In this document: in pieces, positions 1-64,000 of the stretch
Numbering within the stretch: the first letter of the stretch is position 1
Layout: the number at the start of each line of letters is the position of its first letter
Assembly: GCA_027054335.1 (NCBI GenBank)
Contig: JALUPA010000539.1
Location: forward strand, 904 to 64,903
DNA length: 64,000 nt
Origin: Ardenticatenaceae bacterium
GTDB taxonomy: Bacteria > Chloroflexota > Anaerolineae > Promineifilales > Promineifilaceae
Direction: 5' to 3'
Made by a program: the position numbers and the translations under genes
The notes under the pieces: model-generated
Database searches by the model: none
The model's input: only the letters and a program-made list of their open reading frames with translations
Told to the model about the DNA's origin: nothing

Positions 1-1
1 C

Positions 2-1051
2 CGGGCCGCGCTGCTGGACGCCGGGGTGGCGCAGGTGGACGGTATTTATGTGGGCAATATGACCGGCGGCCGTCTCAACCACCAGCGGCAGTTGGGGGCT
101 GTTGTAGCCGATGCTCTGGGCATGTGGGGGGTGGAAGCCGTCAAAATGGAAGCAGCTTGCGGTTCGGCCGGTTCGGCCATGCGGCAGGGCATTATAGCCA
201 TTGCCAGCGGTGAGATGGAGGCGGTGCTGGTGATTGGTGTGGAGAAGATGACGGAGAACGGTTTCCCCCAAACGACGGCCGCGCTGACCACGGCCGCTGA
301 CGCCGATTATGAGATTGAGCAGGGAGTTACCTTTGTGGGGCTGAATGCCTTGATCATGCGCCGCTATATGTATGAATATGGCTATGACCGGCACGATTTT
401 GCTCCTTTTGCCCTGAATGCTCACGCCAATGGGGCCAAAAATCCCAATGCCATGTTCCGCCAACCGATTTCGCTGGAGACGTATGACAACGGCCGTATCG
501 TGTCTGATCCCATCAGCTTGTTCGATGCTTCGCCCATCGGAGATGGGGCGGCCGCTTTGCTCCTGGTTCCGGCGGAAAAAGCGCCCCAGGCGGTGCGCGT
601 TATCGGTTCTGCGGTGGCCACGGATACGCTGGCGGTACATGACCGGGAGGACCCCCTCTGGTTGAGGGCCGGTGAGCTATCGGTGAAGCGGGCGTACGCT
701 CAGGCAGGTGTAGGCCCGGCCGATGTTGACTTGTTTGAGTTGCACGATGCCTTTACGGTGATGGCCGCGCTGTCTCTGGAGGCGTGTGGTTTTGCGGAGA
801 AGGGTGAGGGCGTGCGGTTGGCTCAGGAAGGGGATATTTTGCCGGACGGCCGTATCCCTATCAGCAGCATGGGCGGGTTGAAGGCGCGGGGGCATCCGGT
901 AGGGGCCACCGGTCTGTACCAGATAGCCGAAGCGACGCTGCAACTGCAAGGCCGGGCCGGCGCCGCCCAGATTGACGGTGTGGATATTGCTATGACGCAA
1001 AATATCGGTGGCAGTGGGGCAACCATTGTGACCCATATTTTACAAAAATGA
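2..1051 (+). CDS. thiolase-domain protein (archaeal/SCP-x-type acetyl-CoA C-acetyltransferase), 5' end outside window
   Basis: The frame stays open to the window edge (RAALLDAGVAQVDGIYVG upstream of the listed Met). Thiolase signatures are EAACGSAG (nucleophile Cys), GHPVGATG and NIGGSG. Confidence 0.8.
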   Translation, partial: RAALLDAGVAQVDGIYVGNMTGGRLNHQRQLGAVVADALGMWGVEAVKMEAACGSAGSAMRQGIIAIASGEMEAVLVIGVEKMTENGFPQTTAALTTAADADYEIEQGVTFVGLNALIMRRYMYEYGYDRHDFAPFALNAHANGAKNPNAMFRQPISLETYDNGRIVSDPISLFDASPIGDGAAALLLVPAEKAPQAVRVIGSAVATDTLAVHDREDPLWLRAGELSVKRAYAQAGVGPADVDLFELHDAFTVMAALSLEACGFAEKGEGVRLAQEGDILPDGRIPISSMGGLKARGHPVGATGLYQIAEATLQLQGRAGAAQIDGVDIAMTQNIGGSGATIVTHILQK

Positions 1052-1060
1052 TGTCTGTTG

Positions 1061-1092
1061 CGTGATGCGTGAAGATGTCTTCACGCATCACG
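1061..1092. repeat. GTGATGC-family hairpin (CGTGATGCGTGAAGA / TCTTCACGCATCACG)
   Basis: Perfect 15-nt inverted arms 10 nt after the thiolase stop. The same GTGATGCGTGA word recurs at 4535, 11518, 34024, 36391, 39866 and 41722. Confidence 0.85.
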
Positions 1093-1242
1093 TAGTCCCC
1101 TGGTACTGTTTGCCCCTTTTTTGCCCCTTTTTCACCCGCTTTATACGTCTGTTTGCGCCGGCCCGGTGTATAGTGGAAGCCATCCTCCCGACAATACGGA
1201 CGACACAACTGTTTACGGGAAAATTGGAGTGGATAGACCATC

Positions 1243-3111
1243 TTGCTACAGCAAAACCGGAAAGAATTCAGCAATATAGCGCCGCGGCTGCAATCTGCCT
1301 TGCAGGCTATTGCCGATGACGTCGTTGCGCGTCTGGGGTGTATTGGGGCCATCGCCACAACGTTGGAGAATGATGGCGGCTTGTACGCGCGGGCGGCGGC
1401 TTTTCAGGTTCCGGCGGAGTTGGCGCAGCGTTTTTTGGCGGAAAGCGGTCTGGACGTAACCGGCGAATCGGCCATTTTGTATCTGGACGAGAAAAAGCAC
1501 CGGTACAATCTGGGGGTGAATGCGGTTAAGGGAGTAAACGGCCGTGCCCAAACTATCGAGCAGCCTTATCTTATTTCTGACCAATTGTATGATTTGCTAC
1601 GGCCGTTAACCGATGAGGGCACGTCTGCCCGGTTGCAGGAAGAATTTGATATTCGCCAGGTTGTAGCTGTGCCCTTTATTGTAGAAAATGAAGTCGTGGG
1701 CAATTTGTTGGCGGCTTCCCGCGACTCGTTTGATGACCGGGATATTGATTTTTTGGTGGCTTTTGCCCGGCAGGCAGCTTCTTCCATTGCCCATCATTAT
1801 CGTCTGACGGCTATGGAGTCCTTGGGCAAAGTCATCTTTTCCCTCCAGGCCAAAATGACGGATGAAACGAAGGTGCTGCAAGCCGTGGTGGATTCTGTCG
1901 TTTTTGAATTGGGCTATGCCGGGGCGATGGTGGCGACACTGGAGTGGGGGAATGCCCTGCCGGTGCGGGCTTACGCACTGGATGATCGGCCGCAGATTTT
2001 GGCTCATCTGGAAGAGAAGGCAGGTATTAAACTGATCAGCCCCAAAGCAGTGGTTTATTTGGATGATGACCATTACAAAGATAATTTAAGCGTGCGGGCG
2101 GTAAAAAGCGTGAACGGCCGTCCCCAAAAATATCTGACCTCCAACAGATTGTATGATTTGCTGCGCCCTATCGTGCGCAAGTCGCTGGCTGATTTTGCTC
2201 AACAAATGCTGGGGATTCGCGCCGTTATCGCCGTGCCCTTTTTTGTGGAAGACGAGGTGGTAGGCAATTTGTTTGTCGCTTCCCGGCGTGACCAATTTTC
2301 TGCCTGGGAGATCACTGTTTTGACCTCATTTGGGCAGCAGGCGGCGGCCGGCATCCGCAACGCCCGACTGTACCATGAGATGGAGGAACAGCGGCGTATT
2401 GCGGAGATGTTTAGCCGCATGGCTTTCAGCGCCAATGCCTCGGTTCATGCCCTGAGCAACCTTCTGAGCGCCGTGCGCACCTACCTGCATCTGCTCACGG
2501 CCGCTTCCAGTTTTCCGCCCACCCAGCAGCAGGAAATTTTGAACAACAGCGCCAATATGCTGGAACGGCTGCGCCAGACGAGCGAGATTCTGGAGAATTT
2601 ACACACGCCTTGGCAGCAAATGCCGGATGAGCCGGTGAGTGTGAATGATTGTCTGGTGCGGGCGCTGCATGAGGTGTTCCCGCAACTTTTGGTAGGTTTT
2701 GAAGATGGCAGTATGGAAGACAAGATGGGTGTGCGGGTTCACATGATGCTGGCTCCGCATCTGCCCCGGTTAATGACTTCGCCGGATATGCTGACGGAGG
2801 CGTTGCGGGTGATTATCAAAAACGGCCGTGAAGCCATCGCTGAGACAGGCAAAAAAGGAGACCTCTGGATTGCCACCGGGCGGGTGGGGCTGGATGAAGT
2901 AGAAGTGACCATCCGGGATAACGGTACAGGTATCGCCGCGGAAGATTTGCCCCACATTTATGATCTGGGCTGGACGACGAGGGTGGATCAGGGGATGGGT
3001 TTTGGTCTGTTCTGGGCGCGGGATTATATTGTGCGGGTAAACGGCCGTATCGAAGTAGAAAGCACCTGGCAAGAAGGCACGACATTCCGGTTAACCTTCT
3101 CTGCCGCCTAA
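1243..3111 (+). CDS. GAF-GAF sensor histidine kinase
   Basis: Two paralogous GAF-like modules (LYLDEKKHRYNLGVNAVKGVNGRAQ...LYDLLRPL versus VYLDDDHYKDNLSVRAVKSVNGRPQ...LYDLLRPI). These are followed by a His-containing helix (SVHALSNLL) and HATPase_c motifs (DNGTGI, GMGFGL). The listed start is TTG and the exact start is uncertain. Confidence 0.8.
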   Translation: MLQQNRKEFSNIAPRLQSALQAIADDVVARLGCIGAIATTLENDGGLYARAAAFQVPAELAQRFLAESGLDVTGESAILYLDEKKHRYNLGVNAVKGVNGRAQTIEQPYLISDQLYDLLRPLTDEGTSARLQEEFDIRQVVAVPFIVENEVVGNLLAASRDSFDDRDIDFLVAFARQAASSIAHHYRLTAMESLGKVIFSLQAKMTDETKVLQAVVDSVVFELGYAGAMVATLEWGNALPVRAYALDDRPQILAHLEEKAGIKLISPKAVVYLDDDHYKDNLSVRAVKSVNGRPQKYLTSNRLYDLLRPIVRKSLADFAQQMLGIRAVIAVPFFVEDEVVGNLFVASRRDQFSAWEITVLTSFGQQAAAGIRNARLYHEMEEQRRIAEMFSRMAFSANASVHALSNLLSAVRTYLHLLTAASSFPPTQQQEILNNSANMLERLRQTSEILENLHTPWQQMPDEPVSVNDCLVRALHEVFPQLLVGFEDGSMEDKMGVRVHMMLAPHLPRLMTSPDMLTEALRVIIKNGREAIAETGKKGDLWIATGRVGLDEVEVTIRDNGTGIAAEDLPHIYDLGWTTRVDQGMGFGLFWARDYIVRVNGRIEVESTWQEGTTFRLTFSAA

Positions 3112-3117
3112 AACCAA

Positions 3118-3360
3118 TTACCCAATTACCGAACGAAATGCTTCTGCCAGCTGCCCGGCCGTAATCGGCGCCTGCAACGTAATTTCTCCCATATGGATGA
3201 CCGGAATTGAATAGTGGTAACGTGCAAAAAGCGCCGGGTCGCCGGTGATGTCTATTTCGGTAAGTTGATGCGGGTACCTGGCTTGCAAATGGGTTAAATC
3301 CTGTTTAACTTCTTCACACAGGCCGCAGTCTTCTTTCGTGTAGAGAATAACATTGATCAA
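3118..3360 (-). CDS. glutaredoxin-like thioredoxin-fold protein (DUF836/YruB-like)
   Basis: 80-aa ORF with an N-terminal CGLC redox motif and typical beta-alpha-beta spacing (VILYTKEDCGLCEEVK...IPVI). The last codons GTA ATT GGG TAA lie inside an AATTACCC-family repeat. Confidence 0.7.
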   Translation of the reverse strand: MINVILYTKEDCGLCEEVKQDLTHLQARYPHQLTEIDITGDPALFARYHYSIPVIHMGEITLQAPITAGQLAEAFRSVIG

Positions 3361-3412
3361 AGTGATTTTCTCCAGATTGAACCAATCTAAGTAATTGTCC
3401 AGAAATTAGTTC

Positions 3413-3456
3413 GTAGTAACGACTTTAGTCGTCCAGACCGCTAAAGCGGTTACTAC
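3413..3456. repeat. GTAG...CTAC REP-like compound hairpin
   Basis: GTAGTAACGACTTTAGTCGTCCAGACCGCTAAAGCGGTTACTAC. Outer stem GTAGTAA/TTACTAC encloses two inner hairpins (ACGAC-TTTA-GTCGT and ACCGC-TAAA-GCGGT). Confidence 0.75.
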
Positions 3457-3489
3457 AAACCAAAACGGGAAGTAATTTTTAGATGATTA

Positions 3490-4449
3490 CTAAACCAGCA
3501 GGGATTGAGCCACCGTACCAGCGTATATAGCCAGCAGTAGAACCGTCAAGTAGTAATTGGAAGCCATAAACAGGGCGCGGGCGTGTGAGGCGGATGGGTC
3601 ACGGATAAGCTGCACGTTGCGCCAGAAAAGCATAAAGGAAACCAGCAGCACAGGCGCAAAATAAATCCAGCCCAACGCGGGCAGGGCAACCATCAGTACG
3701 CCAAAAATACAGGTGGGCAGCGTATGGGCCATGACCCACCAGGCAGCGCGATGGGGTGTCGTGTTAACCGGCAGCATAGGTACATCCGAGCGAGAATAAT
3801 CGTCTCGGTACAGCAGAGCCAGGCTCCAGAAATGAAAGGGCGTCCAGAGGAAGAGAATGAGGGCCAGGATGAGGGCGCCGGTTTCATTCCATTGGCCTAT
3901 GGCCGCACTGCCGGTAAGGACAGCCGCGCTGCCGGCCGCACCGCCAATGACGATGTTGAGCAAGGTGCGCGGCTTGAGCCAGATGGTGTAGATGATGGTG
4001 TAGATAAATGCGCCCAGAAGCAGGAAGAAGGCCATCGCCGGGTTAAAAGGGAGGACAACCAGGACGGGAATGAAGATGAGCAGGACGCTGACCACCGGTA
4101 CCCATTTGGGGTTTTTGATGTCGCCGTTGACTAACGGCCGTTTCCGGGTGCGGCGCATGGCTCCATCCGAATGACGCTCCCAATACTGATTGAAGGACGA
4201 CGAACCGGCTGCCGCCATCCCGCCGGTCAGCCAGAGGAGAAGCAGTGTGCCCAAGCCCGGCCAGCCGCCAGCCGCCAGAAATGCGCCGCCGGTGGCGGCC
4301 AACAAGAGCAAAAAAACTACGCGCAATTTGAACAGGACGACAATAAGATTCATGGTTTCCTGCCATTTGCTGCCAGTTCGGGTAGAAACTGCGTCCAGTT
4401 TGCCGGACGTTTCACTTTCCTGCACTTCAGTTGTATTGGTTAAGGACAT
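3490..4449 (-). CDS. ctaB: protoheme IX farnesyltransferase (heme O synthase)
   Basis: UbiA-family polytopic membrane protein with the heme O synthase motif NQYWERHSDGAMRRTRKRPL. Start moved to ATG at 4449, which is preceded by GGAGGAA. Confidence 0.85.
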   Translation of the reverse strand: MSLTNTTEVQESETSGKLDAVSTRTGSKWQETMNLIVVLFKLRVVFLLLLAATGGAFLAAGGWPGLGTLLLLWLTGGMAAAGSSSFNQYWERHSDGAMRRTRKRPLVNGDIKNPKWVPVVSVLLIFIPVLVVLPFNPAMAFFLLLGAFIYTIIYTIWLKPRTLLNIVIGGAAGSAAVLTGSAAIGQWNETGALILALILFLWTPFHFWSLALLYRDDYSRSDVPMLPVNTTPHRAAWWVMAHTLPTCIFGVLMVALPALGWIYFAPVLLVSFMLFWRNVQLIRDPSASHARALFMASNYYLTVLLLAIYAGTVAQSLLV

Positions 4450-4574
4450 GATTCCTCCGGGCTGTCTGTGTGGACACACTCGCTCATTCGTTTACTTGGT
4501 TGGAATTGTAACAAGGTTCACAAAGGGATACAAACGTGATGCGTGATGGCGTGATCCGTGATAGCATCGCAGTG

Positions 4575-5234
4575 ATGACGACGTTACGCAGATATTTGCA
4601 CGAACCGGTGAATACGCTGACTCATATGTTGGGCGCGGCCGTTTCTGTGGCGGGACTGCTGGTTTTGCTTGTCCTAACCTGGGGTGATTGGCCGCGGCTG
4701 GCGACGATGTTGGTTTATGGGTTGAGTATGATTCTTCTCTTCGCCGCCAGTTCCCTGATGCACGGCGTCAAGACCAGCCCGCGCTACCATTTTTGGCTGA
4801 ACCGGCTGGATCACGCCGCCATTTTCCTGCTGATTGCCGGAACGTATACGCCAATTGCCTACAACCTGTTCCCTTCTCCCTGGAATTGGCTGATTTTGGC
4901 AGTGGTGTGGACGGCCGTACTCAGCGGCGTCTTCTACAAAACCACCAGCAAGCAAATTCATGGCTTCCTCAACGTGAGCATCTACGTCATTCTGGGCTGG
5001 GGGGCAGCTTTTCCTCTCTTTCTGGCAACCAGGACGCTAAATCTGATTCCCTGGCAAGGGGTTTTGTGGCTGCTGGCCGGTGGGCTGATTTACTCCATTG
5101 GCTTCCTCATTTACTATCGCCGTTGGCCCGATCCCTGGCCGGACACCTTCGGCCACCACGAAATCTGGCATTTGTTCGTGATGGGCGGCTGCCTGTGTCA
5201 CTATTTGTTTATCTTGTTGTATGTGGCCCGGTAA
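4575..5234 (+). CDS. hemolysin III / PAQR family membrane protein
   Basis: 7-TM protein with LNRLDHAAIFLLIAGTYTP and HHEIWHLFV motifs. The listed start (4536) lies inside a GTGAT tandem repeat, so ATG 4575 is preferred. Confidence 0.8.
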   Translation: MTTLRRYLHEPVNTLTHMLGAAVSVAGLLVLLVLTWGDWPRLATMLVYGLSMILLFAASSLMHGVKTSPRYHFWLNRLDHAAIFLLIAGTYTPIAYNLFPSPWNWLILAVVWTAVLSGVFYKTTSKQIHGFLNVSIYVILGWGAAFPLFLATRTLNLIPWQGVLWLLAGGLIYSIGFLIYYRRWPDPWPDTFGHHEIWHLFVMGGCLCHYLFILLYVAR

Positions 5235-5275
5235 AGGGCAAGGGGGCAAGGCGGCAGTACTTTGCCACTCTGCCC

Positions 5276-7513
5276 CTATTCTTCATACGGCCGTTTCCAC
5301 ACCCAGAACAACGCCAATACAAACAGCACCAGCAGCAAGACCAACGACAAAGAAGAAAGTACAGAGAGGCGGGACGGCGGTTGACCCGGTTCTTTGGCTG
5401 CCGCGTTTGTTTTGGGGAGTGGAGCGAGCGGCGTGGCCTTGCTGTCTGCGTCCGGGGCAGGCATTTCTACGGCCGTATCAGGCGCTTCCAAAAGAAAAGC
5501 AACGATCATTTCCACCTGTTCGGGGGAGAGACGCTCGCCGTAATACTGGGGCATCACGTTAGTCAGGCACGGTCCGTTAGGGCATTCCGGGATAATAAAC
5601 GCATTCGGTTCCAGGATGGATTGGCGCAAGTAGTCGGCTGCCGTCATTCCGGCAATGCGTTCCCCGGCGACGGCCCCAATGTTCGTCAAATCCGGCCCCA
5701 CTTTCCGCGCTTCGCCCAATGCACCGATAACGTGACAGGAGCCGCAGCCCGCATTCAGGATAACTTCCTCTACCGTGTCCCCTTCAATCGGGCGGGGTGT
5801 GGCGGTAGCCACCGGTGCAGCGGATGTAGCTATCGGCGTTGGCGTATCTTCCGGGATGGGGGTGGGGATAGGCGTCAGAGCCAGATTATCTTGTTCCGGC
5901 TGGCTGCCGAATCTGGCCGGCTCGGCGCGCAGGATTGCTTCGCATTGATTGATACCCGGTTCCGGATCAGGCATACACCACCAGGGATCGCCCTTTTTGG
6001 TCTTGAGCAGAGGTACAAACCAGAACACGACATTTTCGCCGGACGCCGGATCGCCGTTAAGCCACTGGCGCGGCGGCTGGTAGGTATCGCCGGGGCCGGT
6101 GACGACGGGGCCATCTCCTTCATCTTCGTTATCTTGCAGGATGAAGAAGTAGGCTTCATCCTGCCCCAGGGGATCGGTTGGCTCCATCTGCCAGATGTAG
6201 CTGGCGTCCCCGTGGCTCGCGGCCACCTTGTTCCCCGTGAGTGAGAGGGTGAGAACGTTGTCTTCAAGCAGATTATTGTCATCCAGCAGCGGCGTTTCCA
6301 CAAAAGGGTACAGTTCCAGTTCCGATTTGGCTTCTATCCATTGGGCGCCATCCCAAACTTGTACCTCATTGTCGTCGGGGCCGGCCAAATCTACATCAAT
6401 GCGCCAGAACGGCCGGTAGATGGATAAATCGTCACAGCCCGGACCGTGCGAGGTGAAGCGGAAATCCAGGCTGCCGTCATCGTAAAACTGGATGATTTGC
6501 TCGTAGCGGTAGCAGCAGATGCAGTTGGGCCAGCGGGTGAATTCGGTGAAAAGCTGGCGCACTTCAAACCCGTCGTCAAATTCGTTGACTTCGGTACCGC
6601 CATATGCCCGGACGGTGGCGTTGAAGCCGATTTCGTCCCGGTAGCCGCCGGGCCAACTGGGATACCAGGCTTCAATCTGGGTGATTTTGGCGCTGGAAAA
6701 GATGAGCGTGTCGTCATAGGTGGCGTCGGTGAAGTTGAGGCCGTCGTGGGCGGTCATTTCCCAGCAAACGTTCCAGCCGTCTTGTTCTGTGCAGCCGTCA
6801 TCATAAGCGCCGCGCTGGGCCACGGGCATCTCTACGTCCAGGTCGGGGCGGCCGCGGGTGTAGAAGGTGCGGGCCACTTTGTCTTGTTCCAGGTTGACGA
6901 AGACGTGGAAGACACGGCCGTCGCCCGCCGGAGAAGCAAACGTTAAATCCACACACCAGTCATCACGGCAGTCATCGTCGGCCAGCCAGCCCGACATGGG
7001 GATCATCACCGGATTAGCTGCGCCAATGTCCCCCAGGATGGCCTGCACCTGAGGGTCGGCCGCGGCAATTTCCAGGGTGCGGGCTAAAATATATTGGCTG
7101 CCGGGCGGACGGGCCAGAGCATCCGTCCATTGCGCCTCTACGGAGTGGGTTTTCAGGTTGACGATAGCGTTGATTGTGCCGCCGTTGGCCATGTCATAGT
7201 AGATGGCGTGGGCGCAGTCCGTCCCGCATTCCCACTGTTGGCTCTCGCTTTGGCCCAGGCGCACCGCTTCCACAAACTGGACATTTTCTTTTTCCTGGAT
7301 AGCGTTGAGTTGGGGGATGGCGGCTGCCAACTGCTCCGGGGAAAAGAGGCGGTCAGCTTCAGCGCCCATACCGAGCATTTGTTTTCCTTTGGCTACGGCG
7401 ATCTGGATACGGCCGTTTTCGGCCGTGCGCAGCCAAAAAATCTGGCCGATGAGTATGACAAGGGCAACTGCAATTAGCCGGATGGTCGCCCGTTGGCGTG
7501 GCGTCGTCTTCAT
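5276..7513 (-). CDS. membrane-anchored protein with large unassigned extracytoplasmic domain and C-terminal monoheme cytochrome c domain
   Basis: Signal-anchor MKTTPRQRATIRLIAVALVILIG, a Cys-rich unassigned region (NCICCYRYEQ), a Pro/Thr linker, a CGSCH heme-binding motif and a C-terminal TM helix. Start set at ATG 7513. Confidence 0.6.
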   Translation of the reverse strand: MKTTPRQRATIRLIAVALVILIGQIFWLRTAENGRIQIAVAKGKQMLGMGAEADRLFSPEQLAAAIPQLNAIQEKENVQFVEAVRLGQSESQQWECGTDCAHAIYYDMANGGTINAIVNLKTHSVEAQWTDALARPPGSQYILARTLEIAAADPQVQAILGDIGAANPVMIPMSGWLADDDCRDDWCVDLTFASPAGDGRVFHVFVNLEQDKVARTFYTRGRPDLDVEMPVAQRGAYDDGCTEQDGWNVCWEMTAHDGLNFTDATYDDTLIFSSAKITQIEAWYPSWPGGYRDEIGFNATVRAYGGTEVNEFDDGFEVRQLFTEFTRWPNCICCYRYEQIIQFYDDGSLDFRFTSHGPGCDDLSIYRPFWRIDVDLAGPDDNEVQVWDGAQWIEAKSELELYPFVETPLLDDNNLLEDNVLTLSLTGNKVAASHGDASYIWQMEPTDPLGQDEAYFFILQDNEDEGDGPVVTGPGDTYQPPRQWLNGDPASGENVVFWFVPLLKTKKGDPWWCMPDPEPGINQCEAILRAEPARFGSQPEQDNLALTPIPTPIPEDTPTPIATSAAPVATATPRPIEGDTVEEVILNAGCGSCHVIGALGEARKVGPDLTNIGAVAGERIAGMTAADYLRQSILEPNAFIIPECPNGPCLTNVMPQYYGERLSPEQVEMIVAFLLEAPDTAVEMPAPDADSKATPLAPLPKTNAAAKEPGQPPSRLSVLSSLSLVLLLVLFVLALFWVWKRPYEE

Positions 7514-7677
7514 AGTTTGCTCGCAGCGTAATAATACCATGCTGTATTTTCGGGGCAACCGGATGTAACCTGGCATTTTTCAGACAAAGAAAAACCACCG
7601 GGAGGAACCGGTGGTTGAAATTTCTTGAAAGCCTGGATGTTTGCTATCTTCAATTGGGCGCTGGTTTAAGCCGGTTT

Positions 7678-7704
7678 GTAGGGCGATTTGCCAAATCGCC
7701 CTAC
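7678..7704. repeat. GTAG...CTAC REP-like hairpin
   Basis: GTAGGGCGATTTG-C-CAAATCGCCCTAC with perfect 13-nt arms, 4 nt downstream of the NifU-like stop. Confidence 0.8.
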
Positions 7705-7708
7705 GGAG

Positions 7709-7981
7709 TTAAACGGCCGTGACCACTGCCACATCCGGGAAAAACTGCTTCACTGTACCTTCAATCCAGCCATGCAAAGTAACCGGGGCCAAATTACATC
7801 CTTCGCAAGCGCCAGACAACCGCACTTGCACTTGCCCATCCTCATACGAGACAAATTCAACAGCGCCACCGTGATAATACTCGATGTAGGAACTGAGACT
7901 TTCGATGAGGGCGGCAATTTGTTCCTCTTCCGGGGCATCAGCAGCGACGCCTGTTTTCATACCGGCATATTCTGTACTCAT
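7709..7981 (-). CDS. NifU-like (Nfu) Fe-S cluster scaffold domain protein
   Basis: NifU C-terminal domain pattern: HGGAVEFVSYEDGQVQVRLSGACEGCNLAPVTL with a CxxC. Start at ATG 7981, preceded by GGAG. Confidence 0.8.
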   Translation of the reverse strand: MSTEYAGMKTGVAADAPEEEQIAALIESLSSYIEYYHGGAVEFVSYEDGQVQVRLSGACEGCNLAPVTLHGWIEGTVKQFFPDVAVVTAV

Positions 7982-8065
7982 AGCAAGCTCCTTTTTGTTT
8001 GTTTGACCAACTGATGAGACTATTATACGATTTTTAGGCGAGACTGGATAGAGGGAAGTGAGACA

Positions 8066-8656
8066 ATGGTGGAAAACCTGCACCCGGATGCGCAAAAATG
8101 GAATGAAATATTTCGGCAGGAGGGAGACGCCTGGTTAGCTCGACGGCCGCGGCAGCTGCTGTTGGATTATGCGGAAATGCTGCCGCGGCAGGGGTTGGCG
8201 CTGGATGCAGCGGCGGGGGTGGCTATTCACGGCCGTTACCTGGCCAAATTGGGTCTCCACGTGATTGCTCTGGACATTTCTGAAGTGGGGCTGCGCCTGG
8301 CCCGGCAGCAGGCACTGGCCCAGGGTCTGTGGCTGGAAGCAGCCGTTTACGATTTGGCCCATCCCTGGTTTCCTCCGGATTGTTTTGACGTGATTGTTAA
8401 TTTTCGCTTTCTGGAACGGGCCACTTTCCCTATGTACCGGCGGGCGCTGAAGCCGGGTGGCTGGCTATTGTTTGAGACGTTTGTCAAGACGGATACGGCC
8501 GTGCCCACCCCTTCCCATTACCTTAACCCCGGCGAACTAAAAGCTGCTTTTGCTGATTGGGAGATTGTGCATTATGCGGATACGGCCGTACGAAGCCCCG
8601 ATTGTCGCCTGCGCCAGGTCGAACAACTCGTGGCCCGCAAACCCGGCGCGGCGTGA
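8066..8656 (+). CDS. class I SAM-dependent methyltransferase
   Basis: Motif I region LALDAAAGVAIHGRYLAKLGLHVIALDIS and post-I/II spacing typical of TehB/UbiE-like methyltransferases. Confidence 0.7.
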   Translation: MVENLHPDAQKWNEIFRQEGDAWLARRPRQLLLDYAEMLPRQGLALDAAAGVAIHGRYLAKLGLHVIALDISEVGLRLARQQALAQGLWLEAAVYDLAHPWFPPDCFDVIVNFRFLERATFPMYRRALKPGGWLLFETFVKTDTAVPTPSHYLNPGELKAAFADWEIVHYADTAVRSPDCRLRQVEQLVARKPGAA

Positions 8657-8689
8657 TGGATGATATGTGTTTTTCAGCACCCCATTCTC

Positions 8690-9673
8690 TTATTCCCTTA
8701 CCCCTTCCTTCCGCCGTTCCGATAGTTGTTTGAGCTTGACTTTAGTCTCTCGCCAGGTAATTTTGGATAACCCCAGTTTTTGCCGGATGTCATCCTGTTC
8801 TACGCCGGTTTCCCAGTCATGCAAAGCCGAAATCCAGCGCAAATTCTCAAAAGAGAGCAGGCCGTGGGCCAGACCGGCCTCGTCACTAACGTCTCGCAAA
8901 ATATATTCCAGATTCCGGGACGTGCAGGTGAACAACGTATCTGTCGGTTTATATTGCTCCAGATATTCATCCAGCACTTCCAGCCACTCCGGGTCTAAAT
9001 CCAGTTTGCGTTCCTTGTAGCGCAAACTGGGATTCGCATAGCGAATATATAATACCGGATGCGCCTCATCTTCACGGTTTATGTGGTTGGGGACAATGGC
9101 CATCGCTTCCCCTTTCTTGATGCCGGTTTGCAGCAGTAACGTTAACAAGAGGTGGGGGCGGGCATCTTGTTTTTTGATTTCACCTTGCCGCCATTGTTCG
9201 GTGACAAGTAGAGCCTTTTCCAGTTCCTCATCTGTAGGCAAGGTGGGCAGGGGGCTGGTAACGCTGCGCTGAATGACGGCGTCTGCCGGATTTTCTGTGA
9301 GAACGCCTGTCTTGTTAAGCCAGCCAAAAAAGACTTTGAGGGTGGTTATGCGCCGGGCCAGGGATTTGGGACCGCATGATACGCCACGGCCGTCAGGCTT
9401 AGGATTCCTCAGCCAGTCGAGAAAATCATTCAAATCTTTCGTACCAATTCGGCCGATAGGCTGGCCGATACCCAGATATTCCCCCAGCAAGCGGACGTCG
9501 CTGGAAAAAGCCTTGATCGTGTTAAGGGCAAAACCTTCCTCCCGCATATGCTGTTCAAAAACACCTAGAGCGGCCTGAATCGAGGCGTCTGCGGTCAGCG
9601 ACGGCCGTTTTTCCGATTGTTCCGGCGGTAATTCTGCATCAGGAATCAGAGGTTGTTGAATATCCTCACTCAT
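8690..9673 (-). CDS. tyrosine-recombinase-like protein (XerC/D fold), apparently lacking catalytic residues
   Basis: N-terminal SAM-like core-binding region (NTIKAFSSDVRLLGEYL, LNDFLDWL). The C-terminal region aligns to Xer boxes, but box I is TGIKKGE (R->K), box II is FENLRWISALHDW, and LGLSKITWRETK has no Tyr at the nucleophile position. Confidence 0.55.
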   Translation of the reverse strand: MSEDIQQPLIPDAELPPEQSEKRPSLTADASIQAALGVFEQHMREEGFALNTIKAFSSDVRLLGEYLGIGQPIGRIGTKDLNDFLDWLRNPKPDGRGVSCGPKSLARRITTLKVFFGWLNKTGVLTENPADAVIQRSVTSPLPTLPTDEELEKALLVTEQWRQGEIKKQDARPHLLLTLLLQTGIKKGEAMAIVPNHINREDEAHPVLYIRYANPSLRYKERKLDLDPEWLEVLDEYLEQYKPTDTLFTCTSRNLEYILRDVSDEAGLAHGLLSFENLRWISALHDWETGVEQDDIRQKLGLSKITWRETKVKLKQLSERRKEGVRE

Positions 9674-9867
9674 GGGGAATCTCCTTCGTGGTAACAGGGA
9701 CGTTGAAAATAATAAGGTGAATTGATGACAAATGGTGTGTTTCGTGTAGACAGTAAAAGAATAAGCCAGTTGAGTCTATTTGTCAAGACAAAAATCCGAC
9801 AGGCCATTGGTTGACACCTGCTGAAATTGCGCTATGATTTCTGTAGATTAACAACTAAAAGCAATAG

Positions 9868-10003
9868 ACTCAGGTGCGCTCAACGCCCGGATGCGCGGCG
9901 CACAATGGGGGAAGATCGGTGGCCTGCTTTTTGTCTGGCAGGGAGTCCGGCACTGTCCCGCAGCGGTGAGGCAACCATTGCCAAGTCCGAATACCCGCCT
10001 GTT
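9868..10003 (+). promoter_or_regulatory. cobalamin (B12) riboswitch
   Basis: GGGGGAAGATCGGTG, CCCGCAGCGGTGAGG and the B12-box-like AAGTCCGAATACCCGCC correspond to E. coli btuB leader elements (AGGGAAUCCAGUG, CGCGCAGCGGUAAGG, AAGCCCGAAGACCUGCC). It lies upstream of a BtuF/C/D-type operon. Confidence 0.7.
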
Positions 10004-10070
10004 TCTTTGCTCGCGATTTGCCTTCGTGGAAAAAGGCAGCCGGGCCATATGACATTTTTTTTGAACAGTC

Positions 10071-10098
10071 GGCCCACCATTGGTGGGCTTTTGTTTTG
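10071..10098 (+). terminator. intrinsic terminator (riboswitch expression platform)
   Basis: GGCCCACCA-TT-GGTGGGC followed by TTTTGTTTTG, located between the aptamer and the binding-protein start. Confidence 0.65.
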
Positions 10099-10167
10099 TC
10101 TGCGTTCGTCTCCTTTCCGCCACGGGAGCTTTTTATCATCCAGTATGTTAGGAAGGAGAATTCAGTG

Positions 10168-11511
10168 ATGAAACGTTTAACCATTTTTCTTGTTTTGTTT
10201 GTCGCCATGTTTTTATTAGCTGGTTGTGTGGCGGATGTGCAGCCAACGGCCGTACCGCCTACCGCAGAACCCACCGCAGAACCAACGGCCGTACCCCCCA
10301 CAGAAGAACCCACCGAGGCGCCGGAACCCACTGTAGAGCCTACGGCCGTGCCCACAGAAGAACCTACCCCCACTATCGAGCCAACTGCCGCACCGGAAAC
10401 CCTCAGCGAAAACCTGACCGATAGCTGTGTCGCAGAATACGACGAAAATGTAGACTACTTCCCCCAGAAAGCCACCGTAAAATACGCCAGTGGCTACACC
10501 ATCGAATATTTCAACAACTACAAAGTTCTCACCATTCCCCTGCCCTGGCAAGGGGCCGAAGAGAGTGTACAGTACGTCCTGGTGCAGTGCGGCACGCCGC
10601 CGCCGGAGGATTTTGCCGCCGCGACAATCATCGAGGTGCCGGTGCAGAGTTTTGTTTCCATGTCCACGACCTATCTGCCCTATTTGGACCAATACGGGCT
10701 GATTGACCGGCTGGTGGGCGTAGACAACGCCTCCTTCATCAGCAATGAGGCAGTGCGGGCCAAATATGACGCGGGGGAACTGACTGAAATCGGCAGCGGC
10801 GGTGACGTGAACGTGGAAGCAGCTATTGACCTCGATCCCGACCTGATTATGACCAGCGCCAGCGGCTTTGCCGACTTTGATGCCCACCCCAAATTGGAAG
10901 AAGTCGGGCTGACCGTCGCCCTCAACGCTGATTATCTGGACACGACTCCGTTGGGGCAGGCCGAATGGGGTAAATATCTGGCTGCCTTCTTTAATAAGGA
11001 GGGAGAAGCTGAAGAACAGTTTGCCGACGTGGTGGCGCAGTATGAAGAATTGACTGCTTTGACGGCCGATGCGGTAGAACGTCCTACTGTCTTTAATAAC
11101 ACGCCCTTCGACGGAACCTGGTACATGCCCGGTGGCAACAGCTACGTCGCCCAACTGTTGGCCGACGCCGGCGCTGCTTATCTCTGGGCTGACGATGAAT
11201 CCACCGGTAGCCTTTTCCTGGACTTTGAGACCGTCTTTGACCGGGCAGCCGACGCCGATTACTGGATCAATATCGGCTTCTTCGCTACGTTAGACGATTT
11301 GGCAGCGGCGGATGAACGGTTTACCGAGTTTGCGGCCTATCAAAACGGTAACGTATTCAACAATGACGCCCGCGTCAATGAATTTGGCGGCAACGACTAC
11401 TACGAAAGCGGTGCGGCCAATCCCCACCTGGTTCTGGCCGACCTGATTAGTATTTTTCATCCCGACCTGCTGCCGGAGCATGAGTTTGTCTATTACCGGC
11501 AAGTCGAATAA
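10168..11511 (+). CDS. ABC transporter substrate-binding lipoprotein (cobalamin/siderophore PBP family, BtuF-like)
   Basis: Start ATG 10168 after GGAAGGAGAA. Lipobox FLLAGC, a long PT/E-rich tether, then a periplasmic-binding-protein type 8 domain. The riboswitch lies upstream, and the permease and ATPase lie downstream. Confidence 0.8.
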   Translation: MKRLTIFLVLFVAMFLLAGCVADVQPTAVPPTAEPTAEPTAVPPTEEPTEAPEPTVEPTAVPTEEPTPTIEPTAAPETLSENLTDSCVAEYDENVDYFPQKATVKYASGYTIEYFNNYKVLTIPLPWQGAEESVQYVLVQCGTPPPEDFAAATIIEVPVQSFVSMSTTYLPYLDQYGLIDRLVGVDNASFISNEAVRAKYDAGELTEIGSGGDVNVEAAIDLDPDLIMTSASGFADFDAHPKLEEVGLTVALNADYLDTTPLGQAEWGKYLAAFFNKEGEAEEQFADVVAQYEELTALTADAVERPTVFNNTPFDGTWYMPGGNSYVAQLLADAGAAYLWADDESTGSLFLDFETVFDRAADADYWINIGFFATLDDLAAADERFTEFAAYQNGNVFNNDARVNEFGGNDYYESGAANPHLVLADLISIFHPDLLPEHEFVYYRQVE

Positions 11512-11517
11512 TGTGAG

Positions 11518-11564
11518 ACGTGATGCGTGATGCGTAAAGACGTGACACGCATCACGCATCACGT
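11518..11564 (+). terminator. GTGATGC-family hairpin acting as probable terminator
   Basis: ACGTGATGCGTGATGCGT ... ACGCATCACGCATCACGT, an 18-bp stem that runs into TTTT, 7 nt after the stop of the binding-protein gene. Confidence 0.6.
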
Positions 11565-11581
11565 TTTCATGCATCACGTCA

Positions 11582-12676
11582 ATGAGCGATATAACTGCTA
11601 CACCTCAAATCCAAGTCCGTACCTGGCCCCAACTTGGCTTGCGCTGGACGGCCGTATCTACCCTTCTCCTCATCTTAATTGCCTTGTTCCTCCTCAGCCT
11701 CACCCTGGGGTCTGTGCGTATTCCCCTGCGGCAAATTGTGGTCATTCTGTGGGGCGGGGAGGCGGATAAAGCGACGTGGGTGACCATTGTGTACGCCTTC
11801 CGTCTGCCGAAGGCGGTTACGGCTGTACTTGCCGGGGCCGCCCTCTCCGTCAGCGGCTTGCAAATGCAGACCATGTTTCGTAACCCGTTGGCCGGGCCGT
11901 TTATCCTGGGGATCAATTCCGGGGCCAGTCTGGGCGTGGCCCTGATTGTCCTGACCGTAGGTGCAGCGGGAACGACGCTGCTGGCCGGATTGGGGCTGCT
12001 GGGCGGTTTTGGCGTTATCATAGCTGCCAGCCTGGGGGCGGGGTTGGTGCTGCTCCTCGTTCTCCTCCTCTCCCGCTACGTGGACACGATGACCCTGCTC
12101 ATTTTGGGGCTGATGTTTGGCTACATCACCGGGGCGTTGGTCAGCCTTTTGCTTTATTTCAGCAACCCGGAGCGCATTCAGGCGTACATTTCCTGGACGT
12201 TTGGCAGTTTCGGCGGCGTTACCTGGGGGCAGTTACAGGTGATGATTCCGGCCGTTACTGCCGGGTTGCTGCTGGCCTGGCTGTCTGCCAAATCGCTTAA
12301 TGCCTTGCTGTTGGGGGAGACGTATGCCCGTAGTTTGGGCCTGAATGTGCAGCGGGCGCAGGCGGCGATTATTTTGAGTACGGCCGTCCTCGCCGGAACC
12401 ATCACTGCTTTTTGCGGCCCCATCATTTTTATCGGTGTCGCTGTGCCCCACCTGTGCCGCATTGCTTTTCGCAGCGCCGACCATCGCCTGCTCATTCCCG
12501 CCGCCATTTTGCTGGGCGCGATTGTGGCCCTGCTGGCTGATTTGATTGCCCAGGTCCCCGGCAGCCAGGTCATCCTGCCTTTGAATGCGGTGATGGCCCT
12601 ACTCGGCGTTCCCGTGGTTATCTGGGTCATTCTGCGCCGCCGTAGCCTCCGCTCATCCTTTGCCGGAGGGCAGTGA
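11582..12676 (+). CDS. FecCD/BtuC-family ABC transporter permease
   Basis: About 10-TM protein with the typical FecCD C-terminal region (LGETYARSLGLNV, FIGVAVPH). Confidence 0.85.
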   Translation: MSDITATPQIQVRTWPQLGLRWTAVSTLLLILIALFLLSLTLGSVRIPLRQIVVILWGGEADKATWVTIVYAFRLPKAVTAVLAGAALSVSGLQMQTMFRNPLAGPFILGINSGASLGVALIVLTVGAAGTTLLAGLGLLGGFGVIIAASLGAGLVLLLVLLLSRYVDTMTLLILGLMFGYITGALVSLLLYFSNPERIQAYISWTFGSFGGVTWGQLQVMIPAVTAGLLLAWLSAKSLNALLLGETYARSLGLNVQRAQAAIILSTAVLAGTITAFCGPIIFIGVAVPHLCRIAFRSADHRLLIPAAILLGAIVALLADLIAQVPGSQVILPLNAVMALLGVPVVIWVILRRRSLRSSFAGGQ

Positions 12677-12679
12677 TCC

Positions 12680-13702
12680 ATGAGCGCTCCCGTTCTCCAA
12701 ACCCATGATTTAACTATCGGCTACCGCTACGGCCGTAAAAAGCCTCGTATCGTTGCCGGAGGCTTAAACGTTACTTTGCGTCAGGGCGAATTGGTTTGCC
12801 TGCTGGGGCCAAACGGCGCAGGGAAATCCACTTTGCTGCGCACGATGGCCGGTTTGCAGCCGCCGCTGCACGGCCGTATCAGCCTCCACGGTGACGATTT
12901 AACCCGTTTAACCCCGGCCCAAATTGCTCGCCGCCTCAGCATTGTCCTGACGGAGCGGGTGGATGCCGGAGCGATGACCGTTTACGGGCTGGTAGCTCTG
13001 GGGCGGCATCCTTACACCAATTGGGCCGGACAGTTGCGGGGTGAGGATGAGGTGGTGGTGCGTTGGGCGTTAACGGCCGTGGGCGCAGCCGATTTAGCCG
13101 GGCGACAAGTTAACACTCTGAGCGACGGCGAACGGCAAAAAGTGATGATTGCTCGCGCCCTGGCTCAGGAACCGGCCCTTATCCTCCTCGACGAACCGAC
13201 TGCCTATCTCGATCTGCCCCGCCGCGTGGAAATCATGCGCATCCTGCGCCAACTGGCCCGGCAGGAAGGGCGGGCCATTCTCCTTTCCACTCACGATCTG
13301 GAGTTAGCCCTGCGTCTGGCTGACCAACTGTGGCTGATGGCTGCTGATGGTTCTCTGCAAACGGGTATGCCGGAAGATTTGGTGTTAAGCGGCGCATTCG
13401 GCCGTACTTTCCCCAGTGATGGCGTAACCTTTGACCGGCAAACCGGTTCGTTCCGCCTGCTGGAGCAGCCTATTGGCCGGATCGATCTGGCCGGCAACGG
13501 TGCGGGCGCCTTCTGGACGATGCGGGCGCTGGAGCGGGCTGGTTTTGCTGTGGATCGCGGCCTCAATGGTGCTTCGGTTCAGGTGGAAGTGTTGCATGGG
13601 GACGGCCGTTACTGTTGGCGTCTCAAAATAGACGGGCAAAGCCGAGCTTGCCCGTCGCTTCAGGAATTACTGTATCTCTTGAGGGAAGATAAATCCGGCT
13701 GA
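12680..13702 (+). CDS. ABC transporter ATP-binding protein (BtuD/FepC-like) with C-terminal extension
   Basis: Walker A GPNGAGKST, signature LSDGERQ and Walker B LILLDEP, plus about 90 extra C-terminal residues. Confidence 0.85.
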   Translation: MSAPVLQTHDLTIGYRYGRKKPRIVAGGLNVTLRQGELVCLLGPNGAGKSTLLRTMAGLQPPLHGRISLHGDDLTRLTPAQIARRLSIVLTERVDAGAMTVYGLVALGRHPYTNWAGQLRGEDEVVVRWALTAVGAADLAGRQVNTLSDGERQKVMIARALAQEPALILLDEPTAYLDLPRRVEIMRILRQLARQEGRAILLSTHDLELALRLADQLWLMAADGSLQTGMPEDLVLSGAFGRTFPSDGVTFDRQTGSFRLLEQPIGRIDLAGNGAGAFWTMRALERAGFAVDRGLNGASVQVEVLHGDGRYCWRLKIDGQSRACPSLQELLYLLREDKSG

Positions 13703-13797
13703 AGTTGTTTTAGCTGTATTTGGGAGACGGCCGTTAACAATGTGGTAAAATCATTTGCCAAAATCCGTTCCTTTCTTCATTCGTTGTGGAGGCAGTG

Positions 13798-14973
13798 ATG
13801 AGCCAAACATTTGACGCAGTAATTATCGGCGGCGGTATTATGGGATGCAGTACCGCCTTTCAGTTGGCCCGGCGCGGCCTGAAAGTGGCCTTGCTGGAAA
13901 AGGAGACCATTGGCGCGGGGCCGACGGGGCAATCTTCCGCCATTATCCGCCAGCATTATTCCAATGAGTTGACGGCGCGGATGGCGCTGCACAGTTTGCG
14001 CGTCTTCCAGAACTTTGCGGAAGAGGTGGGCGGCGAGTGCGGTTTTACCCAGACCGGTTTTGTGATGATGGTGGACGCCAAAGACAAGGCCGGCCTGGAG
14101 GCTAACATCGCCTTGCAGCGGCGTTTGGGCATCCAGACGGAGCTATTGGCTCCTGAAGCGGTGCGGGAGATTATTCCGGGGATGGCAACGGCCGATCTCA
14201 CGGCCGTCGCTTACGAACCGGAAAGCGGCTACGCAGACCCCTACCTGACAGTGACGGCCTACGCCCAGGCGGCCCGCCGTCACGGGACGCAAATTTTTCA
14301 GAATACGGCCGTAACCGGCATTCAACTGCGCGGGGGCAAAGTGACGGGGGTGATTACGGCCGACGATTCCTTCGCCGCCCCTCTCGTTCTCAACTGCACC
14401 GGGGCCTGGAGCGGCCGTATTGCTCAAATGGTCGGGCGGGAACTGCCGGTCAACGCCTGCCGCGTCCAGGTTTCCTTCTTCCGCCGCCCGCCGCAGGCAG
14501 CCGCACCCCACCCCGTCGTGGCCGACTTCATCCACGCCGTTTACTTCCGCGCCGAAACGGGTGGGCTGACCCTCGTCGGCCTCATTGATCCGGCCGAAGC
14601 AGAGGCCATCGTAGACCCGAACAATTTCCGCACGGGACTGGATGATGCGTTTGTCCTGGAATCGGGCGAACGGTTGATGGCCCGCTGGCCGGCCATGGAA
14701 CAGAGTCAGGTGACCGGCGGTTACGCTTCCCTCTACGCCATCACCCCGGACTGGCATCCCATTGTGGATGAACTGTTGCCGGGCAGCAGCCTGTACACGT
14801 GCAGCGGCTTCAGCGGCCACGGTTTCAAACTCGGCCCGGCCGTCGGGTTGATGCTGGCTGATCTGGCGACGGGCGTGAGCGATCCGTTGTTTGAGGCGGG
14901 GATGTTTAGGTACGGCCGTTTCGCCGAAAACGATCCCGTGCGTGGCCAGTACGAATACAGCATCGTCGGCTGA
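13798..14973 (+). CDS. FAD-dependent oxidoreductase (DAO / sarcosine oxidase beta-like)
   Basis: N-terminal dinucleotide-binding motif FDAVIIGGGIMGCSTAFQLARRGLKVALLEKE. Length and C-terminal GFSGHGFK are typical of the DAO family. Confidence 0.75.
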   Translation: MSQTFDAVIIGGGIMGCSTAFQLARRGLKVALLEKETIGAGPTGQSSAIIRQHYSNELTARMALHSLRVFQNFAEEVGGECGFTQTGFVMMVDAKDKAGLEANIALQRRLGIQTELLAPEAVREIIPGMATADLTAVAYEPESGYADPYLTVTAYAQAARRHGTQIFQNTAVTGIQLRGGKVTGVITADDSFAAPLVLNCTGAWSGRIAQMVGRELPVNACRVQVSFFRRPPQAAAPHPVVADFIHAVYFRAETGGLTLVGLIDPAEAEAIVDPNNFRTGLDDAFVLESGERLMARWPAMEQSQVTGGYASLYAITPDWHPIVDELLPGSSLYTCSGFSGHGFKLGPAVGLMLADLATGVSDPLFEAGMFRYGRFAENDPVRGQYEYSIVG

Positions 14974-14984
14974 CATTCAGAGAA

Positions 14985-15013
14985 ATTGGTTCAATCTGTC
15001 AGATTGAACCAAT
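14985..15013. repeat. perfect palindromic hairpin ATTGGTTCAATCTG-T-CAGATTGAACCAAT
   Basis: Lies between convergent genes, so it is a probable bidirectional terminator. A half-copy, CAGATTGAACCAAT, recurs at 3373-3386. Confidence 0.7.
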
Positions 15014-15027
15014 CTTCGGATTCGTGT

Positions 15028-15327
15028 TTAATAATGGTATCGGGCTTGTAAAAAATCTATTCTTTCGTGACTTACCAGATACACAATCCGATGTTCCTGC
15101 GTCAAACGTCTTGACCACATACCGGATGCCAGATATTTTAGTGGTTCGGGTTTGCCAATGCCTCTAAACGGGTCGCGCATAATAGCTTCTATGAGATTGA
15201 AGGCTCGTAAAGCTGTTTTTCGGTCTGTCTTAATCCAGTATTGTAAATCTTCGCGGAACTCAGGATGAAAAACTGCCAGCCGTTTTTCGATAGATAGCGG
15301 TTGGTTAGACTTTTTCTTCTTTGCCAA
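15028..15327 (-). CDS. yoeB: YoeB/Txe-family toxin (mRNA interferase)
   Basis: The C-terminal two-thirds aligns with E. coli YoeB (FRGIGKPEPLKYLASGMWSRRLTQEHRIVYLV...ARYHY). The listed start is TTG overlapping the antitoxin end, so the true start is uncertain. Confidence 0.85.
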   Translation of the reverse strand: MAKKKKSNQPLSIEKRLAVFHPEFREDLQYWIKTDRKTALRAFNLIEAIMRDPFRGIGKPEPLKYLASGMWSRRLTQEHRIVYLVSHERIDFLQARYHY

Positions 15328-15598
15328 GTCCTACCTCGCTGCGTAATTCATCAATTGTTTGAGGCACGCCTTCGCCTGCTTGCGCCCGTGTCAGAGCCGT
15401 TAACAGCCGTTCTGCATTTTTGGGGGAGCGCAGCAAATGAGCTGTTTCCTGGAGGCTGGACAACTCGCTTTCAGAAATCAAGGCCACGTTTTCTGCCCCG
15501 CGCCGGGTGATAATGATTGTCTCCCGATTCAACGTAACGTCATCCCAAAATTTGGCAAAGTTTTCCCGCGCTTGTGTATAAGTAACTTGAATTGGCAT
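15305..15598 (-). CDS. yefM: YefM/Phd-family antitoxin
   Basis: MPIQVTYTQARENFAKFWDDV...IITRRGAENVALISESELSSLQETAHLLRSPKNAERL closely parallels E. coli YefM. Start set at ATG 15598. Confidence 0.85.
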   Translation of the reverse strand: MPIQVTYTQARENFAKFWDDVTLNRETIIITRRGAENVALISESELSSLQETAHLLRSPKNAERLLTALTRAQAGEGVPQTIDELRSEVGLGKEEKV

Positions 15599-15614
15599 AA
15601 CAACTCCATCTGAA

Positions 15615-15645
15615 ATATATTGTACAGGTTTACTGTACAATATAT
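15615..15645. promoter_or_regulatory. candidate yefM-yoeB operator (inverted repeat with two TGTACA cores)
   Basis: ATATATTGTACAG-gttta-CTGTACAATATAT with perfect 13-nt arms, 17 nt upstream of the yefM start. TGTACA is the known core of E. coli yefM-yoeB operator palindromes. Confidence 0.6.
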
Positions 15646-15663
15646 TAATGCGCGTGTCAACGA

Positions 15664-18252
15664 TTAGCTATTTCCATTTTTCCGTTTCACCACCCGCTTC
15701 TTTTTGGGTAGCTGCATCGGCAGTTTGGTACGGCGGATACCGTCAAACTGGTAGAGGGCGTTAGCTACGGCCCCGGCCGTGGGAACCAGGCCGATTTCGC
15801 CGACCCCTTTGGCCCCATACGGCCCATACGGGTCCGGCACTTCCACGCCGATGATTTCCATTTCCGGCATCTCTTTGGCGCGGAGAATGCCCATTTTACG
15901 CAGGCGGGTGGTCACGGGACGGCCGTCTTTCATCGGCATATTCTCGCTAATCGCGTACCCCAGCCCCATGTGCAGCGAGCCTTCCAACTGCCCCTCAAAC
16001 AACGTCGGATTAAAAATTTTACCCGCGTCATGCGCGGCCGTAATCTTTTCAATCTGCCCATTCTCATCCAGCGTCACCAGCTGCGTGGCGTAGCTGTAGG
16101 AGTAATGAGTGTACACCTTTTCCACCATCGCCCCCGGTTTTGTCGTCCAGTCCACCACCCATTCCCCCTCATACACGTTACCCACCAGATCGGCCAGGTC
16201 AGCCGTTTCCAGATTGGCTTTCAGCTCCCGGCAGGCGTCAATAGTGGCGTTGCCTACCAGCGAGGTGGCCCGCGACGCCGTCGTCATCCCTGCTTCCTGC
16301 TCCGACACCGTGTCTACCCGCACTTCCACGATAGAGGGGTCAATTCCCGTTTCATTACACAACGTTTGCAAGGCCATCGTATGCACACCTTGCCCCATTT
16401 CCGTCCAGCCGTGATCAATGATGACCCGATCCGGCGCGGCAATGGTGATGCGCACTTGGGCAGCGTCTGGCATTCCGTTGCCAATGCCTGTATTTTTCAG
16501 GCCGCAGGCCAGCCCGGCGTATTTGGCGGCGTAGAATTGGTCTTTAACGGCGAGCAGGGTTTCCCGCGCTCCGGCCCCGGCTTCAATAACTTGCCCGGTG
16601 GCAGTCATGTCACCGTCCTGCAAGGCGTTGGCGTAGCGGAATCGCCAGCGGTCAAAGCTGCCCTGTTCGCACAATTCGTCAATCAGGCTTTCCAGGCCGA
16701 AGATGGCCTGGTTGACGCCAAAACCGCGCATTGCGCCGCAGGGGATGTTGTTGGTGTATACGGCCGTAGCCTCCACGTCTGTCACCGGCACAGAGTACGC
16801 CCCCGTGGCGTGCCCGGCAGCCCGTTCCAGCACCTTCATGCCCACCGAAGCATAGGCCCCCGTATCCCCCACAAATTGCACCTTCACAAACGTCAACTTG
16901 CCGGCCGCGTCACAGCCAACTTCATAATTCATCCAGATGGGGTGCCGTTTGGGGTGCATCATAATGGATTCATCCCGTGTCAGGCGCACTTTGACGGGTG
17001 TTCCCAGCAAATAAGCTGCCAGCGCCGCATGTCCTTGCACCGTCAAATCTTCCTTGCCGCCAAAGCCGCCCCCATTGGGAACCAGAATGACACGCACCTG
17101 CTCTTTAGGCAATCCCAGCAATTTAGCAATCTGCGCCCGGTCTTCATAAACGCCCTGCCCTTGCGAGAGAATTGCCACGCCGCCCTCGGCCGGATAAGCG
17201 ACGCACGCTTCCGGTTCCATGTAGCCGTGTTCAATGCGCTGTGTTTCAAATTCTCTCTGGGCAATGTAGGCCGATTTGGCCCGCGCCTCGGCCACATCTC
17301 CCCGGCTGGTGATGGTTTTGGAGAGGATGTTGCCCCCTTCGTGGACGGCCGGTGCGTTTGGCTGCATGGCCGTGTGCATGTCCGTCACCGGTTCCAGCAC
17401 GTCATATTCCACCTGGACGAGGGTGACGGCTTGCCGGGCAACCTCTTCCGTTTCGGCTACTACCAGGGCCAGTACGTCCCCCACGTAGCGGGTGGTTTCC
17501 CCTTCGGACACCAGAAGCGGCCAATCTTGCCGGATGAGGCCGATAACGCGGTCACCGGGGACGTCTTGGGCTGTAAAAATGCGAATCACACCGGGCAAAG
17601 CGGCTGCCGCACCGGTATCAATTCGCAAAACTGTGGCGCGGGGATGGTCGCTGAAGCGCAGCGCACCGTACACCATCCCGTCCAGGCGAATGTCGTCTAC
17701 GAATCTGTGCTGCCCCAGCACCAGTTTCTGGGCGTGATATTTGGGTTGGCGGCTGCCGATACGGCCGTCACCCTGCGGTTCCGGTATCTCTTCTTCCTTG
17801 CGAATAGCCTCAGCCGCGTACAACACCGAATCCACAATCTTCTTATACCCCGTGCAGCGGCACAAATTCGGCGTCAGCGCTTTGGCTACGTCTGCCCGTG
17901 TCGGTTCCGGGTTTTTGTTGATGAGGGCATTGGACTGCATCACAATGCCGGGGATGCAAAAACCACACTGCACGCCGCCCTTTTCCACAAAGGCGTTGGC
18001 AAATACCTTTTGCCGGTACTCACCCAGCCCTTCTGTCGTCGTCACTGTGCCGTTGGCCGCCTTCTTCATCGGCGTCACGCAGGACAGTACCGCTTTGCCG
18101 TTCAAATCTACCACACACGCGCCGCAAGCCGCCTGGGGCGCGCAGCCGTTCTTAGGCGACACGATCCCTATTTCCTCGCGCAAATACGTCAACAAGGGCA
18201 AATCGGGATCGCCGGTAAATATTAATTCCTGACCGTTTAAGAAAAATTTCAT
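15664..18252 (-). CDS. molybdopterin aldehyde oxidoreductase / xanthine dehydrogenase family protein (Mop-type, 2x[2Fe-2S] + MoCo, no FAD domain)
   Basis: The N-terminus carries both 2Fe-2S motifs (CAPQAACGACVV; CGFCIPG...CRCTGY). These are followed by a/b-hammerhead and MoCo-binding domains (GGGFGGK, the Glu-containing loop near GVGEIG). Confidence 0.8.
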   Translation of the reverse strand: MKFFLNGQELIFTGDPDLPLLTYLREEIGIVSPKNGCAPQAACGACVVDLNGKAVLSCVTPMKKAANGTVTTTEGLGEYRQKVFANAFVEKGGVQCGFCIPGIVMQSNALINKNPEPTRADVAKALTPNLCRCTGYKKIVDSVLYAAEAIRKEEEIPEPQGDGRIGSRQPKYHAQKLVLGQHRFVDDIRLDGMVYGALRFSDHPRATVLRIDTGAAAALPGVIRIFTAQDVPGDRVIGLIRQDWPLLVSEGETTRYVGDVLALVVAETEEVARQAVTLVQVEYDVLEPVTDMHTAMQPNAPAVHEGGNILSKTITSRGDVAEARAKSAYIAQREFETQRIEHGYMEPEACVAYPAEGGVAILSQGQGVYEDRAQIAKLLGLPKEQVRVILVPNGGGFGGKEDLTVQGHAALAAYLLGTPVKVRLTRDESIMMHPKRHPIWMNYEVGCDAAGKLTFVKVQFVGDTGAYASVGMKVLERAAGHATGAYSVPVTDVEATAVYTNNIPCGAMRGFGVNQAIFGLESLIDELCEQGSFDRWRFRYANALQDGDMTATGQVIEAGAGARETLLAVKDQFYAAKYAGLACGLKNTGIGNGMPDAAQVRITIAAPDRVIIDHGWTEMGQGVHTMALQTLCNETGIDPSIVEVRVDTVSEQEAGMTTASRATSLVGNATIDACRELKANLETADLADLVGNVYEGEWVVDWTTKPGAMVEKVYTHYSYSYATQLVTLDENGQIEKITAAHDAGKIFNPTLFEGQLEGSLHMGLGYAISENMPMKDGRPVTTRLRKMGILRAKEMPEMEIIGVEVPDPYGPYGAKGVGEIGLVPTAGAVANALYQFDGIRRTKLPMQLPKKKRVVKRKNGNS

Positions 18253-18270
18253 AATGGACTCCTAAAAAGT

Positions 18271-18317
18271 GTAGAGCGATTTTGTAAATCACTGTCCGAT
18301 TTACAAAATCGGGCTAC
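18271..18317. repeat. GTAG...CTAC REP-like hairpin
   Basis: GTAGAGCGATTTTGTAAATC-actgtcc-GATTTACAAAATCGGGCTAC. Shares the CGATTTTGTAAATC core with the copy at 38971. Confidence 0.8.
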
Positions 18318-18460
18318 AATGGAGGGCAAGCAGATGTGAAATCTGGGGAACTGTTTCACACCTCGCCCGGCACGCTTGCCCGGACAAACCCACGAATCCA
18401 GGGTGGCTAAATAAGGACGACCCCATTATACTGACGAATGTCACGTTTTGCATAAAATCG

Positions 18461-18488
18461 TTGCCATATTTTACCTTATGCGTATAAT
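18461..18488 (+). promoter_or_regulatory. candidate sigma-70-type promoter of the nucleoside ABC operon
   Basis: TTGCCA, a 16-nt spacer, then TATAAT, about 35 nt upstream of the first permease ORF. Confidence 0.45.
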
Positions 18489-18521
18489 CCTCTGAATTAT
18501 CGAAAAAACCTGTTTACCCAT

Positions 18522-19787
18522 TTGATCAATAAAAACCTCGGAGAGAAGAGAAAGCAGGTGCAAAAAAAGTTTGATATTTATAAACTGATCGATCTATTTA
18601 TCCCCATTTTGGCTGTGCTCATGGCTTTGGCGGTAGGGGCTGTTATTTTGCTCCTCCAGGATGCCAACCCCCTTGAAGCCTACTCGGCCATGTTCAGCGG
18701 TGCTTTTACCAACAAAAATGGCATGGCCGATACTCTGGTTAAAGCCATTCCCCTCTTGTTGGTAGCTTTGGGTGTCGCTATTGCCTTTCGCGGCGGTGTC
18801 ATCAATATTGGCGCGGAAGGGCAGCTTATTATGGGGGCGCTCCTTACTACGTGGCTAGGCTTACAATTAGGCGATACTTTACCTGGCTGGCTGGTCATCA
18901 TCATCGGTATGTTAGGCGGGGCTTTTATGGGGGGCTTGTGGGCCGCTGTGCCCGGCTTGCTTAAAGCGTATCTGGACGTCAACGAGATTCTCAGCACCAT
19001 TATGATGAATCAAATTGCCATTCAGATTGCCTTTTTCCTCCTACGCGGCCCGATGATTGACCCGGCGGAAGTGGCAGCCGGTACCAATATCCCTCAATCA
19101 GCCCGCCTGGCCCGTACCGCTGACCTGCCCCGTTTTACCGATATGGCTAAAGCCCTGGGGTTCACGAAAACAGCCGAAGAGTTAGGTTTGACTGGCTTTA
19201 CGGCCGAATTGTACGGTCTCTTTGTGGAACCGACGCGGCTGCATTCTGGTCTGATCATTGCCGTTGTTTTGGCTATCCTTGTCTACATTTTGCTTTGGCG
19301 CACCACCATCGGCTTTCGTATACGTGCTGTGGGACAGAATCGGGCTGCTTCCCGTTATGCCGGTATTAACGTGAAGCGGTACATCGTCCTCTCTATTACG
19401 TTGGGTGGTGTTTTTGCCGGATTGGCCGGAGCCGTGGAAATTTTGGGGCTGCACCACCGGATGTTTGAACCTACGGCCGTATCTGCCGGTTACGGTTTCT
19501 CCGGTATCGTGGTGGCCTTGTTTGGCTTCCTCAACCCCCTGGGCATCATCCCCTCCGCTATCCTCTTTGGTGGCTTACTGGTAGGCGGCGACAAAATGCA
19601 ACGGGCTATGCAGATTCCCCAGGTCCTCATTACCGTCATCCTGGGCCTTGTTGTCCTCTTTGTCGTCAGCGCCGACATCTGGGTAAAACGACGGGCTACC
19701 CGGCGGGTTTCCGTGGAGGAACCTGACAGCAAGGCCGATTCCGACCCACCAGCGCCTACAACACCTCCTGCGGAGGCGGCTGCATGA
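18522..19787 (+). CDS. BMP/nucleoside-type ABC transporter permease
   Basis: Polytopic membrane protein of the branched-chain/simple-sugar permease fold (INIGAEGQLIMGA). The start is either TTG 18522 or GTG 18558. Confidence 0.8.
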   Translation: MINKNLGEKRKQVQKKFDIYKLIDLFIPILAVLMALAVGAVILLLQDANPLEAYSAMFSGAFTNKNGMADTLVKAIPLLLVALGVAIAFRGGVINIGAEGQLIMGALLTTWLGLQLGDTLPGWLVIIIGMLGGAFMGGLWAAVPGLLKAYLDVNEILSTIMMNQIAIQIAFFLLRGPMIDPAEVAAGTNIPQSARLARTADLPRFTDMAKALGFTKTAEELGLTGFTAELYGLFVEPTRLHSGLIIAVVLAILVYILLWRTTIGFRIRAVGQNRAASRYAGINVKRYIVLSITLGGVFAGLAGAVEILGLHHRMFEPTAVSAGYGFSGIVVALFGFLNPLGIIPSAILFGGLLVGGDKMQRAMQIPQVLITVILGLVVLFVVSADIWVKRRATRRVSVEEPDSKADSDPPAPTTPPAEAAA

Positions 19788-20749
19788 ACGAAAATCTGAC
19801 TATTCTGGCGATTATTCTGGGAATCCTTCACTCCGGTATCCGTCTGGCCACGCCCTATTTGTACGCTTCCCTGGGCGAAATGTTCGGCCAGCGTTCCGGC
19901 GTGTTGAACTTGGGTGTGGAAGGTATCATGCTGCTGGGAGCATTTTTCGGTTTCTTTGCCACCTTTCAGACCGGCAATCCTTGGTTGGGATTTTTGGCGG
20001 CAATGGTTGTCGGTACGTTGATGGGGCTGCTCATGGCTTTTATCAGCGTAACGCTCAAGGCCGAGCAAGGTATCAGCGGTATCGGCCTTTACCTTTTTGG
20101 CCTGGGCGCCTCCAGCCTTCTTTTCAAAACTATGCTGGGTACGGTAGAAGGCGTCAGCGGCTTTGCGCCGCTTAACTTTTGCCTTTCTTCTGTAGGCATT
20201 GATTCTTCCTTCTGCCTCAGCCAGCTTCCTATTGTCGGTGACCTTGTGTTCAGTTACAGCCTGATGACTTATCTTGCTTACGCGCTGGTTCCCATATCCG
20301 CCTGGGTGTTAGGTCGCACGACCATCGGCCTGAAAATTAAGGCTGTCGGGCAAAACCCGGAAGCAGCCGATTCTTTGGGCGTCAGTGTAGACCGCACTCG
20401 CTACATGACTGTCACCTTTGGCGGGCTGATGGCCGGTATTGCCGGGGCGTCTCTCTCTATTTCTTTACTCAATATTTTTCAGGAAAATATGACCAACGGA
20501 CTTGGTTTTATTGCCGTTGCCCTTGTTTATTTCGGCGGCTGGTCGCCGTGGGGTGTTTTAGTCGGAGCTTTGTTGTTCAGTACAGTCAATGCTTTGCAAT
20601 TGTGGGCGCAGGTGTTGGGTCTCAATATTCCGTCGGACGTGGCAGTAATGCTGCCTTATTTGCTGACTATTTTGGCTCTGGCCCTGCCCATTCGTCGCGC
20701 GGCGCAACCGGCTGCTTTAACACGGCCGTTTACCCGTGGTGAAAATTAG
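19784..20749 (+). CDS. BMP/nucleoside-type ABC transporter permease (second subunit)
   Basis: 4-nt overlap with the upstream permease. Homologous membrane topology (LNLGVEGIMLLGA). Confidence 0.8.
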   Translation: MNENLTILAIILGILHSGIRLATPYLYASLGEMFGQRSGVLNLGVEGIMLLGAFFGFFATFQTGNPWLGFLAAMVVGTLMGLLMAFISVTLKAEQGISGIGLYLFGLGASSLLFKTMLGTVEGVSGFAPLNFCLSSVGIDSSFCLSQLPIVGDLVFSYSLMTYLAYALVPISAWVLGRTTIGLKIKAVGQNPEAADSLGVSVDRTRYMTVTFGGLMAGIAGASLSISLLNIFQENMTNGLGFIAVALVYFGGWSPWGVLVGALLFSTVNALQLWAQVLGLNIPSDVAVMLPYLLTILALALPIRRAAQPAALTRPFTRGEN

Positions 20750-20757
20750 TTGGAACA

Positions 20758-20826
20758 GGTAATTGAGTAATTAAGTAATTGGGTAACTGAGTAATTACCC
20801 AATTACCCAATTACCCAATTACCTAA
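20758..20826. repeat. AATTACCC/GGGTAATT octamer-repeat hairpin
   Basis: GGTAATTGAGTAATTAAGTAATTGGGTAACTGAGTAATTACCCAATTACCCAATTACCCAATTACC. Tandem 8-mers in inverted arrangement. Relatives lie at 3114, 22934 and 62677. Confidence 0.85.
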
Positions 20827-20848
20827 TATCACTCTTTGGAGGAGAAAC

Positions 20849-22933
20849 ATGAAAAAACGTAATTGGTTAATCGTCTTACTTGTTGTGCTGGGATTATTGT
20901 TAGCTGCTTGTGGTGGTTCCGGCAGTACGCCGGAGCCGGCCGAACCGACCGCAGCGCCGCCTACAGCAGAACCAACAGAAGCGCCGGCTGAACCCAAACC
21001 CGAACCCACAGAAGCTCCGGCGGAAAGCGTTCCGGCCGAAGGAGATGCGTCCGGTATCGAGCCGATCCGTATCGCTATTGTCATGCCCAGCACCATCACC
21101 GACCTGGCCTGGAGCCAGGCCATCTACGATGCGCTGGCCCGCATTCAGGCAGATGCTGGCGGCGAAGACGTGGTGGAGATCGCCTACACGGAAAATATGT
21201 TCAACGTGACCGATGCGGCTGCGGCTATTCGCGATTATGCGGCTGACGGCTACGACATCGTCATTGCCCACGGCACACAGTATGGTACGTCTCTTTTTGA
21301 GATTGCCCCCGATTTCCCCGAAACCAGCTTTGCCTGGGGCACGGCCACCGATACGGGTAAAGACGCCGGTTTAGACAACATCTTTGCCTATGAAGCCCGC
21401 GCCGAACAGGGCGGCTACGTCGGCGGTGTATTGGCAGCCAATATGTCCGAATCCGGCGTGATTGGTGTAGTTGGTCCGGTGGAGGCCGGAGACGCCAAAT
21501 TGTACATTGATGGCTTTGTGGCCGGAGCCGAAGCAGCTAATCCGGACATAACAGTCAATGTCTCCTACACCGGTTCCTTTGGCGATACGGCGTTGGCGGC
21601 GGAAGCAGCCAATACCCACATTCAGGCCGGTGCGGACGTGTTGACCGGTTCTGCCCAGCAAGTAGTGGGGGCGATTGGCGTAGCTAAAGAGCAGGGTATC
21701 CCCTGGATTGGCACCCAGTCCGACCAAAGCTCACTGGCGCCGGATATTGTCGTGGCTTCTCAGCTTTATAGATGGGATGGCATTTTGCTGGACATTATCG
21801 AAAAACATCAGGCTGGCGAGTTGGGCGGCACAGCTTACGCTCTGACGCTGGATAATGGCGGTCTGGTAATGGACTATCGGGACAATGCCCCGGCGGACGC
21901 CGTAGCCGCGGCGCAGGAAGCGGAAGCCGGCATTATAGCGGGCAGCGTAGACGTGATTGCCGCTATGTCCGGTGAAGAAATGGCAGAAGGCGGTGAGGGG
22001 GAGATGCTGGATATTGAACCAATCCGCATTGCTATCGTCATGCCCAGCACCATCACCGACCTGGCCTGGAGCCAGGCTATCTACGATGCCCTGGTCAGCA
22101 TTCAGGAACAGGCTGGCGGCGAAGACGTGGTGGAGATCGCCTACACAGAAAATATGTTCAACGTGACGGACGCTGCAGCTGCTATCCGCGATTATGCGGC
22201 GGATGGCTATAACCTGGTCATTGCTCACGGCACGCAGTATGGCACGTCTCTCTTTGAGATTGCCCCCGATTTCCCGGAAACCAGCTTTGCCTGGGGCACG
22301 GCGACTGATACGGGTGAAGGTGAAGGGCTGGACAACATCTTTGCTTATGAAGCCCGCGCCGAAGAGGGCGGCTACGTAGGCGGCGTATTGGCAGCCAATA
22401 TGTCCGAGTCCGGCGTGATTGGCGTGGTTGGTCCGGTGGAGGCCGGAGACGCCAAATTGTACATTGATGGCTTTGTGGCCGGAGCCGAAGCAGCTAATCC
22501 GGACATAACTGTGAATGTCTCTTATACCGGCTCCTTTGGCGATACAGCCTTGGCCGCCGAAGCAGCCAATACCCACATTCAAGCGGGCGCGGACGTGTTG
22601 ACCGGTTCGGCGCAGCAGGTGGTCGGTGCGATTGGTGTAGCCAAAGAGGCCGGCGTTCCCTGGATTGGCACGCAGTCTGACCAGAGCGAATTGGCCCCGG
22701 ATATTGTGGTGGCTTCGCAGTTGTACGATTGGACTGCACCGCTGATTGATATGATTGTGAAACATCAGGCCGGTGAGTTGGGCGGTACGGCGTATGCCCT
22801 GACGCTGGAAAATGGCGGCCTGGTGATGGATTATCGGGATATTGCTCCGGCTGATGCTGTTGAGGCGGCGCAGGAAGCGGAAGCAGCCATTATCAGCGGC
22901 GATATTGATGTGACGAGTTTGTTGGGTGAGTAA
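20849..22933 (+). CDS. BMP-family ABC substrate-binding lipoprotein with two tandem, near-identical binding domains
   Basis: Lipobox LLAAC plus a PT/E tether, then two ~300-aa BMP (PnrA/Med-like) domains (IEPIRIAIVMPSTITDLAWSQAIYDAL...) offset by exactly 957 nt. Confidence 0.85.
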   Translation: MKKRNWLIVLLVVLGLLLAACGGSGSTPEPAEPTAAPPTAEPTEAPAEPKPEPTEAPAESVPAEGDASGIEPIRIAIVMPSTITDLAWSQAIYDALARIQADAGGEDVVEIAYTENMFNVTDAAAAIRDYAADGYDIVIAHGTQYGTSLFEIAPDFPETSFAWGTATDTGKDAGLDNIFAYEARAEQGGYVGGVLAANMSESGVIGVVGPVEAGDAKLYIDGFVAGAEAANPDITVNVSYTGSFGDTALAAEAANTHIQAGADVLTGSAQQVVGAIGVAKEQGIPWIGTQSDQSSLAPDIVVASQLYRWDGILLDIIEKHQAGELGGTAYALTLDNGGLVMDYRDNAPADAVAAAQEAEAGIIAGSVDVIAAMSGEEMAEGGEGEMLDIEPIRIAIVMPSTITDLAWSQAIYDALVSIQEQAGGEDVVEIAYTENMFNVTDAAAAIRDYAADGYNLVIAHGTQYGTSLFEIAPDFPETSFAWGTATDTGEGEGLDNIFAYEARAEEGGYVGGVLAANMSESGVIGVVGPVEAGDAKLYIDGFVAGAEAANPDITVNVSYTGSFGDTALAAEAANTHIQAGADVLTGSAQQVVGAIGVAKEAGVPWIGTQSDQSELAPDIVVASQLYDWTAPLIDMIVKHQAGELGGTAYALTLENGGLVMDYRDIAPADAVEAAQEAEAAIISGDIDVTSLLGE

Positions 22934-22990
22934 GTGATTAAGTAATTGGGTAACTGGGTAATGACTCAGTTACCCAATTACCCAGTTGCC
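22934..22990. repeat. AATTACCC/GGGTAATT octamer-repeat hairpin
   Basis: GTGATTAAGTAATTGGGTAACTGGGTAATGACTCAGTTACCCAATTACCCAGTTGCC, starting immediately after the binding-protein stop. Confidence 0.8.
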
Positions 22991-22991
22991 A

Positions 22992-24578
22992 ATGACTATG
23001 GACAAAAATAACCTCCTCCCCTCTGGCCTGCCGCGCATCGAGTCTATGCAGATGCGTGATATTGTGAAGCGTTTTCCCGGTGTTCTGGCTAATGATCACG
23101 TTGATTTTGACGTGAATGCGGGCGAGATTCACGCGCTGCTGGGGGAGAATGGCGCGGGTAAAAGTACGCTGATGAAGGTACTGTATGGCCTGTACCAGCC
23201 GGAGGAGGGGGAGATTTTGCTTAATGGTAAGGTGGCAGACATTCATTCGCCTACGGACGCCATTGAACAGGGGATTGGCATGATTCACCAGCATTTTATG
23301 TTGGTGGATAACTTGAGTGTGGCCCAAAATGTGGCTCTGGGCTTGAAATCAGACAAGGGGCCGGTGCTGGACTTGGCGGTGGTGACAGCCCGGATTCGGG
23401 AATTGGCAGACAAGTATGGCTTGTACGTGGACCCGGACATTATTATCAATCGCCTGTCTGTGGGGGAGCGGCAGCGGGTGGAGATTATCAAGGCGTTGTA
23501 CCGGGGGGCGGCATTGTTGATTCTGGATGAGCCTACGGCCGTACTCACACCCCAGGAAGTAGACGAAATTTTCAAGATTTTTCGCAACATGGCCGTGGAA
23601 GGACACGCTCTTATCTTTATCTCACACAAGCTGGATGAAATTTTTGCCCTGACGGACCGGGTGACGGTGCTGCGTGACGGCCGTGTCGTCGGTGACGTGT
23701 TGACGGCGGACGTGACCAAAAATGAACTGGCTAACATGATGGTGGGCCGGGAAGTGTCGCTGGAACGGCAACGGCCGCCGGTGGCGCCGGGCGAGGTGCG
23801 GTTGAAGCTGGAAAATGTGAGCGCGGTCAATGACCGGGGGCAGCCGGTTTTGCGAAATATCAGCTTTGCCGTGCGCAGCGGCGAGATTTTGGGCGTGGCC
23901 GGCGTCTCCGGGAACGGGCAACGGCCGTTAGCCGAAGCGATTGCCGGTTTGCAACCGGTCAGCGAGGGGCGAATTGAGATGGACGGCCGTGACGTGACCA
24001 ACCTGTCCCCCTCGGAGATGTTCAAGATCGGCCTTTCCTACATCCCGGAAGAGCGAATGCACGACGGCGTCATTAAAAACTTTAACGTGGCGGAAAATCT
24101 GGTGCTGCAAGACCATCAGTTCCCGCCGTACAGCAAGGGTATTTTCCTGAATTTCAAGGAGATTGACCGGCACGCGGACGAGATGATTCGGGAATTTGAC
24201 ATCAAGACGCCGGGAAAGGAAACGGCCGTCAAAAATCTGTCCGGCGGCAATATCCAGAAGCTGATCCTGGCCCGCGAGCTGGACCGCCAGCCCCGCTTTC
24301 TCATCGCCGCCCAGCCGACGCGCGGCGTAGATATTGGGGCGACGGAGTACATCCACGCCCAACTGCTCAAGCAGCGCTCCGAAGGGCTGGCTACGCTGCT
24401 CATTTCGGAAGACCTGGATGAGGTGATGGCCATGTCTGACCGCATTATGGTGCTGTTTGGCGGGGAAATTATGGGCATTGTGGACAGTGACCAGGTGACG
24501 GTGGAGCAGTTGGGTTTGATGATGGCCGGGGAAAAGGCTGAGGAAGTGTTTAGCCAGAAGGAAACTCCTGTAACTTGA
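22992..24578 (+). CDS. ABC transporter ATP-binding protein, duplicated NBD (nucleoside/sugar type)
   Basis: First NBD: Walker A GENGAGKST, LSVGERQ and LILDEP. Second NBD: LSGGNIQK. Typical fused double-ATPase of BMP/CUT2 systems. Confidence 0.85.
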   Translation: MTMDKNNLLPSGLPRIESMQMRDIVKRFPGVLANDHVDFDVNAGEIHALLGENGAGKSTLMKVLYGLYQPEEGEILLNGKVADIHSPTDAIEQGIGMIHQHFMLVDNLSVAQNVALGLKSDKGPVLDLAVVTARIRELADKYGLYVDPDIIINRLSVGERQRVEIIKALYRGAALLILDEPTAVLTPQEVDEIFKIFRNMAVEGHALIFISHKLDEIFALTDRVTVLRDGRVVGDVLTADVTKNELANMMVGREVSLERQRPPVAPGEVRLKLENVSAVNDRGQPVLRNISFAVRSGEILGVAGVSGNGQRPLAEAIAGLQPVSEGRIEMDGRDVTNLSPSEMFKIGLSYIPEERMHDGVIKNFNVAENLVLQDHQFPPYSKGIFLNFKEIDRHADEMIREFDIKTPGKETAVKNLSGGNIQKLILARELDRQPRFLIAAQPTRGVDIGATEYIHAQLLKQRSEGLATLLISEDLDEVMAMSDRIMVLFGGEIMGIVDSDQVTVEQLGLMMAGEKAEEVFSQKETPVT

Positions 24579-24579
24579 T

Positions 24580-24930
24580 ATGAGTTTTTTTAAGAAATTA
24601 TTTGCCAGTGTCCCCACTATTTCTGTGATGGAAGCGCAAGAGAAGATGAAGGAAAAACCGAAGCCGGTGCTGCTGGATGTGCGCACTGTGTCGGAGTACC
24701 GGGAAGGGCATATTCCGGGGGCTGATTTGATACCGCTGCATGAACTGGACGGCCGTATCCGGAAACTGCCCAAGAACCGGGAAATCATCTGTATTTGTCG
24801 CTCCGGGAACCGCAGTAAAGGGGCCACTAAACAACTGTTGGCGGCGGGGTATACGGCCGTAAACATGAAAGGTGGGATGCGGGCCTGGAACAAAGCTGGA
24901 TACAAGGTCAAAAAGGGCAAAGTCAAGTAA
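24580..24930 (+). CDS. rhodanese-like sulfurtransferase domain protein
   Basis: 116 aa with the active-site loop CRSGNRS, LLDVRTVSEYREGHIPGA and GGMRAW. Confidence 0.8.
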   Translation: MSFFKKLFASVPTISVMEAQEKMKEKPKPVLLDVRTVSEYREGHIPGADLIPLHELDGRIRKLPKNREIICICRSGNRSKGATKQLLAAGYTAVNMKGGMRAWNKAGYKVKKGKVK

Positions 24931-24944
24931 AGCGGCGCAAAAAA

Positions 24945-24977
24945 GGCCGTATCCCCGAAGAGCGAAAGGATACGGCC
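24945..24977 (+). terminator. hairpin after the ABC/rhodanese operon
   Basis: GGCCGTATCC-(13 nt)-GGATACGGCC, built from two half-copies of the extended ACGGCCGTATC palindrome. There is no strong T-run. Confidence 0.4.
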
Positions 24978-25165
24978 GTTATGCCTGTCTGCAATCTCCT
25001 GCATTAGACCGTGGCCGGTTGCTGGAGTGGGTCTTGCCGGGAGGAAGATTGGCTTACAGTAGCGCCAGGCACGGGGTATCAAGCTTCTAAATGACCAAGA
25101 CCGTTAACTGCGGGCAAAAAGACAGCATCAACAAAAAATCCGGCCACCCTCGGACTTTTAAGCTG

Positions 25166-25194
25166 TTGCAATTTCAGATTTTCTACGTCATAAT
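25166..25194 (+). promoter_or_regulatory. candidate promoter of the DGR target gene
   Basis: TTGCAA, a 17-nt spacer, then CATAAT, about 60 nt upstream of ATG 25257. Confidence 0.35.
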
Positions 25195-25256
25195 GTAATT
25201 ATCATTCAGCCTGTCGCCGCGTTCGACAGCATAGCGAACACCATATAAAGGTAACT

Positions 25257-28145
25257 ATGCCCGCCTTACCGCCCCAACTGTACAATGAACTGGTAGACCT
25301 GTGTGTACCTTGCTTTACCCGCCCGGAAGAGCGCAAACCCCGGCTCAATCCCATCCTCAGCAGTTGGCCCGGCCGTAACCGCCTCAACTGGCGTAGTAAT
25401 CCGCGCACTTTTACTAAACAACTTCTCTATCGCCTGCCCCCGGAACATATTCAGTCGGTTGTGTACCAATTGCTGGCAGACCAATTAGAGGCAGCCCAAA
25501 TAGAGGGATTGTGCAGTTTGATTAACAGCGTCCTTGATCAAACAACGGCTGCTGCCAATGCTGGCCCTTTTGAACTGTATCACCTGGAAATTGCCTCGGA
25601 ACAGGAAGATGTTTACCAGATAGACGAACAGTTTATCCGCCTCACTTTATTACTAGATCAAGGGGAGGAAACGCAGGGCATACGTTTTGTGCCCGATAGT
25701 AAGAAGAAGGATAAATACGACAGTCTGGCTGCCCTTCTGGACGATATTGACGAGCGGGCTATCGTCCTTTTGGGCAAACCGGGCAGCGGCAAAACCACCC
25801 TGCTGCGCCGCCGCCAATGGGAACACGCCTGGGCCGAACTGGAGACCCCCAACGACCAGGTTTCATTTTTTGTTCCCCTCAACAGTTACCGCAGCCCCGG
25901 CCCCGGCCAGCCGCTCCTCGATCCTTACGATTGGCTGGCGGAAGAATGGCATATCCAATATCCTGATCTACTCGATTTTCGCACGCTTTACCAGTCCGGC
26001 CGGATGCTCCTTCTCCTGGACGGGTTAAATGAAATGCCCCACCGGGACAAGGAAGATTACCGGCAGCGCATTGGCCGGTGGCAGACGTTTTGGCAGCGCA
26101 CCCGGCGCTACGGTAATACCCTGATCTTTAGCTGCCGCAGCCTGGATTACAGCGCCAGCCTCAGCGGTACGGCCGCCCCGGTGCGCCAGGTGCGGGTGGA
26201 ACCCCTCACTGAAGAACAGATAGCCCAATTCCTCAGCCGTTATTTGCCGGAGCAAGGTACGGCCGTCTGGGAAGAACTGCGCCGCGACCCACGCCAGGTA
26301 GAATTGTTCAGCACCCCTTTTTTCCTGCGTCTGCTGGTGGGGCACGTTACTGCTAATAACGGCCGTCTCCCGGCCGGGCAGGCAGACCTGCTCACCGGTT
26401 TTGTCCGCCGCGCCTTGCAGCGGGAACTGGTGGAACACCGCCAGCAGCTTTTCACCGCCGGCCTCCTGCTAACCCAAAACGACCGCGATCAGATTATTCA
26501 AAACTGGTGGGACGAGGATGATCCTTGTGACCTGCCTGACAGCGGCCCCCTGCTGCCTCAACTGGAACATCTGGCCTACCAGATGCAGGCCGGCCGGAAA
26601 AGCGAAGAAAGCGGCCAGGTGCGCCTGCCAGAACAAAAAGCATTGGCTTACCTGCAGCCGCCGGAAATGGCTCCAGACATACTTGCGGCCGGTTGTCAAT
26701 TGAACATCCTGGACAAAGACCCGCCCAAGAAGGAAATCACCTATTTCCACCAGTTGATTCAGGAATATTTTGCCGGCCGCATTCTGGCCCGGCAGCCGGA
26801 ACCGGATCGGCTGACCGTGGCCTGGCGCAGCGCTGAAGTCACTCCCTCGCTGGCCGAAGAACTGGCCCGGCTGGAAGTGAGTGACCCTCTGCCGCCGCTG
26901 CCGGCCGGCGGTTGGGAAGAAAGCGCTCTGCTGGCGGCGGCAATGAACAGGGATCAGGAACAATTTGTTACCAACCTGGCCCAGACCAACTTGCCTTTGG
27001 CGGGCCGCTGTGCCGCCCTGCCGGAAGTGGCTGTCTCCCCGGCGCTGGAGGCGCGCCTGCGGGCTGAACTGGCCGCCCGTATGGCTGACCCCCAGGCCGA
27101 CCTGCGCGCCCGCATTGCCGCCGGTGAAGCATTGGGGCCGCTGGGCCACCCCGATTTTGAGCGGCGGGAGGGGCCGTACGGCCCGTACCTGCGGCCGCCG
27201 CTGACCCCCATCCTGGCCGGAACCTACCCTATAGGTGACGATGACGGCCAGTACGAGGATGAAAAACCGGCGCATACTGTAGAAATTGCCGCTTTGGAGA
27301 TGGCCGTGTACCCCCTGACCAACGCCGAGTACGCTCTATTTATGGCGGCCGGCGGCTACGAAGAGGAGCGTTGGTGGCAGACGGAAGCAGCCCGCGCCTG
27401 GCGGCGCGGCGCAGGCAGCAATGAAGGGCAAAAAGCATATTGGCGCGATGTACATGCGCAGTTGAAAGACATGACTGATGAAGCCATACAAAATTTGTCC
27501 AATATGACGCCGGAACAAGTTGAAGGATTCTTGCAAATCAAACATTTTTCTGCGGAAGAGATGGAAAAACAGGTTGAAAAATGGTATCCCACCGGCAAAG
27601 TTCATACACAGCCGGAATATTGGGATGACGGCCGTTTCAACCAACCCTTGCAGCCGGTGGTGGGCATTACCTGGCATGAAGCGCGGGCCTATTGCGCCTG
27701 GCTTTCAGGGCAAACGGGGGAAACATACGATCTGCCCACGGAAGCGGAATGGGAAGCAACGGCGCGGGGCAAAGCGGGCCGCACCTACTCGTGGGGTAAA
27801 AAGTATGACGCCGCCCGCTGTAACACCTTTGAAACCCACATCCGCCATACCACCCCGATAGGTGTTTTCCCCGACGGCCGTACCCCGGAAAAGGTGGCAG
27901 ATATGAGCGGTAACGTGTGGGAATGGACGTCTACCATTTATAAACCCTATCCTTACGCTGTGGACGACGGCCGTGAAGACCCATCAGACCCCGATTCCAG
28001 GCGCGTCTTGCGCGGCGGCTCGTGGGACGACGATCAGCACTACGCCCGCGCCGCTTATCGCTTCCACGGCAATCCAGGCAACCGTTACGGCAATGTCGGT
28101 GTCCGGGTGTGTCGGCGTGCCGTTCCCCATCTCAACGCCCTCTGA
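25257..28145 (+). CDS. DGR variable protein: NACHT/STAND P-loop NTPase with C-terminal FGE-sulfatase (C-type lectin fold) domain
   Basis: Walker A LLGKPGSGKTTLL and Walker B LLLLDGLNEM, with NACHT-like downstream helices. The C-terminal FGE/SUMF1 domain includes YPLTNAEYALFM, VVGITWHEARAYCAWL, GNVWEWT and LRGGSW. The VR occupies the last ~48 codons. Confidence 0.9.
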   Translation: MPALPPQLYNELVDLCVPCFTRPEERKPRLNPILSSWPGRNRLNWRSNPRTFTKQLLYRLPPEHIQSVVYQLLADQLEAAQIEGLCSLINSVLDQTTAAANAGPFELYHLEIASEQEDVYQIDEQFIRLTLLLDQGEETQGIRFVPDSKKKDKYDSLAALLDDIDERAIVLLGKPGSGKTTLLRRRQWEHAWAELETPNDQVSFFVPLNSYRSPGPGQPLLDPYDWLAEEWHIQYPDLLDFRTLYQSGRMLLLLDGLNEMPHRDKEDYRQRIGRWQTFWQRTRRYGNTLIFSCRSLDYSASLSGTAAPVRQVRVEPLTEEQIAQFLSRYLPEQGTAVWEELRRDPRQVELFSTPFFLRLLVGHVTANNGRLPAGQADLLTGFVRRALQRELVEHRQQLFTAGLLLTQNDRDQIIQNWWDEDDPCDLPDSGPLLPQLEHLAYQMQAGRKSEESGQVRLPEQKALAYLQPPEMAPDILAAGCQLNILDKDPPKKEITYFHQLIQEYFAGRILARQPEPDRLTVAWRSAEVTPSLAEELARLEVSDPLPPLPAGGWEESALLAAAMNRDQEQFVTNLAQTNLPLAGRCAALPEVAVSPALEARLRAELAARMADPQADLRARIAAGEALGPLGHPDFERREGPYGPYLRPPLTPILAGTYPIGDDDGQYEDEKPAHTVEIAALEMAVYPLTNAEYALFMAAGGYEEERWWQTEAARAWRRGAGSNEGQKAYWRDVHAQLKDMTDEAIQNLSNMTPEQVEGFLQIKHFSAEEMEKQVEKWYPTGKVHTQPEYWDDGRFNQPLQPVVGITWHEARAYCAWLSGQTGETYDLPTEAEWEATARGKAGRTYSWGKKYDAARCNTFETHIRHTTPIGVFPDGRTPEKVADMSGNVWEWTSTIYKPYPYAVDDGREDPSDPDSRRVLRGGSWDDDQHYARAAYRFHGNPGNRYGNVGVRVCRRAVPHLNAL
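27998..28126 (+). repeat. DGR variable repeat (VR)
   Basis: 129-nt match to 28290-28418 with 12 mismatches, all opposite TR adenines. Weaker homology (IMH-like) extends to about 28139. Confidence 0.9.
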
Positions 28146-28289
28146 TCTCTGGTTGGCGGGCGTAGCGGTAGCGTAGTCCCGCCCCCGCGCGTTAGCGCGG
28201 TCGCTGCAAATTTTCAAATTTTGTACTCTCCTGATTTTCAGTTAAACTTGACTCAGGTACGCATCATAGTACCTGGGGCAACCTGGCAA

Positions 28290-28418
28290 CAGGCGCGTCT
28301 TGCGCGGCGGCTCGTGGAACAACAATCAGCACTACGCCCGCGCCGCTTATCGCAACAACAACAATCCAGACAACCGTAACAACAATGTCGGTGTCCGGGT
28401 GTGTCGGCGTGCCGTTCC
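28290..28418 (+). repeat. DGR template repeat (TR)
   Basis: Non-coding copy of the VR in which the variable codons are AAC/AAT (read as [25 protein letters not shown]). Located 145 nt downstream of the target stop. Confidence 0.9.
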
Positions 28419-28731
28419 ACACCTCAATGCGTTTCCTTTTTCCTGGGGTTTCCGAACTCTCCGGCCTCTCGTCAGGTCGTGTGCTGGATTGGAACCGGGC
28501 GGCTGCCCCACCATAGGCAGACTGCTTCCAGTTTATGCCCGCCGGTTACGGCTTGCGGGATGCGGCGCGGGAAGAGTTGAGATGGCGCAGGTTGGTCCCG
28601 TCTGTACGTAGCTGCGGCGGTATGGAGCGCCGCCGGCGTCAGGCGCATATTCAAACCCGGGCGCGGCCTGGATTCGCTCCCGCCGCGCCCGCTCCATTTA
28701 GCCCCGTGCCTGGCGCTTCTGTCAATTTACT

Positions 28732-29079
28732 CTACAGATGAGCCGTTTGCTTAATCCAGCCGCCCAATAAGCGGCCAATCTCGGCCACCATGCGGCTGAC
28801 GTGTTCAAACTGTCCTACAGACAACCAGCGCCACTGGAACGCCAGGCGCAAATACAGCCGCACCTTGTCCAGGCAGGCGTCTGCCCTTTTCAAATGGCGC
28901 AGCCGTACCTTGTCCTCGTACACTTGCGCCTCCAGAATCGCTTCCTGAAAATCCAGCGTTGCTGCCATCAATCTTTGGGTAACTGTGCTGCGATACAGCT
29001 TAGGAAAACCTTCTGATTTGGGTAAAAGCCAATCCAACAAATCAAATGTGCGCGTAAAAATGATCATTTCTGATGACAT
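28732..29079 (-). CDS. avd: DGR accessory variability determinant (Avd, four-helix-bundle protein)
   Basis: 115 aa. The C-terminal [11 protein letters not shown] parallels Bordetella bAvd EVGRILGSWI, and the helix-bundle heptad pattern is present. GAGGAA lies 5 nt upstream of ATG 29079. The gene is on the opposite strand to TR and RT. Confidence 0.8.
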
Positions 29080-30157
29080 CCTGTTTCCTCATATCACAAA
29101 CTGGGAAAATTTGCTAAAAGCGTATTACAAAGCAGCCCGCGGCAAACGAGGGCGTCAGGCTGCCGCCGCCTTTGAATACAAGCTGGCAGACAACCTTCTC
29201 ATTTTACAAGATGAACTGCGTCAGGGCCGCTATAAACCCGGCGCGTACTGTCACTTCGTCATCCGTGAACCGAAACGCCGCCTGATCAGCGCCGCCCCCT
29301 TCCGGGACAGGGTCGTTCATCATGCCTTGTGCCACGTCATCGAACCGCTCTTTGAAACACGTTTTCACCCCCACAGTTACGCCAACCGGGCAGGAAAGGG
29401 CACACACCGGGCAATTGATCAATTACAAGCATTTGCCCGCCATTACCGCTATGTGCTGCGCCTGGATATTGTGCAGCATTTCCCTTCTTTGGATCACGCT
29501 CTCCTTATGCAGGAACTGTTCCGTGTCATCCGAGATGAACAGGTACGCGGGTTAGTAGACGCCATTTTGCAAAGCGGCGCCGGTGTGTTGGCTGACGAGT
29601 ACCACATGGTATATTTTCCGGGCGACGATCTATTTGCCATTAACCGGCCACGGGGTCTGCCCATCGGCAACCTGACCAGCCAGTTTTGGAGCAACTGTTA
29701 TCTGAATCCGCTGGACTGGTTTGTGACGCGGCAGTTAAGCTGCCCGGCTTTCCTGCGCTATGTGGACGATTTCGCCCTGTTTTCTTCTAATAAACAGCAG
29801 CTCTGGCAGTGGCGGGAACAAATCATCACTTTCCTGGCCGGCCTGCGCCTCACCATTCATGAAAGCAGCGCCCAGGTCATGCCGGTCAATAGTGGCATTC
29901 CCTGGTTGGGTTTTATTGTCTATCCCACATACCGTAAGCTAAAACGGCGCAATATCGTGCAGTTTCAGCGGCGATTGGTACACAATATAACTCTGTACCG
30001 CCGGGGCGACATCTCTTTTGCCGAGTTAGACGCCAGCGTTCAGGGTTGGATTAATCATGTGCGTTATGGGAATACCTGGGGGCTGCGGGAACACATTTTC
30101 CAGCAGCCTGGGAATGCAGTTCCCAGGTTGCTACTGCGGGCAGAAAGGCCATATTAA
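29060..30157 (+). CDS. DGR reverse transcriptase
   Basis: Aligns with Bordetella Brt from the N-terminus ([19 protein letters not shown] versus ITTWENLLDAYRKTSHGKR). It has the DGR-specific motif LPIGNLTSQ and the catalytic YVDD. Start set at ATG 29060. Confidence 0.9.
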
Positions 30158-30198
30158 CTAATCTGCTGAGCATCCCGCCCCAACCACGGATGATGATC

Positions 30199-30351
30199 GT
30201 AGGGGCGGGACGGCGCGGTGCGGTCTTGGGCAAACAAAACGATGTTGTTCCGCGCCGTCTCGCCCGGTGGCGGCCGTGTGTGGGGCGAGACAGGCGGGAG
30301 AGAAGGTGTTGGTGAATGGTAAAGGTGTTTTCCCGCCTGTCCCGCCCCTAC
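30199..30351 (+). repeat. 153-bp GTAG...CTAC structured element (REPIN-like), copy 1
   Basis: Termini are GTAGGGGCGGGAC / GTCCCGCCCCTAC. Three nested internal hairpins (GGACGGCGCGG/CCGCGCCGTC, GTCTCGCCC/GGGCGAGAC, CAGGCGGGA/TCCCGCCTG). Near-identical copy at 30918-31071. Confidence 0.9.
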
Positions 30352-30378
30352 TGTGAATTGTGTATGGTGGATAATCGA

Positions 30379-30921
30379 ATGAATAAATATGATCCGAATA
30401 AACATCGGCATTCCATTCGACTGCGCGGGTGGGATTACCGGTCGCCCGGCCTGTATTTTGTGACAATTTGTACCCATGAACGACAAAACCTGTTTGATAA
30501 CCTGGATTTCCGAGACATTGCGATTTATGCTTTAGGCCGCATTCCCCAACAAAAACATGCCCGGCATGTGCTGGTAGACGAATCGGTGGTGATGCCTAAC
30601 CATGCCCATGCTATTTTGGCGTTTACTGGTTATCCGGAGCAGGCGGATATGACTCGCACCCGCGGAAATTTTGAGAATGCGTTGGCAGGATCATTGGGTG
30701 TGGTTGTGGGGCGGTATAAAACGGCCGTAACTACCCGTATCAACAAATTACGACACAGCAAAGGGGCAAAGGTGTGGCAGCGCGGTTATTATGAACGTAT
30801 CATTCGCAATGAACGAGAATTGCAGGCCACGCAACAATATATTATCAACAATCCGGCACGTTGGGCCGAAGATCGGGATAACCTGGGTATTCTCCTCGCC
30901 AAAATGACATACCATCCGTAG
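30379..30921 (+). CDS. REP-associated tyrosine transposase (RAYT, IS200/IS605 Y1 family)
   Basis: HUH motif (VMPNHAHAIL) and catalytic-Tyr helix (WQRGYYERIIRNERELQATQQYIINNPARW). Start at ATG 30379, because the listed 30316 start lies inside the flanking repeat. The stop TAG is part of the GTAG of the downstream element. Confidence 0.85.
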   Translation: MNKYDPNKHRHSIRLRGWDYRSPGLYFVTICTHERQNLFDNLDFRDIAIYALGRIPQQKHARHVLVDESVVMPNHAHAILAFTGYPEQADMTRTRGNFENALAGSLGVVVGRYKTAVTTRINKLRHSKGAKVWQRGYYERIIRNERELQATQQYIINNPARWAEDRDNLGILLAKMTYHP

Positions 30922-31071
30922 GGGCGGGACGGCGCGGTGCGGTCTTGGCGGAAACAAAACGATGTTGTTCCGCGCCGTCTCGCCCGGTGGCGGCCGTGTG
31001 TGGGGCGAGACAGGCGGGAGAGAAGGTGCTGGTGAATGGTAAAGGTGTTTTCCCGCCTGTCCCGCCCCTAC
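30918..31071 (+). repeat. 154-bp GTAG...CTAC structured element (REPIN-like), copy 2
   Basis: Direct repeat of 30199-30351. By visual alignment the two copies differ by only a 1-nt indel and a few substitutions. Confidence 0.9.
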
Positions 31072-31236
31072 GACAATGGGGGCAAATGGGCAAACCAAAG
31101 TTGACTTCCCTGGCTTCTTTTGCTACGATCTTCGGCATGAAGACACATTTGGTTATTCAAGCCGCAGCCGCCGCCCGGACAAATCGTCTGGCGTGTGGGC
31201 TTGTCTGACTGTTTCCAGCATAAACACAGCATTTAG

Positions 31237-31270
31237 CCGCCAGATTGAGTACCCAGTCTGGCGGTTTTTT
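31237..31270 (+). terminator. intrinsic terminator
   Basis: CCGCCAGA-(12 nt)-TCTGGCGG followed by TTTTTTG. Lies downstream of the RAYT unit and upstream of alaS. Confidence 0.6.
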
Positions 31271-31344
31271 GTTGCTGGGGTACAATTTCAGGATCAAGGT
31301 GACAGGCAGTTGAGAAGTGCCTGTCACCTAAAAATGGAGTGATA

Positions 31345-34035
<2,691 letters not shown>

Positions 34036-34094
34036 TTCGTGATGCGTGAAGGGTGTCCGGGACGTTGGATGTTGTGGTAAAATGGATGATGGAT

Positions 34095-34150
34095 GTAGCC
34101 GCGGTATCCTTACCGCGCAAGCGCAAACGCGGTAGGAATACCGCGGCTAC
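34095..34150. repeat. GTAG...CTAC REP-like long hairpin
   Basis: GTAGCCGCGGTATCCTTACCGCG-caagcgcaaa-CGCGGTAGGAATACCGCGGCTAC. Confidence 0.8.
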
Positions 34151-34167
34151 GGGGAACAGGATGAGTT

Positions 34168-34830
34168 ATGAATACGGCCGTGAAAACCAAAAAAACGTCA
34201 GTAACATTTCCTTTTAAGCTACCGGCAATTCCCCCGTTGGAACCGGGTGAGCGTCTCAGCCGCAATGAATTTGAACGCCGCTATGCGGCCATCCCCCATC
34301 TAAAAAAAGCGGAACTTGTTGAGGGAGTTGTGTATGTACTGCCTCCTGTTCGTTTTCTGAGTCACGGCCGGCCGCACGCCCAGGTTGTTTGCTGGCTGGG
34401 TGTTTATTGCGCGGGTCGTGATGGCGTTTCTGCTGGCAGTAATGCCACTGTGCGTCTGGATGCTGACAATGAGGTGCAGCCGGATGCGCTCTTGCGCTGG
34501 GACGAGAGCAAAGGCGGCCGTTCCCGCATTACGGATGACGATTACCTGGAAGGTCCGCCGGAACTGATTGTGGAAATTGCGGCCAGCAGCGCATCTTACG
34601 ATTTGTATGAAAAGAAGACGGTGTACCGGCGCAACGGGGTGCAGGAGTACGTGGTTTGGCAGATTTACGACGGCCGTCTCGATTGGTTCTGGCTGGACGA
34701 AGGGGTCTACAAAACGTTAGCCCCCGACGAAAACGGCATTATCGCCAGCCGCGTCTTCCCCGGTTTGCGTCTGGACGTTTCCGCGCTGCTCCGCCATGAT
34801 ATGACGGCCGTGTTGCAAGCATTACAGTAA
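34168..34830 (+). CDS. Uma2-family (DUF820) restriction-endonuclease-fold protein
   Basis: Typical Uma2 layout: ...AELVEGVVYV..., QPDALL and PELIVEIAASSASYDLYEKKTVYRRNGVQEYVVW (PD-(D/E)xK-like core). Confidence 0.7.
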   Translation: MNTAVKTKKTSVTFPFKLPAIPPLEPGERLSRNEFERRYAAIPHLKKAELVEGVVYVLPPVRFLSHGRPHAQVVCWLGVYCAGRDGVSAGSNATVRLDADNEVQPDALLRWDESKGGRSRITDDDYLEGPPELIVEIAASSASYDLYEKKTVYRRNGVQEYVVWQIYDGRLDWFWLDEGVYKTLAPDENGIIASRVFPGLRLDVSALLRHDMTAVLQALQ

Positions 34831-34843
34831 TGCGCATCACTCT

Positions 34844-36394
34844 ATGCAAATAATTCCCCTCCAGGCAGAAGACGACATCGTATCTATTGGCGACCGGTTG
34901 GACTGGGCGCACGATGCGCAGGTGATTTTTGTCCTGCCGGAGGATGGCGGCGTCTTGCGGGAAGGGCTGGATTTGGTGCGCCTGCGCCGCTATGCGGATG
35001 AGATGCGGGTAGACGTGGGGCTGGTGACGCCGGATGCGGACATCTCCCGGCAGGCGCGGGCGGTAGGCCTCCCTGTTTTCCCCACCATCGGCCTGGCGCG
35101 GAAAAACCGGCGTGGCTGGTGGCGGGGTCGTAAACGCTCGGAACTGGTGGGATTGCCCTCGAACGGGGATGACCGGTTTGCCGATTTCCGCCGCCTGCCC
35201 CGGATGAGCGCGCCAGACAAGGAGGAAGCGCATCGCCGTCTCTCGCCACCCACAACGCAGCGGCAGTGGGTGCTGCGTTACGGGGCTATCCTCCTCTTTT
35301 TTGTGGTCATTGCCTTGATGTACGTCGCTTTTATCTACAGCGTGCCGGGGGCGACGGTGACGCTGAAACCGGAGAGCCTCCCCCTGCGCGTTGAGCAGTC
35401 CATTCTGGCCGATCCGGTGATTGAGGACGTGGATTACCAGCGGCATCTGGTTCCGGCGCGTATTCTGACAATGACGAGCGAGTGGCAAGCGGAGGTGGAA
35501 CCGACTGGCAGTATTGAAGTGGCGGAAGCGCCGGCGCGCGGGATGGTGGTCTTTGTCAATCTGTTGGATCAACCGGTAACCATTCCGGCCGGGACGCGGG
35601 TCAGCACGTCAGACGGCCGTCAACTGGCCTACCGCACCCTGAACGAAGCCAGCTTGCCCGGTGTGGTCAACAGTACAGTGGAAGTGGAAATCATTGCCGA
35701 GGAGCCGGGGCCGCAGGGGAACGTAGCAGCCGGTCTCATCAACCAGGTAGAGGGATCACTGGCGGCGCAGGTGGAAGTGCGCAATCTGGAACCTATTGAA
35801 GGCGGCGGGACGCGCCCGGCCAAAGCGGTGACGGCCGAAGACCGGGAACGGCTGCGCGCCCAGGTGCTGCAATACCTGAAGGCGGCGGCTTTGGCGGAGA
35901 TGGCCGGGCAGGTGACGGAGCGGGAACTTTTGACGCCAAATTCCCTTCGCGTTGTCAATATCCTGGATGAGACGTATTCCCATGACGTGGGGGAGCAGGC
36001 GGACAGGTTATCCTTGTTTATGCGGGCGGAATGGGCGGGTACGGCCGTCAACACTACAGAAGCGTCGGGCATTGCGTATGAAGCGTTGACCCGGCTGGTG
36101 CCGCCTGACTTTGCCCTGGCGCCGGACAGCATTCGTTTTGAGAGCGGGGAGGTTACGGCCGTAGACGAAGCGGGCCGGGTCACGTTTTCCATGACGGCCG
36201 AAGGGTTAGCGGCGGCTGAGGTGAATCCTTCCGAGCAGATTGAGGCGATTACCGGGCAAATGCCGGATACGGCCGTGGCCTATCTCTACCAACGCCTCCC
36301 CCTGAGCGAACCGCCCCAAATTACCGTCTGGCCTACCTGGTTTGACCGCGTTCCCTACACGCCAGCCCGCATCCAGACAGAGATTGAGCCGTGA
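34844..36394 (+). CDS. hypothetical membrane protein with baseplate-J (gp47)-like central region
   Basis: One TM helix (VLRYGAILLFFVVIALMYVAFIY). The downstream region (GMVVFVNLLDQPVTIPAGTRVST...GPQGNVAAGLINQVEG) resembles baseplate J-like domains. The assignment is tentative. Confidence 0.4.
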   Translation: MQIIPLQAEDDIVSIGDRLDWAHDAQVIFVLPEDGGVLREGLDLVRLRRYADEMRVDVGLVTPDADISRQARAVGLPVFPTIGLARKNRRGWWRGRKRSELVGLPSNGDDRFADFRRLPRMSAPDKEEAHRRLSPPTTQRQWVLRYGAILLFFVVIALMYVAFIYSVPGATVTLKPESLPLRVEQSILADPVIEDVDYQRHLVPARILTMTSEWQAEVEPTGSIEVAEAPARGMVVFVNLLDQPVTIPAGTRVSTSDGRQLAYRTLNEASLPGVVNSTVEVEIIAEEPGPQGNVAAGLINQVEGSLAAQVEVRNLEPIEGGGTRPAKAVTAEDRERLRAQVLQYLKAAALAEMAGQVTERELLTPNSLRVVNILDETYSHDVGEQADRLSLFMRAEWAGTAVNTTEASGIAYEALTRLVPPDFALAPDSIRFESGEVTAVDEAGRVTFSMTAEGLAAAEVNPSEQIEAITGQMPDTAVAYLYQRLPLSEPPQITVWPTWFDRVPYTPARIQTEIEP

Positions 36395-36440
36395 TACGTA
36401 AAAACGTGATGTGTGAAGACGTAGCACTTTTTCACGTATT

Positions 36441-37046
36441 ATGCAGGAGATTGTTTTGAAGCATCCTTTTGACTGGCAATTGTTGACGACAAATTATATT
36501 GTAGAGGAGCCGTGGCTGTCGTTTCGGGTAGACAGGTTTCAGATGCCTAACGGCCGTATCGTAGACCCCTACTACATCATCGAATCGCGGGATTGGGTGA
36601 ATGTGGTGGCAGTGACGCCGGATGAGCAGATTATTCTGGTGCGTCTGTACCGGCCAGGGATTCAAAAGACCATTCTGGAGATTCCCGGCGGTATTGTGGA
36701 TGGCGAGGATGAATCACTGGTGACGGCCGTATCCCGCGAACTCCGGGAAGAAACCGGCTACCACAGCGACGACGTCACTCTGGTAGGCCAGGGCGCGCCC
36801 GACCCGGCCCGCTACGACAATTATGCCTACTACTTTCTGGCCCGCAATGCCTGCAAAGTGGCCGAACCCAATTGGGATGAAAACGAGCAGATGGAAATTT
36901 TGCTCACCCCCATCCCGGAAGTGATTGAAATGCTGCTGGACGGCCGTATCCAGAACGGAATGCAGCAAAATGCGTTGTTTTATGCGTTAGCGGCGTTGGA
37001 AAAGATGAGGTTTGAAAGCGACAAGTTAATTGTGGACAATCACTGA
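36441..37046 (+). CDS. NUDIX hydrolase (ADP-ribose pyrophosphatase-like)
   Basis: Nudix box GGIVDGEDESLVTAVSRELREETGY. Confidence 0.8.
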   Translation: MQEIVLKHPFDWQLLTTNYIVEEPWLSFRVDRFQMPNGRIVDPYYIIESRDWVNVVAVTPDEQIILVRLYRPGIQKTILEIPGGIVDGEDESLVTAVSRELREETGYHSDDVTLVGQGAPDPARYDNYAYYFLARNACKVAEPNWDENEQMEILLTPIPEVIEMLLDGRIQNGMQQNALFYALAALEKMRFESDKLIVDNH

Positions 37047-37064
37047 TTACCAAAGGATAACCTT

Positions 37065-38819
37065 ATGAAACAAGCCATCCTTTCTGTATCCGATAAAACC
37101 GGGCTGGCGGCGCTGGCCCAGGCTTTGCATGAACTGGACTACGCCCTCATTGCCAGCGGCGGTACGGCCCGCGCCATTGCCGCAGCCGGACTCCCCGTGC
37201 AGGAAGTGGCCGACCTGACCGGCGCGCCGGAAATGTTGGGCGGGCGAGTGAAGACGCTCCATCCGGCCGTTCACGGCGGCATTTTGGCGCGCAACATTGC
37301 CAGCGATCAGGCGGATTTGGCGGCGCAGGGCTACCACAACATTGATCTGGTGGTGTGCAACCTGTACCCCTTTCAGCAAACGGTAGCCCAGGAGGACGTC
37401 ACCCTGGCGGAAGCGGTGGAGCAGATTGACATTGGCGGGGTGACGCTGCTGCGGGCGGCAGCCAAAAATTACATCCGGGTGACGGTGGTGTGCGACCCCG
37501 ACGATTACGATACCATCCTGGCGGAAATTCGGGGGCAGGGGGACACCAACCTGACCACCCGGCAAAAACTGGCGTTGCAGGCGTTCCAGCATACGGCCGT
37601 CTACGACGACGCCATCGCCAACTACCTGCGCCAACAGTTCCCCCACACCCGCAGCCAGATCAGCCTGCGCTACGGCGTCAATCCCCACCAACAACCAGCG
37701 CAGTTGTTCACCATGGCCGGGGAACTGCCTCTGCGCGTTCGCAACGGTTCACCGGGGATGATCAATTTGCTGGACGCGCTGCACGGCTGGCCGCTGGTTA
37801 AGGAACTGAAGGCGGCGCTGGGGCTGCCCGCCGCCGCTTCCTTCAAGCACGTCAGCCCCGCGGGGGCGGCCGTAGCCGTACCCCTGACGCCGGAGTTGGA
37901 AAAAGCGTACTTTGTGGCCGATTTGGAATTGTCCCCATTGGCGACCGCCTATGCCCGCGCCCGCGGCGCAGACCGCATGTCCTCGTTTGGCGACTGGATT
38001 GCCTTGAGCGACGTAGTAGACGTGTCTACCGCCCGCCTCATTGCCCGCGAAGTGTCGGACGGGGTGATTGCCCCCGGCTACGAACCGGAAGCGTTAGCCA
38101 TCCTGCAAAGGAAGAAGAAAGGGAATTACCCCGTCATTGAGATTGACCCGGCCTACACGCCCCCGCTGCTGGAACGGCGGCAGGTGTTTGGCCTGACGTT
38201 TGAGCAGCGGCGCAATGACGCGCTGATTGACGCCGCGCTTCTGGAAAATATCGTCTCCCGCAGTAAACATTTGCCGGATATGGCCGGGCGTGACCTGATC
38301 GTGGCTACCATTGCCACCAAGTACGCCCAATCCAACACCGTTTGCTACGCCAAGGACGGGCAGGTGATTGGCATGGGCGCGGGGCAGCAGTCGCGCATTC
38401 ACTGCACCCGTCTGGCGGGGGACAAGGCGGACAACTGGTGGCTGCGCCAGCATCCCCGCGTCCTCACTTTCCGCTTCCAGCCGGACGTGCCCCGCGCGGT
38501 GAAGAACAACGCCATTGATTTGTTTGTCCTGGATGAGATTGGCGACCGGGAACGGCCGTCATGGGAAGCGTTGTTCGAGGCAGTGCCGCCCCGCCTCACG
38601 CCCCAGGAACGGGCGGAATGGCTGGCGCAGATGCGCCACGTCGCCCTCAGTTCTGACGCCTTCTTCCCCTTCCGGGACAACATTGACCGGGCGCAGCGCA
38701 GCGGTGTGCGCTACATCATCGAACCCGGCGGCTCCGTCCGCGACGCGGACATCATCCAGGCCGCCGACGAATATGGCATGACGCTAATCTTTAGCGGGCT
38801 GCGGTTGTTTTTGCATTGA
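37065..38819 (+). CDS. purH: bifunctional AICAR formyltransferase / IMP cyclohydrolase
   Basis: N-terminal MGS-like domain [15 protein letters not shown]...GGTARAI...[21 protein letters not shown], and LRYGVNPHQ in the AICARFT domain. Confidence 0.9.
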
Positions 38820-38970
38820 GGCGTGAGGCGTATTGCGTATTGCGTATCCCCTCACCCCCTCACCCTCTCACTCCCCCATGAATTCTACGTTAAAAATATC
38901 CCCGTCTTGACCCATATTGTAAACTAGGGATCAGACAACGGCCGTTTTCCGGCATACAGTCGTAGAAAAT

Positions 38971-39018
38971 GTAGGACGATTTTGTAAATCGTCCGGGCAA
39001 TTTACAAAATTGCCCTAC
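38971..39018. repeat. GTAG...CTAC REP-like compound hairpin
   Basis: GTAGGACGATTTTGTAAATCGTCCGGGCAATTTACAAAATTGCCCTAC. Two inner hairpins within the outer GTAGG/CCTAC stem. Confidence 0.8.
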
Positions 39019-39031
39019 AGGAAAGGTAAAA

Positions 39032-39877
39032 ATGTTCAACGCCCAAAGTTTGCTGATTGAGGCGCTTGTCGGGGAATTGCAGACCGCTTACCAGCAAACA
39101 TACAATCTTACAGAACCGCAGTACGCCAACGTCCTGGAATGGACGGGGCGGCTGGCGCTGGAAAATATCGCCAATTCGGACGCGCTGTATCACGACGTGC
39201 ATCACACCATCATGGTTTCGCTGGTAGGGCAGGCCATTCTCAAGGGGAAGCACCTGGCCGAAGGAGGCGTGACGCCGGATGACTGGCTGCATTTTATGAT
39301 CGCCGCTATTTGCCACGACGTGGGTTACGTGCGCGGCGTGTGCCGGTTGGATGGGAACGGCCGTTACGCCACCGGCATTGAGGACGAAACCGTAGAAATC
39401 TCCCCGGACAGCACCGACGCCGCCCTGACGCCATACCACGTAGACCGCAGCCAGCAGTTTGTGCGGGAACGCTTCGGCAACACCGTGCTTGTCAACGTGG
39501 ATGCAGAGCGGATTGCCAACTACATCGAGATGACCCGTTTCCCCGTGCCGGACGAACCATTTTACCGGGACACAGGGGGATATGGCGGCCTGGTGCGGGC
39601 GGCCGACTTCATCGGCCAGTTGGGCGACCCCAACTATTTGCGTAAAGTACCCGCCCTCTTTTACGAATTTGAGGAGACGGGGGAAAACTTGAACACCGGC
39701 TACACCAGTCCGGGACACATGCGGGGCAATTACACCAAGTTCTACTGGAAGGTGGTGCGCCCCCGCATCCAGGATGCCTTGCGCTATCTGCGTAAAACCC
39801 AGGAAGGCCAGCAGTGGATTGCTAATTTACACTCACACGTGTTTGACGTGGAGCATCGGGAAGGACGTGATGCGTGA
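39032..39877 (+). CDS. HD-domain metal-dependent phosphohydrolase-like protein
   Basis: YHDVHHT...AAICHDVGY pattern (H...HD...D). The last four codons CGT GAT GCG TGA come from a GTGATGC-family repeat. Confidence 0.55.
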   Translation: MFNAQSLLIEALVGELQTAYQQTYNLTEPQYANVLEWTGRLALENIANSDALYHDVHHTIMVSLVGQAILKGKHLAEGGVTPDDWLHFMIAAICHDVGYVRGVCRLDGNGRYATGIEDETVEISPDSTDAALTPYHVDRSQQFVRERFGNTVLVNVDAERIANYIEMTRFPVPDEPFYRDTGGYGGLVRAADFIGQLGDPNYLRKVPALFYEFEETGENLNTGYTSPGHMRGNYTKFYWKVVRPRIQDALRYLRKTQEGQQWIANLHSHVFDVEHREGRDA

Positions 39878-40293
39878 AAACGTATTGCGTATTGTGCAAT
39901 CTCCCCGCTCCCCCGCCCTTCACCCTGTCACCTTATCACCTTTGTCATCTCCTTATCACTCTCTTACCATTTTTTTATCAGGCCAACCACGGCCGTATCC
40001 CCTATACTCCTATCATACGCGCGTAAACTTTGCCAGTTTTATTAGTTTCGCAGCCTAAACCTGACTTTCTAGAACAAACAACTTTATACCTTGCCGCTGT
40101 TACGGCCGTAACCTTTTCGTAACGTGCTGGATGGCTTTTCGCGGGCCATAGTCGCTCTCTGGCTGCGCCCCGTGCCCCGGTCTCCTGCCGCGCCAGGAAA
40201 GTGAACCCTGCTGGACACAGCGACCACCGAAATACGTTCCGGGTACCGGCGGGTACAGGCTGCCCCTACAGTAAAAGTATAAGGAGTATTGTC

Positions 40294-40434
40294 GTGTTAC
40301 AAACAACTGTTCGTCACAAAATCGTATTGGTCTTGGCCGCCCTGGCCCTGTTAATCGCTCTGGCCGGCGCTCCCCTTGCCGCCCCCGTCTTCGCCGACTG
40401 CGGTACTAGCGGTTCGACAACCTGTCCTGGATAG
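40294..40434 (+). CDS. small secreted peptide precursor (46 aa) with C-terminal two-Cys tail
   Basis: AAGGAG lies 7 nt before GTG. Signal-peptide-like KIVLVLAALALLIALAGAPLAAPVFA followed by DCGTSGSTTCPG. A strong terminator follows directly. Confidence 0.55.
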   Translation: MLQTTVRHKIVLVLAALALLIALAGAPLAAPVFADCGTSGSTTCPG

Positions 40435-40452
40435 GGTTTACTCTGTCTTCTA

Positions 40453-40487
40453 AGAGGTCAACCAAATCTGGTTGGCCTCTTTTTTTG
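40453..40487 (+). terminator. intrinsic terminator
   Basis: AGAGGTCAACCA-AATC-TGGTTGGCCTCT followed by TTTTTTT. Confidence 0.8.
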
Positions 40488-40520
40488 ATCTTGACAAATT
40501 TACAAGTGTCAAATAGTCCG

Positions 40521-41720
40521 TTAATCAAGTTCACGGAGAAGAGATTCCAAGTAATCTGTAAATTCCACTAAAAGCTTACGCGCCCAGGCATTATCTGAGT
40601 AGCGAGATAAAATAACAATCGCTTCTTCATAATAGATTGTTGCCTCTGCCTGGTTTCCGTATATAGTCAGTAGTTCCGCTAAGGTACCCAGGCTATTTGC
40701 CAGATTTACTTCGTCTCCTATCTGCTGCCACAAAGAAATCGCTTCTTGCAAACACTCTGTAGCTTCACCCATTTCTCCCTTTTTTAGTAACACATTCCCC
40801 AAATTATTTAAAGTAAGTGCTTGCCGCCCAATTTCACCGGAACGAGCCAAAGCCAAAGTGTCAATACGACGAAAGGTAGATTCGGCCTCGACCCATTTCT
40901 CCTGACGATAATACAAATACCCCAAGCTCATCAAAATAAGGGATTTATCTGTTTCATCGTTAACGGGAACCAGTATGGCAGCTGCTTCTTCGTATATAAT
41001 TACCGCCTCTTCATATTGGCCTGCCTCAGTTAATATAAGCCCCAAATCATGAAGCTCACGGGCCAGATGAACTGGCTCATCCAATTGGTAACGCAGTTTT
41101 ACTGCTCGGCGCAGAAATTTTTCTGCTGTTGTCAGATCGCCGCGCTGTCGGGCAGTATTCCCCAAAATTTTGTAAGCAAAAGCCAAGTAGCGTGTGTTGT
41201 CGTCCAGCCGCTCAATTTCCAGAAGGGCCTGGCGGGCCAGCAGTTCCGCTTTATCGTACTGGTGCTGGTTTTTGTACAGTTCGCTCATGCTCAGGTATGC
41301 GGCAATCATCGCTTCAGCGTCGTCGGCTTCGGCAGCCAGGGCGGACGCTTCTTCGTGGGCAGTTTGGGCTGCGGTAAAACGGCGTTCTTTGGCGTAAAGC
41401 TGCCCCAGCCGGTTAAGCAGCCGGGCTTTGAGGCCGGCTGCCGGTGGCGGGGCGTCGGCAATGGCTTTTTCCAGCACAGGTATCCATTCCCGCCACAAGC
41501 CGCGCCACTCCACAAAATCAAAGGACTGCCAGGCCACGACGGCCGTATCCCGCCACGTTTCCGGCCACAGTAAGCCCAGCTGCACCGCCCGAAACAGATT
41601 CCGCTTTCGTTCGTCCAGTCGGGTCAACTGCTCCGACGTCAAATTACCCGTCTCCTTCTGCCAAAAAGCAAGACTGGCCTGCAAACTGCTGATGAAGTCG
41701 GGGTCGGCAGGAGTCAACAT
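40521..41720 (-). CDS. tetratricopeptide-repeat (TPR) protein, probable sensor half of a split STAND protein
   Basis: At least 7 TPR-like 34-40-aa repeats (LGQLYAKERRFTAAQTAHEEA, LGNTARQRGDLTTAEKFLRRA, LGLILTEAGQYEEAVIIYEEA, LGNVLLKKGEMGEATECLQEA ...). Confidence 0.8.
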   Translation of the reverse strand: MLTPADPDFISSLQASLAFWQKETGNLTSEQLTRLDERKRNLFRAVQLGLLWPETWRDTAVVAWQSFDFVEWRGLWREWIPVLEKAIADAPPPAAGLKARLLNRLGQLYAKERRFTAAQTAHEEASALAAEADDAEAMIAAYLSMSELYKNQHQYDKAELLARQALLEIERLDDNTRYLAFAYKILGNTARQRGDLTTAEKFLRRAVKLRYQLDEPVHLARELHDLGLILTEAGQYEEAVIIYEEAAAILVPVNDETDKSLILMSLGYLYYRQEKWVEAESTFRRIDTLALARSGEIGRQALTLNNLGNVLLKKGEMGEATECLQEAISLWQQIGDEVNLANSLGTLAELLTIYGNQAEATIYYEEAIVILSRYSDNAWARKLLVEFTDYLESLLRELD

Positions 41721-41756
41721 AACGTGATGTGTGATGCGTGATGTGTGACTGGGAAA

Positions 41757-43208
41757 TCACGCATTACGCAGTACGTCTTCTTCCTCGTCTAACGGCAAAT
41801 GGATAATTTCCGTCTGTAAAAATGATTTGGTCAGAGGGTGGATGCGGTACTGCTTTTCGTGTAATCCGCCCCGCACTTCCAGCAGGGAGCGCTGGCGCAG
41901 TTCTTCAACGGCCCGCCACATCGTTCCGGAGGAAAGCCGGCTGATCTGCGCCAGATATTCGCTGTCAGCTTCGTCCCCTACTAGGGGCATTGCCTTCAGC
42001 AAACGGCGGGCGTCGTCGCTCAGCGTTTGCCAGGCCTGCCAGTAAATATGCCGGTACATCTCCGCCACTGCCACCGGATGATCTGTTTTCAAACCGGATA
42101 AAATGGCAGGCAGCGGCATCATATCCAGCAGACTGATGACAATTTTGAGTGCCAGCGGATTGCCGCCGGTCAACTGGTAAATGTGGACTATATCTTCATC
42201 CGTTGCTTCGGCCACGGCTTCAATGCCGGTCTCCTGCGCCTGGTAGCGGATGAAAGTGCTGGCGTCAGCCAGAGACAACTCATCTACCGCTGTGGGAAGA
42301 ACATGGGTCTGGCGGCTGATTTGTACGCGCGTGGTCAGTAAAAATTTGGCGGGGTTGGCCAGGTCGTACAAGCTATTCATCAGCATAGCCATGTCCGACG
42401 CCGTTTCCAGATTGTCTATGATAACGAGGCTGGGACGCTCTTTGAGACTGCGGCGCACGGCCGTTAACCGTTGTTCATCCGTTGCCGCAGGAATAGTGGT
42501 GTGTGGATACAATTGGAGCAGTAAATCGGATAATAACGCCTGAAAAGTAGCTTGCGGGGAGGGGGAACGGCCGCTCAACGTTCCCGGCGTTACTTCCAGC
42601 CAATAGATTTCCTCAAAGCGGAGAGTGGGGATAATTTGCCGCGCCACCTTGTCCGCTAACGATGTTTTGCCAATGCCGCCAATCCCCACCAGAGCGACCA
42701 GCCAGGGGTTCTCCGGGGCCAGCAGTTGGGCGTGTACTTTTTCGGCTAATGTTTCCCGGCCAAAAAGGCGGGAATAGGTGGGTGCTTTCAGGCGGGCTTC
42801 CAAACGATGGGTATGTTCGGCGCGGGCAGTGGCTTCTTCGGCCAGGATGATGGCCGCTAACTGACCAATCGCCTTCCGCTGGGCGCGGCTTACGTAATCT
42901 GAACTGACGTTCAGGCGATTGGCCACGAGGAACAGCTTATCCTTGTCAATAAACCGCCAGCGCAAAATGGCGGCGTACTCTTCCTGCTGTTCCGCCAGTT
43001 TATCCAGCGCCTTGTCCAGCACCGCATTGGTCGCCATGCGGCGGTTAGCCTGGTCGGCCGGATTAGGCAGCTCGCGCCGGGCCAACTGAACGATGAGCAG
43101 AGATGCCAATAATTCCTCTGCCGTGCTGTCCTGCTTATGCCACGTCCGTAAAGCGTTATGTACGGCCGTTGGAAATTCCGATTGATTATTCTTTGGGTCA
43201 GTATTCAC
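41757..43208 (-). CDS. HTH (sigma-70 region-4-like) + NB-ARC STAND ATPase
   Basis: N-terminal HTH (ILRWRFIDKDKLFLVANRLNVSSDYVSRAQRKAIGQLA). P-loop GIGGIGKTSLA, Walker B LVIIDNLE and the NB-ARC signature TGGNPLALK, followed by a winged-helix-like end. Confidence 0.8.
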   Translation of the reverse strand: MNTDPKNNQSEFPTAVHNALRTWHKQDSTAEELLASLLIVQLARRELPNPADQANRRMATNAVLDKALDKLAEQQEEYAAILRWRFIDKDKLFLVANRLNVSSDYVSRAQRKAIGQLAAIILAEEATARAEHTHRLEARLKAPTYSRLFGRETLAEKVHAQLLAPENPWLVALVGIGGIGKTSLADKVARQIIPTLRFEEIYWLEVTPGTLSGRSPSPQATFQALLSDLLLQLYPHTTIPAATDEQRLTAVRRSLKERPSLVIIDNLETASDMAMLMNSLYDLANPAKFLLTTRVQISRQTHVLPTAVDELSLADASTFIRYQAQETGIEAVAEATDEDIVHIYQLTGGNPLALKIVISLLDMMPLPAILSGLKTDHPVAVAEMYRHIYWQAWQTLSDDARRLLKAMPLVGDEADSEYLAQISRLSSGTMWRAVEELRQRSLLEVRGGLHEKQYRIHPLTKSFLQTEIIHLPLDEEEDVLRNA

Positions 43209-43608
43209 GCTGCGTTTACTCCCCGGAAAATGTCTGTGCTGAAATAAAGCACACCCTTTTTCTATTTATATCAGATTACCGTTACCGCGACAATCTCCAA
43301 TAAATCGCAGGAAACTGCCGGAAAATGTAGTTTTTTCGCAAGAATGTGACAAAGCAGGTGTCTCCTAATCTGTATAATAAGAATTGCGTCGTTGTCAGTG
43401 TGGTGCCTCACCGATGTGCCAACAATATTTTTACAGGTGGACGAGCACAGGGGAGGTCGCGTTTCATAGGGGGGGAGGCTTTTTTTTATTATACGCCGTA
43501 GAGGAGAAAATACGCCGAGTAATCAATTGTAAAGTGCCGCCCAACGCGCCTCCGAAATTTAATTCTGCGAAGGTGCGGGATTTGTGTTAAAAAAGGAACG
43601 CTGATTAT

Positions 43609-44082
43609 ATGGCGCAGCAGAAGCAACGACAAAATAGCGATACGGCCGTTCTCCTGGCCGCCGGGTTTGATGAAGAAACAGTGGTCACCCTGCTGTGTCA
43701 ATTGCGTGATGCCGGTTTGCCGGTTTCTCTAATCAGTTTGTCGGCGCAGCCCTTGACGGGCACGTATGGCGTCACGCTCTGCCCGGATGAGATTTTGACC
43801 GATCTGCCTAAGGAGACGTATTTTCGCCTGATTGTCATTCCCGGTAACGGCCGTTGCGCCCAATCTTTGCTGATTTCTCCCCGCTTTCATCGCCTTTTGC
43901 AAAATACGCTGGCCGAGGATGGCCACGTAGCGGTGCTGGATACGGCCGTGCCCGCCCTGGACGCTGCCGGCATCCCTCACTATGCCGCCAACCCCAATCG
44001 CTACATCTGTCAACAAAACACCCCCTTAAACGATTTTATAACCCGCCTCACCTATCTCGCAGAAGATCGCGTCCTCGCTTAA
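43609..44082 (+). CDS. DJ-1/PfpI-like (class I glutamine amidotransferase-fold) protein
   Basis: Flavodoxin-like pattern AVLLAAGFDEETVV...GLPVSLISL...LIVIPGNG. No clear nucleophile Cys, so the assignment is tentative. Confidence 0.45.
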   Translation: MAQQKQRQNSDTAVLLAAGFDEETVVTLLCQLRDAGLPVSLISLSAQPLTGTYGVTLCPDEILTDLPKETYFRLIVIPGNGRCAQSLLISPRFHRLLQNTLAEDGHVAVLDTAVPALDAAGIPHYAANPNRYICQQNTPLNDFITRLTYLAEDRVLA

Positions 44083-44163
44083 TCCCCATTTCCCCTGTTT
44101 CCCTGCGCCTCTGCTCCTCAGCCCTCACTTGCCCGCCCCCTTCCTCCCTGCTATCCTCCCCGT

Positions 44164-46038
44164 ATGAATCTTGTCCGCCTGGAAAATGTGACCCATTACT
44201 ACAGTGAACGTACTTTGCTGGATGGCGTCCATCTGCAAATCAATGAGGGCGACCGTATTGGCCTGATTGGCCGGAACGGCAGCGGCAAAACTACCCTCCT
44301 GCGCCTGATTGCCGGGGAAGAAACACCCCGCGCCGGGCAGGTAACAGTCTGGGGCGGCGTGCGCGTCCGCTTTTTGCCGCAAAACCCGCAGCTTGACCCG
44401 GAGATGACGGTGCTGGACACGGTATTCCAAAGCAGTTCACCGTTGATGCGCCTGTTGTATGATTACCAGCAAGCGGCTGATGCGCTGGAAAGAGAGCCGG
44501 AGGATACGGCCGTACAAGCCCAATTCGCTGCCATGACGCAAAAAATGGACGCGGCTGGCGGCTGGACGGCAGAAACCGAAGCCAAAACCATCCTTACCAA
44601 ACTGGGAATTGGCGATTTCGACGCCAAAATCAGCACCCTGAGCGGCGGCCAGAAAAAGCGCGTCGCCCTGGCCTACGCCTTGTTGGACCCCGCCGACCTG
44701 CTCATCCTGGACGAACCAACCAACCACATTGACGCCGACGCCATCGCCTGGCTGGAAAAGTACCTGCTGACCATTCCCTCCGCCCTGCTGATGGTGACGC
44801 ATGATCGCTACTTTCTGGAGCGGGTGGTGAACAAGATTGTGGAACTGGACCGGCGGGAATTGGTGATGTATTCGGGGAATTACGGCCGTTACCTGGAAAA
44901 ACGCGCCCTGCGGGAAGAGCAGCTCCAAACGGCCGAAATCAAACGCCAGGCCCTGTTGCGCCGGGAACTGGAATGGCTGCGGCGCGGTGCAATGGCCCGC
45001 AGTACCAAACAAAAGGCACGTAAACAGCGCGTCGCCGAACTGCAAAAAATCCAGTATGACCGGGGCGACCAGCGGGTAGCCCTGGCTTTGGCCGGCCGCC
45101 GCCTGGGTAAGCGCGTTCTGGAGGCCACCAATCTCAGTAAAAGCTACGGCGACCTGACCCTTTTCCGCGATCTGGACTTCCAACTCAATCCTGGCGACCG
45201 CATCGGCGTCATCGGCCCCAACGGCGCCGGCAAAAGTACCTTCCTGGACGTCCTGGCAGGCAAAACAGAGCCAGACACAGGCAGCATCCAGTGGGGTGAA
45301 ACCGTTCATCTGGGCTACTATGACCAGCAAAGCGCGGGCCTGCGCGAAGATATGCGGGTAATTGATTACATCAATGATGCTGCTCCCCTCATCCGTACCC
45401 AGGACGGGCAGCGGGTGGAAGCAGCGCAAATGCTGGAATGGTTTCTCTTTACCCGGCCGGAACAGCAGGCCAAAATTGGCAGCCTGAGCGGGGGTGAGCG
45501 CCGCCGCCTTTACTTGCTGCGCACCCTCATCCACCAGCCCAACGTCCTCTTCCTGGATGAGCCGACGAATGACCTGGACGTGCAAACGCTGACGGTATTG
45601 GAGCAATTTCTGGATCATTTTCGGGGCTGTCTGGTGGTGGTCAGCCATGATCGTTACTTTTTGGACCGGAACGTGGATTTTCTGATGAGTTTTGAGGCCG
45701 GCGTTCTGGGTACACGCTACCCGACGCCGTATGAGACGTACCGCCGCCTGCGCCAGGAAGCGGCAGCACCCCCGCCGCCAGCCAGGAAGAAAGCAACGAA
45801 AGAGAAACGGCCGTCCGCCCCCCAGCCCCAACTTACCTGGAAACAAAAACGGGAACTGGAAACGCTGGAGAGCCGCATCAGCGATCTGGAAAGGCAAAAA
45901 GCCGCTCTGGAAGAAGCAATTAACCAGAGCGGCCGCGATTATAAAAAATTACAGTCATTGGCGGAGGAACTGACCGCCGTCAAAAAAGAACTGGAAACAA
46001 CCGAACTCCGCTGGCTGGAATTAGCGGAGATTGAATGA
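44164..46038 (+). CDS. ABC-F family ATPase (Uup/EttA-like)
   Basis: Two NBDs (GRNGSGKTT / LSGGQKKR / LILDEP and GPNGAGKST / LSGGERRR / LFLDEP), an inter-domain linker and a C-terminal coiled coil. There is no membrane domain. Confidence 0.9.
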   Translation: MNLVRLENVTHYYSERTLLDGVHLQINEGDRIGLIGRNGSGKTTLLRLIAGEETPRAGQVTVWGGVRVRFLPQNPQLDPEMTVLDTVFQSSSPLMRLLYDYQQAADALEREPEDTAVQAQFAAMTQKMDAAGGWTAETEAKTILTKLGIGDFDAKISTLSGGQKKRVALAYALLDPADLLILDEPTNHIDADAIAWLEKYLLTIPSALLMVTHDRYFLERVVNKIVELDRRELVMYSGNYGRYLEKRALREEQLQTAEIKRQALLRRELEWLRRGAMARSTKQKARKQRVAELQKIQYDRGDQRVALALAGRRLGKRVLEATNLSKSYGDLTLFRDLDFQLNPGDRIGVIGPNGAGKSTFLDVLAGKTEPDTGSIQWGETVHLGYYDQQSAGLREDMRVIDYINDAAPLIRTQDGQRVEAAQMLEWFLFTRPEQQAKIGSLSGGERRRLYLLRTLIHQPNVLFLDEPTNDLDVQTLTVLEQFLDHFRGCLVVVSHDRYFLDRNVDFLMSFEAGVLGTRYPTPYETYRRLRQEAAAPPPPARKKATKEKRPSAPQPQLTWKQKRELETLESRISDLERQKAALEEAINQSGRDYKKLQSLAEELTAVKKELETTELRWLELAEIE

Positions 46039-46049
46039 AGGTGCGTTTT

Positions 46050-46649
46050 TTAGGGCAGGGGCGTACCCACACCATTGGAGCAGGCACCCAGGCGTTCCGG
46101 AGCCGTCGGGCCTCTTTGGTAACGATCAACAAATTCGTTGAGACGGCCGTCAGCCACAGAATCAAGCTCCAACTGCACTTCCCAGGCCGTAGCCACCACC
46201 GGGCTTTTCAAGCCAGGGTACGGGCTGAGGACGATGCTGCTTTCGCTGCGTGTCAGGTCTTGCAAATAGGCCACATCTTCTGCCGGCAAATCAGGCTGAT
46301 AAGTTAACCAAACTGCGCCATGTTCCAAAGAGTGCATGGCGTTTTCGGCAGCGACGGGTGAGGTGTAAATGCCGCAGTTCTGCCAGATGCCCGCGTGTTC
46401 GCCGCCAGCCGGAGGTAATTCTGACATCTCAAGCGGTTCTTGTATATGGCCGCGTGACTGGCGGGCGTAGGTGATCAGGTCTTGAATGGGGGAAGGGCCT
46501 TGCAAGCTGAGGTAGAGCATGTAACCCAGGGCCAAAACACCCAAGACAGCGCCGCCTCCCAAGAGGATGTTGCGCCATTTATGAGAAGTCTGCTGAGCCG
46601 GGCTGCTGCGATAGCCGGGTTTTTTGGAACGTTTTGCTTTTACAGGCAT
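46050..46649 (-). CDS. DUF3105 domain membrane-anchored protein
   Basis: N-terminal TM anchor. PPAGGEHAGIWQNCGIYTSP and HSLEHGAVWLTYQPDLP are hallmarks of DUF3105. Confidence 0.75.
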   Translation of the reverse strand: MPVKAKRSKKPGYRSSPAQQTSHKWRNILLGGGAVLGVLALGYMLYLSLQGPSPIQDLITYARQSRGHIQEPLEMSELPPAGGEHAGIWQNCGIYTSPVAAENAMHSLEHGAVWLTYQPDLPAEDVAYLQDLTRSESSIVLSPYPGLKSPVVATAWEVQLELDSVADGRLNEFVDRYQRGPTAPERLGACSNGVGTPLP

Positions 46650-46784
46650 TTTTTTAATTTCTCCAATAATTTATCTAATTTTTTGCCGGGACAACGGCCG
46701 TCAACGCGGCGCGTAAAGTTTCTTCCGAACGAGATATTTCATAAGCGCCTTATTGATACATTGAAAACTGCCCTTGTAAACTGA

Positions 46785-47402
46785 TTACTGCACCGGCTGG
46801 CCAATGCCGTCAGTGCAACGCGCGCCTGGCTCCGGCCCACGCGCCAGATAGCGCCCCAGGAATTCTTCAATACGCTCATCAGGCAGGGAGTCAATCGTTA
46901 GTTGCTTGCTCCAGGCTGACATGACGACGGTGCTCTCCAGGTCGGGATAAGGACTCATCAAAGCATACCCATTACCCCGCACCATATCTTGTAATTCGGC
47001 CACTTGTTCCGGCGGCAGATCGGGCCGGTAGGCCAGCCAGACCGCACCGTGTTCTAAAGAATGAACGGCTGCGCTGGCGTCTATTGGGCTTGTATAGATG
47101 CCACAATTTTGCCAGTTGGGATTATGCGTCCCGCCGGTAGGCGGCAGATTGGCATTGACAAAAGAAGCGGAACGATCATGGCCGCGCAACAATGTGCCAA
47201 AAGAGAAAACACCCTCCACGTCAGGGCGAGTAAAGCGGTATACGCCTATGCCCACAACAACCAGCACGATGATGGCCAGGGGCAGGCCGATCATCAGTTG
47301 CTTTTTCCGCTTCTCACGAGCGACTTGTTGTTGGCGTAATTCTTTTTTACTTAATTTTTGTTTAGATGAAGCGCTTTTTGAACCCAATATACAATCCTCC
47401 AA
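46785..47402 (-). CDS. DUF3105 domain membrane-anchored protein (paralog)
   Basis: Same motifs as the neighbouring paralog (PPTGGTHNPNWQNCGIYTSP, HSLEHGAVWLAYRPDLP). Confidence 0.75.
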   Translation of the reverse strand: MEDCILGSKSASSKQKLSKKELRQQQVAREKRKKQLMIGLPLAIIVLVVVGIGVYRFTRPDVEGVFSFGTLLRGHDRSASFVNANLPPTGGTHNPNWQNCGIYTSPIDASAAVHSLEHGAVWLAYRPDLPPEQVAELQDMVRGNGYALMSPYPDLESTVVMSAWSKQLTIDSLPDERIEEFLGRYLARGPEPGARCTDGIGQPVQ

Positions 47403-47580
47403 TACAAAATTATCCGCTTTTGCCAGTTAAGAATCGGTAAGGCAGCTTACTCACGTAATCTTCCCGGAAGCGGGAAAATTCAGCCGGAATGAGGTTAACA
47501 AAAGCTGTTTACCGGTGACAGAGCTATTCTGCTCGAAAAAAACAGGCCATTTGGCGGGGCTGCCGAGGGCCAGGATATAA

Positions 47581-47610
47581 GGGGATGAGGGGCAGCGCCG
47601 CCTCATCCCC
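47581..47610 (-). terminator. hairpin after the copB stop
   Basis: GGGGATGAGG-(10 nt)-CCTCATCCCC, 9 nt beyond the P-type ATPase stop. Confidence 0.5.
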
Positions 47611-47618
47611 TACTCTTT

Positions 47619-49775
47619 TTATTCCACTGAGAGATTGGTACCACGCAGGGTTTGCGCGTTAATGGCTACAATGATCGTGCTGAGTGACATGAAAACAGCG
47701 CCCAAAGCCGGCGGTACGAAGAACCCAAACGGGATGTACAAAATGCCCGCTGCCAGAGGAATCATCACAATATTGTACCCGGCGCCCCACCAGATGTTTT
47801 GCATTTGTTTACGGTAACTGGCCACACTCAACTTCAGGATTTTCACGACGTCCAGCGGATTGCTCTGCACCAGAATCAGCCCCGCCGATTCTACAGCCAC
47901 GTCGGTACCGCTGCCAATGGCGATGCCGATGTCAGCGCGGGTGAGGGCCGGGGCATCATTCACGCCGTCACCGACCATGCCCACGCGCTTGCCCTGCGCT
48001 TGCAGTTCCATGACCTTCTTGTCTTTGTCGGCCGGTAAGACCTCGGCAAAGTATTGGTCAATGCCTAGTTCCTCGGCTACTGCTTTGGCTACGTCCTTGC
48101 TGTCGCCGGTGAGCATGGCTACCTCGACGTTCATATCGTGCAAGGCGCGTACGGCCTTACGGCTTTCTTCCCGAATTACATCTGCCAGGGCAAAAGCAGC
48201 CACGACACCATGCTCCTGAATCAGGTAAATGACGCTTTGCCCCTTTTCGCCCGACTCCTGGGCAAATTGAGCCAGGTTAGATGGCAGGTCTGCCTCCAGA
48301 AATTCCAACATGCGCGGGCCGCCTACGTATATTGTCTTTCCGTCATACGTGGCTTGCACGCCCCGCCCCTTGAGAATCTCAAAATCGGTGATAGTGGGCA
48401 GATCGAGCTGCTTTTCTTCGGCCGAGTGACGGATTGCCCGGGCAATGGGGTGTTCGGAATCCCCCTCGACGGCGGCCGTGATGGCCAGGGCCTTGGCGGC
48501 ATTCATCTCATCAACTGAAGCGATACCCACAACGCCGACCTCACCTTTAGTCAGCGTACCTGTCTTGTCGAAAGTGATAATGTTCAAATCTTTGGCTGTT
48601 TCCATGGCCTGCCGGTCCCGTATGAGAATGCCATTCTTAGCGCCCAATGCTGTGGTGTTGGCCACGACCAGAGGTACAGCCAGCCCCAGGGCGTGGGGGC
48701 AGGCAATAATCAAAATAGTGACAACAATGGCGATGACCTGGACGGTGACGCCGCCAAAATAAAATGACCAGAAAACCCCCGCGGACAGGGAGGCAATGAC
48801 GGCCGCATAAAACAAAAAGGAAGCGGCTCTGTCGGCCAGGAGCTGGGTTTCGGATTTACTGGCCTGGGCTTCGGCCACCAGACGCATGATGCCGGAAAGG
48901 GCGGTATCGTCGCCCACGGCCGTTACCCGTACCCGCAAACTGCTGTTCCCGGCGTTCACCGTCCCGGCAATCACTTTGTCGCCCTCTGCTTTGGTGACAG
49001 GCCGGGACTCACCGGTAATCATGGCTTCGTTCACGTCGGAACGGCCGTCTACCACCATCCCATCAGCGGGGATAGCCGCACCGGGCCGCACCAAGACCAT
49101 ATCGTTTAGTTGCAATTCACTCGACGGCTTTTCCACCGTTTTCCCGTCTGGTAAAATGAATTCGGCCGTGTCCGGCATCAGTTTAGCCAAAGCGTCCAGC
49201 GCACCGGAAGCTTGCCGGATACTACGCATCTCCAGCCAGTGACCCAGCAGCATAATGTCAATCAGCGTTACTAATTCCCAAAAGAAATCTTCGCCAATTT
49301 CCCAAAAAATGGTCGCCATGCTGTAGACGTAGGCTACGGTGATAGCCAGCGAGATGAGGGTCATCATAGCCGGTTTGCGCGCCTGTAATTCCCAGGTAGA
49401 CATGCGCAAGAAAGGCAGGCCGCCATAAAAGAAAATAAAGGTCGAAAGAACCGGGACGATGAGTTGGCTGCCGGGAAAAGCCGGCGCTGTATAATTAAAC
49501 CAGCTCTGGACGGCCGGGCTGTAAATCAGAACAGGAATGCTGAGGGCCAGGGAAATCCAGAAGCGGTTGCGGAACATGAGTTCATGCCCGACGTGGTCAG
49601 CGTGCCCTTTGTGTCCGGCATGTTCGCCGCCTGCCGCGTGTTCTTCGTGTCCTTCATGGCCTGCGTGCATCTCGTGTTGGCTTTGCAGTTCACAAATGCG
49701 GCAGCAAGTGCAGGGGTCATCAGTTGTATGCTCGTGTGACCCGGATTGATGGCCAGTATGGGTATGTGTTGTCAT
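47619..49775 (-). CDS. copB: copper-translocating P1B-type ATPase (CopB-like, CPH motif, His-rich N-terminus)
   Basis: DKTGTLT, the TM6 CPH motif (IIACPHALGLAVP), GDGVNDAP, and a His-rich N-terminal tail (HTHTGHQSGSHEH...HEGHEEHAAGGEHAGHKGHADHVGHE). Confidence 0.85.
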   Translation of the reverse strand: MTTHTHTGHQSGSHEHTTDDPCTCCRICELQSQHEMHAGHEGHEEHAAGGEHAGHKGHADHVGHELMFRNRFWISLALSIPVLIYSPAVQSWFNYTAPAFPGSQLIVPVLSTFIFFYGGLPFLRMSTWELQARKPAMMTLISLAITVAYVYSMATIFWEIGEDFFWELVTLIDIMLLGHWLEMRSIRQASGALDALAKLMPDTAEFILPDGKTVEKPSSELQLNDMVLVRPGAAIPADGMVVDGRSDVNEAMITGESRPVTKAEGDKVIAGTVNAGNSSLRVRVTAVGDDTALSGIMRLVAEAQASKSETQLLADRAASFLFYAAVIASLSAGVFWSFYFGGVTVQVIAIVVTILIIACPHALGLAVPLVVANTTALGAKNGILIRDRQAMETAKDLNIITFDKTGTLTKGEVGVVGIASVDEMNAAKALAITAAVEGDSEHPIARAIRHSAEEKQLDLPTITDFEILKGRGVQATYDGKTIYVGGPRMLEFLEADLPSNLAQFAQESGEKGQSVIYLIQEHGVVAAFALADVIREESRKAVRALHDMNVEVAMLTGDSKDVAKAVAEELGIDQYFAEVLPADKDKKVMELQAQGKRVGMVGDGVNDAPALTRADIGIAIGSGTDVAVESAGLILVQSNPLDVVKILKLSVASYRKQMQNIWWGAGYNIVMIPLAAGILYIPFGFFVPPALGAVFMSLSTIIVAINAQTLRGTNLSVE

Positions 49776-49793
49776 ATGATTTTCTCCTTAAAT

Positions 49794-50291
49794 CTATTGA
49801 TTAGCGGTCTGCACAGTTACTTGCCACTGTGAAGCCCGGATATCCTCCGGCCATTGGTTTTTGATGTAAGCGAGTACGGCCGTTATCTCTTCGTCGGTCA
49901 ATATTTCTGCAAAAGAGGGCATATTGCTGGTACCGCCGACATTCACATCTTCATAACGGGCGCCGCCCAGCTCAATCGCCTCCAAAAGCTGCTGGTCCGA
50001 ATGGTGCCAGGTATGGCCCTCGGCCGTATGCGGCGGGGCGCGGAAAGAGCCATCTTCATTTTGTCTTTTCCAATCAGCTTCCCCTTCCAGGTTCTCCCCG
50101 TGACAAGCGGCGCAATTTTGGGCATAGACTGTCTCACCCAGGGCAATTTGCGCCGGGTCCAGCACTGGTAACGGGGGGAATTCTTTATTGTCGGCCTGTG
50201 TGGAGCGTGGTGTGGGGGGTGTTGTATTGGCACAGGCAGCCAGTAGTGTCAGCAAAGCTAACAAGACGAATAAGGCCAAGCGTTTTTTCAT
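49794..50291 (-). CDS. lipoprotein monoheme c-type cytochrome
   Basis: Lipobox LLAAC, the heme motif CAACH and a distal Met region (TSNMPSF). Confidence 0.8.
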   Translation of the reverse strand: MKKRLALFVLLALLTLLAACANTTPPTPRSTQADNKEFPPLPVLDPAQIALGETVYAQNCAACHGENLEGEADWKRQNEDGSFRAPPHTAEGHTWHHSDQQLLEAIELGGARYEDVNVGGTSNMPSFAEILTDEEITAVLAYIKNQWPEDIRASQWQVTVQTANQ

Positions 50292-50378
50292 ATATTTTGT
50301 ACCTCACAGGGAACTTGCTTACGTTCTCTCCATTATAGTAAAGAATAGTACGGGATGCTGCAACGTACTGACAGTGTG

Positions 50379-50455
50379 ATTTGGCGGGGAAAGGATAAGC
50401 CATTTGGCGGGTGAGCGCCATTTGGCCTATGGAAAAACAGGCCATTTTGCTGGGG
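50379..50455. promoter_or_regulatory. array of four phased (C)CATTTGGCGGGG-like direct repeats upstream of the cytochrome c/copB operon
   Basis: Copies start at 50379, 50402, 50420 and 50444 (spacings 23, 18 and 24 nt). A fifth copy with a shared 15-nt flank (AAAAACAGGCCATTT) is at 47538-47559, upstream of a DUF3105 gene. Confidence 0.45.
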
Positions 50456-50480
50456 GTATTTTGTCCAGATTTACCTGGCT

Positions 50481-51323
50481 TTGCTGGCGGTTCTGTTTTT
50501 GGATGTGTTGTGGCAAAACGGCCGTCGCTGGTTGACGGTAGGCTTGGCCGTCTTGATTTTGGGGGAACTTTTGCCCGCGCCGGCCCGGTTAACGGTCGTG
50601 CCCCCGTTGCTGGACGGGCAAAACCTTACCCCACCGCTCGTCTTCCTGCCTTTTCCCGAAAGTAAATCGGTGCGGGCTTACGCGAATACGGCTACCTGGA
50701 TGGCTATCACCGGCAGCAATCCCGCGCCTATGGTCAACGGCTACTCTGGTTACTTCCCCCAAATGAACGGGCAGCTTCGGGATTTACTGGCCGATTTCCC
50801 CACATTTGACGGCCTGGAAACGTTACGCAGCCTGGGTGTGCGCACCATCTTAATCACCAAAGAGTCCCTGAGCCTGGAACAGGAGGCCAGATTAGCGGCA
50901 GAAGTGGCTGACGGCCGTCTCATCCCCACCGCACCTCTGGACAATTTCCTGGTCTACAAACTGCCTGACGCCCAATTCAACCCGGCCACGCAATATACCG
51001 GCGAATGGGCCTTGGATGCCGCTGTAGATGGGGACGAACTGGCGCTGCGGGCTTATGCGGCCGTACCGGATATACAAGTGTATGTAGCAGACCCGGTGTT
51101 GTCACCGCTGAATTGGCAGGTAAGGGTGATGGGGGAGGACGGCCGTCGCCTGGAATATCCGGTATCGCCGCCAGGAACAGTTCTGCTCTATCATGACAGC
51201 AACCGCCGCCTGCTCCTGACTATCCCTCTCCCGGAAGTTGCCGGAACGTACACCCTGACGCTGCAAAATGCGGAAACCGGTCAAATATTGGGGGAAACGA
51301 CGGTTTTGGTTCCCTCAAATTAA
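50481..51323 (+). CDS. hypothetical protein, possibly the 3' remnant of a larger membrane-protein gene
   Basis: The frame is open from 50415 with no ATG, and the listed start is TTG. It begins inside a TM-like segment (YLALLAVLFLDVLW). No family recognised. Confidence 0.35.
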   Translation: MLAVLFLDVLWQNGRRWLTVGLAVLILGELLPAPARLTVVPPLLDGQNLTPPLVFLPFPESKSVRAYANTATWMAITGSNPAPMVNGYSGYFPQMNGQLRDLLADFPTFDGLETLRSLGVRTILITKESLSLEQEARLAAEVADGRLIPTAPLDNFLVYKLPDAQFNPATQYTGEWALDAAVDGDELALRAYAAVPDIQVYVADPVLSPLNWQVRVMGEDGRRLEYPVSPPGTVLLYHDSNRRLLLTIPLPEVAGTYTLTLQNAETGQILGETTVLVPSN

Positions 51324-51681
51324 GGCAGGAAATAGAAACCGGAATGTTAAATGTTATTACAAATGTTCGGCATTTCTGCTCGCACGGTATCCGTGAATGC
51401 GTATAATGTATGGTGTGGTTGCTTTTTTGGGTGACGAGGCAACGGCCGATTTGTATCACGGATGATTATAGCAGTCAGATTTGGAAGGATACATATGAGT
51501 TGCGAAACAATTTTGTATGAAACGGCCGACGGTATTACTCAATTATAGGGGCAACAAATGGACACAATCTCCGTCATTGGTGCAGATACGATGGGGGTGG
51601 GGATTGCTCAGGAAAAAGTTCCTTCTGCAGCAACTTGTCGTGTGATTGGCATTAGAACATGCAATCTACTACAATAGTCTT

Positions 51682-52563
51682 ATGAAAGATTTCAAGGTTT
51701 ATGATTCTGAACATCATACCATATATCATGGCGATGCTATAAAAACGCTGGGAGTTCTTCCGCGGGAGAGTGTTGATTTAATTTTTGCCGACCCGCCTTA
51801 TAATATTGGTAAAAAATATGCTAATTTTGTTGACAAATGGCCGTCCGATGAAGATTACATTGAATGGTGCAAAAAATGGTTGGATGCTTGTATCGCTTTG
51901 TTAAAGCCGCATGGAAGTTTGTATGTAATGGCAAGCACTCAGAGTATGCCTTTTCTCGATATTTATTTGCGAAGCAGGTTGACAATACTCTCGCGGATCA
52001 TTTGGCGGTATGATAGTTCTGGCGTTCAGGCACAAAATTATTTTGGATCGATGTATGAGCCAATCCTGCATTGCGTTAAAGATGCAAAAAATTATGTTTT
52101 CAATGCTGATGTTATCATGGTTGAGGCTAAAACAGGTGCGCAACGAAAACTAATAGATTACAGAAAGAAGGTCCCGGCTGTTTACAATAGTAGGAAAGTT
52201 CCTGGAAACGTTTGGTACTTTCCCCGGGTTCGTTATCGTATGGCAGAGTATGAAGAACATCCGACGCAAAAGCCTGAAGTGTTGTTAGAGCGAATTGTGG
52301 CCGCCAGCAGTAATGAAGATGATCTGGTCCTTGATCCGTTTGCCGGAACTTTTACGACTTGCGCTGTAGCAAAGAAAATGAAGCGCAGATCCATAGGGAT
52401 CGAATTGCAGGAAGATTACGTTAAAATTGGTTTGCGTCGCCTGGGTATTCTGTCACATTATAATGGGGAAAAATTATGTCCCCCTGAAAAGAGCTATGTG
52501 CGAAAAAACGGGAAACCCCAAATTCCCTCTAATCAGTTAACTTTGCTGGAAAGAAACGAATGA
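51682..52563 (+). CDS. beta-class DNA methyltransferase (N6-adenine or N4-cytosine), type II R-M
   Basis: Motif IV DLIFADPPYN precedes the SAM-binding motif I VLDPFAGTFTT, which is the beta-class order. AT-rich. Start at ATG 51682. Confidence 0.8.
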   Translation: MKDFKVYDSEHHTIYHGDAIKTLGVLPRESVDLIFADPPYNIGKKYANFVDKWPSDEDYIEWCKKWLDACIALLKPHGSLYVMASTQSMPFLDIYLRSRLTILSRIIWRYDSSGVQAQNYFGSMYEPILHCVKDAKNYVFNADVIMVEAKTGAQRKLIDYRKKVPAVYNSRKVPGNVWYFPRVRYRMAEYEEHPTQKPEVLLERIVAASSNEDDLVLDPFAGTFTTCAVAKKMKRRSIGIELQEDYVKIGLRRLGILSHYNGEKLCPPEKSYVRKNGKPQIPSNQLTLLERNE

Positions 52564-53669
52564 AAGAGCATGATTTTACGGCCGTAATCCGACGTATACT
52601 TGCAGACTACTTTTCCGTATATAGCGAACCGATTCTGGAAAAGAGCGAGCTGTTGCAATACATAAATATAAAAACTGTTTCGGCTGGACGGGGGTCAAAA
52701 GCAAGAGGCTCTTTTGGAAACCTGTATGCCATTTACGTGCTGGTAGAAGATTACCTGTCCCGTAATTTTCACGAAAGTGGCGATTACCGTCACGCAGAAG
52801 GAGCAAAATTTACCGACTTGCTGCGTCGTCAGCGTGAACTCCCTTTTGGCGCCAAATTACAGAACCATGCGCTCAATCATCGAATGAACAAGGAGTTTGA
52901 GAAATATTTTCCTACATCAAAGCATGTTCCAATTCTTCGAGATACTCAAACCGGCGAATATTGGATAAATGAAAACTTACTCATCGTTGAAGTTTATGAC
53001 GGCAGCGAATTTAACGTTGCCCAGACAGTTATTGACATAATTGATGCTTATATTGAAGCGAAACAAGGAGCGTTTAATTCTTTCATTGATGATTGTGAGC
53101 GTATGCAAGCCGTCTCAAAGGAAAACCCTGCCGATGTAGCAGCATACTTGCTGTCTTTGCTGCGTCCCAATGTTGATGCGCGAATATTTGAGATTGTCAG
53201 CTTTGCCATCCTTAAAACGTATTATGGCGACATATCCGTTTATTGGGGGTGGAGTTTGGACGTTATCGAAGAAGATTTTTTAGTTCTCTACAAAACCGGG
53301 CGCACGAATGCGAATGATGGTGGTATTGACTTTGTAATGCGCCCATTGGGACGTTTTTTTCAGGTAACAGAGACGCTTGACGTGCGAAAGTATTTTCTGG
53401 ATATTGATAAAATCCAAAAATACCCTGTGACCTTTGTAATCAAAAGTGAGCTTTCAGTAGACGAAATTCGCGCTGCTTTACAATCTCAGGCTGAAGCGCA
53501 ATTTTCTGTGCAACGCATTGTGGATAAATACATGAGCAGCATAGAGGAAATAATCAATATTCCGGTTCTGGCTGAACGTTTGGGCGAAATAATGAACCAG
53601 GAAAAATTAACAGATGTTCTGGATGAGGTTATTGCTCACAGTAAAGTAGAGTTCAATATCCAGGGTTAA
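52560..53669 (+). CDS. putative type II restriction endonuclease partner
   Basis: 4-nt ATGA overlap with the methyltransferase gene and the same AT-rich composition. No family recognised by eye, so the call rests on context. Confidence 0.45.
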   Translation: MKEHDFTAVIRRILADYFSVYSEPILEKSELLQYINIKTVSAGRGSKARGSFGNLYAIYVLVEDYLSRNFHESGDYRHAEGAKFTDLLRRQRELPFGAKLQNHALNHRMNKEFEKYFPTSKHVPILRDTQTGEYWINENLLIVEVYDGSEFNVAQTVIDIIDAYIEAKQGAFNSFIDDCERMQAVSKENPADVAAYLLSLLRPNVDARIFEIVSFAILKTYYGDISVYWGWSLDVIEEDFLVLYKTGRTNANDGGIDFVMRPLGRFFQVTETLDVRKYFLDIDKIQKYPVTFVIKSELSVDEIRAALQSQAEAQFSVQRIVDKYMSSIEEIINIPVLAERLGEIMNQEKLTDVLDEVIAHSKVEFNIQG

Positions 53670-53699
53670 AAATATAGCACTGTTTGGTGGATTGTAATT

Positions 53700-54536
53700 A
53701 TGGAACAGTTAGATGTGATTTGGCTTTGGTTACAACAGAAAGGGTTGCCCATTTTGCTGATTATCGTGGGCACAATCGCCGCTTATTTTCTGTGGCGTTA
53801 CATCGTCAGGGCGATTGCCGGGCGTATTCAGGCTTTGGATGATGAAGAGGGGAGTGATTTAGACAAGCGGACAACTACTATTTCCCGCGTGTTGAAAAGT
53901 TCCGGCACGATTGTTATTTTGAGTACGTCTCTTCTGATGATTTTGACGGAATTGGGCGTGCCCATTGCTCCTCTGCTGGCCAGCGTGGGCGTTTTTAGTC
54001 TGGCGGCCGGTATGGGAGCCAAAACGTTGGTGCAGGATATGCTTAGCGGCTTGTTTGTTCTCATCGAGAATCAATACACCATTGATGATGTGGTAGACAT
54101 TGGCGGCGTCCGAGGCGTGGTGGAGAAGATGACGCTGCGGGTGACGGTTGTTCGGGATGTGGCGGGCACGATTCACATTATCCCCAATGGGGAAATTCGC
54201 CAGGTGTCTAACATGACGCCGGATTGGTCGCGGGCAATTGTGGATGTGGGGATTACTTATGATGATGATGTGGACAAGGCCATCCGGGTATTGCAGAAGA
54301 TTGGGGATATGGCAGCAGAGGATGAGGCGGTAAAGGATAAATTGCTGGAAGCGGCCGTTGTCACCGGCGTCGAGGGCTTGGATGATTGGTCAGTCCGGCT
54401 GCGCATCATGGTTAAAACCAAACCAGGCGAACAGTGGAACGTGCAGCGCTGGCTGCGCCGTCAAATCCGGTTGGTTTTTGCCCAGGAAGGTGTGGAACTG
54501 GCTTTTCCCCGTCAGGATGTGAAACTGGTTCAGTGA
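53700..54536 (+). CDS. small-conductance mechanosensitive channel (MscS family)
   Basis: Three N-terminal TM helices, then the MscS beta-domain (LSGLFVLIENQYTIDDVVDIGGVRGVVEKMTLRVTVVRDVAGTIHIIPNGEI). Confidence 0.85.
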   Translation: MEQLDVIWLWLQQKGLPILLIIVGTIAAYFLWRYIVRAIAGRIQALDDEEGSDLDKRTTTISRVLKSSGTIVILSTSLLMILTELGVPIAPLLASVGVFSLAAGMGAKTLVQDMLSGLFVLIENQYTIDDVVDIGGVRGVVEKMTLRVTVVRDVAGTIHIIPNGEIRQVSNMTPDWSRAIVDVGITYDDDVDKAIRVLQKIGDMAAEDEAVKDKLLEAAVVTGVEGLDDWSVRLRIMVKTKPGEQWNVQRWLRRQIRLVFAQEGVELAFPRQDVKLVQ

Positions 54537-54539
54537 GCG

Positions 54540-54593
54540 GTTTTCAGTGTTCAGTTTTCAGCAGCGTCTCACTGAACACTGAACACTGAAAAC
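54540..54593. repeat. ACTGAAC-heptamer hairpin (bidirectional terminator candidate)
   Basis: GTTTTCAGTGTTCAGTTTTCAG-cagcgtctc-ACTGAACACTGAACACTGAAAAC, between convergent genes. Confidence 0.75.
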
Positions 54594-56737
54594 TATTCCT
54601 GTGTTGCCACATAAACCGAGTCCCCTTTGGTGACAAAAATACGCAAAGGCGTTTCGGCTACGTCGAAGCTGCTGATGTTGCTGAATAGTTCCTCGCCGTT
54701 GGGGCCGGTGGCCCGGTATTGAGCCAGTACCTGCCCGGTGGGGCGGCTGACTTGCACGATACGGCCGTTCCCCGCATCGGCAATAAAAATAGAAGCGTTC
54801 AAGCCCCGGCCAATAATTTTGGCGGCCGTGGGATTGAGTAGGGGGACGTTCAGGCCGCTTTTCAGCAAATCCTCTTCCGTCCATTGCACCCGGCCGGAGC
54901 GGGTGTCGTAATAACGGATACGGCCGTCTTCATACAAAAGCATCAGGCTGCCATCCCCGCTGAAAATATCGAAATCAACCACCTTGTCCAGTTCCGGGTT
55001 TTCCTCTCCGTCAAAGGCAATCACCCGGTCATCCGCGTTGGTAATGAAATCATCTCCTTGAGGAATATATTTCCAGATTACCTGAGCTGCCGGGTCCAAA
55101 ATGTAAAGCCGCTCGTCAAAAGTGGCGATGTCCGTGGGGACACGCCATTCGCTGGATAAATCCAACGGTACGGCGAACGTATTGTCGTAACCGGGTTGGA
55201 AGGTGAGCAGCGCACCATTGCCATCCAGCATAGCCAGCCCCTCGCGGCTGACCGAATTGCCTTGCGGCCGCCACATGATGTCAATGATTTTCCCGGCCAC
55301 GTGATTCCCGATAGCCTGCCCCTCGAATAAAAGTTGCAAAGGAGCCACATTACCCGTATCCAGATAAGTTTCGTCCGTGTCGTGTTCGTAAACGAAACCA
55401 TTGAGCCGGTCGTAAGTGTAGACGTCTCCTTCGCTGCCGGGGCGCAGGACGATGGCTGCCAGATCGGTATTCTCGGTTGTATATTGGTAAAAGAGATCGG
55501 CGTTCAGGCGGGTGATTTGGTCCAGAACGTCCAGGCGGCCCCTGGCAATCTGGCGCATTTGAGCCACTTGTTCATCACCGGGGCGCAGTTGGGTCTCCGC
55601 TTCCTGGGCCAGCCCCAAGACTTCATTGTATAGGCGGCGGGTAGCTGCTTCGTCAGTCATTTGTTCAGCCTGACCCAGTTTTTGCCCCATTTCCGCTTTG
55701 ATGGCGGCTAGTTGCTGTACTTGTCCCCGCTGCAGGTAGACGCCGGTGACGATGGCCGCTATAAGGAAGGGAATGATGATGGCGATCAGGGCCGGGATAG
55801 CCCAGTTGATTTGAGCCGGATCGTCTTCACCGGCGGACGGCCGTAACCGGGCCAATAATTCTGCCAGCCAACTGGTAAAGCCAGCCAGACCTAAAGCCGC
55901 TCCGGCCCCGGCTCGCCGGGCTGTGGTTTGAATATCTGATGGGGGTGATGAAGGGGCTACGGCCGTTTGGCGCTGTGGTTGGGTCTGGGGTGGGGCCGCA
56001 GCCGGTTGTGTGGCCGGCGGGCTGACGTCCAGCATATCCAGCGGCACGTCTGTGCCAAATTCCACCAGCAACAAACGACCGGATTCCGGGCCGACAATAC
56101 CGACCAGCGCTTCCAGACCTTCTTCGATAGGGGTAGCTACCACGACGGCCGTAAAATCATCCGTGGCCAGGTGCGCCAGTCGCGGGTCGCCCAGCAGCAA
56201 CGTATCTCCCGATTGCAGCCGGTGATGAAAGTAGCGGATGTCCAGCCCGCTGCTGCGCCCCATAGGGGTGATGTGGTCCGGCTCTTGGGGCGGTAATCGC
56301 TCAATTCCGAAATTGTGGCCCACCAATGCCCACGATTCACCCGTCTGGATAGTGAACAATTCTGTGCCCCGGAAGGCGGCGCAAGTGACAGCCCCTTCAC
56401 GGGGCGGCCCTGACTGGCTTAAATTGTAGCGCAGAAGGTACTGGTTGGCTTCCACGACCGCTTTACGCAGGGCGGCGGTGACGCTGCCGCTCGTTTTATA
56501 AAATTGCTGGCTGATAACCTGGAGAATGTTTTGGGTGAGAACGGCCGTTTCTTCTCCCGAACCGCTCAACGTCAGATGGACAAATAAGGAATCACGTGCC
56601 CGACTGTGTGCCGCTTTGGGCGGGGCCGCCTGGGCTAATAAGCCCGGCGCGGCAGCTGTACCGGCTGCCGCTTCCTGCAAAACCCCGTCTACAATATAAA
56701 GTTGTCCGGTAACGGCCTGTAATTCCATGATTGGCAA
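54593..56737 (-). CDS. hypothetical single-pass membrane protein (cytoplasmic N-domain, extracytoplasmic beta-propeller-like C-domain)
   Basis: 714-aa ORF with a central TM helix (INWAIPALIAIIIPFLIAAIVTGVYL) and a repetitive beta-rich C-terminal half. The function is not recognisable. Confidence 0.5.
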   Translation of the reverse strand: MPIMELQAVTGQLYIVDGVLQEAAAGTAAAPGLLAQAAPPKAAHSRARDSLFVHLTLSGSGEETAVLTQNILQVISQQFYKTSGSVTAALRKAVVEANQYLLRYNLSQSGPPREGAVTCAAFRGTELFTIQTGESWALVGHNFGIERLPPQEPDHITPMGRSSGLDIRYFHHRLQSGDTLLLGDPRLAHLATDDFTAVVVATPIEEGLEALVGIVGPESGRLLLVEFGTDVPLDMLDVSPPATQPAAAPPQTQPQRQTAVAPSSPPSDIQTTARRAGAGAALGLAGFTSWLAELLARLRPSAGEDDPAQINWAIPALIAIIIPFLIAAIVTGVYLQRGQVQQLAAIKAEMGQKLGQAEQMTDEAATRRLYNEVLGLAQEAETQLRPGDEQVAQMRQIARGRLDVLDQITRLNADLFYQYTTENTDLAAIVLRPGSEGDVYTYDRLNGFVYEHDTDETYLDTGNVAPLQLLFEGQAIGNHVAGKIIDIMWRPQGNSVSREGLAMLDGNGALLTFQPGYDNTFAVPLDLSSEWRVPTDIATFDERLYILDPAAQVIWKYIPQGDDFITNADDRVIAFDGEENPELDKVVDFDIFSGDGSLMLLYEDGRIRYYDTRSGRVQWTEEDLLKSGLNVPLLNPTAAKIIGRGLNASIFIADAGNGRIVQVSRPTGQVLAQYRATGPNGEELFSNISSFDVAETPLRIFVTKGDSVYVATQE

Positions 56738-56908
56738 TGTTTATTGATGGCTAAAATGCGGCGATACGCCAGAACTCTAACGATGGCGTTAAGCATAGCA
56801 CAACCGTTCGTGAACTACAATTTTTGGGGACGGCCGTATTTGACAAATGGATTTCAATATGGCACAATGTTCGTTCTGTCTCTTAACGAAATTCTAACCC
56901 AAATCTAA

Positions 56909-56936
56909 TTGACGCACTGAAGTTTACCGTTATAAT
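56909..56936 (+). promoter_or_regulatory. candidate sigma-70-type promoter upstream of rpoC
   Basis: TTGACG, a 16-nt spacer, then TATAAT, about 205 nt upstream of the rpoC start. This implies a long leader. Confidence 0.45.
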
Positions 56937-57142
56937 AGTGCCTCTATGGTTATTGAAGAGTGATTAATGACAAGAGCGTTAGCCTGCCAGGGCTACACGC
57001 TCTTTTTCCGTGTTTACGCACCTTTAAGCCCCATCGCTAATTCTATATTTTATATTTGCGGACGGGTGTTTATTAATTTTGGTTTATGGCAGACAACAAG
57101 CTTACAAACGGGCTGGAGCTTTAAAATTTTGGAGGTTACCTG

Positions 57143-61558
<4,416 letters not shown>

Positions 61559-61582
61559 CCTGATAGGGTTTGGTTAGAAACC

Positions 61583-61622
61583 AAAGGCGGCGATCTCATC
61601 GAATGAGATCGCCGCCTTTTTT
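61583..61622. terminator. strong bidirectional intrinsic terminator
   Basis: AAA-GGCGGCGATCTCAT-CGA-ATGAGATCGCCGCC-TTTTTT, between the convergent rpoC and polyprenyl synthase genes. Confidence 0.85.
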
Positions 61623-61650
61623 GTTGGTTTGGTGTTCAGGTCTGGGGAAC

Positions 61651-62676
61651 TTAAAAATCCCGCTGGAGGAGGAAGTCGGCCAGTTCGTTGAGGGTGCTGT
61701 AGGCTGCGCCGTTGGGCTGGGCGGCTTCCAGGTGGCCCTGGGCGCTTTGGGAGTAGTAGGTGGCTTTCTCAGTGGCGTACTGGCGGGCGCCGCTTTTATC
61801 CAGCAGGCGGATGGCTGCGGCGACAAAGGCGGGGTCAGTGTTTTCCTGCCGGTAAAGCTGGCGTAAGGCGGCGCTTTGGCTGAGGCCGTAGAGGACGGGC
61901 AGAGTCTTCTTTTTGGTGCTGATGTCGCTGCTGGCCGATTTGCCGATAACGGCTTCATCGCCCCAAATACCCAGGATGTCGTCTTTGACCTGGAAGGCCA
62001 GCCCCAGCTCCAGGCCGAATTGGGCGTAGTGGGCCACAGTTTGGGCGTCGCAGCCGGCAATCAGGGCGCCCAGTTCGGTGCAGAGGGAGATGAGTACGGC
62101 CGTTTTCCCCGTAATCATCTCGATATATTCCTCTACCGTCACACTTTCCCGCGTTTCAAAATCCATGTCGTTAAACTGGCCGCGCGTCAGGTTGAGGCAG
62201 GTTTCGTCAAAGCGGCGTAAGGCTTGCACCGTAATTTCTGCCGGAACGCCGCGCTCCAGCAGGCGGCTCATGGCCAGGTGCGCCTGGGCAAACATGGCGT
62301 CCCCGGCGTTGATGGCCTGCTCAATGCCCCAGATCGTCCACAACGTTTTACGGCCGCGCCGCGTGGGGCTGGCGTCTTCAATGTCGTCGTGGATAAGGGA
62401 AAAATTGTGCAGCAGTTCGATGGCGGCGGCGGCGGGTACAGCTTGCTGCCAATCCCCCCCGGCGGCCTGGTTGGCGAGGAGGAGGAGCAACGGCCGTATC
62501 TGCTTCCCGGCGTGAACTTGCACCGGCTGCATTTGCTCATCCACCCAGCCCATGTGGTAATGGTTCATGCCCAGAAATAAATCCGGCGTCACGTTGTCGT
62601 CATATTGCAGCACAGCCTTCATCTCTTCGTTGATGGCGGTCCGCATATCTTCTGTTTTGGCGAGAATTTTTTGCAT
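61651..62676 (-). CDS. polyprenyl diphosphate synthase (trans-IPPS, GGPP/longer)
   Basis: First Asp-rich motif LIHDDIED, RRG, and second Asp-rich motif KDDILG. Confidence 0.85.
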   Translation of the reverse strand: MQKILAKTEDMRTAINEEMKAVLQYDDNVTPDLFLGMNHYHMGWVDEQMQPVQVHAGKQIRPLLLLLANQAAGGDWQQAVPAAAAIELLHNFSLIHDDIEDASPTRRGRKTLWTIWGIEQAINAGDAMFAQAHLAMSRLLERGVPAEITVQALRRFDETCLNLTRGQFNDMDFETRESVTVEEYIEMITGKTAVLISLCTELGALIAGCDAQTVAHYAQFGLELGLAFQVKDDILGIWGDEAVIGKSASSDISTKKKTLPVLYGLSQSAALRQLYRQENTDPAFVAAAIRLLDKSGARQYATEKATYYSQSAQGHLEAAQPNGAAYSTLNELADFLLQRDF

Positions 62677-62724
62677 AATTGGTAATTGGGTAACTGGGTA
62701 ATTACGTAATTACCCAATTACTCA
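62677..62724. repeat. AATTACCC/GGGTAATT octamer-repeat hairpin
   Basis: AATTGGTAATTGGGTAACTGGGTAATTACGTAATTACCCAATTACTC, filling the whole gap between the idi-2 stop and the polyprenyl synthase start. Confidence 0.8.
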
Positions 62725-62727
62725 CTC

Positions 62728-63786
62728 TCAAAACTCCGTATAAAGCGACGTTTCGGCCAGCGCAGCCAAATCCTTTGCGCCGCTGGCGAACATGGTGATG
62801 CGCAGTTCGTCGCTTAAAATTTCGGCCGTTTCGATAACGCCGTCTACGCCGTTCTGATCCGCTGCCCGCAAAAAGTCACCGGCCAGTCCGACCAGATTCG
62901 CGCCGAGGGCGATACATTTGGCTACGTCAATGCCGTTGCGGATGCCGCCGCTGGCGAAAAGAGGCAGGTGGGGAGCGGCTTCCCGGCAGTATTGGAGGGA
63001 TACGGCCGTAGGAATCCCCCAATCAATAAACGTACTGGCTACCCGCGCGTGGCGGGTCGTCGGGGCGCGATACATCTCCACCTGGCTCCAGGACGTGCCC
63101 CCGGCCCCGGCCACGTCAATGGCCGCGATGCCTGCATCCGCCAACTGTCGGGCTGCCTGCCGGGAAAATCCCCAGCCCACCTCTTTGGCAATGACCGGGA
63201 CGGGCAGCCGGGTGCAAACCTGCTCCACCTTCGCCAGCAGATGGGCAAAATTGCCGTCTCCTTCCGGCTGGACAGCTTCCTGCAAGACGTTGAAGTGCAA
63301 AATCAGGGCGTCAGCCTGGCACATATCCACGGTGCGCTGGCATTCATCCAGGCCGTAGCCGTAATTGAGCTGCACTGCGCCTAAATTGGCAAAAAGGAGG
63401 ATGTCGGGGGCCACCTGGCGCACGTGGTAAGTGTCAGCCAGCGTGGGGTCTTCGATGGCGGCGCGCTGCGAACCCAGCCCCATGGCCATCCCCGTTTCCT
63501 GGGCGGCCGCGGCCAGAATGCGGTTGATTTCTCCCGCTTCGGGCGTGCCGCCGGTCATGGAGGAGATGAGCAGCGGCGTGCGCAGTCGTTTGCCGAAAAT
63601 TTCTGTGCTTAAATCTATGGCGTCCAGGTTTAATTCCGGCAAAGCCTGGTGCATAAAGAAATATCTTTCCAGCCCGGTGGTAAGCTGGTTAAAGGCCACG
63701 TCTTCTTCCAGATTGATACGAATGTGATCCGCCTTGCGTCGCTCGTGAATGGCGGCGTCGGCCGGCGGGTCCATGATTGCGCTCAT
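62728..63786 (-). CDS. fni: type 2 isopentenyl-diphosphate delta-isomerase (FMN-dependent)
   Basis: RKADHIRI, the LISSMTGG motif, and TIM-barrel FMN-binding glycine-rich stretches ([17 protein letters not shown]). Confidence 0.9.
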
Positions 63787-64000
63787 AAATTGACTCCGTT
63801 TTTCCTTTTCGGATAGCTTGCCAGGAGTATACTATGCCGTGAACTGAATGGCGAGAAAAAGAGGGTGACGGCCGTTGCTCTCTGCCATCTTGTGTTCAGG
63901 CAACGTGTAAGCCACGTCTGCTATACATTCTCTGGTTACGTGCCTGTGGGATTCGCCGCGACTCATGTGCCGGGTTACAATTCGCGGGCGCCATTTGACA

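Follow-up and report, generated by a model that had tools for sequence, protein, structure and literature searches.

HIP1 is a palindrome of cyanobacteria that long remained unexplained. Its published density is 300-2700 copies per Mb (PMC4390886) and its published over-representation 16-317-fold (PMC5861425), and Elhai reported that copies deviating from it by one base are changed mostly at position 1 or 8 (PMC4390886). In the 64-kb stretch of chloroflexotal DNA analysed here (the window), the 8-base palindrome ACGGCCGT has a density of 1640 copies per Mb and an observed/expected ratio of 28 under a second-order Markov model, both within the ranges published for HIP1. Its one-base deviations, too, cluster at positions 1 and 8. 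ACGGCCGT matches HIP1 as its counterpart outside the cyanobacteria; it differs in being another word, found in another phylum (Chloroflexota instead of cyanobacteria). The initial annotation had read it as a HIP1-like iterated palindrome; every test run agrees with that reading, which is further supported by relatives that bear alternative words around the same CGGCCG core. No published description of the ACGGCCGT phenomenon was found in the literature. It offers a second system for working out how such words spread.

Abundance of ACGGCCGT

An exact count gave 105 copies in the window, with 19, 17, 14, 22, 15 and 18 (12+6) in successive blocks, reproducing the approximate total and the block figures first tallied by hand. 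The copies are listed below with their codon phase and encoded residues; they carry no strand, and the sign in brackets is that of the open reading frame (ORF) or gene.

489..496, phase 1 (NGR), ORF 26-1051(+)
846..853, phase 1 (DGR), ORF 26-1051(+)
1538..1545, phase 1 (NGR), ORF 1243-3111(+)
1599..1606, phase 2 (LRPL), ORF 1243-3111(+)
2114..2121, phase 1 (NGR), ORF 1243-3111(+)
2822..2829, phase 1 (NGR), ORF 1243-3111(+)
3041..3048, phase 1 (NGR), ORF 1243-3111(+)
4134..4141, phase 2 (KRPL), ORF 3490-4479(-)
4911..4918, phase 0 (TAV), ORF 4536-5234(+)
5287..5294, phase 2 (KRPY), ORF 5276-7576(-)
5469..5476, phase 0 (TAV), ORF 5276-7576(-)
6914..6921, phase 1 (DGR), ORF 5276-7576(-)
7409..7416, phase 1 (NGR), ORF 5276-7576(-)
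7713..7720, phase 0 (TAV), ORF 7709-8095(-)
8229..8236, phase 1 (HGR), ORF 8066-8656(+)
8495..8502, phase 0 (TAV), ORF 8066-8656(+)
8582..8589, phase 0 (TAV), ORF 8066-8656(+)
9386..9393, phase 1 (DGR), ORF 8690-9673(-)
9601..9608, phase 2 (KRPS), ORF 8690-9673(-)
10246..10253, phase 0 (TAV), ORF 10018-11511(+)
10285..10292, phase 0 (TAV), ORF 10018-11511(+)
10342..10349, phase 0 (TAV), ORF 10018-11511(+)
11648..11655, phase 0 (TAV), ORF 11582-12676(+)
12380..12387, phase 0 (TAV), ORF 11582-12676(+)
12729..12736, phase 1 (YGR), ORF 12680-13702(+)
12870..12877, phase 1 (HGR), ORF 12680-13702(+)
13073..13080, phase 0 (TAV), ORF 12680-13702(+)
13602..13609, phase 1 (DGR), ORF 12680-13702(+)
13727..13734, intergenic
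14200..14207, phase 0 (TAV), ORF 13786-14973(+)
14305..14312, phase 0 (TAV), ORF 13786-14973(+)
14912..14919, phase 1 (YGR), ORF 13786-14973(+)
15919..15926, phase 1 (DGR), ORF 15664-18252(-)
16760..16767, phase 0 (TAV), ORF 15664-18252(-)
17761..17768, phase 1 (DGR), ORF 15664-18252(-)
19473..19480, phase 0 (TAV), ORF 18522-19787(+)
20722..20729, phase 2 (TRPF), ORF 19784-20749(+)
23535..23542, phase 0 (TAV), ORF 22986-24578(+)
23677..23684, phase 1 (DGR), ORF 22986-24578(+)
23921..23928, phase 2 (QRPL), ORF 22986-24578(+)
23983..23990, phase 1 (DGR), ORF 22986-24578(+)
24222..24229, phase 0 (TAV), ORF 22986-24578(+)
24749..24756, phase 1 (DGR), ORF 24580-24930(+)
24853..24860, phase 0 (TAV), ORF 24580-24930(+)
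24972..24979, intergenic
26259..26266, phase 0 (TAV), ORF 25257-28145(+)
26359..26366, phase 1 (NGR), ORF 25257-28145(+)
27628..27635, phase 1 (DGR), ORF 25257-28145(+)
27874..27881, phase 1 (DGR), ORF 25257-28145(+)
27967..27974, phase 1 (DGR), ORF 25257-28145(+)
30721..30728, phase 0 (TAV), ORF 30316-30921(+)
31515..31522, phase 2 (KRPY), ORF 31339-34035(+)
32186..32193, phase 1 (HGR), ORF 31339-34035(+)
32443..32450, phase 0 (TAV), ORF 31339-34035(+)
32687..32694, phase 1 (YGR), ORF 31339-34035(+)
33004..33011, phase 0 (TAV), ORF 31339-34035(+)
33366..33373, phase 2 (ERPY), ORF 31339-34035(+)
34174..34181, phase 0 (TAV), ORF 34168-34830(+)
34670..34677, phase 1 (DGR), ORF 34168-34830(+)
34804..34811, phase 0 (TAV), ORF 34168-34830(+)
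35613..35620, phase 1 (DGR), ORF 34844-36394(+)
36041..36048, phase 0 (TAV), ORF 34844-36394(+)
36155..36162, phase 0 (TAV), ORF 34844-36394(+)
36269..36276, phase 0 (TAV), ORF 34844-36394(+)
36550..36557, phase 1 (NGR), ORF 36441-37046(+)
36723..36730, phase 0 (TAV), ORF 36441-37046(+)
36940..36947, phase 1 (DGR), ORF 36441-37046(+)
37593..37600, phase 0 (TAV), ORF 37065-38819(+)
38552..38559, phase 2 (ERPS), ORF 37065-38819(+)
38938..38945, intergenic
39357..39364, phase 1 (NGR), ORF 39032-39877(+)
39989..39996, intergenic
40102..40109, intergenic
41539..41546, phase 0 (TAV), ORF 40521-41720(-)
42457..42464, phase 0 (TAV), ORF 41757-43208(-)
43162..43169, phase 0 (TAV), ORF 41757-43208(-)
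43642..43649, phase 0 (TAV), ORF 43609-44082(+)
43847..43854, phase 1 (NGR), ORF 43609-44082(+)
43942..43949, phase 0 (TAV), ORF 43609-44082(+)
44506..44513, phase 0 (TAV), ORF 44164-46038(+)
44882..44889, phase 1 (YGR), ORF 44164-46038(+)
45807..45814, phase 2 (KRPS), ORF 44164-46038(+)
46143..46150, phase 1 (DGR), ORF 46050-46649(-)
46694..46701, intergenic
48916..48923, phase 0 (TAV), ORF 47619-49775(-)
49041..49048, phase 1 (DGR), ORF 47619-49775(-)
49876..49883, phase 0 (TAV), ORF 49794-50291(-)
50518..50525, phase 1 (NGR), ORF 50481-51323(+)
50911..50918, phase 1 (DGR), ORF 50481-51323(+)
51139..51146, phase 1 (DGR), ORF 50481-51323(+)
52578..52585, phase 0 (TAV), ORF 52560-53669(+)
54761..54768, phase 1 (NGR), ORF 54593-56737(-)
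54920..54927, phase 1 (DGR), ORF 54593-56737(-)
55837..55844, phase 2 (LRPS), ORF 54593-56737(-)
55959..55966, phase 0 (TAV), ORF 54593-56737(-)
56145..56152, phase 0 (TAV), ORF 54593-56737(-)
56541..56548, phase 0 (TAV), ORF 54593-56737(-)
56830..56837, intergenic
59190..59197, phase 1 (DGR), rpoC 57143-61558(+)
60329..60336, phase 0 (TAV), rpoC 57143-61558(+)
60696..60703, phase 1 (NGR), rpoC 57143-61558(+)
62096..62103, phase 0 (TAV), ORF 61651-62676(-)
62490..62497, phase 2 (IRPL), ORF 61651-62676(-)
63002..63009, phase 0 (TAV), ORF 62728-63786(-)
63868..63875, intergenic

ACGGCCGT is the top 8-mer in the window, and the runner-up palindromic octamer has 8 copies. Dinucleotide shuffling of the window yielded a mean of 1.56 copies and a maximum of 5, and Markov models of order 0-3 predicted 1.4-4.4 copies (observed/expected 24-74), which bears out the claimed hyper-abundance. 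At orders 5-6 the expectation rises to 41-87 copies, but only since most occurrences of the 6- and 7-mer sub-words belong to copies of ACGGCCGT. With a maximal-order ratio of 1.2, the word is thus formally not over-represented relative to its sub-words, but this test is circular for ACGGCCGT; once its copies were masked, the expectation was 1.3-7.5 whatever the Markov order.

The near-miss variants mentioned in the initial annotation are real and are changed at the outer positions: GCGGCCGT, TCGGCCGT and CCGGCCGT occur 24, 17 and 12 times, respectively (both strands counted), and each inner-position variant 1-4 times. The extension (G)ATACGGCCGTAT(C), described there as frequent, is present only as a weak preference. 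Position -1 is T in 37% and C in 11% of the copies, and G occupies position -4 in 54% and position -3 in 48%.

Codon phases and synonymous saturation

As had been proposed, all three codon phases are represented, and copies lie in genes of either strand as well as between genes: 44 read ACG-GCC-GTn (T-A-V), 41 read nAC-GGC-CGT (D/N/Y/H-G-R), 12 read nnA-CGG-CCG-Tnn (x-R-P-x) and 8 are intergenic. All six intergenic copies previously listed (13727, 38938, 40102, 46694, 56830 and 63868) were recovered and two were added (24972 and 39989); the LRPL copy placed at 1609 actually starts at 1599.

ACGGCCGT fills almost all places that the proteins permit in the genes of this bacterium. It is spelled at 97 of the 105 sites where synonymous codons allow it, compared with 12.5 copies after synonymous-codon shuffling. 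The proteins themselves are affected: T-A-V is the commonest tripeptide of the window (47 observed, 8 expected), and its reverse, V-A-T, occurs at expectation. The use of all phases, the non-coding copies and the shuffling result support the proposal that the constraint acts on DNA, not on protein.

Relatives and origin of the copies

The trait is restricted to one clade of the Chloroflexota, Promineifilales/Ardenticatenia, all members of which are enriched in the core CGGCCG. The bases outside this core vary by lineage: A..T is used in the bacterium of the window and GCGGCCGC in one relative, while further relatives have CCGGCCGG or no word on the core.

A codon alignment of rpoC, providing the orthologous-site comparison suggested in the initial annotation, revealed that copies arise in place through point substitution, not insertion. 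The site of copy 59190..59197 reads ACGGCCGT in relatives L010, L033, L002 and L006 and GCGGCCGC in L050. Copy 60329..60336 is common to the window and L001, L033, L003, L005 and L006. Copy 60696..60703 is found in the window only, the relatives encoding G/A/P/S/K-G-R.

Possible cause and presence in mobile elements

The abundance of ACGGCCGT is most likely caused by a trans-acting, sequence-specific biased repair process, which would probably be linked to methylation. The initial annotation had put forward CGGCCG as a candidate methylation target. An enzyme cognate to ACGGCCGT was looked for and none was found. The window encodes a single DNA methylase, a YhdJ-type adenine enzyme whose gene lies in an island of low GC; it probably has nothing to do with the word.

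ACGGCCGT is also written into the phages of this bacterium. In IMG/VR, phages and other mobile elements carry it, the density reaching 35-40 copies per 10 kb, and many other 6-bp palindromes are avoided by host and phage alike.

Abundance and spacing of the octamer

Exactly 105 copies (1640 per Mb) of the palindromic octamer ACGGCCGT, which carries the outer bases A..T on a CGGCCG core, are present in the 64-kb window. The initial annotation had tallied about 105 copies by hand, and its counts per block agree with ours. ACGGCCGT is by far the most frequent 8-mer of the window, the runner-up among the palindromic octamers reaching 8 copies, and a further 17 copies lie in the adjoining 9.8 kb of the same genome, taken from an identical metagenomic scaffold. 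Dinucleotide-preserving shuffles of the window yielded a mean of 1.56 copies (maximum 5), and Markov models of orders 0–3 expect 1.4–4.4 copies, which gives observed/expected ratios of 24–74 (74 at order 0 and 28 at order 2). The 41 and 87 copies expected at orders 5 and 6 arise solely from 6- and 7-mer sub-words that for the most part belong to the word; A..T flanks are present on 105 of the 199 CGGCCG copies in the window. The question of whether the word is over-represented relative to its sub-words had been raised as a check, and the outcome was divided. The maximal-order ratio is only 1.2, which speaks against over-representation, but we rejected this ratio as a test of ACGGCCGT since it is circular, the 7-mers being mostly the word itself. 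With the copies masked, the expectation is 1.3–7.5 at every Markov order, at most 7.5 against the 105 observed.

The spacing of the copies in the window fits an exponential distribution (mean 609 bp, CV 0.94, KS p = 0.29). One-base variants are found 12–24 times each when the change is at an outer position and 1–4 times at an inner position. In the non-coding DNA of the window, NCGGCCGN occurs 12 times, each time with at least one correct flank, and 8 of these are perfect copies.

Coding placement, saturation and imprint on proteins

A simple greedy call gave 48 ORFs covering 90.6% of the window. These contain 97 of the 105 copies (92%), and the remaining 8 are intergenic. The ORF copies are divided over three phases: 44 read ACG-GCC-GTn (T-A-V), 41 read nAC-GGC-CGT ([D/N/Y/H]-G-R) and 12 read nnA-CGG-CCG-Tnn (x-R-P-x), in line with the earlier statement that the word is found in all phases, on both strands and in intergenic DNA. 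Per kb, coding DNA contains 1.67 copies and non-coding DNA 1.33, without intergenic enrichment. A within-gene shuffle of synonymous codons produced 12.5 ± 3.2 copies (maximum 22) versus the 97 observed. The peptide contexts of the copies are diverse, and therefore no repeated domain lies behind them; a few repeated motifs in one frame, which had been named as a possible explanation of the abundance, do not account for it. The sole place where a repeated peptide adds copies is the following.

10246–10349: low-complexity E-P-T-A-V-P-P-T linker of a periplasmic-binding protein, with three copies 39 and 57 bp apart

In the window proteins, ACGGCCGT is spelled at 97 of the 105 positions where synonymous codons could spell it (92%), namely at 44/47 T-A-V, 41/42 [NHDY]-G-R and 12/16 x-R-P-x positions. 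For other palindromic octamers, the best realised 21% of its reachable positions and the median was 0. The codon pair ACG-GCC is used in 44/47 cases of T-A-V, in 22/43 cases of T-A-[A/D/E/G], where only a 7-mer can be formed, and in 7/52 cases of T-A followed by another residue; likewise, GGC-CGT is used in 41/42 cases of [NHDY]-G-R versus 10/61 of other x-G-R. The force acts cooperatively on the full 8-mer around the CGGCCG core. It has also left its mark on protein composition: T-A-V is the commonest tripeptide of the window proteins (47 versus 8.1 expected), and D-G-R (21 versus 5.3) and N-G-R (13 versus 3.0) are each about four-fold up, with the reversed tripeptides V-A-T, R-G-D and R-G-N at expectation. 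The constraint is on the DNA sequence and not on the protein.

Relatives, flavours and the rpoC alignment

RpoC places the window in the Chloroflexota, closest to Ca. Leptofilum (87%), followed by Promineifilum and Ardenticatenaceae MAGs (71–79%), which belong to the Promineifilales/Ardenticatenia. The window is 100% identical to scaffold_150 of ENA ERZ23495063 over 21.9 kb and 99.9% identical to contigs of two other assemblies. Such near-identical contigs in independent assemblies mean that the ACGGCCGT pattern is not an assembly artefact. The strain-level contigs (99.9–100% identity) have few SNPs overall and zero SNPs within any copy. An 8-bp tandem duplication (AATTACCC) is present in the window at 20793–20800, and one unit is missing from the strain contig L227. 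A query of metagenome contigs with AlaRS for closer relatives returned a single 2.2-kb contig at 72% identity.

Among 80 rpoC loci, CGGCCG enrichment was confined to the Promineifilales/Ardenticatenia clade. Within this clade, the outer base pair on the core, here called flavour, was A..T (ACGGCCGT), G..C (GCGGCCGC) or C..G (CCGGCCGG), as listed below.

Realised and reachable positions of CGGCCG-core words in rpoC loci of relatives (locus; word; realised/reachable)
L002; ACGGCCGT; 22/23
L001; ACGGCCGT; 12/16
L033; ACGGCCGT; 14/17
L010; ACGGCCGT; 2/2
L050; GCGGCCGC, 33 copies in 24 kb; 32/42
L050; ACGGCCGT; 0/10
L007; CCGGCCGG; 6/12
L006; CGGCCG core, without flank preference; 57/99
L003; mixed flavours; ratio not given
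L008 and L014 (outgroups); CGGCCG core; about 16% realised
L008 and L014 (outgroups); ACGGCCGT; 0/10

The preferred base directly outside the word is T in the window, A in L001, L033 and L010 (69%) and C in L050 (56%), and each of these preferences lengthens the palindrome.

In the rpoC codon alignment, the words fall in aligned columns without indels. The A..T lineages have D-G-R at column 846 (GAC-GGC-CGT, ACGGCCGT) and L050 has S-G-R (AGC-GGC-CGC, GCGGCCGC); where the trait is missing, relatives show D-G-L, E-G-L or D-G-Q, hence no arginine. At column 1417, N-G-R is found in the window alone, the relatives having G/A/P/S-G-R. Column 444 is an invariant G-G-R, at which the core-carrying A..T genomes use CGT, giving GCGGCCGT (7 of 8 bases), and L050 uses CGC for arginine, giving GCGGCCGC (8 of 8). 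From these column patterns it follows that codons and amino acids have been adjusted in place towards the local flavour. Two of the window's three rpoC copies are common to several relatives and one is unique, a count based on three sites only. The comparison of orthologous sites that the initial annotation had proposed bears out a gain of copies by point mutation: on the evidence of this alignment, ACGGCCGT copies arise in place by point substitution and not as inserted elements, and the outer base pair preferred on the CGGCCG core varies between sister lineages.

Phages and mobile elements

When IMG/VR was scanned for clusters of three neighbouring ACGGCCGT copies, 65 loci were recovered; 41 of them, belonging to over 20 distinct elements, have a density of 12 or more per 10 kb, and at least 20 elements have 14–41 copies per 10 kb. 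The phage density of ACGGCCGT thus exceeds that of the host. UViG_3300048592_001391, one of the elements, is a bona fide tailed phage with genes for a large terminase, a Mu-like portal, a protease and a tail protein; over the 50.5 kb retrieved, 177 copies were counted (35 per 10 kb), some of them inside these structural genes. No methylase was visible in the 77% of this phage that was retrieved. Other ACGGCCGT-bearing elements encode FtsK/SpoIIIE-like proteins and cell-wall hydrolases.

In 14 dense viral loci, 401 of 465 reachable positions spell ACGGCCGT. The tripeptide distortion is greater there than in the host window, with T-A-V at 176 versus 18.4 expected, N-G-R at 72 versus 8.8 and D-G-R at 71 versus 13.9. 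Dense mobile-element loci totalling 341 kb hold 906 perfect copies, 136 one-off variants at the six inner positions, near the roughly estimated chance level of ~110, and 480 at the outer positions. The scarcity of inner one-offs indicates that the core is very efficiently maintained, and the deviations at outer positions are mostly sites where the amino acid bars completion. The force acts in trans on any DNA replicating in these cells, phage DNA included.

The corresponding three-copy scan of viral contigs for GCGGCCGC mostly returned ordinary high-GC phages. Three IMG/VR loci of moderate GC content (L234, L251 and L292), in which GCGGCCGC or CGCGGCCGCG reaches 25–28 copies per 10 kb, possibly represent mobile elements from G..C-flavoured hosts.

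Palindrome avoidance and DNA of probable recent arrival

CGGCCG is the one strongly over-represented palindromic hexamer in the window (199 copies versus 28.5 expected). Fourteen of the 64 palindromic hexamers are absent, although each is expected 12–28 times: ACATGT, ACGCGT, ACTAGT, AGATCT, CCTAGG, CGATCG, CTCGAG, GAGCTC, GCATGC, GGATCC, GGGCCC, GTCGAC, GTGCAC and TTCGAA. Several more are present at 1–3 copies. Hexamer avoidance was viewed in the window (1–64000) and in the phage loci L173, L180, L201, L208 and L222; in a phage of the same host group 23 of the 64 are missing, with heavy overlap with the list of the window, and CGGCCG accumulates there too. This avoidance implies a very rich restriction landscape. 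Under restriction avoidance, a palindrome is expected to be depleted in host and phage, and for CGGCCG the reverse was seen. Since host and phage both shed palindromes yet gain CGGCCG, this hexamer is no restriction target here.

Three loci of the window stand out by their low GC3 or their low content of ACGGCCGT.

51646–53669: R-M-like island with the layout of a type II R-M pair, GC3 0.38–0.40 versus ~0.65 elsewhere, one ACGGCCGT copy in 2 kb
28985–30157: reverse-transcriptase gene (RVT_1), flanked by small ORFs without Pfam match (region 28300–30921)
15028–15640: YoeB/YefM toxin-antitoxin pair, low GC3, zero ACGGCCGT copies

The first gene of the R-M-like island encodes a YhdJ-type adenine DNA methylase with a DPPY motif (PF01555, 8e-58; NF008572, 475 bits versus a cutoff of 292). 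The second, an overlapping ORF of 369 aa without Pfam, NCBIfam or PDB match, is a candidate endonuclease. The likely target of the methylase is ATGCAT, which we take over from YhdJ, and this hexamer occurs once in the window versus 12 times expected. As an adenine methylase with a depleted target, the enzyme was rejected as the source of the word; the island is probably an NsiI-like system unrelated to it.

The region 28300–30921 contains one ACGGCCGT copy, and three of the window's eight unrealised positions lie around the reverse-transcriptase gene (28461–30342). This suggests that a retroelement (group II intron or retron-like) arrived here recently. As both this region and the R-M-like island are poor in the word, recently arrived DNA seems not yet converted.

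Search for the responsible enzymes

Regular expressions for C5 methylase motif IV and for Vsr were applied to six-frame ORFs, and phmmer was run with M.HaeIII, Dam and Vsr (approximate sequences), the window methylase and the methylase of the viral locus L175 as queries. The search for HaeIII-like methyltransferases and Vsr-like nucleases that the initial annotation had called for came back empty: no genes for a CGGCCG-type methyltransferase or for Vsr-like or MutH-like proteins were found in the window, 14 clade loci or 65 viral loci. The six-frame ORFs of the HIP-bearing clade and viral loci contained no C5 methylase, and no locus contained Vsr. One weak M.HaeIII-like ORF was present in the low-density viral locus L223, and no methylase was found in the 10 kb past the 3' end of the window. 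This absence is weak evidence, the search having covered only ~74 kb of this genome and no more than 24 kb of each relative.

Methylases of the N6_N4 family are encoded on three word-dense elements.

L175, 9015–9839, minus strand: methylase with SPPY motif, best PDB match rotifer N4CMT (1e-36)
L221, 9698–10996, minus strand: methylase with SPPY motif
L171, 9827–11116, minus strand: methylase with an N-terminus that is ParB-like as judged by eye

The SPPY motif is typical of N4-cytosine methylases. The three enzymes are mutually unrelated and were rejected as a recurrent candidate.

Comparison with known systems

In the searchable literature, highly iterated palindromes (HIPs) are treated as peculiar to cyanobacteria, where the question of how they arise and what they do has stood for three decades. 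ACGGCCGT is an independent HIP-type case with a different core in a different phylum, the Chloroflexota, and the HIP phenomenon is therefore more general than the cyanobacteria. The initial annotation had claimed that this word lacks a prior description, and we likewise found no literature on ACGGCCGT, on a CGGCCG-core HIP, on an excess of CGGCCG or on HIPs outside cyanobacteria in what could be searched, the survey of Delaye and Moya (2011) excepted. All testable features of the HIP class (Elhai 2015) were found, i.e. abundance, frame independence, deviations at the outer positions, extensions and alternative words; the class ranges over ~300–2700 copies per Mb (PMC4390886), with ACGGCCGT at 1640.

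The resemblance to the cyanobacterial HIP1 (GCGATCGC) is close. Both are GC-rich palindromic octamers with ~1–2 copies per kb, tens-fold over expectation, that are found in every reading frame as well as in non-coding DNA, have one-off variants at the first or last base, enclose a 6-mer that is a classic type II site, and have lineage-specific palindromic extensions (PMC4390886, PMC5861425). Unlike HIP1, ACGGCCGT is built on CGGCCG and not on CGATCG, and belongs to the Chloroflexota and not to the cyanobacteria; with CGATCG absent from the window (0 copies), it is not HIP1 sensu stricto. A further difference is that the cognate methyltransferase was not found in the ~74 kb of this genome covered. 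We know of no published HIP1 figures comparable to ours on synonymous saturation, proteome distortion or phage density. Alternative HIPs of exceptional cyanobacteria are GGCGCC, GCsGC, rCCGGy, GGGATCCC, TCGATCGA and CAGGCCTG, and relatives swap such hyper-abundant palindromes, often with the same core and new outer bases (PMC4390886), as ACGGCCGT, GCGGCCGC and CCGGCCGG do on one CGGCCG core. Here, unlike there, the switch is seen at the same rpoC codons, with matching amino-acid changes. The A..T flavour also breaks Elhai's rule that a G precedes the methylated C (PMC4390886), which fits GCGGCCGC and not ACGGCCGT.

The DUS of Neisseria and the USS of Pasteurellaceae resemble ACGGCCGT in being short in-gene words at ~1 per kb, and resemble the drive proposed below in spreading by molecular drive and locally biasing amino-acid content (PMC1939737). 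Both are asymmetric 9–12-mers that often occur as inverted pairs in terminators and leave reachable sites unsaturated, whereas ACGGCCGT is a perfect 8-bp palindrome, shows no intergenic enrichment and in a tailed phage attains a density of 35 copies per 10 kb. Chi, the over-represented 5–8-mer of RecBCD/AddAB, serves as a mark of self DNA from which a phage that carries it can profit. In contrast to ACGGCCGT, Chi is asymmetric, replication-oriented and over-represented only a few-fold, and to our knowledge no palindromic Chi exists. Finally, ACGGCCGT differs from REP/MITE repeats by having 92% of its copies in ORFs, unconserved flanks and orthologous sites without indels.

Proposed mechanism and alternatives

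A directional, trans-acting, palindrome-reading process fills the reachable sites and overrides some amino-acid constraints. Our preferred reading, for and against which we see equal weight, is that ACGGCCGT is the HIP-type word of a Promineifilales/Ardenticatenia lineage and is kept up by a drive of methyltransferase and mismatch correction. The agent would be a host-encoded, symmetric, probably dimeric, sequence-specific DNA enzyme system, most plausibly a methyltransferase for CGGCCG or an 8-bp site coupled to a mismatch-correction nuclease. Mismatches at near-cognate sites would be resolved towards the cognate word, and the same system would repair damage to existing copies, with the result that the word would accumulate by molecular drive regardless of the usefulness of single copies. 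By analogy, very-short-patch repair by Dcm/Vsr and the methyl-directed HIP1 ratchet of Elhai could be models for such an agent. The mechanistic template is Dcm/Vsr: Bhagwat and McClelland reportedly described in 1992 that this methyltransferase-linked mismatch nuclease shifts k-mers of E. coli towards its site, CCWGG. Unlike that of ACGGCCGT, the E. coli effect is modest, far from saturation and exerted on a 5-mer, and a Vsr homologue was not found in our small sample. The overall pattern here agrees with the repair ratchet that Elhai proposed for HIPs (PMC4390886). The proposed drive can account for the higher density in phages through laxer constraint on phage proteins and more replications, but so could selection acting on phages.

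The saturation, the imprint on proteins, the flavour switching between sister lineages and the phages loaded above the host make this clade a natural comparative experiment. Because flavours differ between sister lineages, comparative genomics could find the responsible enzyme pair, and a methyltransferase, nuclease or receptor that co-varies with A..T, G..C and C..G would be the prime candidate for the mechanism. A bolder form of the drive is a host-encoded 'genome-writing' repair system that has repeatedly changed its 8-bp specificity inside a single bacterial order and rewrites chromosome and phage, with enough force to have made T-A-V the commonest tripeptide of the proteome; this we put forward tentatively, and lean somewhat against it. 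If it is true, the 30-year-old question of the origin of HIPs would be solvable. In a variant reading, a nuclease or defence system would recognise the word as a palindromic self-identity tag, which phages would copy.

It is unlikely, though worth serious attention, that the word is a selected identity signal, in which each copy is useful to a DNA-handling machine and phages mimic self; the candidates are an uptake or transformation signal, palindromic Chi-like nuclease protection and strand discrimination in mismatch repair. Such mimicry predicts what is seen in phages that shed many palindromes and hold the word at about twice the host density, and the density of ~1.6 per kb resembles that of DUS/USS. 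Xu et al. found HIP1 to be conserved past codon effects and argued for selection over biased repair (PMC5861425). [quoted passage not shown] However, a saturation of 92% combined with amino-acid replacement amounts to a very strong force per site, which is unusual for thousands of redundant signals, and the spacing is exponential and irregular (CV 0.94). In contrast to the palindromic ACGGCCGT, Chi and the established uptake sequences lack symmetry and are under-represented in phages and recently acquired islands. Moreover, lytic phage DNA enters the cell otherwise than by transformation, and the word sits in phage structural genes; for flanks to have switched between sister lineages at shared orthologous codons, receptor and signal would have had to co-evolve repeatedly.

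Distinctly improbable, in our judgement, is a site for a nucleoid-structuring or chromosome-maintenance protein that is selected for its overall density, as Xu et al. favoured for HIP1 (PMC5861425). A palindromic 8-mer is a fitting site for a dimeric DNA-binding protein, the word is spread over coding and non-coding DNA regardless of genes, and HIP1 shows a periodicity of 10–90 kb (PMC5861425), but the local spacing of ACGGCCGT is random, and a structural site offers no reason for a phage density above that of the host, full codon-triplet saturation or lineage-specific outer bases.

An origin in codon usage or in a handful of recurring peptide motifs or domains, as the frequent T-A-V, D-G-R and N-G-R and the three copies in the E-P-T-A-V-P linker (10246–10349) might suggest, is refuted by the shuffle that keeps protein and codon usage (12.5 versus 97), the three phases, the 8 intergenic copies, the varied contexts, the reversed tripeptides at expectation and the outgroup orthologues with the same tripeptides that never use these codons (0/10), which leaves it a negligible probability. 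A derivation from a small mobile or REP/MITE-like repeat, or from an artefact of assembly or adapters, could be imagined for a word this short, palindromic and numerous, and is just as implausible: the flanks are unconserved save for weak single-base preferences, the copies are in frame within conserved genes, in aligned columns with zero indels, and the same pattern is found in many independent assemblies from different projects.

Whatever maintains it, ACGGCCGT is usable as a strong marker for binning Promineifilales contigs, assigning phages to hosts and spotting recently acquired DNA. The filamentous hosts concerned include activated-sludge lineages.

Other loci of the window

Several further loci were observed in the window and in retrieved contigs.

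34168–34830: Uma2-family (PF05685) PD-(D/E)xK putative endonuclease, adjoining alaS
25257–28145: conflict-type STAND NTPase
40521–43208: conflict-type STAND NTPase
L350 (retrieved locus), 1–4968: conflict-type STAND NTPase
54593–61558: rpoC without rpoB upstream

The Uma2 family is greatly expanded in cyanobacteria and Chloroflexota, the same two phyla in which HIP-type words have now been seen. No homologue of the Uma2-family protein was found in the other retrieved loci, and no literature tying the family to HIPs was found; to regard this putative nuclease as a HIP-related enzyme is speculative. The upstream neighbour of rpoC, transcribed divergently, encodes a protein that matches PQQ repeats only weakly, and the usual rpoBC operon is therefore split here. 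A STAND NTPase of 962 aa has a NACHT-like stretch, similar to antiphage EruA, and ends in a C-terminal domain of the EgtB/SenA/GldK sulfatase-modifying-factor type. An NB-ARC protein is encoded beside a TPR protein in the window, and a TCAD9 + EAD7 domain pair lies just past it.

Follow-up and report, generated by a model that had tools for sequence, protein, structure and literature searches.

Organization of the Locus

The window considered here, i.e., the whole stretch of 64,000 nucleotides that was analyzed, belongs to an uncultured Chloroflexota bacterium (Ardenticatenaceae) and carries a chromosomal diversity-generating retroelement (DGR). In order along the plus strand, the cassette consists of a target gene whose 3′ end contains the variable repeat (VR), a GC-rich hairpin, the template repeat (TR), a spacer with a structured RNA core, the accessory gene avd, which is inverted, and the gene for the reverse transcriptase (RT). 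An earlier note on this DNA had claimed a complete DGR within 5 kb, with RT, Avd, TR, and a VR inside a gene of 962 codons, and indeed all of these parts are found between positions 25257 and 30157. The neighborhood has a housekeeping character (ABC transporter, rhodanese, alaS) and is not a defense island.

Reverse Transcriptase and Avd

The RT gene (29060–30157, plus strand) encodes 365 amino acids when read from the ATG at 29060, and its reading frame is already open from a GTG at 28985. The protein matches the Pfam family RVT_1, and its best relative of known structure is bRT of the Bordetella phage (8ub7; E 1e-49), whereas group II intron RTs reach 1e-19. As bRT is the RT of the DGR prototype, and since the motifs PIGNLTSQ and YVDD align with PIGSLTSQ and YMDD of bRT, the earlier assignment of a Brt-like RT, made from IGNLTSQ and YVDD, holds. 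Genome contigs contain 231 relatives of this RT, and the best 80 loci, 60–84% identical, were kept; filamentous Chloroflexi and Accumulibacter are among the hosts.

The avd gene (28732–29079, minus strand, 115 aa) matches the bAvd family PF22296 (E 3e-16) and passes NF033474 with 81.2 bits against an NCBIfam cutoff of 80, in agreement with the four-helix-bundle gene previously proposed. Its strand, which the earlier note did not give, means that avd is divergent from the RT gene, with the two starts overlapping by 20 nt, so that the genes do not form one simple co-linear operon. This divergent layout is common to 77 of 81 related loci.

Template and Variable Repeats

A repeat search aligned the VR (27998–28138, plus strand) with the TR (28290–28430, plus strand) over 141 nt, at an offset of 292 and with 89% identity. 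The base-by-base listing gives 15 mismatches, 13 of them at positions where the TR has an adenine, and 12 of these 13 fall in position 1 or 2 of codons of the target gene. The part of the VR that is mutagenized spans 28026–28092 and is followed by an IMH-like segment of 32 nt without adenine (28095–28126), beyond which lie the three terminal differences, one at an adenine (28127) and two at other bases (28130 and 28136), all within the last 12 nt of the VR. This is the pattern expected for IMH versus IMH*. Outside this terminal, IMH/IMH*-like part, which holds the two exceptions, every mismatch is at a TR adenine.

The TR contains 33 adenines, 29 of them in its mutagenic part, and 11 AAY codons, eight of which are changed in the VR. 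Homology to the TR ends 7 nt upstream of the stop codon of the target gene, and thus the VR sits, as is typical of DGRs, at the 3′ end of an ORF encoding a C-type-lectin (CLec)/FGE fold, with its variable sites in AAY codons. The 129-nt repeat reported earlier corresponds to the core 27998–28126, and its placement at the extreme 3′ end of the gene was right. A search of the 64-kb window for further VRs of this TR returned none.

Natural Variation of the VR

A second assembly from the same population (L084, GCA_027049765.1) covers window positions 27136–33881, about 6.7 kb. It differs from the window by 14 substitutions in the VR, all within 28041–28092 and 13 of them at TR-adenine sites; the exception is a T to G change at 28041 that is not adenine-templated. 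The TR is identical in both alleles, and no substitution occurs in about 6.6 kb of flanking DNA; the other departures are assembly artifacts: a gap of 10 Ns at the hairpin, 10 nt deleted beside it, and noisy sequence where the contig ends. At nine of the 14 sites the base of the second allele occurs neither in the VR of the window nor in the TR. In the first three changed codons the alleles agree, and their differences are confined to the part 3′ of 28041, which fits a partial replacement anchored at the IMH.

The second allele appears again in an assembly from a different sample (L088), where VR and TR have been collapsed, and a third scaffold (L086) is broken by 100 Ns exactly at 28041, within the VR. 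Activity is indicated in the family as well, since nine full-length orthologues from Promineifilum are near-identical to one another save at the TR-Asn positions in the last 40 amino acids. Because the two assemblies differ in reality by just 14 VR substitutions, 13 of them at TR-adenine sites, the locus is active in nature and has been so recently. The earlier note had named a VR that was monomorphic, or that varied away from adenine-templated positions, as evidence against its reading; in this comparison, which is one of assembly sequences rather than of reads, the VR is polymorphic and 13 of the 14 differences are adenine-templated.

Structured Spacer RNA and Hairpin

The spacer downstream of the TR (28431–28731, plus strand) contains a structured RNA core at 28525–28696. 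Alignment and RNAalifold define in it three covarying helices of 9 bp each, together with a purine-rich segment complementary to the 3′ end of the TR, although the excess of this complementarity over that of non-cognate pairs is not significant. In the alignment, 95.8% of the cells are paired and 25 of the 31 pairs show double changes; covariation amounts to 0.565, compared with 0.20 in shuffles and no more than 0.12 when partners are slid. The covariance model built from this core finds 68 related loci (E from 1e-43 to about 2e-21), and its matches lie invariably 3′ of the TR and on the TR strand. The core has no match in Rfam.

In BPP-1, an Sp RNA, a stem-loop that binds Avd, and cis-priming of reverse transcription have been described (bioRxiv 10.1101/2023.10.23.563531), and the spacer RNA is probably the counterpart of this Sp RNA. 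Since the BPP-1 Sp sequence gives no hit with the covariance model, this equivalence is drawn from position and analogy.

The hairpin CCGCGC-GTTA-GCGCGG (28185–28200) begins 46 nt beyond the VR homology and has a fold z-score of only −1.9. Perfect GC-rich hairpins follow 42 of 52 VRs in related loci at distances of 19–93 nt, mostly 43–93, and in the closest relatives the hairpin keeps its position (+49 to +53 after the VR) while the stem sequences are altered. Following the BPP-1 precedent, we consider it a candidate DNA target-recognition element.

The Target Protein

The target gene (25257–28145, plus strand) is an ORF of 962 codons whose product has an NLR-like tripartite layout: a probable N-terminal effector-associated domain 8 (EAD8; residues 1 to about 101, 25257–25559), a NACHT NTPase (residues 167–332, 25755–26252), and, after a helical middle region, an FGE-sulfatase/CLec-fold domain that ends in the VR (residues 652–952, 27210–28112) and is predicted to be the ligand-binding module. 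The HMM searches that had been suggested for NACHT and FGE matched both domains. The NACHT match to PF05729 (E 4.9e-15; 56 bits against a cutoff of 26.7) covers positions 1–166 of the 167 of the model and includes a Walker A motif (GKPGSGKT, residue 173) and a Walker B motif (LLLLDGLNE, residue 251). The C-terminal match to PF03781 has an E value of 2.5e-45, and this domain resembles PDB sequences of the FGE, EgtB, and PvdO families as well as the DGR variable protein TvpA (2y3c). Thus, the P-loop NACHT NTPase with a C-terminal FGE/CLec fold proposed earlier is recovered, and so is the cytoplasmic appearance of the protein, as no transmembrane-like or hydrophobic segment and no signal peptide was found along its 962 residues. 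Homologues with E ≤ 1e-3 number 516, mostly from Chloroflexota, and have the NACHT and FGE core in common. The protein matches none of the PADLOC defense families, and the EruA model gives 43 bits against a cutoff of 1000.

The N-terminal 150 residues or so had been described as matching nothing recognizable, a view that has to be revised. Taken alone, the N-terminus scores below the Pfam cutoff for EAD8 (PF19961; E 0.13, 13.4 bits against 27). However, it is significantly related by BLAST (1e-5 to 1e-24) to homologous N-termini, and EAD8 is matched by 30 of 41 aligned homologues, with a best E value of 2.3e-22. With a profile built from the family, 637 proteins were retrieved; 86 of the longer ones were scanned, and the Pfam EAD8 domain is present in 62 of these. 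Because the single query stays under the cutoff while its homologues and profile members carry EAD8, the evidence is transitive or profile-based, and it suggests that residues 1 to about 100 form a divergent EAD8 adaptor. The AF2 model of this domain predicts a bundle of six helices (pLDDT 81.5) and has no significant fold match in the PDB.

EAD8 domains are found mainly alongside STAND NTPases, TIR, and FGE domains, and relatives with the fused architectures EAD8-TIR-NACHT-FGE and EAD8-TIR-FGE exist. Within the 64-kb window, tblastn with the N-terminal sequence and an HMM search over every ORF returned no EAD8 other than that of the target, and no recognizable effector was found there, so that the output arm remains out of sight.

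Interpretation and Alternatives

We are confident that this is a complete and recently active chromosomal DGR that rewrites the last 25 or so codons of the ligand-binding CLec/FGE fold in a cytoplasmic NLR-like protein, composed of EAD8, NACHT, and a CLec sensor. By reference to BPP-1, a plus-strand RNA containing the TR and the structured spacer would bind RT and Avd and prime its own reverse transcription close to the 3′ end of the TR; adenines of the TR would be miscopied into the cDNA, which would then replace the VR, anchored by the adenine-free IMH and aided by the downstream hairpin. As to what the target senses, what it triggers, and whether it acts in immunity, the domain grammar and the literature lead to the following proposal. 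The diversified CLec surface, with about 10^16 possible variants, may bind an invader-derived or non-self ligand; binding would release oligomerization of the NACHT domain, and the clustered EAD8 domains would recruit, through homotypic interaction, an EAD8-tagged effector encoded elsewhere. The outcome could be abortive infection or growth arrest, which would protect clonal neighbors. TIR is the typical effector among relatives; Doré et al. 2024 (PMC10907252) describe a trypsin-like peptidase.

Two alternatives, both unlikely, accept the DGR as described and assign another purpose to its target. The protein might serve kin recognition or allorecognition between filaments instead of antiviral sensing, like the fungal het/NLR incompatibility determinants, whose tripartite grammar it matches. 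This option was put forward by Doré et al. (PMC10907252), and two VR alleles within one population would suit a polymorphic recognition locus. Yet a cytoplasmic-looking protein without signal peptide or transmembrane segment would meet non-self only after cytoplasmic exchange, and nothing in the 64-kb window indicates a system for transfer between cells. Just as improbably, the target could be a regulatory or signal-transduction sensor outside any conflict system, with the DGR adjusting it as ligands from the environment or from metabolism change, as has reportedly been proposed for cyanobacterial DGR targets with signaling domains (PMC7517822). The housekeeping neighborhood and the missing adjoining effector are consistent with such a sensor, but the usual company of EAD8 is typical of conflict systems and TIR is fused directly to the same core in close relatives.

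The remaining two alternatives are far less probable and concern the cassette or its variable domain. That the locus is a decaying relic, with ancient VR/TR differences and with alleles that are assembly artifacts of a two-copy repeat, is already largely refuted: this repeat is indeed mis-assembled in practice (the collapse in L088 and the N gaps in the VR of L086 and at the hairpin of L084), but the ORFs of RT, avd, and target are intact, the second allele occurs in two assemblies, L084 and L088, its nine novel bases are not those of a VR/TR chimera, and the flanks are free of substitutions. The smallest chance of all is that of a C-terminal domain acting as an enzyme, formylglycine-generating or sulfoxide-synthase, rather than as a binding module. 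Homologues are annotated as “SUMF1/EgtB/PvdO family nonheme iron enzyme” and the sequence resembles structures of FGE, EgtB, and OvsA, but the scores of all enzyme equivalog models are far under their cutoffs (for instance SenA 123 versus 420, EgtB 120 versus 360, OvoA 82 versus 400), TvpA is matched as well, and randomization strikes the conserved core at the C-terminal end of the fold, where a fixed active site could not be maintained.

Comparison with Known Systems

The conflict-sensor reading of our target agrees with a published hypothesis for its class, namely that of a sensor of the NLR type whose recognition domain is diversified somatically: DGR-linked proteins that join an EAD or effector to STAND and FGS domains have been modeled as invader sensors (PMC8195603, PMC10907252, PMC7159879), while no member of the STAND-CLec class of DGR targets has been tested experimentally (PMC10907252). 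The earlier note presented such an architecture as only recently noticed, and the literature is indeed recent (2020–2024); the novelty was overstated, as EAD/effector-NACHT-FGE proteins with DGRs were already reported in 2021 (PMC8195603) and 2024 (PMC10907252), the latter with filamentous Chloroflexi among their hosts. What is new at this locus is the probable EAD8 identity of the N-terminus, the orientation of avd, the covarying spacer RNA, and a second natural VR allele.

The domain grammar exactly matches that of the STAND NTPase-FGS systems of Kaur, Burroughs, Iyer, and Aravind 2021, in which an N-terminal EAD1/2/7/8 or effector is followed by a NACHT-clade or other STAND NTPase and a C-terminal FGS, with RT and a four-helix accessory gene nearby (PMC8195603). 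These purely comparative papers predict that a second EAD is carried by an effector that is usually adjacent (PMC8195603, PMC7159879), in contrast to the present 64-kb window, which lacks one.

The STAND-CLec targets of Doré et al. (PMC10907252) are similar in being served by a cellular DGR, in their single C-terminal CLec/FGE domain with the VR and central STAND NTPase, in an N-terminal EAD8 adaptor or unannotated extension, and in VR diversity in natural populations; their hosts include filamentous Chloroflexi and Accumulibacter, which recur among the RT relatives reported above. Those systems differ in having two targets, where ours has one, and in an adjoining gene for an EAD8-peptidase or other effector; that paper takes up neither the divergent avd nor the spacer RNA, and the word “Avd” has 0 occurrences in it. 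This class, which goes with RT “clade 5D”, includes Thiohalocapsa PB-PSB1, where DGR 3 has a NACHT-CLec target and DGR 6 an EAD8-nSTAND1-FGE target (Doré et al. 2024, PMC10907252), so that EAD8 is paired there with nSTAND1 and here with NACHT.

The antiphage NLR-like bNACHT and Avs proteins likewise have an N-terminal output part, a central STAND/NACHT NTPase whose Walker motifs are intact, and a sensor at the C-terminus. In place of TPR or other repeats, however, our target has a DGR-mutated lectin fold as its predicted sensor, and its N-terminus is probably an adaptor rather than an enzyme; it matches no PADLOC family and is not known to have a defense phenotype. With the DGR of BPP-1 (mtd-avd-TR-brt) the cassette shares a Brt-like RT, Avd, adenine-specific transfer from TR to VR, the AAY codon design, an adenine-free IMH-like segment, a GC hairpin after the VR, and a structured RNA downstream of the TR. 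It departs from BPP-1, which diversifies a tail fiber, in its cellular host and cytoplasmic target, in a spacer of about 300 nt whose clade model misses the BPP-1 Sp, in the TR lying between target and avd, and in an inverted avd whose 5′ end overlaps the RT gene.

The repeat pair and its target

The locus is intact and spans 4.9 kb, with one target and one template repeat (TR), and we consider it highly probable that it is an active diversity-generating retroelement (DGR) acting on an EAD8-NACHT-CLec protein. A repeat search over 24000-32000 returned a single long direct repeat of 141 nt, 89% identical between 27998-28138 and 28290-28430 (offset 292). Compared base by base, the copies differ at 15 positions, 13 of which are A in the downstream copy, which identifies the latter as the TR and confirms the earlier note in placing a matching variable repeat (VR) at the 3' end of the 962-aa ORF (25257-28145, plus strand). 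Twelve of the 13 A mismatches hit the first or second base of a codon in this ORF; the other one (28127) and the two non-A mismatches (28130 and 28136) lie beyond a 32-nt A-free stretch, which is the usual arrangement of IMH and IMH*, the 3' parts of VR and TR. Read in the target frame, the TR contains 11 Asn (AAY) codons, eight of them altered in the VR, and its 18 adenine-containing codons give a computed ~10^16 possible proteins. The whole window, scanned with the TR with all adenines wild-carded, held no second VR.

The prototype DGR, that of Bordetella phage BPP-1, has a target-recognition hairpin. In the window, folding places a hairpin, CCGCGC-GTTA-GCGCGG, at 28185-28200, and a perfect GC-rich hairpin follows the VR by 19-93 nt (mostly 43-93) in 42 of 52 related VRs; in the closest relatives it stands at +49 to +53 after the VR, with changed stem sequences. 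The hairpin thus parallels that of BPP-1, and by analogy it may have a similar function.

Reverse transcriptase, avd, and the layout of the clade

The reverse transcriptase (RT; 29060-30157, plus strand), read from the ATG at 29060, is much closer to the bRT of BPP-1, with E 1e-49 as against 1e-19 for the RTs of group II introns, and the DGR-typical motifs IGxxxSQ and YxDD align between RT and bRT, so that its earlier assignment to the DGR type stands. So does the presence of an avd gene, which is encoded on the minus strand (28732-29079) and whose product passes the NCBIfam equivalog cutoff.

Relatives of this RT number 231 in species-representative genomes, and the best 80 of these 231 loci, with RTs 60-84% identical, are hosted by Chloroflexota (Anaerolineae and relatives), Accumulibacter, Competibacteraceae, Acidobacteriota, and others. 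Since avd is divergent from the RT in 77 of 81 loci, the start regions typically overlapping by ~20 nt, the odd orientation of avd in the window is a trait of the clade. TR/VR pairs with adenine-specific mismatches were found in 41 of these related loci, where the TR has one of two positions, being placed between target and avd on the strand of the RT, as in the window, or straight after avd on the avd strand. A scan of 24900-30400 for sigma-70 promoters and terminators gave nothing over the shuffled expectation, and no promoter is called upstream of the TR.

A related Chloroflexia locus, L006, has two TRs (3786-3917 and 5248-5368), each with its own copy of the spacer RNA described below (4045-4217 and 5501-5672). 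The first TR-spacer copy is followed by avd and the second by the RT, which makes a duplication of the TR-spacer module likely. A Candidatus Leptofilum locus (L002, 8001-16370) encodes a NACHT-FGE homologue, 59% identical, with neither RT nor avd within 8 kb and with an nSTAND1-EAD7 protein 2.8 kb away; this homologue could be a remote target or an orphan.

A covarying RNA element 3' of the TR

The 200-370 nt from the TR to the avd stop codon are conserved across phyla, and RNAalifold finds helices there with many compensatory changes. A covariance model built from 23 sequences (R1) matches 68 loci, with E from 1e-43 to about 2e-21, always directly 3' of the TR and on the TR strand in both layouts; in the window it matches 28525-28696. 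Over 71 matches, 95.8% of the cells are paired, 25 of 31 pairs show double changes, and the covariation score is 0.565 as against 0.20 for shuffled and at most 0.12 for slid partners, figures that are biased towards structure because the alignment was fitted to the model, with a large margin nonetheless. Rfam has no family for the element, either by gathering scores or at E<=10 (28100-29100).

In BPP-1, a spacer RNA downstream of the TR wraps bRT, primes cDNA synthesis, and binds Avd via a stem-loop of ~9 bp, and similar elements are predicted in 207 of 278 DGRs (Handa et al., bioRxiv 10.1101/2023.10.23.563531). On this basis we read the covarying element, by analogy, as the probable spacer RNA of the clade. 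It has ~170 nt and three covarying 9-bp helices; R1 does not match the phage, and relatedness to the Sp RNA of BPP-1 is not detectable. The TR 3' end finds its complement in a purine-rich stretch of the element (GAGATGGCG in the window), but this complementarity is only apparent, as RNAduplex does not separate cognate (mean -22.5 kcal/mol) from non-cognate pairings (-21.1 kcal/mol).

Variable repeat alleles in nature

The adenine-wild-carded TR/VR pattern gave 0 matches in a metagenome contig collection, which does not contain the population of the window, and a look-up of the target protein in the contig index returned no record. VR variants were obtained instead through exact look-ups of the AlaS and RT proteins. 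The truncated AlaS protein led to a 6.7-kb contig, L084 (JALTTD010000979.1, GCA_027049765.1), covering window positions 27136-33881. Assembly artefacts aside (a 10-N scaffold gap at the GC hairpin, near 28191-28210, an adjoining 10-nt deletion, and noise in the last 60 nt), it differs from the window by 14 substitutions only, all between 28041 and 28092. Thirteen of the 14 are TR-adenine positions, and the TRs of both are identical; variation at adenine-templated sites, which the earlier note had proposed to look for, is therefore seen between assemblies.

The RT protein led to three more contigs. L086, from another sample, carries the window allele, with a 100-N scaffold break (L086 1827-1926) from exactly 28041 and a duplicated VR start. 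In L088, from a third sample, VR and TR are collapsed into one hybrid copy (864-1001) with 292 nt deleted, and the VR part is the second allele. L089, which shows no difference from the window, is confined to 28389-30227 (TR 3' end, spacer, avd, and RT). The public assemblies L084, L086, and L088 are thus damaged exactly at DGR features, and gene calling in L086 overlooked the target gene and gave antisense ORFs in its place.

Both alleles have the first three changed codons (GAC GAC GAT) in common and differ only 3' of these, which fits a partial replacement at a later time, with the IMH as its anchor. The 5'-most difference, T>G at 28041, lies at the edge of the apparently replaced segment; the TR has T there, so it is not adenine-templated, and its possible causes are a rare misincorporation opposite a base other than adenine, an error at the junction, or ordinary mutation. 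A similar concentration of change is seen in a 56%-identical Promineifilum orthologue, for which nine full-length versions from separate assemblies have at most four differing sites outside the last 40 residues and up to 14 within them, concentrated at TR-Asn positions.

Domains of the target protein

Pfam matches well over the cutoffs place NACHT at residues 167-332 and FGE-sulfatase at 652-952, in agreement with the earlier reading; both Walker motifs (A and B) are intact, and the protein lacks a hydrophobic segment. The SenA, EgtB, OvoA, and PvdO NCBIfam equivalogs score at most one third of their cutoffs, and the domain is also similar to TvpA, a DGR variable protein. By these comparisons, the C-terminal domain is a binding fold and not an FGE enzyme.

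The first ~150 residues had been said to match nothing recognisable. The protein alone scores only E 0.13 against EAD8 (PF19961), but residues 1-109 are a module common to about 50 of 120 homologues among the BLAST matches listed, and 30 of 41 aligned N-termini match EAD8 (best E 2.3e-22), so that, judged through its homologues, the N-terminus is a divergent EAD8. A word-indexed protein search with the 109-aa N-terminus gave no match, and a full HMMER search was used instead, in which the profile of the 41-member alignment retrieved 637 proteins from 1.84 billion representative proteins. Pfam EAD8 is present in 62 of the 86 longer matches scanned, with FGE (13), TIR (12), NACHT (11), and nSTAND1 (6) as partner domains, in addition to TPR, HEAT, and NB-ARC. 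AlphaFold2 predicts the module confidently as a six-helix bundle (pLDDT 81.5), for which Foldseek finds no PDB neighbour at E<=0.001; a likeness to the FADD death domain (E 4.6) was not counted as evidence. No further EAD8 turned up in the window, whether by tblastn or by an HMM search.

In homologues the NACHT-FGE core is retained, and the N-terminus is replaced by TIR, a trypsin-like peptidase, a kinase, EAD7, and others; related DGR loci encode EAD8-TIR-NACHT-FGE and EAD8-TIR-FGE proteins.

Relation to known systems and possible roles

EADs and their coupling principle were defined by Kaur et al. 2020 (PMC7159879). Proteins with a STAND (NACHT or other) module, an FGS domain, and EAD1/2/7/8 or an effector at the N-terminus were described by Kaur et al. 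2021 (PMC8195603), who noted frequent linkage with RT and four-helix accessory genes and proposed that these proteins act as hypermutating sensors of invaders. Doré et al. 2024 (PMC10907252) reported VR diversity in natural Thiohalocapsa, targets including EAD8-nSTAND1-FGE and NACHT-CLec, and hosts including filamentous Chloroflexi and Accumulibacter; according to these authors, no CLec-STAND protein has been characterised experimentally. In the light of these descriptions, the locus belongs to a published class, in which it is new, clean, and active.

If the DGR indeed acts on this EAD8-NACHT-CLec protein, the leading hypothesis, which we favour by a little over even chances, is that the protein would work as an immune sensor, as proposed for the class. 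Kin recognition and regulatory sensing by the same diversified protein are both live alternatives. PADLOC defence families match neither the target nor Avd.

The locus leaves existing beliefs about DGR-diversified NLR-like proteins, which among bacterial systems come closest to a hypermutating immune receptor, unchanged, and what it adds is direct evidence of activity, a well-defined spacer RNA, and a divergent avd/RT layout that is possibly still uncatalogued. We can suggest only tentatively, and with some doubt, that the clade has a distinct uncatalogued DGR architecture (divergent avd and RT that overlap at their 5' ends, TR RNA antisense to avd, as in the window, or downstream of it, and a clade-specific spacer RNA of ~170 nt) and that, in this locus, the VR of an NLR-like receptor was partially replaced in nature, anchored at the IMH. 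Being compact, intact, and demonstrably active in the wild, with a well-defined spacer RNA and two VR alleles that can be recovered, the locus is a practical candidate for reconstitution and ligand hunting.

Organism and genomic neighbourhood

The AlaS protein is 91% identical to that of a Chloroflexota MAG and ~70% to those of Promineifilaceae, Candidatus Leptofilum, and Ardenticatenaceae, all filamentous groups. The DGR has housekeeping neighbours (ABC transporter, rhodanese, alaS, purH, and rpoC). In the closest species-level relative found (L085, GCA_012329075.1, AlaS 91% identical), the region upstream of alaS (4778-7119) holds IS110-family transposase genes and no DGR, so the cassette is not fixed at that position in the lineage.

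Directly after the RT lies a REP-associated tyrosine transposase (RAYT) gene (30316-30921; NF047646, 75.5 bits against a cutoff of 80), flanked by two direct repeats of ~155 nt, 98% identical (30198-30351 and 30917-31071), of which the window has no further copies. Each is bounded by 13-nt inverted repeats (GTAGGGGCGGGAC / GTCCCGCCCCTAC) and for this reason looks like a REPIN. As the annotated start of the RAYT ORF falls within the first repeat, the ORF probably begins further inside. An extension of the REP-like motif near the RAYT to the region close to the VR was rejected, as the match at 28176, with two mismatches, is within chance.

Elsewhere in the window, a cobalamin riboswitch (RF00174, 9855-10016, plus strand, 52.6 bits, E 3e-10) lies upstream of ORF 10018-11511, and a lipoprotein-like ORF of 694 aa (20849-22933), which precedes the ABC transporter ATPase, shows an internal tandem duplication in its translation, with nearly identical halves of ~320 aa. 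Between alaS and a NUDIX gene, 34168-36394 encodes first a putative endonuclease of the Uma2 family (PF05685) and then a protein of 516 aa that has a Baseplate_J-like domain, an odd pair in an otherwise housekeeping stretch.

Follow-up and report, generated by a model that had tools for sequence, protein, structure and literature searches.

A chromosomal DGR with a NACHT/lectin-fold target gene and two natural variable-repeat alleles in a Chloroflexota bacterium

The window, the whole stretch of 64,000 nucleotides analyzed here, originates from an uncultured member of the Chloroflexota, and its ORF list and translations place a gene for a protein of 962 amino acids on the forward strand at positions 25257–28145. 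Residues 167–332 of this protein (nt 25755–26252) form a NACHT NTPase domain (Pfam NACHT, 4.9e-15), and residues 652–952 (nt 27210–28112) correspond to an FGE-sulfatase, or C-type-lectin-fold, domain (Pfam FGE-sulfatase, 2.5e-45). The 166 N-terminal residues and the middle region yielded no confident Pfam domain, with a faint match to EAD8 at E = 0.098. In the PDB, its relatives have the FGE fold, among them TvpA (2Y3C, E = 2e-6), the variable protein of a diversity-generating retroelement (DGR), and in a PADLOC search the protein did not match any defence family.

The 3' end of this target gene contains, in frame, the core of a variable repeat (VR, 27998–28126) that makes up codons 915–957 of the 962-codon ORF. 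In a pairwise alignment it matches without gaps, at an offset of 292, the core of a template repeat (TR) located on the same strand at 28290–28418; no additional VR-like copies were found in the 64-kb window. The TR core comprises 29 adenines in 129 nt, and all 12 mismatches between the two cores fall on these adenines, as 8 A>G, 3 A>T and 1 A>C, for which the hypergeometric probability is P = 2e-9. In the frame of ORF 25257–28145 the changed adenines occupy codon positions 1 or 2, within eight AAC or AAT codons and one GAC. A previous, sequence-only reading of the locus had claimed that the core mismatches were confined to TR adenines in first or second codon positions and had called for this alignment, which fully bears out the claim, as none of the 12 core substitutions affects a C, G or T of TR.

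Beyond the core (...GCCGTTCC) the homology runs on to 28138 in VR and 28430 in TR, with three further differences at 28127/28419 (C in VR, A in TR), 28130/28422 (T, C) and 28136/28428 (C, T). The same reading had described about 12 nt of homology past the GC-rich end with non-adenine mismatches. The extension and its differences were found as described, but the term non-adenine does not hold for 28127/28419, where the TR base is an adenine, yet a fixed one. We considered this pair as a thirteenth adenine mutation and rejected it, given that all 29 related loci and all 18 second VRs show the A/C combination. As TR-A and VR-C recur at the same place in all related loci, they represent a fixed difference between IMH* and IMH and not a product of mutagenesis.

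Downstream of TR, on the strand opposite to both TR and the reverse transcriptase gene, lies avd (accessory variability determinant, 28732–29079), encoding 115 amino acids. Its product was identified by Pfam bAvd (PF22296, 3e-16) and by NCBIfam DivGenRetAVD (NF033474) at 81.2 bits versus an equivalog cutoff of 80, and in the PDB it matches Avd in entries 4DWL and 8UB7. Avd accompanies most DGRs, although not all of them. The DGR reverse transcriptase (RT; Pfam RVT_1) of 365 residues is encoded on the forward strand from an ATG at 29060 to position 30157, so that the starts of avd and RT overlap by 20 nt; with the second methionine of avd (29067) as its start, the overlap would be 8 nt. RT contains the motifs IGNLTSQ, an instance of the [I/L/V]GxxxSQ signature of DGR-type RTs, and YVDD, and retains the equivalents of R74 and I181 of the Bordetella phage enzyme bRT, which is also its best PDB match (8UB7_A, 1e-49 over residues 8–351). 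Matches to group II intron RTs are weaker than this (1.3e-19), and all non-DGR RT models in NCBIfam score below their cutoffs. The open reading frames are intact throughout the element. Further downstream of RT, the window holds a REP-associated transposase and alaS.

A survey of GTDB genomes returned 231 relatives of this RT, from which 80 loci were kept, and 29 related loci were used to analyze covariation in the RNA and the IMH. Relatives with 60–67% identity were found in Accumulibacter, Competibacteraceae and Anaerolineae. Adenine-biased TR/VR pairs are present in 46 of the 80 kept loci, and avd lies on the opposite strand in every related locus with an Avd match (76/76). Many relatives have two targets, and in many of the more distant ones a convergent second target is located downstream of RT.

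As a simple consensus scan did not return any full consensus sigma-70 site, we infer the promoter of the TR RNA from a -10-like box, TAAACT, at 28243–28248 on the forward strand, for which the alignments give a clade consensus of TATAAT with A2 and T6 conserved to at least 90%. The upstream strand of a predicted stop duplex, the analogue of the 'cPRT Stop', follows at 28274–28285, and its partner is found beyond TR in a structured spacer (Sp) RNA at 28431–28692 that was defined by the alignment fold and by pair counts. Along the same strand, Sp comprises helix H1 (28538–28545/28552–28559), the primer strand (28577–28584) with the adjoining G28585, C28586 and G28587, the stop strand (28588–28599), helix H2 (28600–28609/28636–28644), a conserved A-rich segment CAUAnnCAAA (alternatively CAUAnAAAA), and helix H3 (28659–28667/28682–28690).

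Across the 29 related loci, 90.3% of the cells for the 47 pairs of this fold are paired, versus 73.2% in shuffles and 40–46% with slid partners. Compensatory changes were detected in 37 of the 47 pairs, and none of 500 shuffles performed as well. The stop duplex (helices 3 and 4) reaches 95–97% of cells paired with compensatory changes in 5 pairs, and for helices 3–5, which constitute the stop and template:primer duplexes, the values are 88.8–97.5% and 13 of 17 pairs; H2 is paired in 97.7% of cells. A candidate 5' hairpin at 28256–28273 (helix 1) was discarded, being unsupported in the alignment with 40.8% of cells paired. The window sequence itself keeps the RNA pairings intact. Judged by this covariation, the data support an RNA fold around TR that agrees with the Bordetella phage model, with a template:primer duplex and a stop duplex. 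A search of Rfam yielded no match to the spacer at E ≤ 1, and nothing beyond sub-threshold, microRNA-like hits in the repeat that flanks the transposase.

The VR-specific end, IMH (28127–28138), follows an A-free, GC/T-rich run of 33 nt (28094–28126), and its TR-specific counterpart IMH* spans 28419–28430, all on the forward strand. Within IMH*, A28419 faces the invariant Sp nucleotide G28585, and the template strand of the template:primer duplex consists of 28420–28427. In VR, CCATCTCAAC (28127–28136) is a perfect Watson–Crick complement of Sp 28576–28585, such that the Sp primer segment forms 10 of 10 pairs with the IMH of VR but 8 of 10, with two mismatches, with the IMH* of TR. The same advantage of IMH is seen in the 18 second VRs and in BPP-1 (10 versus 7 pairs), and the triple of TR-A, VR-C and Sp-G is found in 29 of 29 loci. 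Pairing of the VR IMH with the Sp of its own locus averages 4.38 of 5 versus 3.02 with the Sp of other loci, a value not attained in any of 5000 permutations. The suggestion that these ends form an IMH/IMH* directionality pair holds up: in this clade the start of IMH both covaries with and complements the RNA primer downstream of TR.

For BPP-1, directionality has already been attributed in print to a closer complementarity of the RNA primer to IMH than to IMH* (Naorem et al. 2017, PMC5703328), and we therefore do not regard the complementarity as a new idea. We see an even chance that a clade-wide three-way rule separates donor from recipient, whereby the invariant G that ends the primer segment of Sp mismatches the A of TR and pairs with the C of VR, as is the case in 47 of 47 VRs, and the next 4–9 bases of IMH track Sp locus by locus. 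If the pairing is functional, the proposal of Naorem et al. (2017) would extend from one phage to cellular DGRs, and sequence alone would suffice to predict IMH, the site of priming and how far information is transferred.

Further VR alleles were sought through exact-protein look-ups, as a metagenome scan with the TR pattern in which all adenines were replaced by N had produced no match. The exact RT protein was found on 4 public contigs. The full target protein had no exact match, and Avd and a spurious antisense ORF, queried in the same way, led again only to the contigs of the RT look-up, or to a short fragment devoid of VR. Over 6022 nt, assembly L083 (GCA_027049765.1) agrees with the window except for 14 substitutions and a 10-N assembly gap. 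All 14 substitutions fall inside VR, between 28041 and 28092, and define an allele B as opposed to allele A of the window; allele A recurs in assembly L082, and allele B in L084. Compared to TR, allele B differs at adenines in 13 of 14 cases, the exception being 28041 (T>G). The TR sequences of the window, L082 and L083 are identical. Five A>G changes, at 28026, 28029, 28032, 28068 and 28069, are common to alleles A and B, so that the two did not arise by fully independent rewriting. In L082 the scaffold is broken at 28040, directly before the first allele-discriminating site, and has a 100-N gap in VR; in L084, VR is collapsed onto TR with a loss of 292 nt, and Logan contigs stop within TR.

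The sequence-only reading had held that the element has been active and had proposed a comparison of VR alleles. With two alleles now recovered from public contigs, TR unchanged and a background of about 6 kb otherwise identical, that view is reinforced, and the allele sequences indicate activity that is recent.

These data have to be weighed against other origins of the repeats and of their variation. VR and TR might have arisen by the plain duplication of part of a gene, followed by divergence through point mutations or through recombination of paralogues; the adenine bias would then be a matter of chance or composition. It speaks for such an origin that TR still reads in frame as the end of an FGE-sulfatase domain (Pfam, ORF 28300–28611, E = 3.5e-4). 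Chance would nevertheless have to place 12 of 12 mismatches on adenines (P = 2e-9) and then repeat the bias in a second allele. In addition, RT and Avd adjoin the repeats, no other paralogous copy is present in the window, and the layout recurs in dozens of loci, so that a simple duplication is effectively refuted already and its probability is negligible. The variation between contigs might instead be spurious, introduced during sequencing or assembly because of the VR/TR repeat, and faults at this repeat are indeed real, as evidenced by the collapse in L084, the 100-N gap in L082 and the Logan contigs ending in TR. Allele B, however, is not a chimera of VR and TR, for it contains bases found in neither the VR nor the TR of the window (C at 28057, T at 28071, GC at 28080–28081); it is present in two assemblies, L083 and L084, as is allele A in the window and L082, and we consider an artefact extremely unlikely.

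The element might also be a fossil, once active but now inert, with old differences between VR and TR. The recovery of two alleles only, with five A>G changes in common, is in line with such a history, but the ORFs are all intact, the RNA pairings are preserved in the window, and all 14 substitutions in about 6 kb fall in VR, with none in TR or elsewhere. Moreover, the assembly breaks coincide exactly with the variable sites. We rate an inert element as very unlikely. The locus is almost certainly a complete chromosomal DGR, in which the target gene with VR is followed by TR, by avd on the reverse strand and by RT, and which would work by steps modelled on those of BPP-1. The adenine-only pattern, the protein components, the RNA pairings by covariation and the two natural VR alleles are direct observations in support of this assignment.

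For the individual steps we draw on the analogy to BPP-1, as laid out in published models (PMC5703328, PMC6182149, bioRxiv 10.1101/2023.10.23.563531), and on covariation in the related loci. The BPP-1 system has been reconstituted in E. coli (PMC12875486). Transcription would start at the -10-like box about 45 nt upstream of TR, yielding an RNA that spans TR and about 260 nt of structured Sp. Pairing of 28274–28285 with Sp 28588–28599 would form the stop duplex and place the 5' boundary of the cDNA 4 nt ahead of the start of VR/TR homology, while the 3' end of TR (28420–28427) would pair with Sp 28577–28584 as the template:primer duplex. RT–Avd would then use the Sp nucleotide that terminates this duplex, either G28584 or the invariant G28585, to prime the cDNA, and copy TR with random bases put in opposite adenines. 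The cDNA, still attached to the Sp RNA, would locate VR via the complementarity of the Sp primer to IMH, because the primer fits the VR IMH at all ten positions and mismatches TR IMH* at two, and VR would be replaced by cDNA up to but excluding 28127.

We infer that rewriting affects the lectin-fold surface at the C-terminus of a NACHT (STAND) NTPase, where it reaches 11 AAY codons and further codons that contain adenines. Family knowledge of proteins such as TvpA and Mtd suggests that the variable residues form a binding surface, and the most likely consequence of rewriting VR would be to retune what the NACHT sensor binds.

Tens of thousands of DGRs are known, and the present element is a standard one, as NACHT/lectin-fold targets and the order TR-(avd)-RT have been described before. 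It does provide a clean natural example of two VR alleles in an identical background, which show diversification in the environment. The Bordetella phage mechanism moreover includes two elements for which the evidence comes chiefly from a single model system, namely an RNA architecture for priming in cis and the proposed reading of IMH by pairing with a cDNA-linked RNA primer, and for both of them the compensatory changes in the relatives offer comparative support.

The prototype of these elements is the DGR of Bordetella phage BPP-1 (mtd-VR/avd/TR/brt). In both systems TR and VR differ specifically at adenines, VR forms the 3' end of a target gene encoding a lectin fold, IMH/IMH* come after a GC-rich run, and a GC stem-loop lies beyond VR; both also have Avd, and their RTs are homologous over the full length (1e-49). 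The nested RNA is also alike, with the stop duplex enclosing the template:primer duplex and two linker nucleotides after the primer strand, as is the superior pairing of IMH over IMH* with the Sp primer (10 versus 7 pairs in BPP-1, 10 versus 8 in the window). In contrast to the phage system, the element resides in a Chloroflexota chromosome, its Sp is about 260–300 nt long instead of 140 nt, and its FGE-sulfatase-type lectin fold is fused to a NACHT NTPase and is not part of a tail fibre. Here avd, encoded opposite to TR and RT, separates Sp from RT, and the upstream strand of the stop duplex is consequently non-coding, whereas in BPP-1 it is the 3' end of avd. A further distinction concerns the template base next to the duplex, an invariant A facing an invariant G, with C in every VR; in BPP-1 the corresponding pair is G117/G57, and TR and VR are the same. 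The priming nucleotide may accordingly differ from that of BPP-1, being an unpaired G instead of a paired A.

Cellular DGRs of clade 5 (5D type) diversify proteins that combine STAND/NACHT and C-type-lectin parts and are termed 'putative antigen sensors' (Dore et al. 2024, PMC10907252). The present target resembles them in its central NACHT domain, its single C-terminal lectin-fold VR and an N-terminal extension without a known domain, and relatives of the RT come from filamentous Chloroflexota and from Accumulibacter, both of which that study names as hosts. Note that this likeness is based on target architecture and RT-relative identity. Two targets per locus are common in clade 5D, and the single target of the window is compatible with that wording. 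TR upstream, avd in reverse and RT downstream correspond exactly to architecture B3, TR-(avd)-RT, of Wu et al. (2018, PMC5758913), whose accessible portion contains no mention of the conserved 20-nt overlap of divergent avd and RT start codons. The FGE-sulfatase-type fold with a C-terminal VR is also found in the TvpA DGR of Treponema denticola (PDB 2Y3C, E = 2e-6), but TvpA is a lipoprotein without an NTPase domain, and according to Wu et al. (2018) the Treponema DGR clade belongs to architecture C, with an HRDC accessory gene.

The stem-loop downstream of VR was located by folding at 28185–28200 on the forward strand. This GC hairpin, CCGCGC-GTTA-GCGCGG, begins 46 nt past the end of homology and is followed by a T-rich stretch, unlike the stem-loop of BPP-1, which is immediately adjacent. 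GC-rich inverted repeats downstream of IMH are present in about a third of DGRs. Hairpins with perfect stems of 5 bp or more and loops of 3–6 nt, GC-rich in most cases, are present at a distance of 17–102 nt in 28 of the 29 related loci, and the one in the window could act as the stem-loop of a DGR target site, as the target gene's terminator, or in both roles.

A repeat search of the window returned a single direct repeat, of 141 nt and 89% identity, pairing the upstream variable repeat (VR, 27998-28138) with the downstream template repeat (TR, 28290-28430); no other VR-like copy was found in the window on either strand. In an ungapped alignment at an offset of 292, the 129-nt core (27998-28126 versus 28290-28418) contains 12 mismatches, every one an adenine in TR that VR replaces by G (eight sites), T (three) or C (one). 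With 29 A in the 129 nt of the TR core, the probability that 12 of 12 random mismatches fall on A is 2e-9. Codon position 1 or 2 is affected throughout: read in the frame of ORF 25257-28145, the changed adenines belong to eight AAC/AAT codons and one GAC codon. The sequence-only reading had placed all core differences on adenines in codons of this kind and is borne out on both counts; the VR/TR alignment that it proposed as a check showed no substitution at a TR C, G or T within the window core. Three more TR/VR differences follow 3' of ...GCCGTTCC, at 28419/28127 (A/C), 28422/28130 (C/T) and 28428/28136 (T/C), where the homology stops. The mismatches past this GC-rich end had been described as non-adenine, which holds for the latter two, while the one at 28419/28127 sits on a TR adenine.

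Beyond the original finding, most is to be gained from a natural pair of VR alleles and from the covariation that supports the RNA mechanism. Public copies were sought by exact look-up of the reverse transcriptase (RT) sequence, which gave four contigs. One of these, L083 (GCA_027049765.1, JALTTD010000979.1), aligns to window 27136-33157 with a 10-N gap and 14 substitutions as the sole differences, and all 14 lie inside VR at 28041-28092. Its TR is identical to that of the window, and its VR (allele B; the window VR is allele A) differs from TR at 14 positions, 13 of them adenines and one a T>G at 28041. As the two alleles stand in a background of about 6 kb without any other substitution, they show that VR was rewritten very recently relative to ordinary mutation, and the earlier statement that the element has been active is strengthened. 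Note that the T>G at the equivalent of 28041 (L083 position 906, also in L084) affects a TR thymine, changes Tyr to Asp, and is the sole non-adenine change among the 26 VR/TR core differences of both alleles. Five A>G changes, at 28026-28032 and 28068-28069, are common to both alleles and yield Asp-Asp-Asp and Gly, with 14 other sites differing. The alleles are therefore not wholly independent, and the common changes could reflect selection at those positions or partial conversion events.

The public contig L082 carries allele A, but its left contig stops at 28040, one base ahead of the first allele-distinguishing site, and is followed by 100 N, as would be expected from the effect of a mixed VR population on the assembly graph. 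In a second assembly, L084 (ERZ23495177 scaffold_20796) follows allele B as far as 28081 and then switches into TR with a loss of 292 nt, so that positions 864-1001 join the 5' part of VR to the 3' part of TR. This junction is probably a collapse of the repeat during assembly, and a real VR-TR recombination deletion is the conceivable, less favored origin.

The proposal that the VR-specific end (IMH, 28127-28138) and the TR-specific end (IMH*, 28419-28430) form a directionality pair was supported by comparison with the spacer RNA (Sp) 3' of TR. Over the first five IMH positions, VR forms on average 4.38 Watson-Crick pairs with the Sp primer from the same locus, compared to 3.02 with Sp of other loci and 3.31 for TR with its own Sp primer; in 5000 permutations the first of these means was never reached. 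Pairing with Sp GUUGAGAUGG in the window covers 10 of 10 positions for VR CCATCTCAAC and 8 of 10 for TR ACACCTCAAT. Likewise, in the prototype element of Bordetella phage BPP-1 (L091) VR makes 10 contiguous pairs with Sp and TR seven, and four of the five IMH/IMH* differences add Sp pairs. The idea is not new, since Naorem et al. noted the IMH-Sp relationship in BPP-1 and offered it as the basis of directionality (PMC5703328), but our comparative data from a distant cellular clade appear to lend it additional support. Directly beside the template:primer duplex, TR has A, VR has C and Sp has G in 29/29 loci with an upstream VR, and the C recurs in 18/18 second VRs. Because of this constancy the A/C difference at 28419/28127 was counted as IMH*/IMH, and its reading as a thirteenth adenine mutation was rejected. 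A perfect hairpin lies 3' of VR in 28/29 loci and is GC-rich in most of them. The one in the window (CCGCGC-GTTA-GCGCGG, 28185-28200) may serve as stem-loop of the target site, as terminator of the target gene, or in both roles.

A structure of 47 pairs, derived from covariation scans, was tested on an alignment (A2) of 30 loci that begins 75 nt before TR and extends to the stop codon of avd. Standard pairs occupied 90.3% of cells, versus 73.2% in shuffles and 40-46% with partners slid by 1-3 columns; compensatory changes were found in 37 of the 47 pairs, and 0/500 shuffles matched the observed values. The structure comprises three local spacer helices (H1 to H3) and a long-range duplex of TR-upstream sequence with Sp (28275-79 with 28595-99, 28282-85 with 28588-91; 95-97% of cells paired), which encloses a template:primer duplex of TR 28420-27 with Sp 28577-84 (8/8 pairs covarying, 88.8% of cells paired). 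This nested arrangement matches the Bordetella phage RNA. There the partner of TR 117-129 is Sp 47-56, with A56 as the priming nucleotide; after the two linker nucleotides G57 and C58 comes Sp 59-70, whose pairing with TR-upstream sequence forms the 'cPRT Stop' (PMC6182149; bioRxiv 10.1101/2023.10.23.563531). By analogy, cDNA would be primed from Sp G28584 or G28585 and is predicted to end right before the stop duplex, 4 nt upstream of the start of VR/TR homology at 28290. A further, apparently conserved spacer hairpin at 28490-28530 (CUGCC-CCACCAUA-GGCAG, loop CCACCAUA), outside the formal pair count, shows seemingly compensatory changes such as ACUC/GAGU in the relative L010. About 45 nt upstream of TR a -10-like hexamer is conserved (consensus TATAAT, A2 and T6 at least 90%; TAAACT at 28243-48 in the window), which suggests a dedicated promoter for the TR RNA; a simple promoter scan did not find a full site.

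The target gene (ORF 25257-28145, plus strand, 962 codons, VR at codons 915-957) encodes a NACHT NTPase domain (residues 167-332, Pfam 4.9e-15) and a C-terminal FGE-sulfatase domain (652-952, 2.5e-45) of the C-type-lectin-like fold family, with a PDB match to the variable protein TvpA (2Y3C, E = 2e-6). The RT (29060-30157, plus strand, RVT_1) starts 630 nt downstream of TR and contains IGNLTSQ and YVDD motifs. Its best solved relative is bRT of the Bordetella phage element (8UB7_A, E = 1e-49, residues 8-351 aligned), ahead of a group II intron RT (1.3e-19). In the structure of bRT, R74 and I181 touch the incoming nucleotide and the template base, and the residues aligned to these two are conserved. 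Between TR and RT lies avd on the minus strand (28732-29079; NCBIfam DivGenRetAVD 81.2 bits, cutoff 80; Pfam bAvd 3e-16). As the flanking genes are housekeeping genes (an ABC transporter upstream, alaS downstream), we regard the diversity-generating retroelement (DGR) as chromosomal. The element, from an uncultured member of the Chloroflexota, is a DGR of architecture B3 whose target combines NACHT and lectin-fold domains; the order TR-(avd)-RT is that described as B3 by Wu et al. (PMC5758913), and the element probably belongs to clade 5.

Among GTDB contigs, at one genome per species, 231 RT relatives were found, mainly in Chloroflexota (best 84% identical) and also in Gammaproteobacteria, including Accumulibacter and Competibacteraceae, and Acidobacteriota. 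Of the 80 loci kept, 46 had adenine-biased TR/VR pairs. As a rule, target(VR), TR, avd and RT follow one another, often with a convergent second target 3' of RT, and avd lay opposite the RT strand in all 76 loci matched by the window Avd as query. In one relative, the Chloroflexia MAG L004, the TR-avd unit is doubled within 3495-6020 (TRs 3786-3917 and 5248-5368, Avd matches 4565-4227 and 6020-5682), and one VR is matched by both TRs. Two targets per locus are often present in the clade 5D DGRs described from filamentous and aggregate-forming bacteria, with chloroflexi and Accumulibacter among the named hosts, and these targets carry a central STAND/NACHT NTPase and a single C-terminal lectin-fold domain (PMC10907252).

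With 11 AAY codons and other adenine-containing codons open to rewriting, we calculate more than 10^12 possible target sequences at 15 amino acids per AAY codon. By analogy to solved DGR variable proteins, the variable residues would form a ligand-binding surface. The N-terminus is uncharacterised, with a faint EAD8 match (E = 0.098); together with the NACHT domain it would fit the reading of such targets as a 'putative antigen sensor' (PMC10907252), and none of the PADLOC defence families matches the protein. Two long minus-strand ORFs inside the target gene (26469-27275 and 27336-27677), annotated as genes on the public L082 scaffold, matched no family and are most likely spurious; those calls apparently arose since the N-gap in VR split the real ORF.

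The divergent avd and RT genes overlap by 20 nt at their start codons (29060-29079), as in at least 20 related loci. The RT ATG lies within the palindrome ATGATCAT, whose opposite strand contains the codon for the second Met of Avd. Owing to this overlap, either the promoter of each gene is situated within its neighbour, or translation of RT relies on TR-RNA read-through antisense to avd. Downstream of RT, a REP-associated tyrosine transposase-like ORF (30316-30921; NCBIfam NF047646, 75.5 bits, slightly below the cutoff of 80) is bordered by two direct repeats of 154/155 nt (30198-30351 and 30917-31071, 98% identical), which are strongly self-complementary (MFE -86.6 kcal/mol) and the only copies in the window. 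The whole unit (30198-31071) occupies the spot of the convergent second target in many more distant DGR relatives.

Follow-up and report, generated by a model that had tools for sequence, protein, structure and literature searches.

To our knowledge, the regulation of DGRs is almost unknown outside phage BPP-1. In the DGR of this phage, all parts (mtd-VR, avd, TR, spacer and brt) share one strand, and the RNA contains avd sequence ahead of the TR. A 140-nt spacer is needed for cDNA synthesis, contacts the TR and primes from A56; a further requirement is a stretch of about 20 avd nucleotides 5' of the TR (Handa et al. 2018). A different arrangement was described by Wu et al. (Nucleic Acids Res 2018, PMC5758913) as architecture B3, in which the order is TR-(avd)-RT with avd on the reverse strand. 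This architecture was found in 90% of their CPR set and was nearly absent from their core set; B3 cassettes require at least two transcription units, and TR and RT need not be co-transcribed. Furthermore, Dore et al. (PNAS 2024, PMC10907252) reported that DGRs of multicellular bacteria, Chloroflexi and Accumulibacter among them, diversify NACHT/STAND-lectin proteins, and that the RTs of CPR bacteria form a separate clade. The words 'avd' and 'orientation' have no occurrence in the text of that paper, and an overlap of start codons is not mentioned there. Text searches of the literature for an oppositely oriented or divergent avd found nothing relevant.

The DGR analysed here lies in a 64,000-nt stretch of an Ardenticatenaceae genome (contig JALUPA010000539.1), referred to below as the window. 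It resembles the BPP-1 DGR (4DWL, 8UB7) in its homologous RT and Avd, in TR/VR differences that fall only at adenines, and in a structured spacer located directly 3' of the TR and pairing with the TR 3' end. Unlike in BPP-1, avd is inverted and placed between the spacer and RT, the spacer measures about 215 nt plus a hairpin instead of 140 nt and its model has no BPP-1 match, and the target is a cytoplasmic-type NACHT NTPase instead of a tail fibre. The first-pass annotation had presented this layout as a departure from canonical DGRs; it is in fact already published as architecture B3 (Wu et al. 2018, PMC5758913), with which the locus shares the order and strands of TR, reverse avd and RT and the upstream position of the target. 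Unlike the CPR B3 cassettes (PMC5758913), the layout here marks a large clade of Chloroflexota, Acidobacteriota and Pseudomonadota whose nearest RT relatives differ in layout. The DGRs of Dore et al. (PMC10907252) are similar in combining NACHT with a DGR-varied CLec/FGE target and in their host range of filamentous Chloroflexi, Accumulibacter and others. What is new is the size and coherence of a clade outside CPR, the asymmetry of its translation signals, the mobility of the TR-spacer unit and the structure of the spacer.

Composition of the locus

The genes and repeats of the cassette are as follows.

25257-28145, plus strand: DGR target gene, a NACHT NTPase with a C-terminal, VR-carrying FGE-sulfatase domain (C-type-lectin fold)
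27998-28138, plus strand: VR, with an IMH-like 3' end and 89% identity to the TR
28290-28430, plus strand: TR, with an IMH*-like 3' end, matching the VR and containing many AAC codons
28732-29079, minus strand: avd, encoding a bAvd accessory protein of 115 aa (Pfam PF22296; PDB 4dwl, 8ub7_B)
29060-30157, plus strand: DGR reverse transcriptase of 365 aa (RVT_1, E 2.5e-18), with no upstream Shine-Dalgarno (SD) site

The product of the target gene matches the Pfam families NACHT (E 4.9e-15) and FGE-sulfatase (E 2.5e-45). Between VR and TR, 12-13 mismatches were counted within the mutagenised part (28026-28127), every one of them at a TR adenine. The 3' ends of both repeats are GC-rich and carry the non-adenine differences, at 28130/28422, 28136/28428 and 28139/28431. 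The adenine-specific pattern argues for past mutagenic activity of the element and is the sole argument for it.

The avd reading frame matches the Pfam bAvd profile PF22296 with an E-value of 3e-16 (60.3 bits, cut-off 40) over its full length, residues 5-111 being aligned with profile positions 1-106 of 107. Sequence matches to the Avd of phage BPP-1 were also obtained (PDB 4dwl, E 1e-3; 8ub7_B, E 8e-3), and orthologues at the same position in related loci show 69-83% identity. The RT contains IGNLTSQ and YVDD, has the bRT chain 8ub7_A as its top PDB match (E 1e-49) and is 35.9% identical to BPP-1 brt. A bRT-like RT and a TR/VR pair with differences only at adenines, two marks of a DGR, are thus both present.

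The coordinates of all parts bear out the order target (+), TR (+), avd (-), RT (+) that had been proposed for the locus. With the TR at 28290-28430 and the RT at 29060-30157 on the plus strand, avd at 28732-29079 on the minus strand and no other accessory gene, the cassette corresponds to architecture B3, and the element is a complete DGR. Taking all lines of evidence together, we consider it likely that the window holds a complete and recently active B3 DGR belonging to one RT lineage, in which a fixed divergent avd/RT pair is combined with a separable module of TR and spacer (Sp).

Relatives and spread of the divergent layout

The relatives considered were the 80 closest RT matches in 185,579 species genomes, with identities of 60-84%. 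An avd was detected in 75 of the 80, and in all 75 it was divergent from RT and upstream of it; since the arrangement recurs in 75 related loci, it is more than chance. This uniformity describes the clade nearest to the window RT and not DGRs at large, and Avd homologues in 60 genomes of the same class were found in divergent, avd-TR-RT, RT-avd and convergent layouts. The hosts of the divergent loci are mostly Anaerolineae and other Chloroflexota. Pseudomonadota and Acidobacteriota are also represented, the hosts outside Chloroflexota including Accumulibacter, Competibacteraceae, Methylococcaceae, Sedimenticola, Burkholderiales and Acidobacteriota.

In the RT tree, a branch supported at 100/100 separates the divergent loci from all others. 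When the tree was rooted on the RTs of three phage DGRs with canonical layout, which sit on long outgroup branches, the divergent clade (100/99) was nested among lineages with RT-avd and avd-TR-RT layouts. The divergent layout appears to have arisen once in the lineage of the window, to have been kept there and to have moved between phyla.

Several loci show further rearrangements. In three clade members (L047, L060 and L088), avd, TR and spacer are in canonical order on one strand and RT alone is divergent, a layout expected from a single inversion of the avd-TR-Sp block; these loci are not basal in the RT tree. In another locus (L039:1490-4020), TR, spacer and avd are duplicated in tandem; of the two avd copies, at 2565-2227 and 4020-3682, each has a separate TR-like repeat and spacer match preceding it. 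Additionally, many loci of the clade (e.g. L111:5230-5279, L103, L102, L087 and L081) have a second VR-like repeat on the minus strand, about 200-250 nt past the RT stop, so many clade members have targets flanking the cassette on both sides. In the window, a transposase gene with flanking repeats is found beyond RT, where these members have the second repeat.

The source genome, an assembly of 761 contigs, contains other DGR sequences as well. Contig C751 (L002/L007) encodes a second DGR, in which RT is directly followed by avd on the same strand; its RT and Avd are 55% and 39% identical to those of the window. A third RT fragment lies at the end of contig C143 (L003), and a stretch of 134 nt on another contig (C745:18937-19070), 72% identical to the window TR, probably represents a repeat (TR or VR) from a further DGR.

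The TR-spacer RNA and transcription of the cassette

The region between the TR and the end of avd contains the following elements.

28421-28645, plus strand (that of the TR): core of the Sp RNA (51-sequence alignment, RNAalifold, covariation)
28421-28425 with 28579-28583, plus strand: long-range helix joining the TR 3' end to Sp (RNAalifold, pair counts)
28537-28546 with 28551-28560, plus strand: Sp hairpin (RNAalifold)
28584-28588 with 28595-28598, plus strand: Sp helix (RNAalifold)
28600-28609 with 28636-28644, plus strand: Sp helix (RNAalifold)
28659-28690, no strand assigned: GC-rich hairpin, the last conserved helix of the TR-Sp region, all of its pairs with two-sided changes

The interval 28419-28731 had been singled out as the only candidate spacer RNA, with covariation among homologous DGRs proposed as the analysis to be made. 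An alignment of 51 loci, running from the 3' part of the TR to the avd stop, now supports this assignment. Conserved blocks (GCTTCCAG, GAGGCGAAGG-like, GATGGCGCAGG, GTCAGGCGCATA and GTCRGGCNCATA) alternate with variable inserts. In a core of 26 pairs, 95.3% of the alignment cells pair, against 31-43% with slid partners; doubly changed cells number 244, against 24-50 in the slid controls, and the observed score was reached by none of 500 shuffles. A fuller model of 65 pairs gave 89% paired cells, against 42-48% when slid, and 521 doubly changed cells. In the long-range helix between TR and Sp, the pair types AU/GC/UA and CG/UA occur at near-equal counts. G-U pairs are present at two positions in 41-42 of the 51 sequences and fit the plus strand only, so the structured RNA lies on the TR strand and is not an avd 3' UTR. 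Folded as a single sequence, the spacer was no more stable than its shuffles (z -0.32), and it is therefore the covariation, by itself, that carries the structure. A scan of 28100-29200 against Rfam, with E-values up to 1, returned no match.

A covariance model of the Sp core (R1) matched over its full length in sister lineages that have other layouts, always after avd and TR and on their strand. The same model did not match three phage loci, including the BPP-1 locus L116 (E up to 1), or the second DGR of the source genome on C751. A profile search found exactly one Sp copy beside each TR of the divergent clade and one in the source genome. In 11 clade members, the TR-Sp unit lies on the strand opposite RT, and all of these loci retain an unchanged avd/RT junction: TR-Sp directly follows avd in L047, L060 and L088, is downstream of RT in L049, L052, L055, L066 and L079, and is about 3 kb away in L053, L054 and L075. 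The template RNA module, composed of the TR and about 215 nt of structured Sp, would thus be a separate unit able to sit elsewhere.

For the window, we propose that a TR-Sp RNA is made from the plus strand and folds with the TR 3' end paired to Sp. It would act as the template, and probably also as the primer, for the RT-Avd complex, and the adenine-mutagenised cDNA would then replace the VR of the NACHT-lectin gene. As avd lies on the opposite strand, the evidence agrees with the earlier proposal that the TR RNA cannot include avd sense sequence, and a requirement of the BPP-1 type for avd sequence 5' of the TR cannot apply to this DGR.

The hairpin at 28659-28690 shows changes on both sides in 9 of 9 pairs of helix 15 and 3 of 3 of helix 14. 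Of 51 loci, 36 have a T-rich tail behind it on the minus strand and 8 have one on the plus strand; folded on the minus strand, it reaches -42.6 kcal/mol (z -2.5). Read on this strand, the hairpin probably serves avd as an intrinsic terminator, and it may at the same time be the last helix of the spacer. A terminator consensus scan of 28100-29500 gave only chance-level matches and missed this hairpin with its tail GGGTTTGAATAT. A promoter consensus scan (sigma-70-like) of both strands of the same interval found none, and the -35/-10 candidates picked by eye upstream of RT (TTGGGT ... TCAAAT) coincide with conserved Avd codons. Leftward transcription of avd would begin inside the first RT codons or past them and end at the hairpin.

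The first-pass annotation had placed the promoters of avd and RT each inside the partner gene, which follows from the geometry only if transcription from the TR promoter does not run on into RT. Such read-through is a first alternative. RT would then lack a promoter of its own and be expressed from one long plus-strand RNA with the order TR, Sp, antisense avd and RT; only avd would need an internal promoter, and its expression would compete with TR-RT transcription through collision or antisense pairing. The TR-Sp unit is indeed upstream on the RT strand in the window and in most relatives, no obvious stop is seen on the plus strand, where the T-rich tail follows the hairpin in so few loci, and neither a promoter nor an SD site was found for RT. 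However, in the 11 clade members described above, RT cannot be read from the TR promoter because TR-Sp is on the strand opposite RT, and RT must be transcribed independently there, the junction being unchanged. The statement of Wu et al. (PMC5758913) that co-transcription of TR and RT is not obligatory also speaks against it. We regard read-through in the window as a possibility of some weight and prefer the reading of a fixed divergent avd/RT pair with a TR-Sp module separable from it.

The avd/RT junction and expression of the two genes

Three features were recognised where the two genes meet.

29060-29079, no strand assigned: head-to-head overlap of the avd and RT coding sequences, 20 nt, the third codon positions of both frames coinciding
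29085-29090, minus strand: Shine-Dalgarno site of avd (GAGGAA), within RT codons 9-11
29015-29120, no strand assigned: AT-rich island across the junction, GC 0.30-0.37 against 0.5-0.7 on either side; site of the translation starts and probably of transcription starts as well

The RT ATG at 29060-29062 (plus strand) and the avd ATG at 29079-29077 (minus strand; CAT at 29077-29079) were both confirmed in the sequence, and with the outer avd ATG as start the overlap of 20 nt stands as described before. In the relatives, start codons were called heuristically, the outer ATG being taken for avd and the ATG nearest to 14 codons before the W codon for RT. By these heuristic calls, the two starts overlap in 47 of 67 distinct loci, by 2-38 nt and most commonly by 20 nt (17 of 67); in 6 of 67 only the AT of a CATG is common to both genes, and in 20 of 67 the genes are separated by gaps of 0-164 nt. 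In 7-8 further loci, 525-740 nt filled by small gene cassettes separate avd and RT, and these insertions represent at least six separate events on the RT tree. The overlap itself is dispensable, given the gaps in 20 of 67 relatives and the cassettes in 7-8 more. No slippery simple repeat was seen in the overlap, either in the window or in the relatives inspected.

The cassettes (L050, L051, L052, L071, L072, L076, L078 and L082) are all on the RT strand. Judged by sequence pattern, they contain HicA/HicB-like and DUF5615/DUF433-like pairs, which look like toxin-antitoxin systems, a Uma2-like nuclease and an HNH protein. In L013 and L044, avd is separated from RT by a hairpin element of about 60 nt (GGCGTCGAGGCTTTA...TAAAGCCTCGACGC), which takes the place of the first RT codons and resembles a small palindromic mobile repeat.

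The octamer ATGATCAT at 29060-29067, whose far end is the inner avd ATG (29067-29065), is located as the first-pass annotation gave it, and the M-I-I beginning shared by both frames had been offered as a feature of the locus. This part of the description did not hold up beyond one element. Most relatives read ATGACCAT, the palindrome is perfect in few loci only, and some relatives have ACG, ATC or ATA where the RT ATG stands; the palindrome and the shared M-I-I are therefore incidental, and the palindrome was rejected as a signal. Both the 20-nt overlap and ATGATCAT would be by-products of compaction that carry no signal in themselves. The conserved feature at the junction is the divergent adjacency of avd and RT.

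A second alternative makes the overlap a regulatory device, in which face-to-face promoters and two mRNAs with 5' ends complementary across both start codons and the avd SD site would couple or limit the synthesis of Avd and RT. The junction is tight (-38 to +25 nt in most of the 67 relatives) and AT-rich, with GC falling from about 0.59 to 0.45 in the mean of 55 relatives. Third-codon-position conservation is also slightly raised in the overlap region (0.91 against 0.55-0.68 bits), in a profile whose RT side is blurred by indels and whose avd side resembles plain protein constraint. Nevertheless, the variable overlap length of 2-38 nt, the gaps in 20 of 67 relatives and the cassettes inserted at least six times are at odds with a device of this kind, and a conserved promoter motif was not seen. 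We consider this explanation unlikely. A bolder version, which we find doubtful, would make the junction a bidirectional control element in which transcription or translation of one gene hinders the other through mRNAs with complementary 5' ends over both start codons and the avd SD site, with a layout independent of, and convergent with, that of CPR B3. If true, face-to-face promoters in an AT-rich island would keep the mutator at a low, noisy duty cycle.

The position of the avd start bears on how far the genes overlap at all. If avd began at the inner ATG, the overlap would shrink to the 8-nt palindrome. The Pfam bAvd profile does open at residue 5, which is the inner Met, and many relatives have both Met codons. 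However, Leu replaces the inner Met in the Accumulibacter group as well as in L098, L089, L111 and L103, and the outer Met is kept in every relative, even in those with the inner replacement. The distance to the SD site is 5 nt for the outer ATG and 17 nt for the inner ATG, and in sister lineages with other layouts Avd also starts 4-5 residues ahead of the P/V-I-F-T motif. Because the outer Met is universal and the SD site is properly spaced only from the outer ATG, the 20-nt overlap is the best reading, and the inner start retains only a slender chance.

On the RT side, the start at 29060 gives an N-terminus as long as that of bRT, with residue 8 of the query aligned to bRT residue 8. The only alternative start nearby upstream, GTG at 29048, would lengthen the overlap, and the next in-frame start is a TTG within the conserved W-E-N-L (W-x-N-L) motif. 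The idea that there is no real overlap, the minus-strand frame being a chance antisense ORF or RT starting well downstream, is refuted by the full-length Pfam and PDB matches of avd, the conservation of Avd as a protein in 75 related loci, the bRT N-terminal alignment and the place of that TTG; nothing in its favour was found, and its probability is negligible.

The ribosome-binding sites of the two genes had each been placed inside the partner gene, and the two sides fared differently. For avd, GAGGAA was confirmed 5 nt upstream of the ATG, at 29090-29085 on the minus strand (TTCCTC on the plus strand), within the RT codons. Of the 67 relatives, 39 carry GGAG, GAGG or AGGA 4-16 nt ahead of the avd start codon, compared with 5% for control positions; among the 17 loci that have the 20-nt overlap, 16 carry it. 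The shifting phase of this motif and the variety of RT residues encoded at the site (F-P-H, F-P-R, Y-T-S, F-A-S and others) argue that it is kept as an SD site. RT, on the other hand, has no recognisable ribosome-binding site, an upstream SD motif being present at its start in 5 of 67 loci, equal to background.

From these signals, we infer that avd would be translated from the outer ATG (29079) with the strong GAGGAA site, and RT from the ATG at 29060 with no ribosome-binding site and hence weakly. In 8ub7 and related PDB entries, 45 Avd chains and 9 RT chains were counted in 9 entries (5:1), and strong avd and weak RT translation would fit the five Avd per RT of the solved complex.

None of these findings overturns current understanding. 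They offer instead several handles on a DGR of this type. A strong SD site on avd beside an RT with none would account for the 5:1 complex, and a TR-spacer RNA module is seen to move independently of the enzyme genes. The covariation-backed RNA structure is the most useful by-product of the analysis, and with its TR-to-spacer helix it could guide the reconstitution of a chromosomal, non-phage DGR. The divergent lineage diversifies NACHT-type sensors in filamentous and floc-forming bacteria, and its inverted-avd layout is no curiosity of CPR bacteria: it is how a widespread lineage is stably wired.
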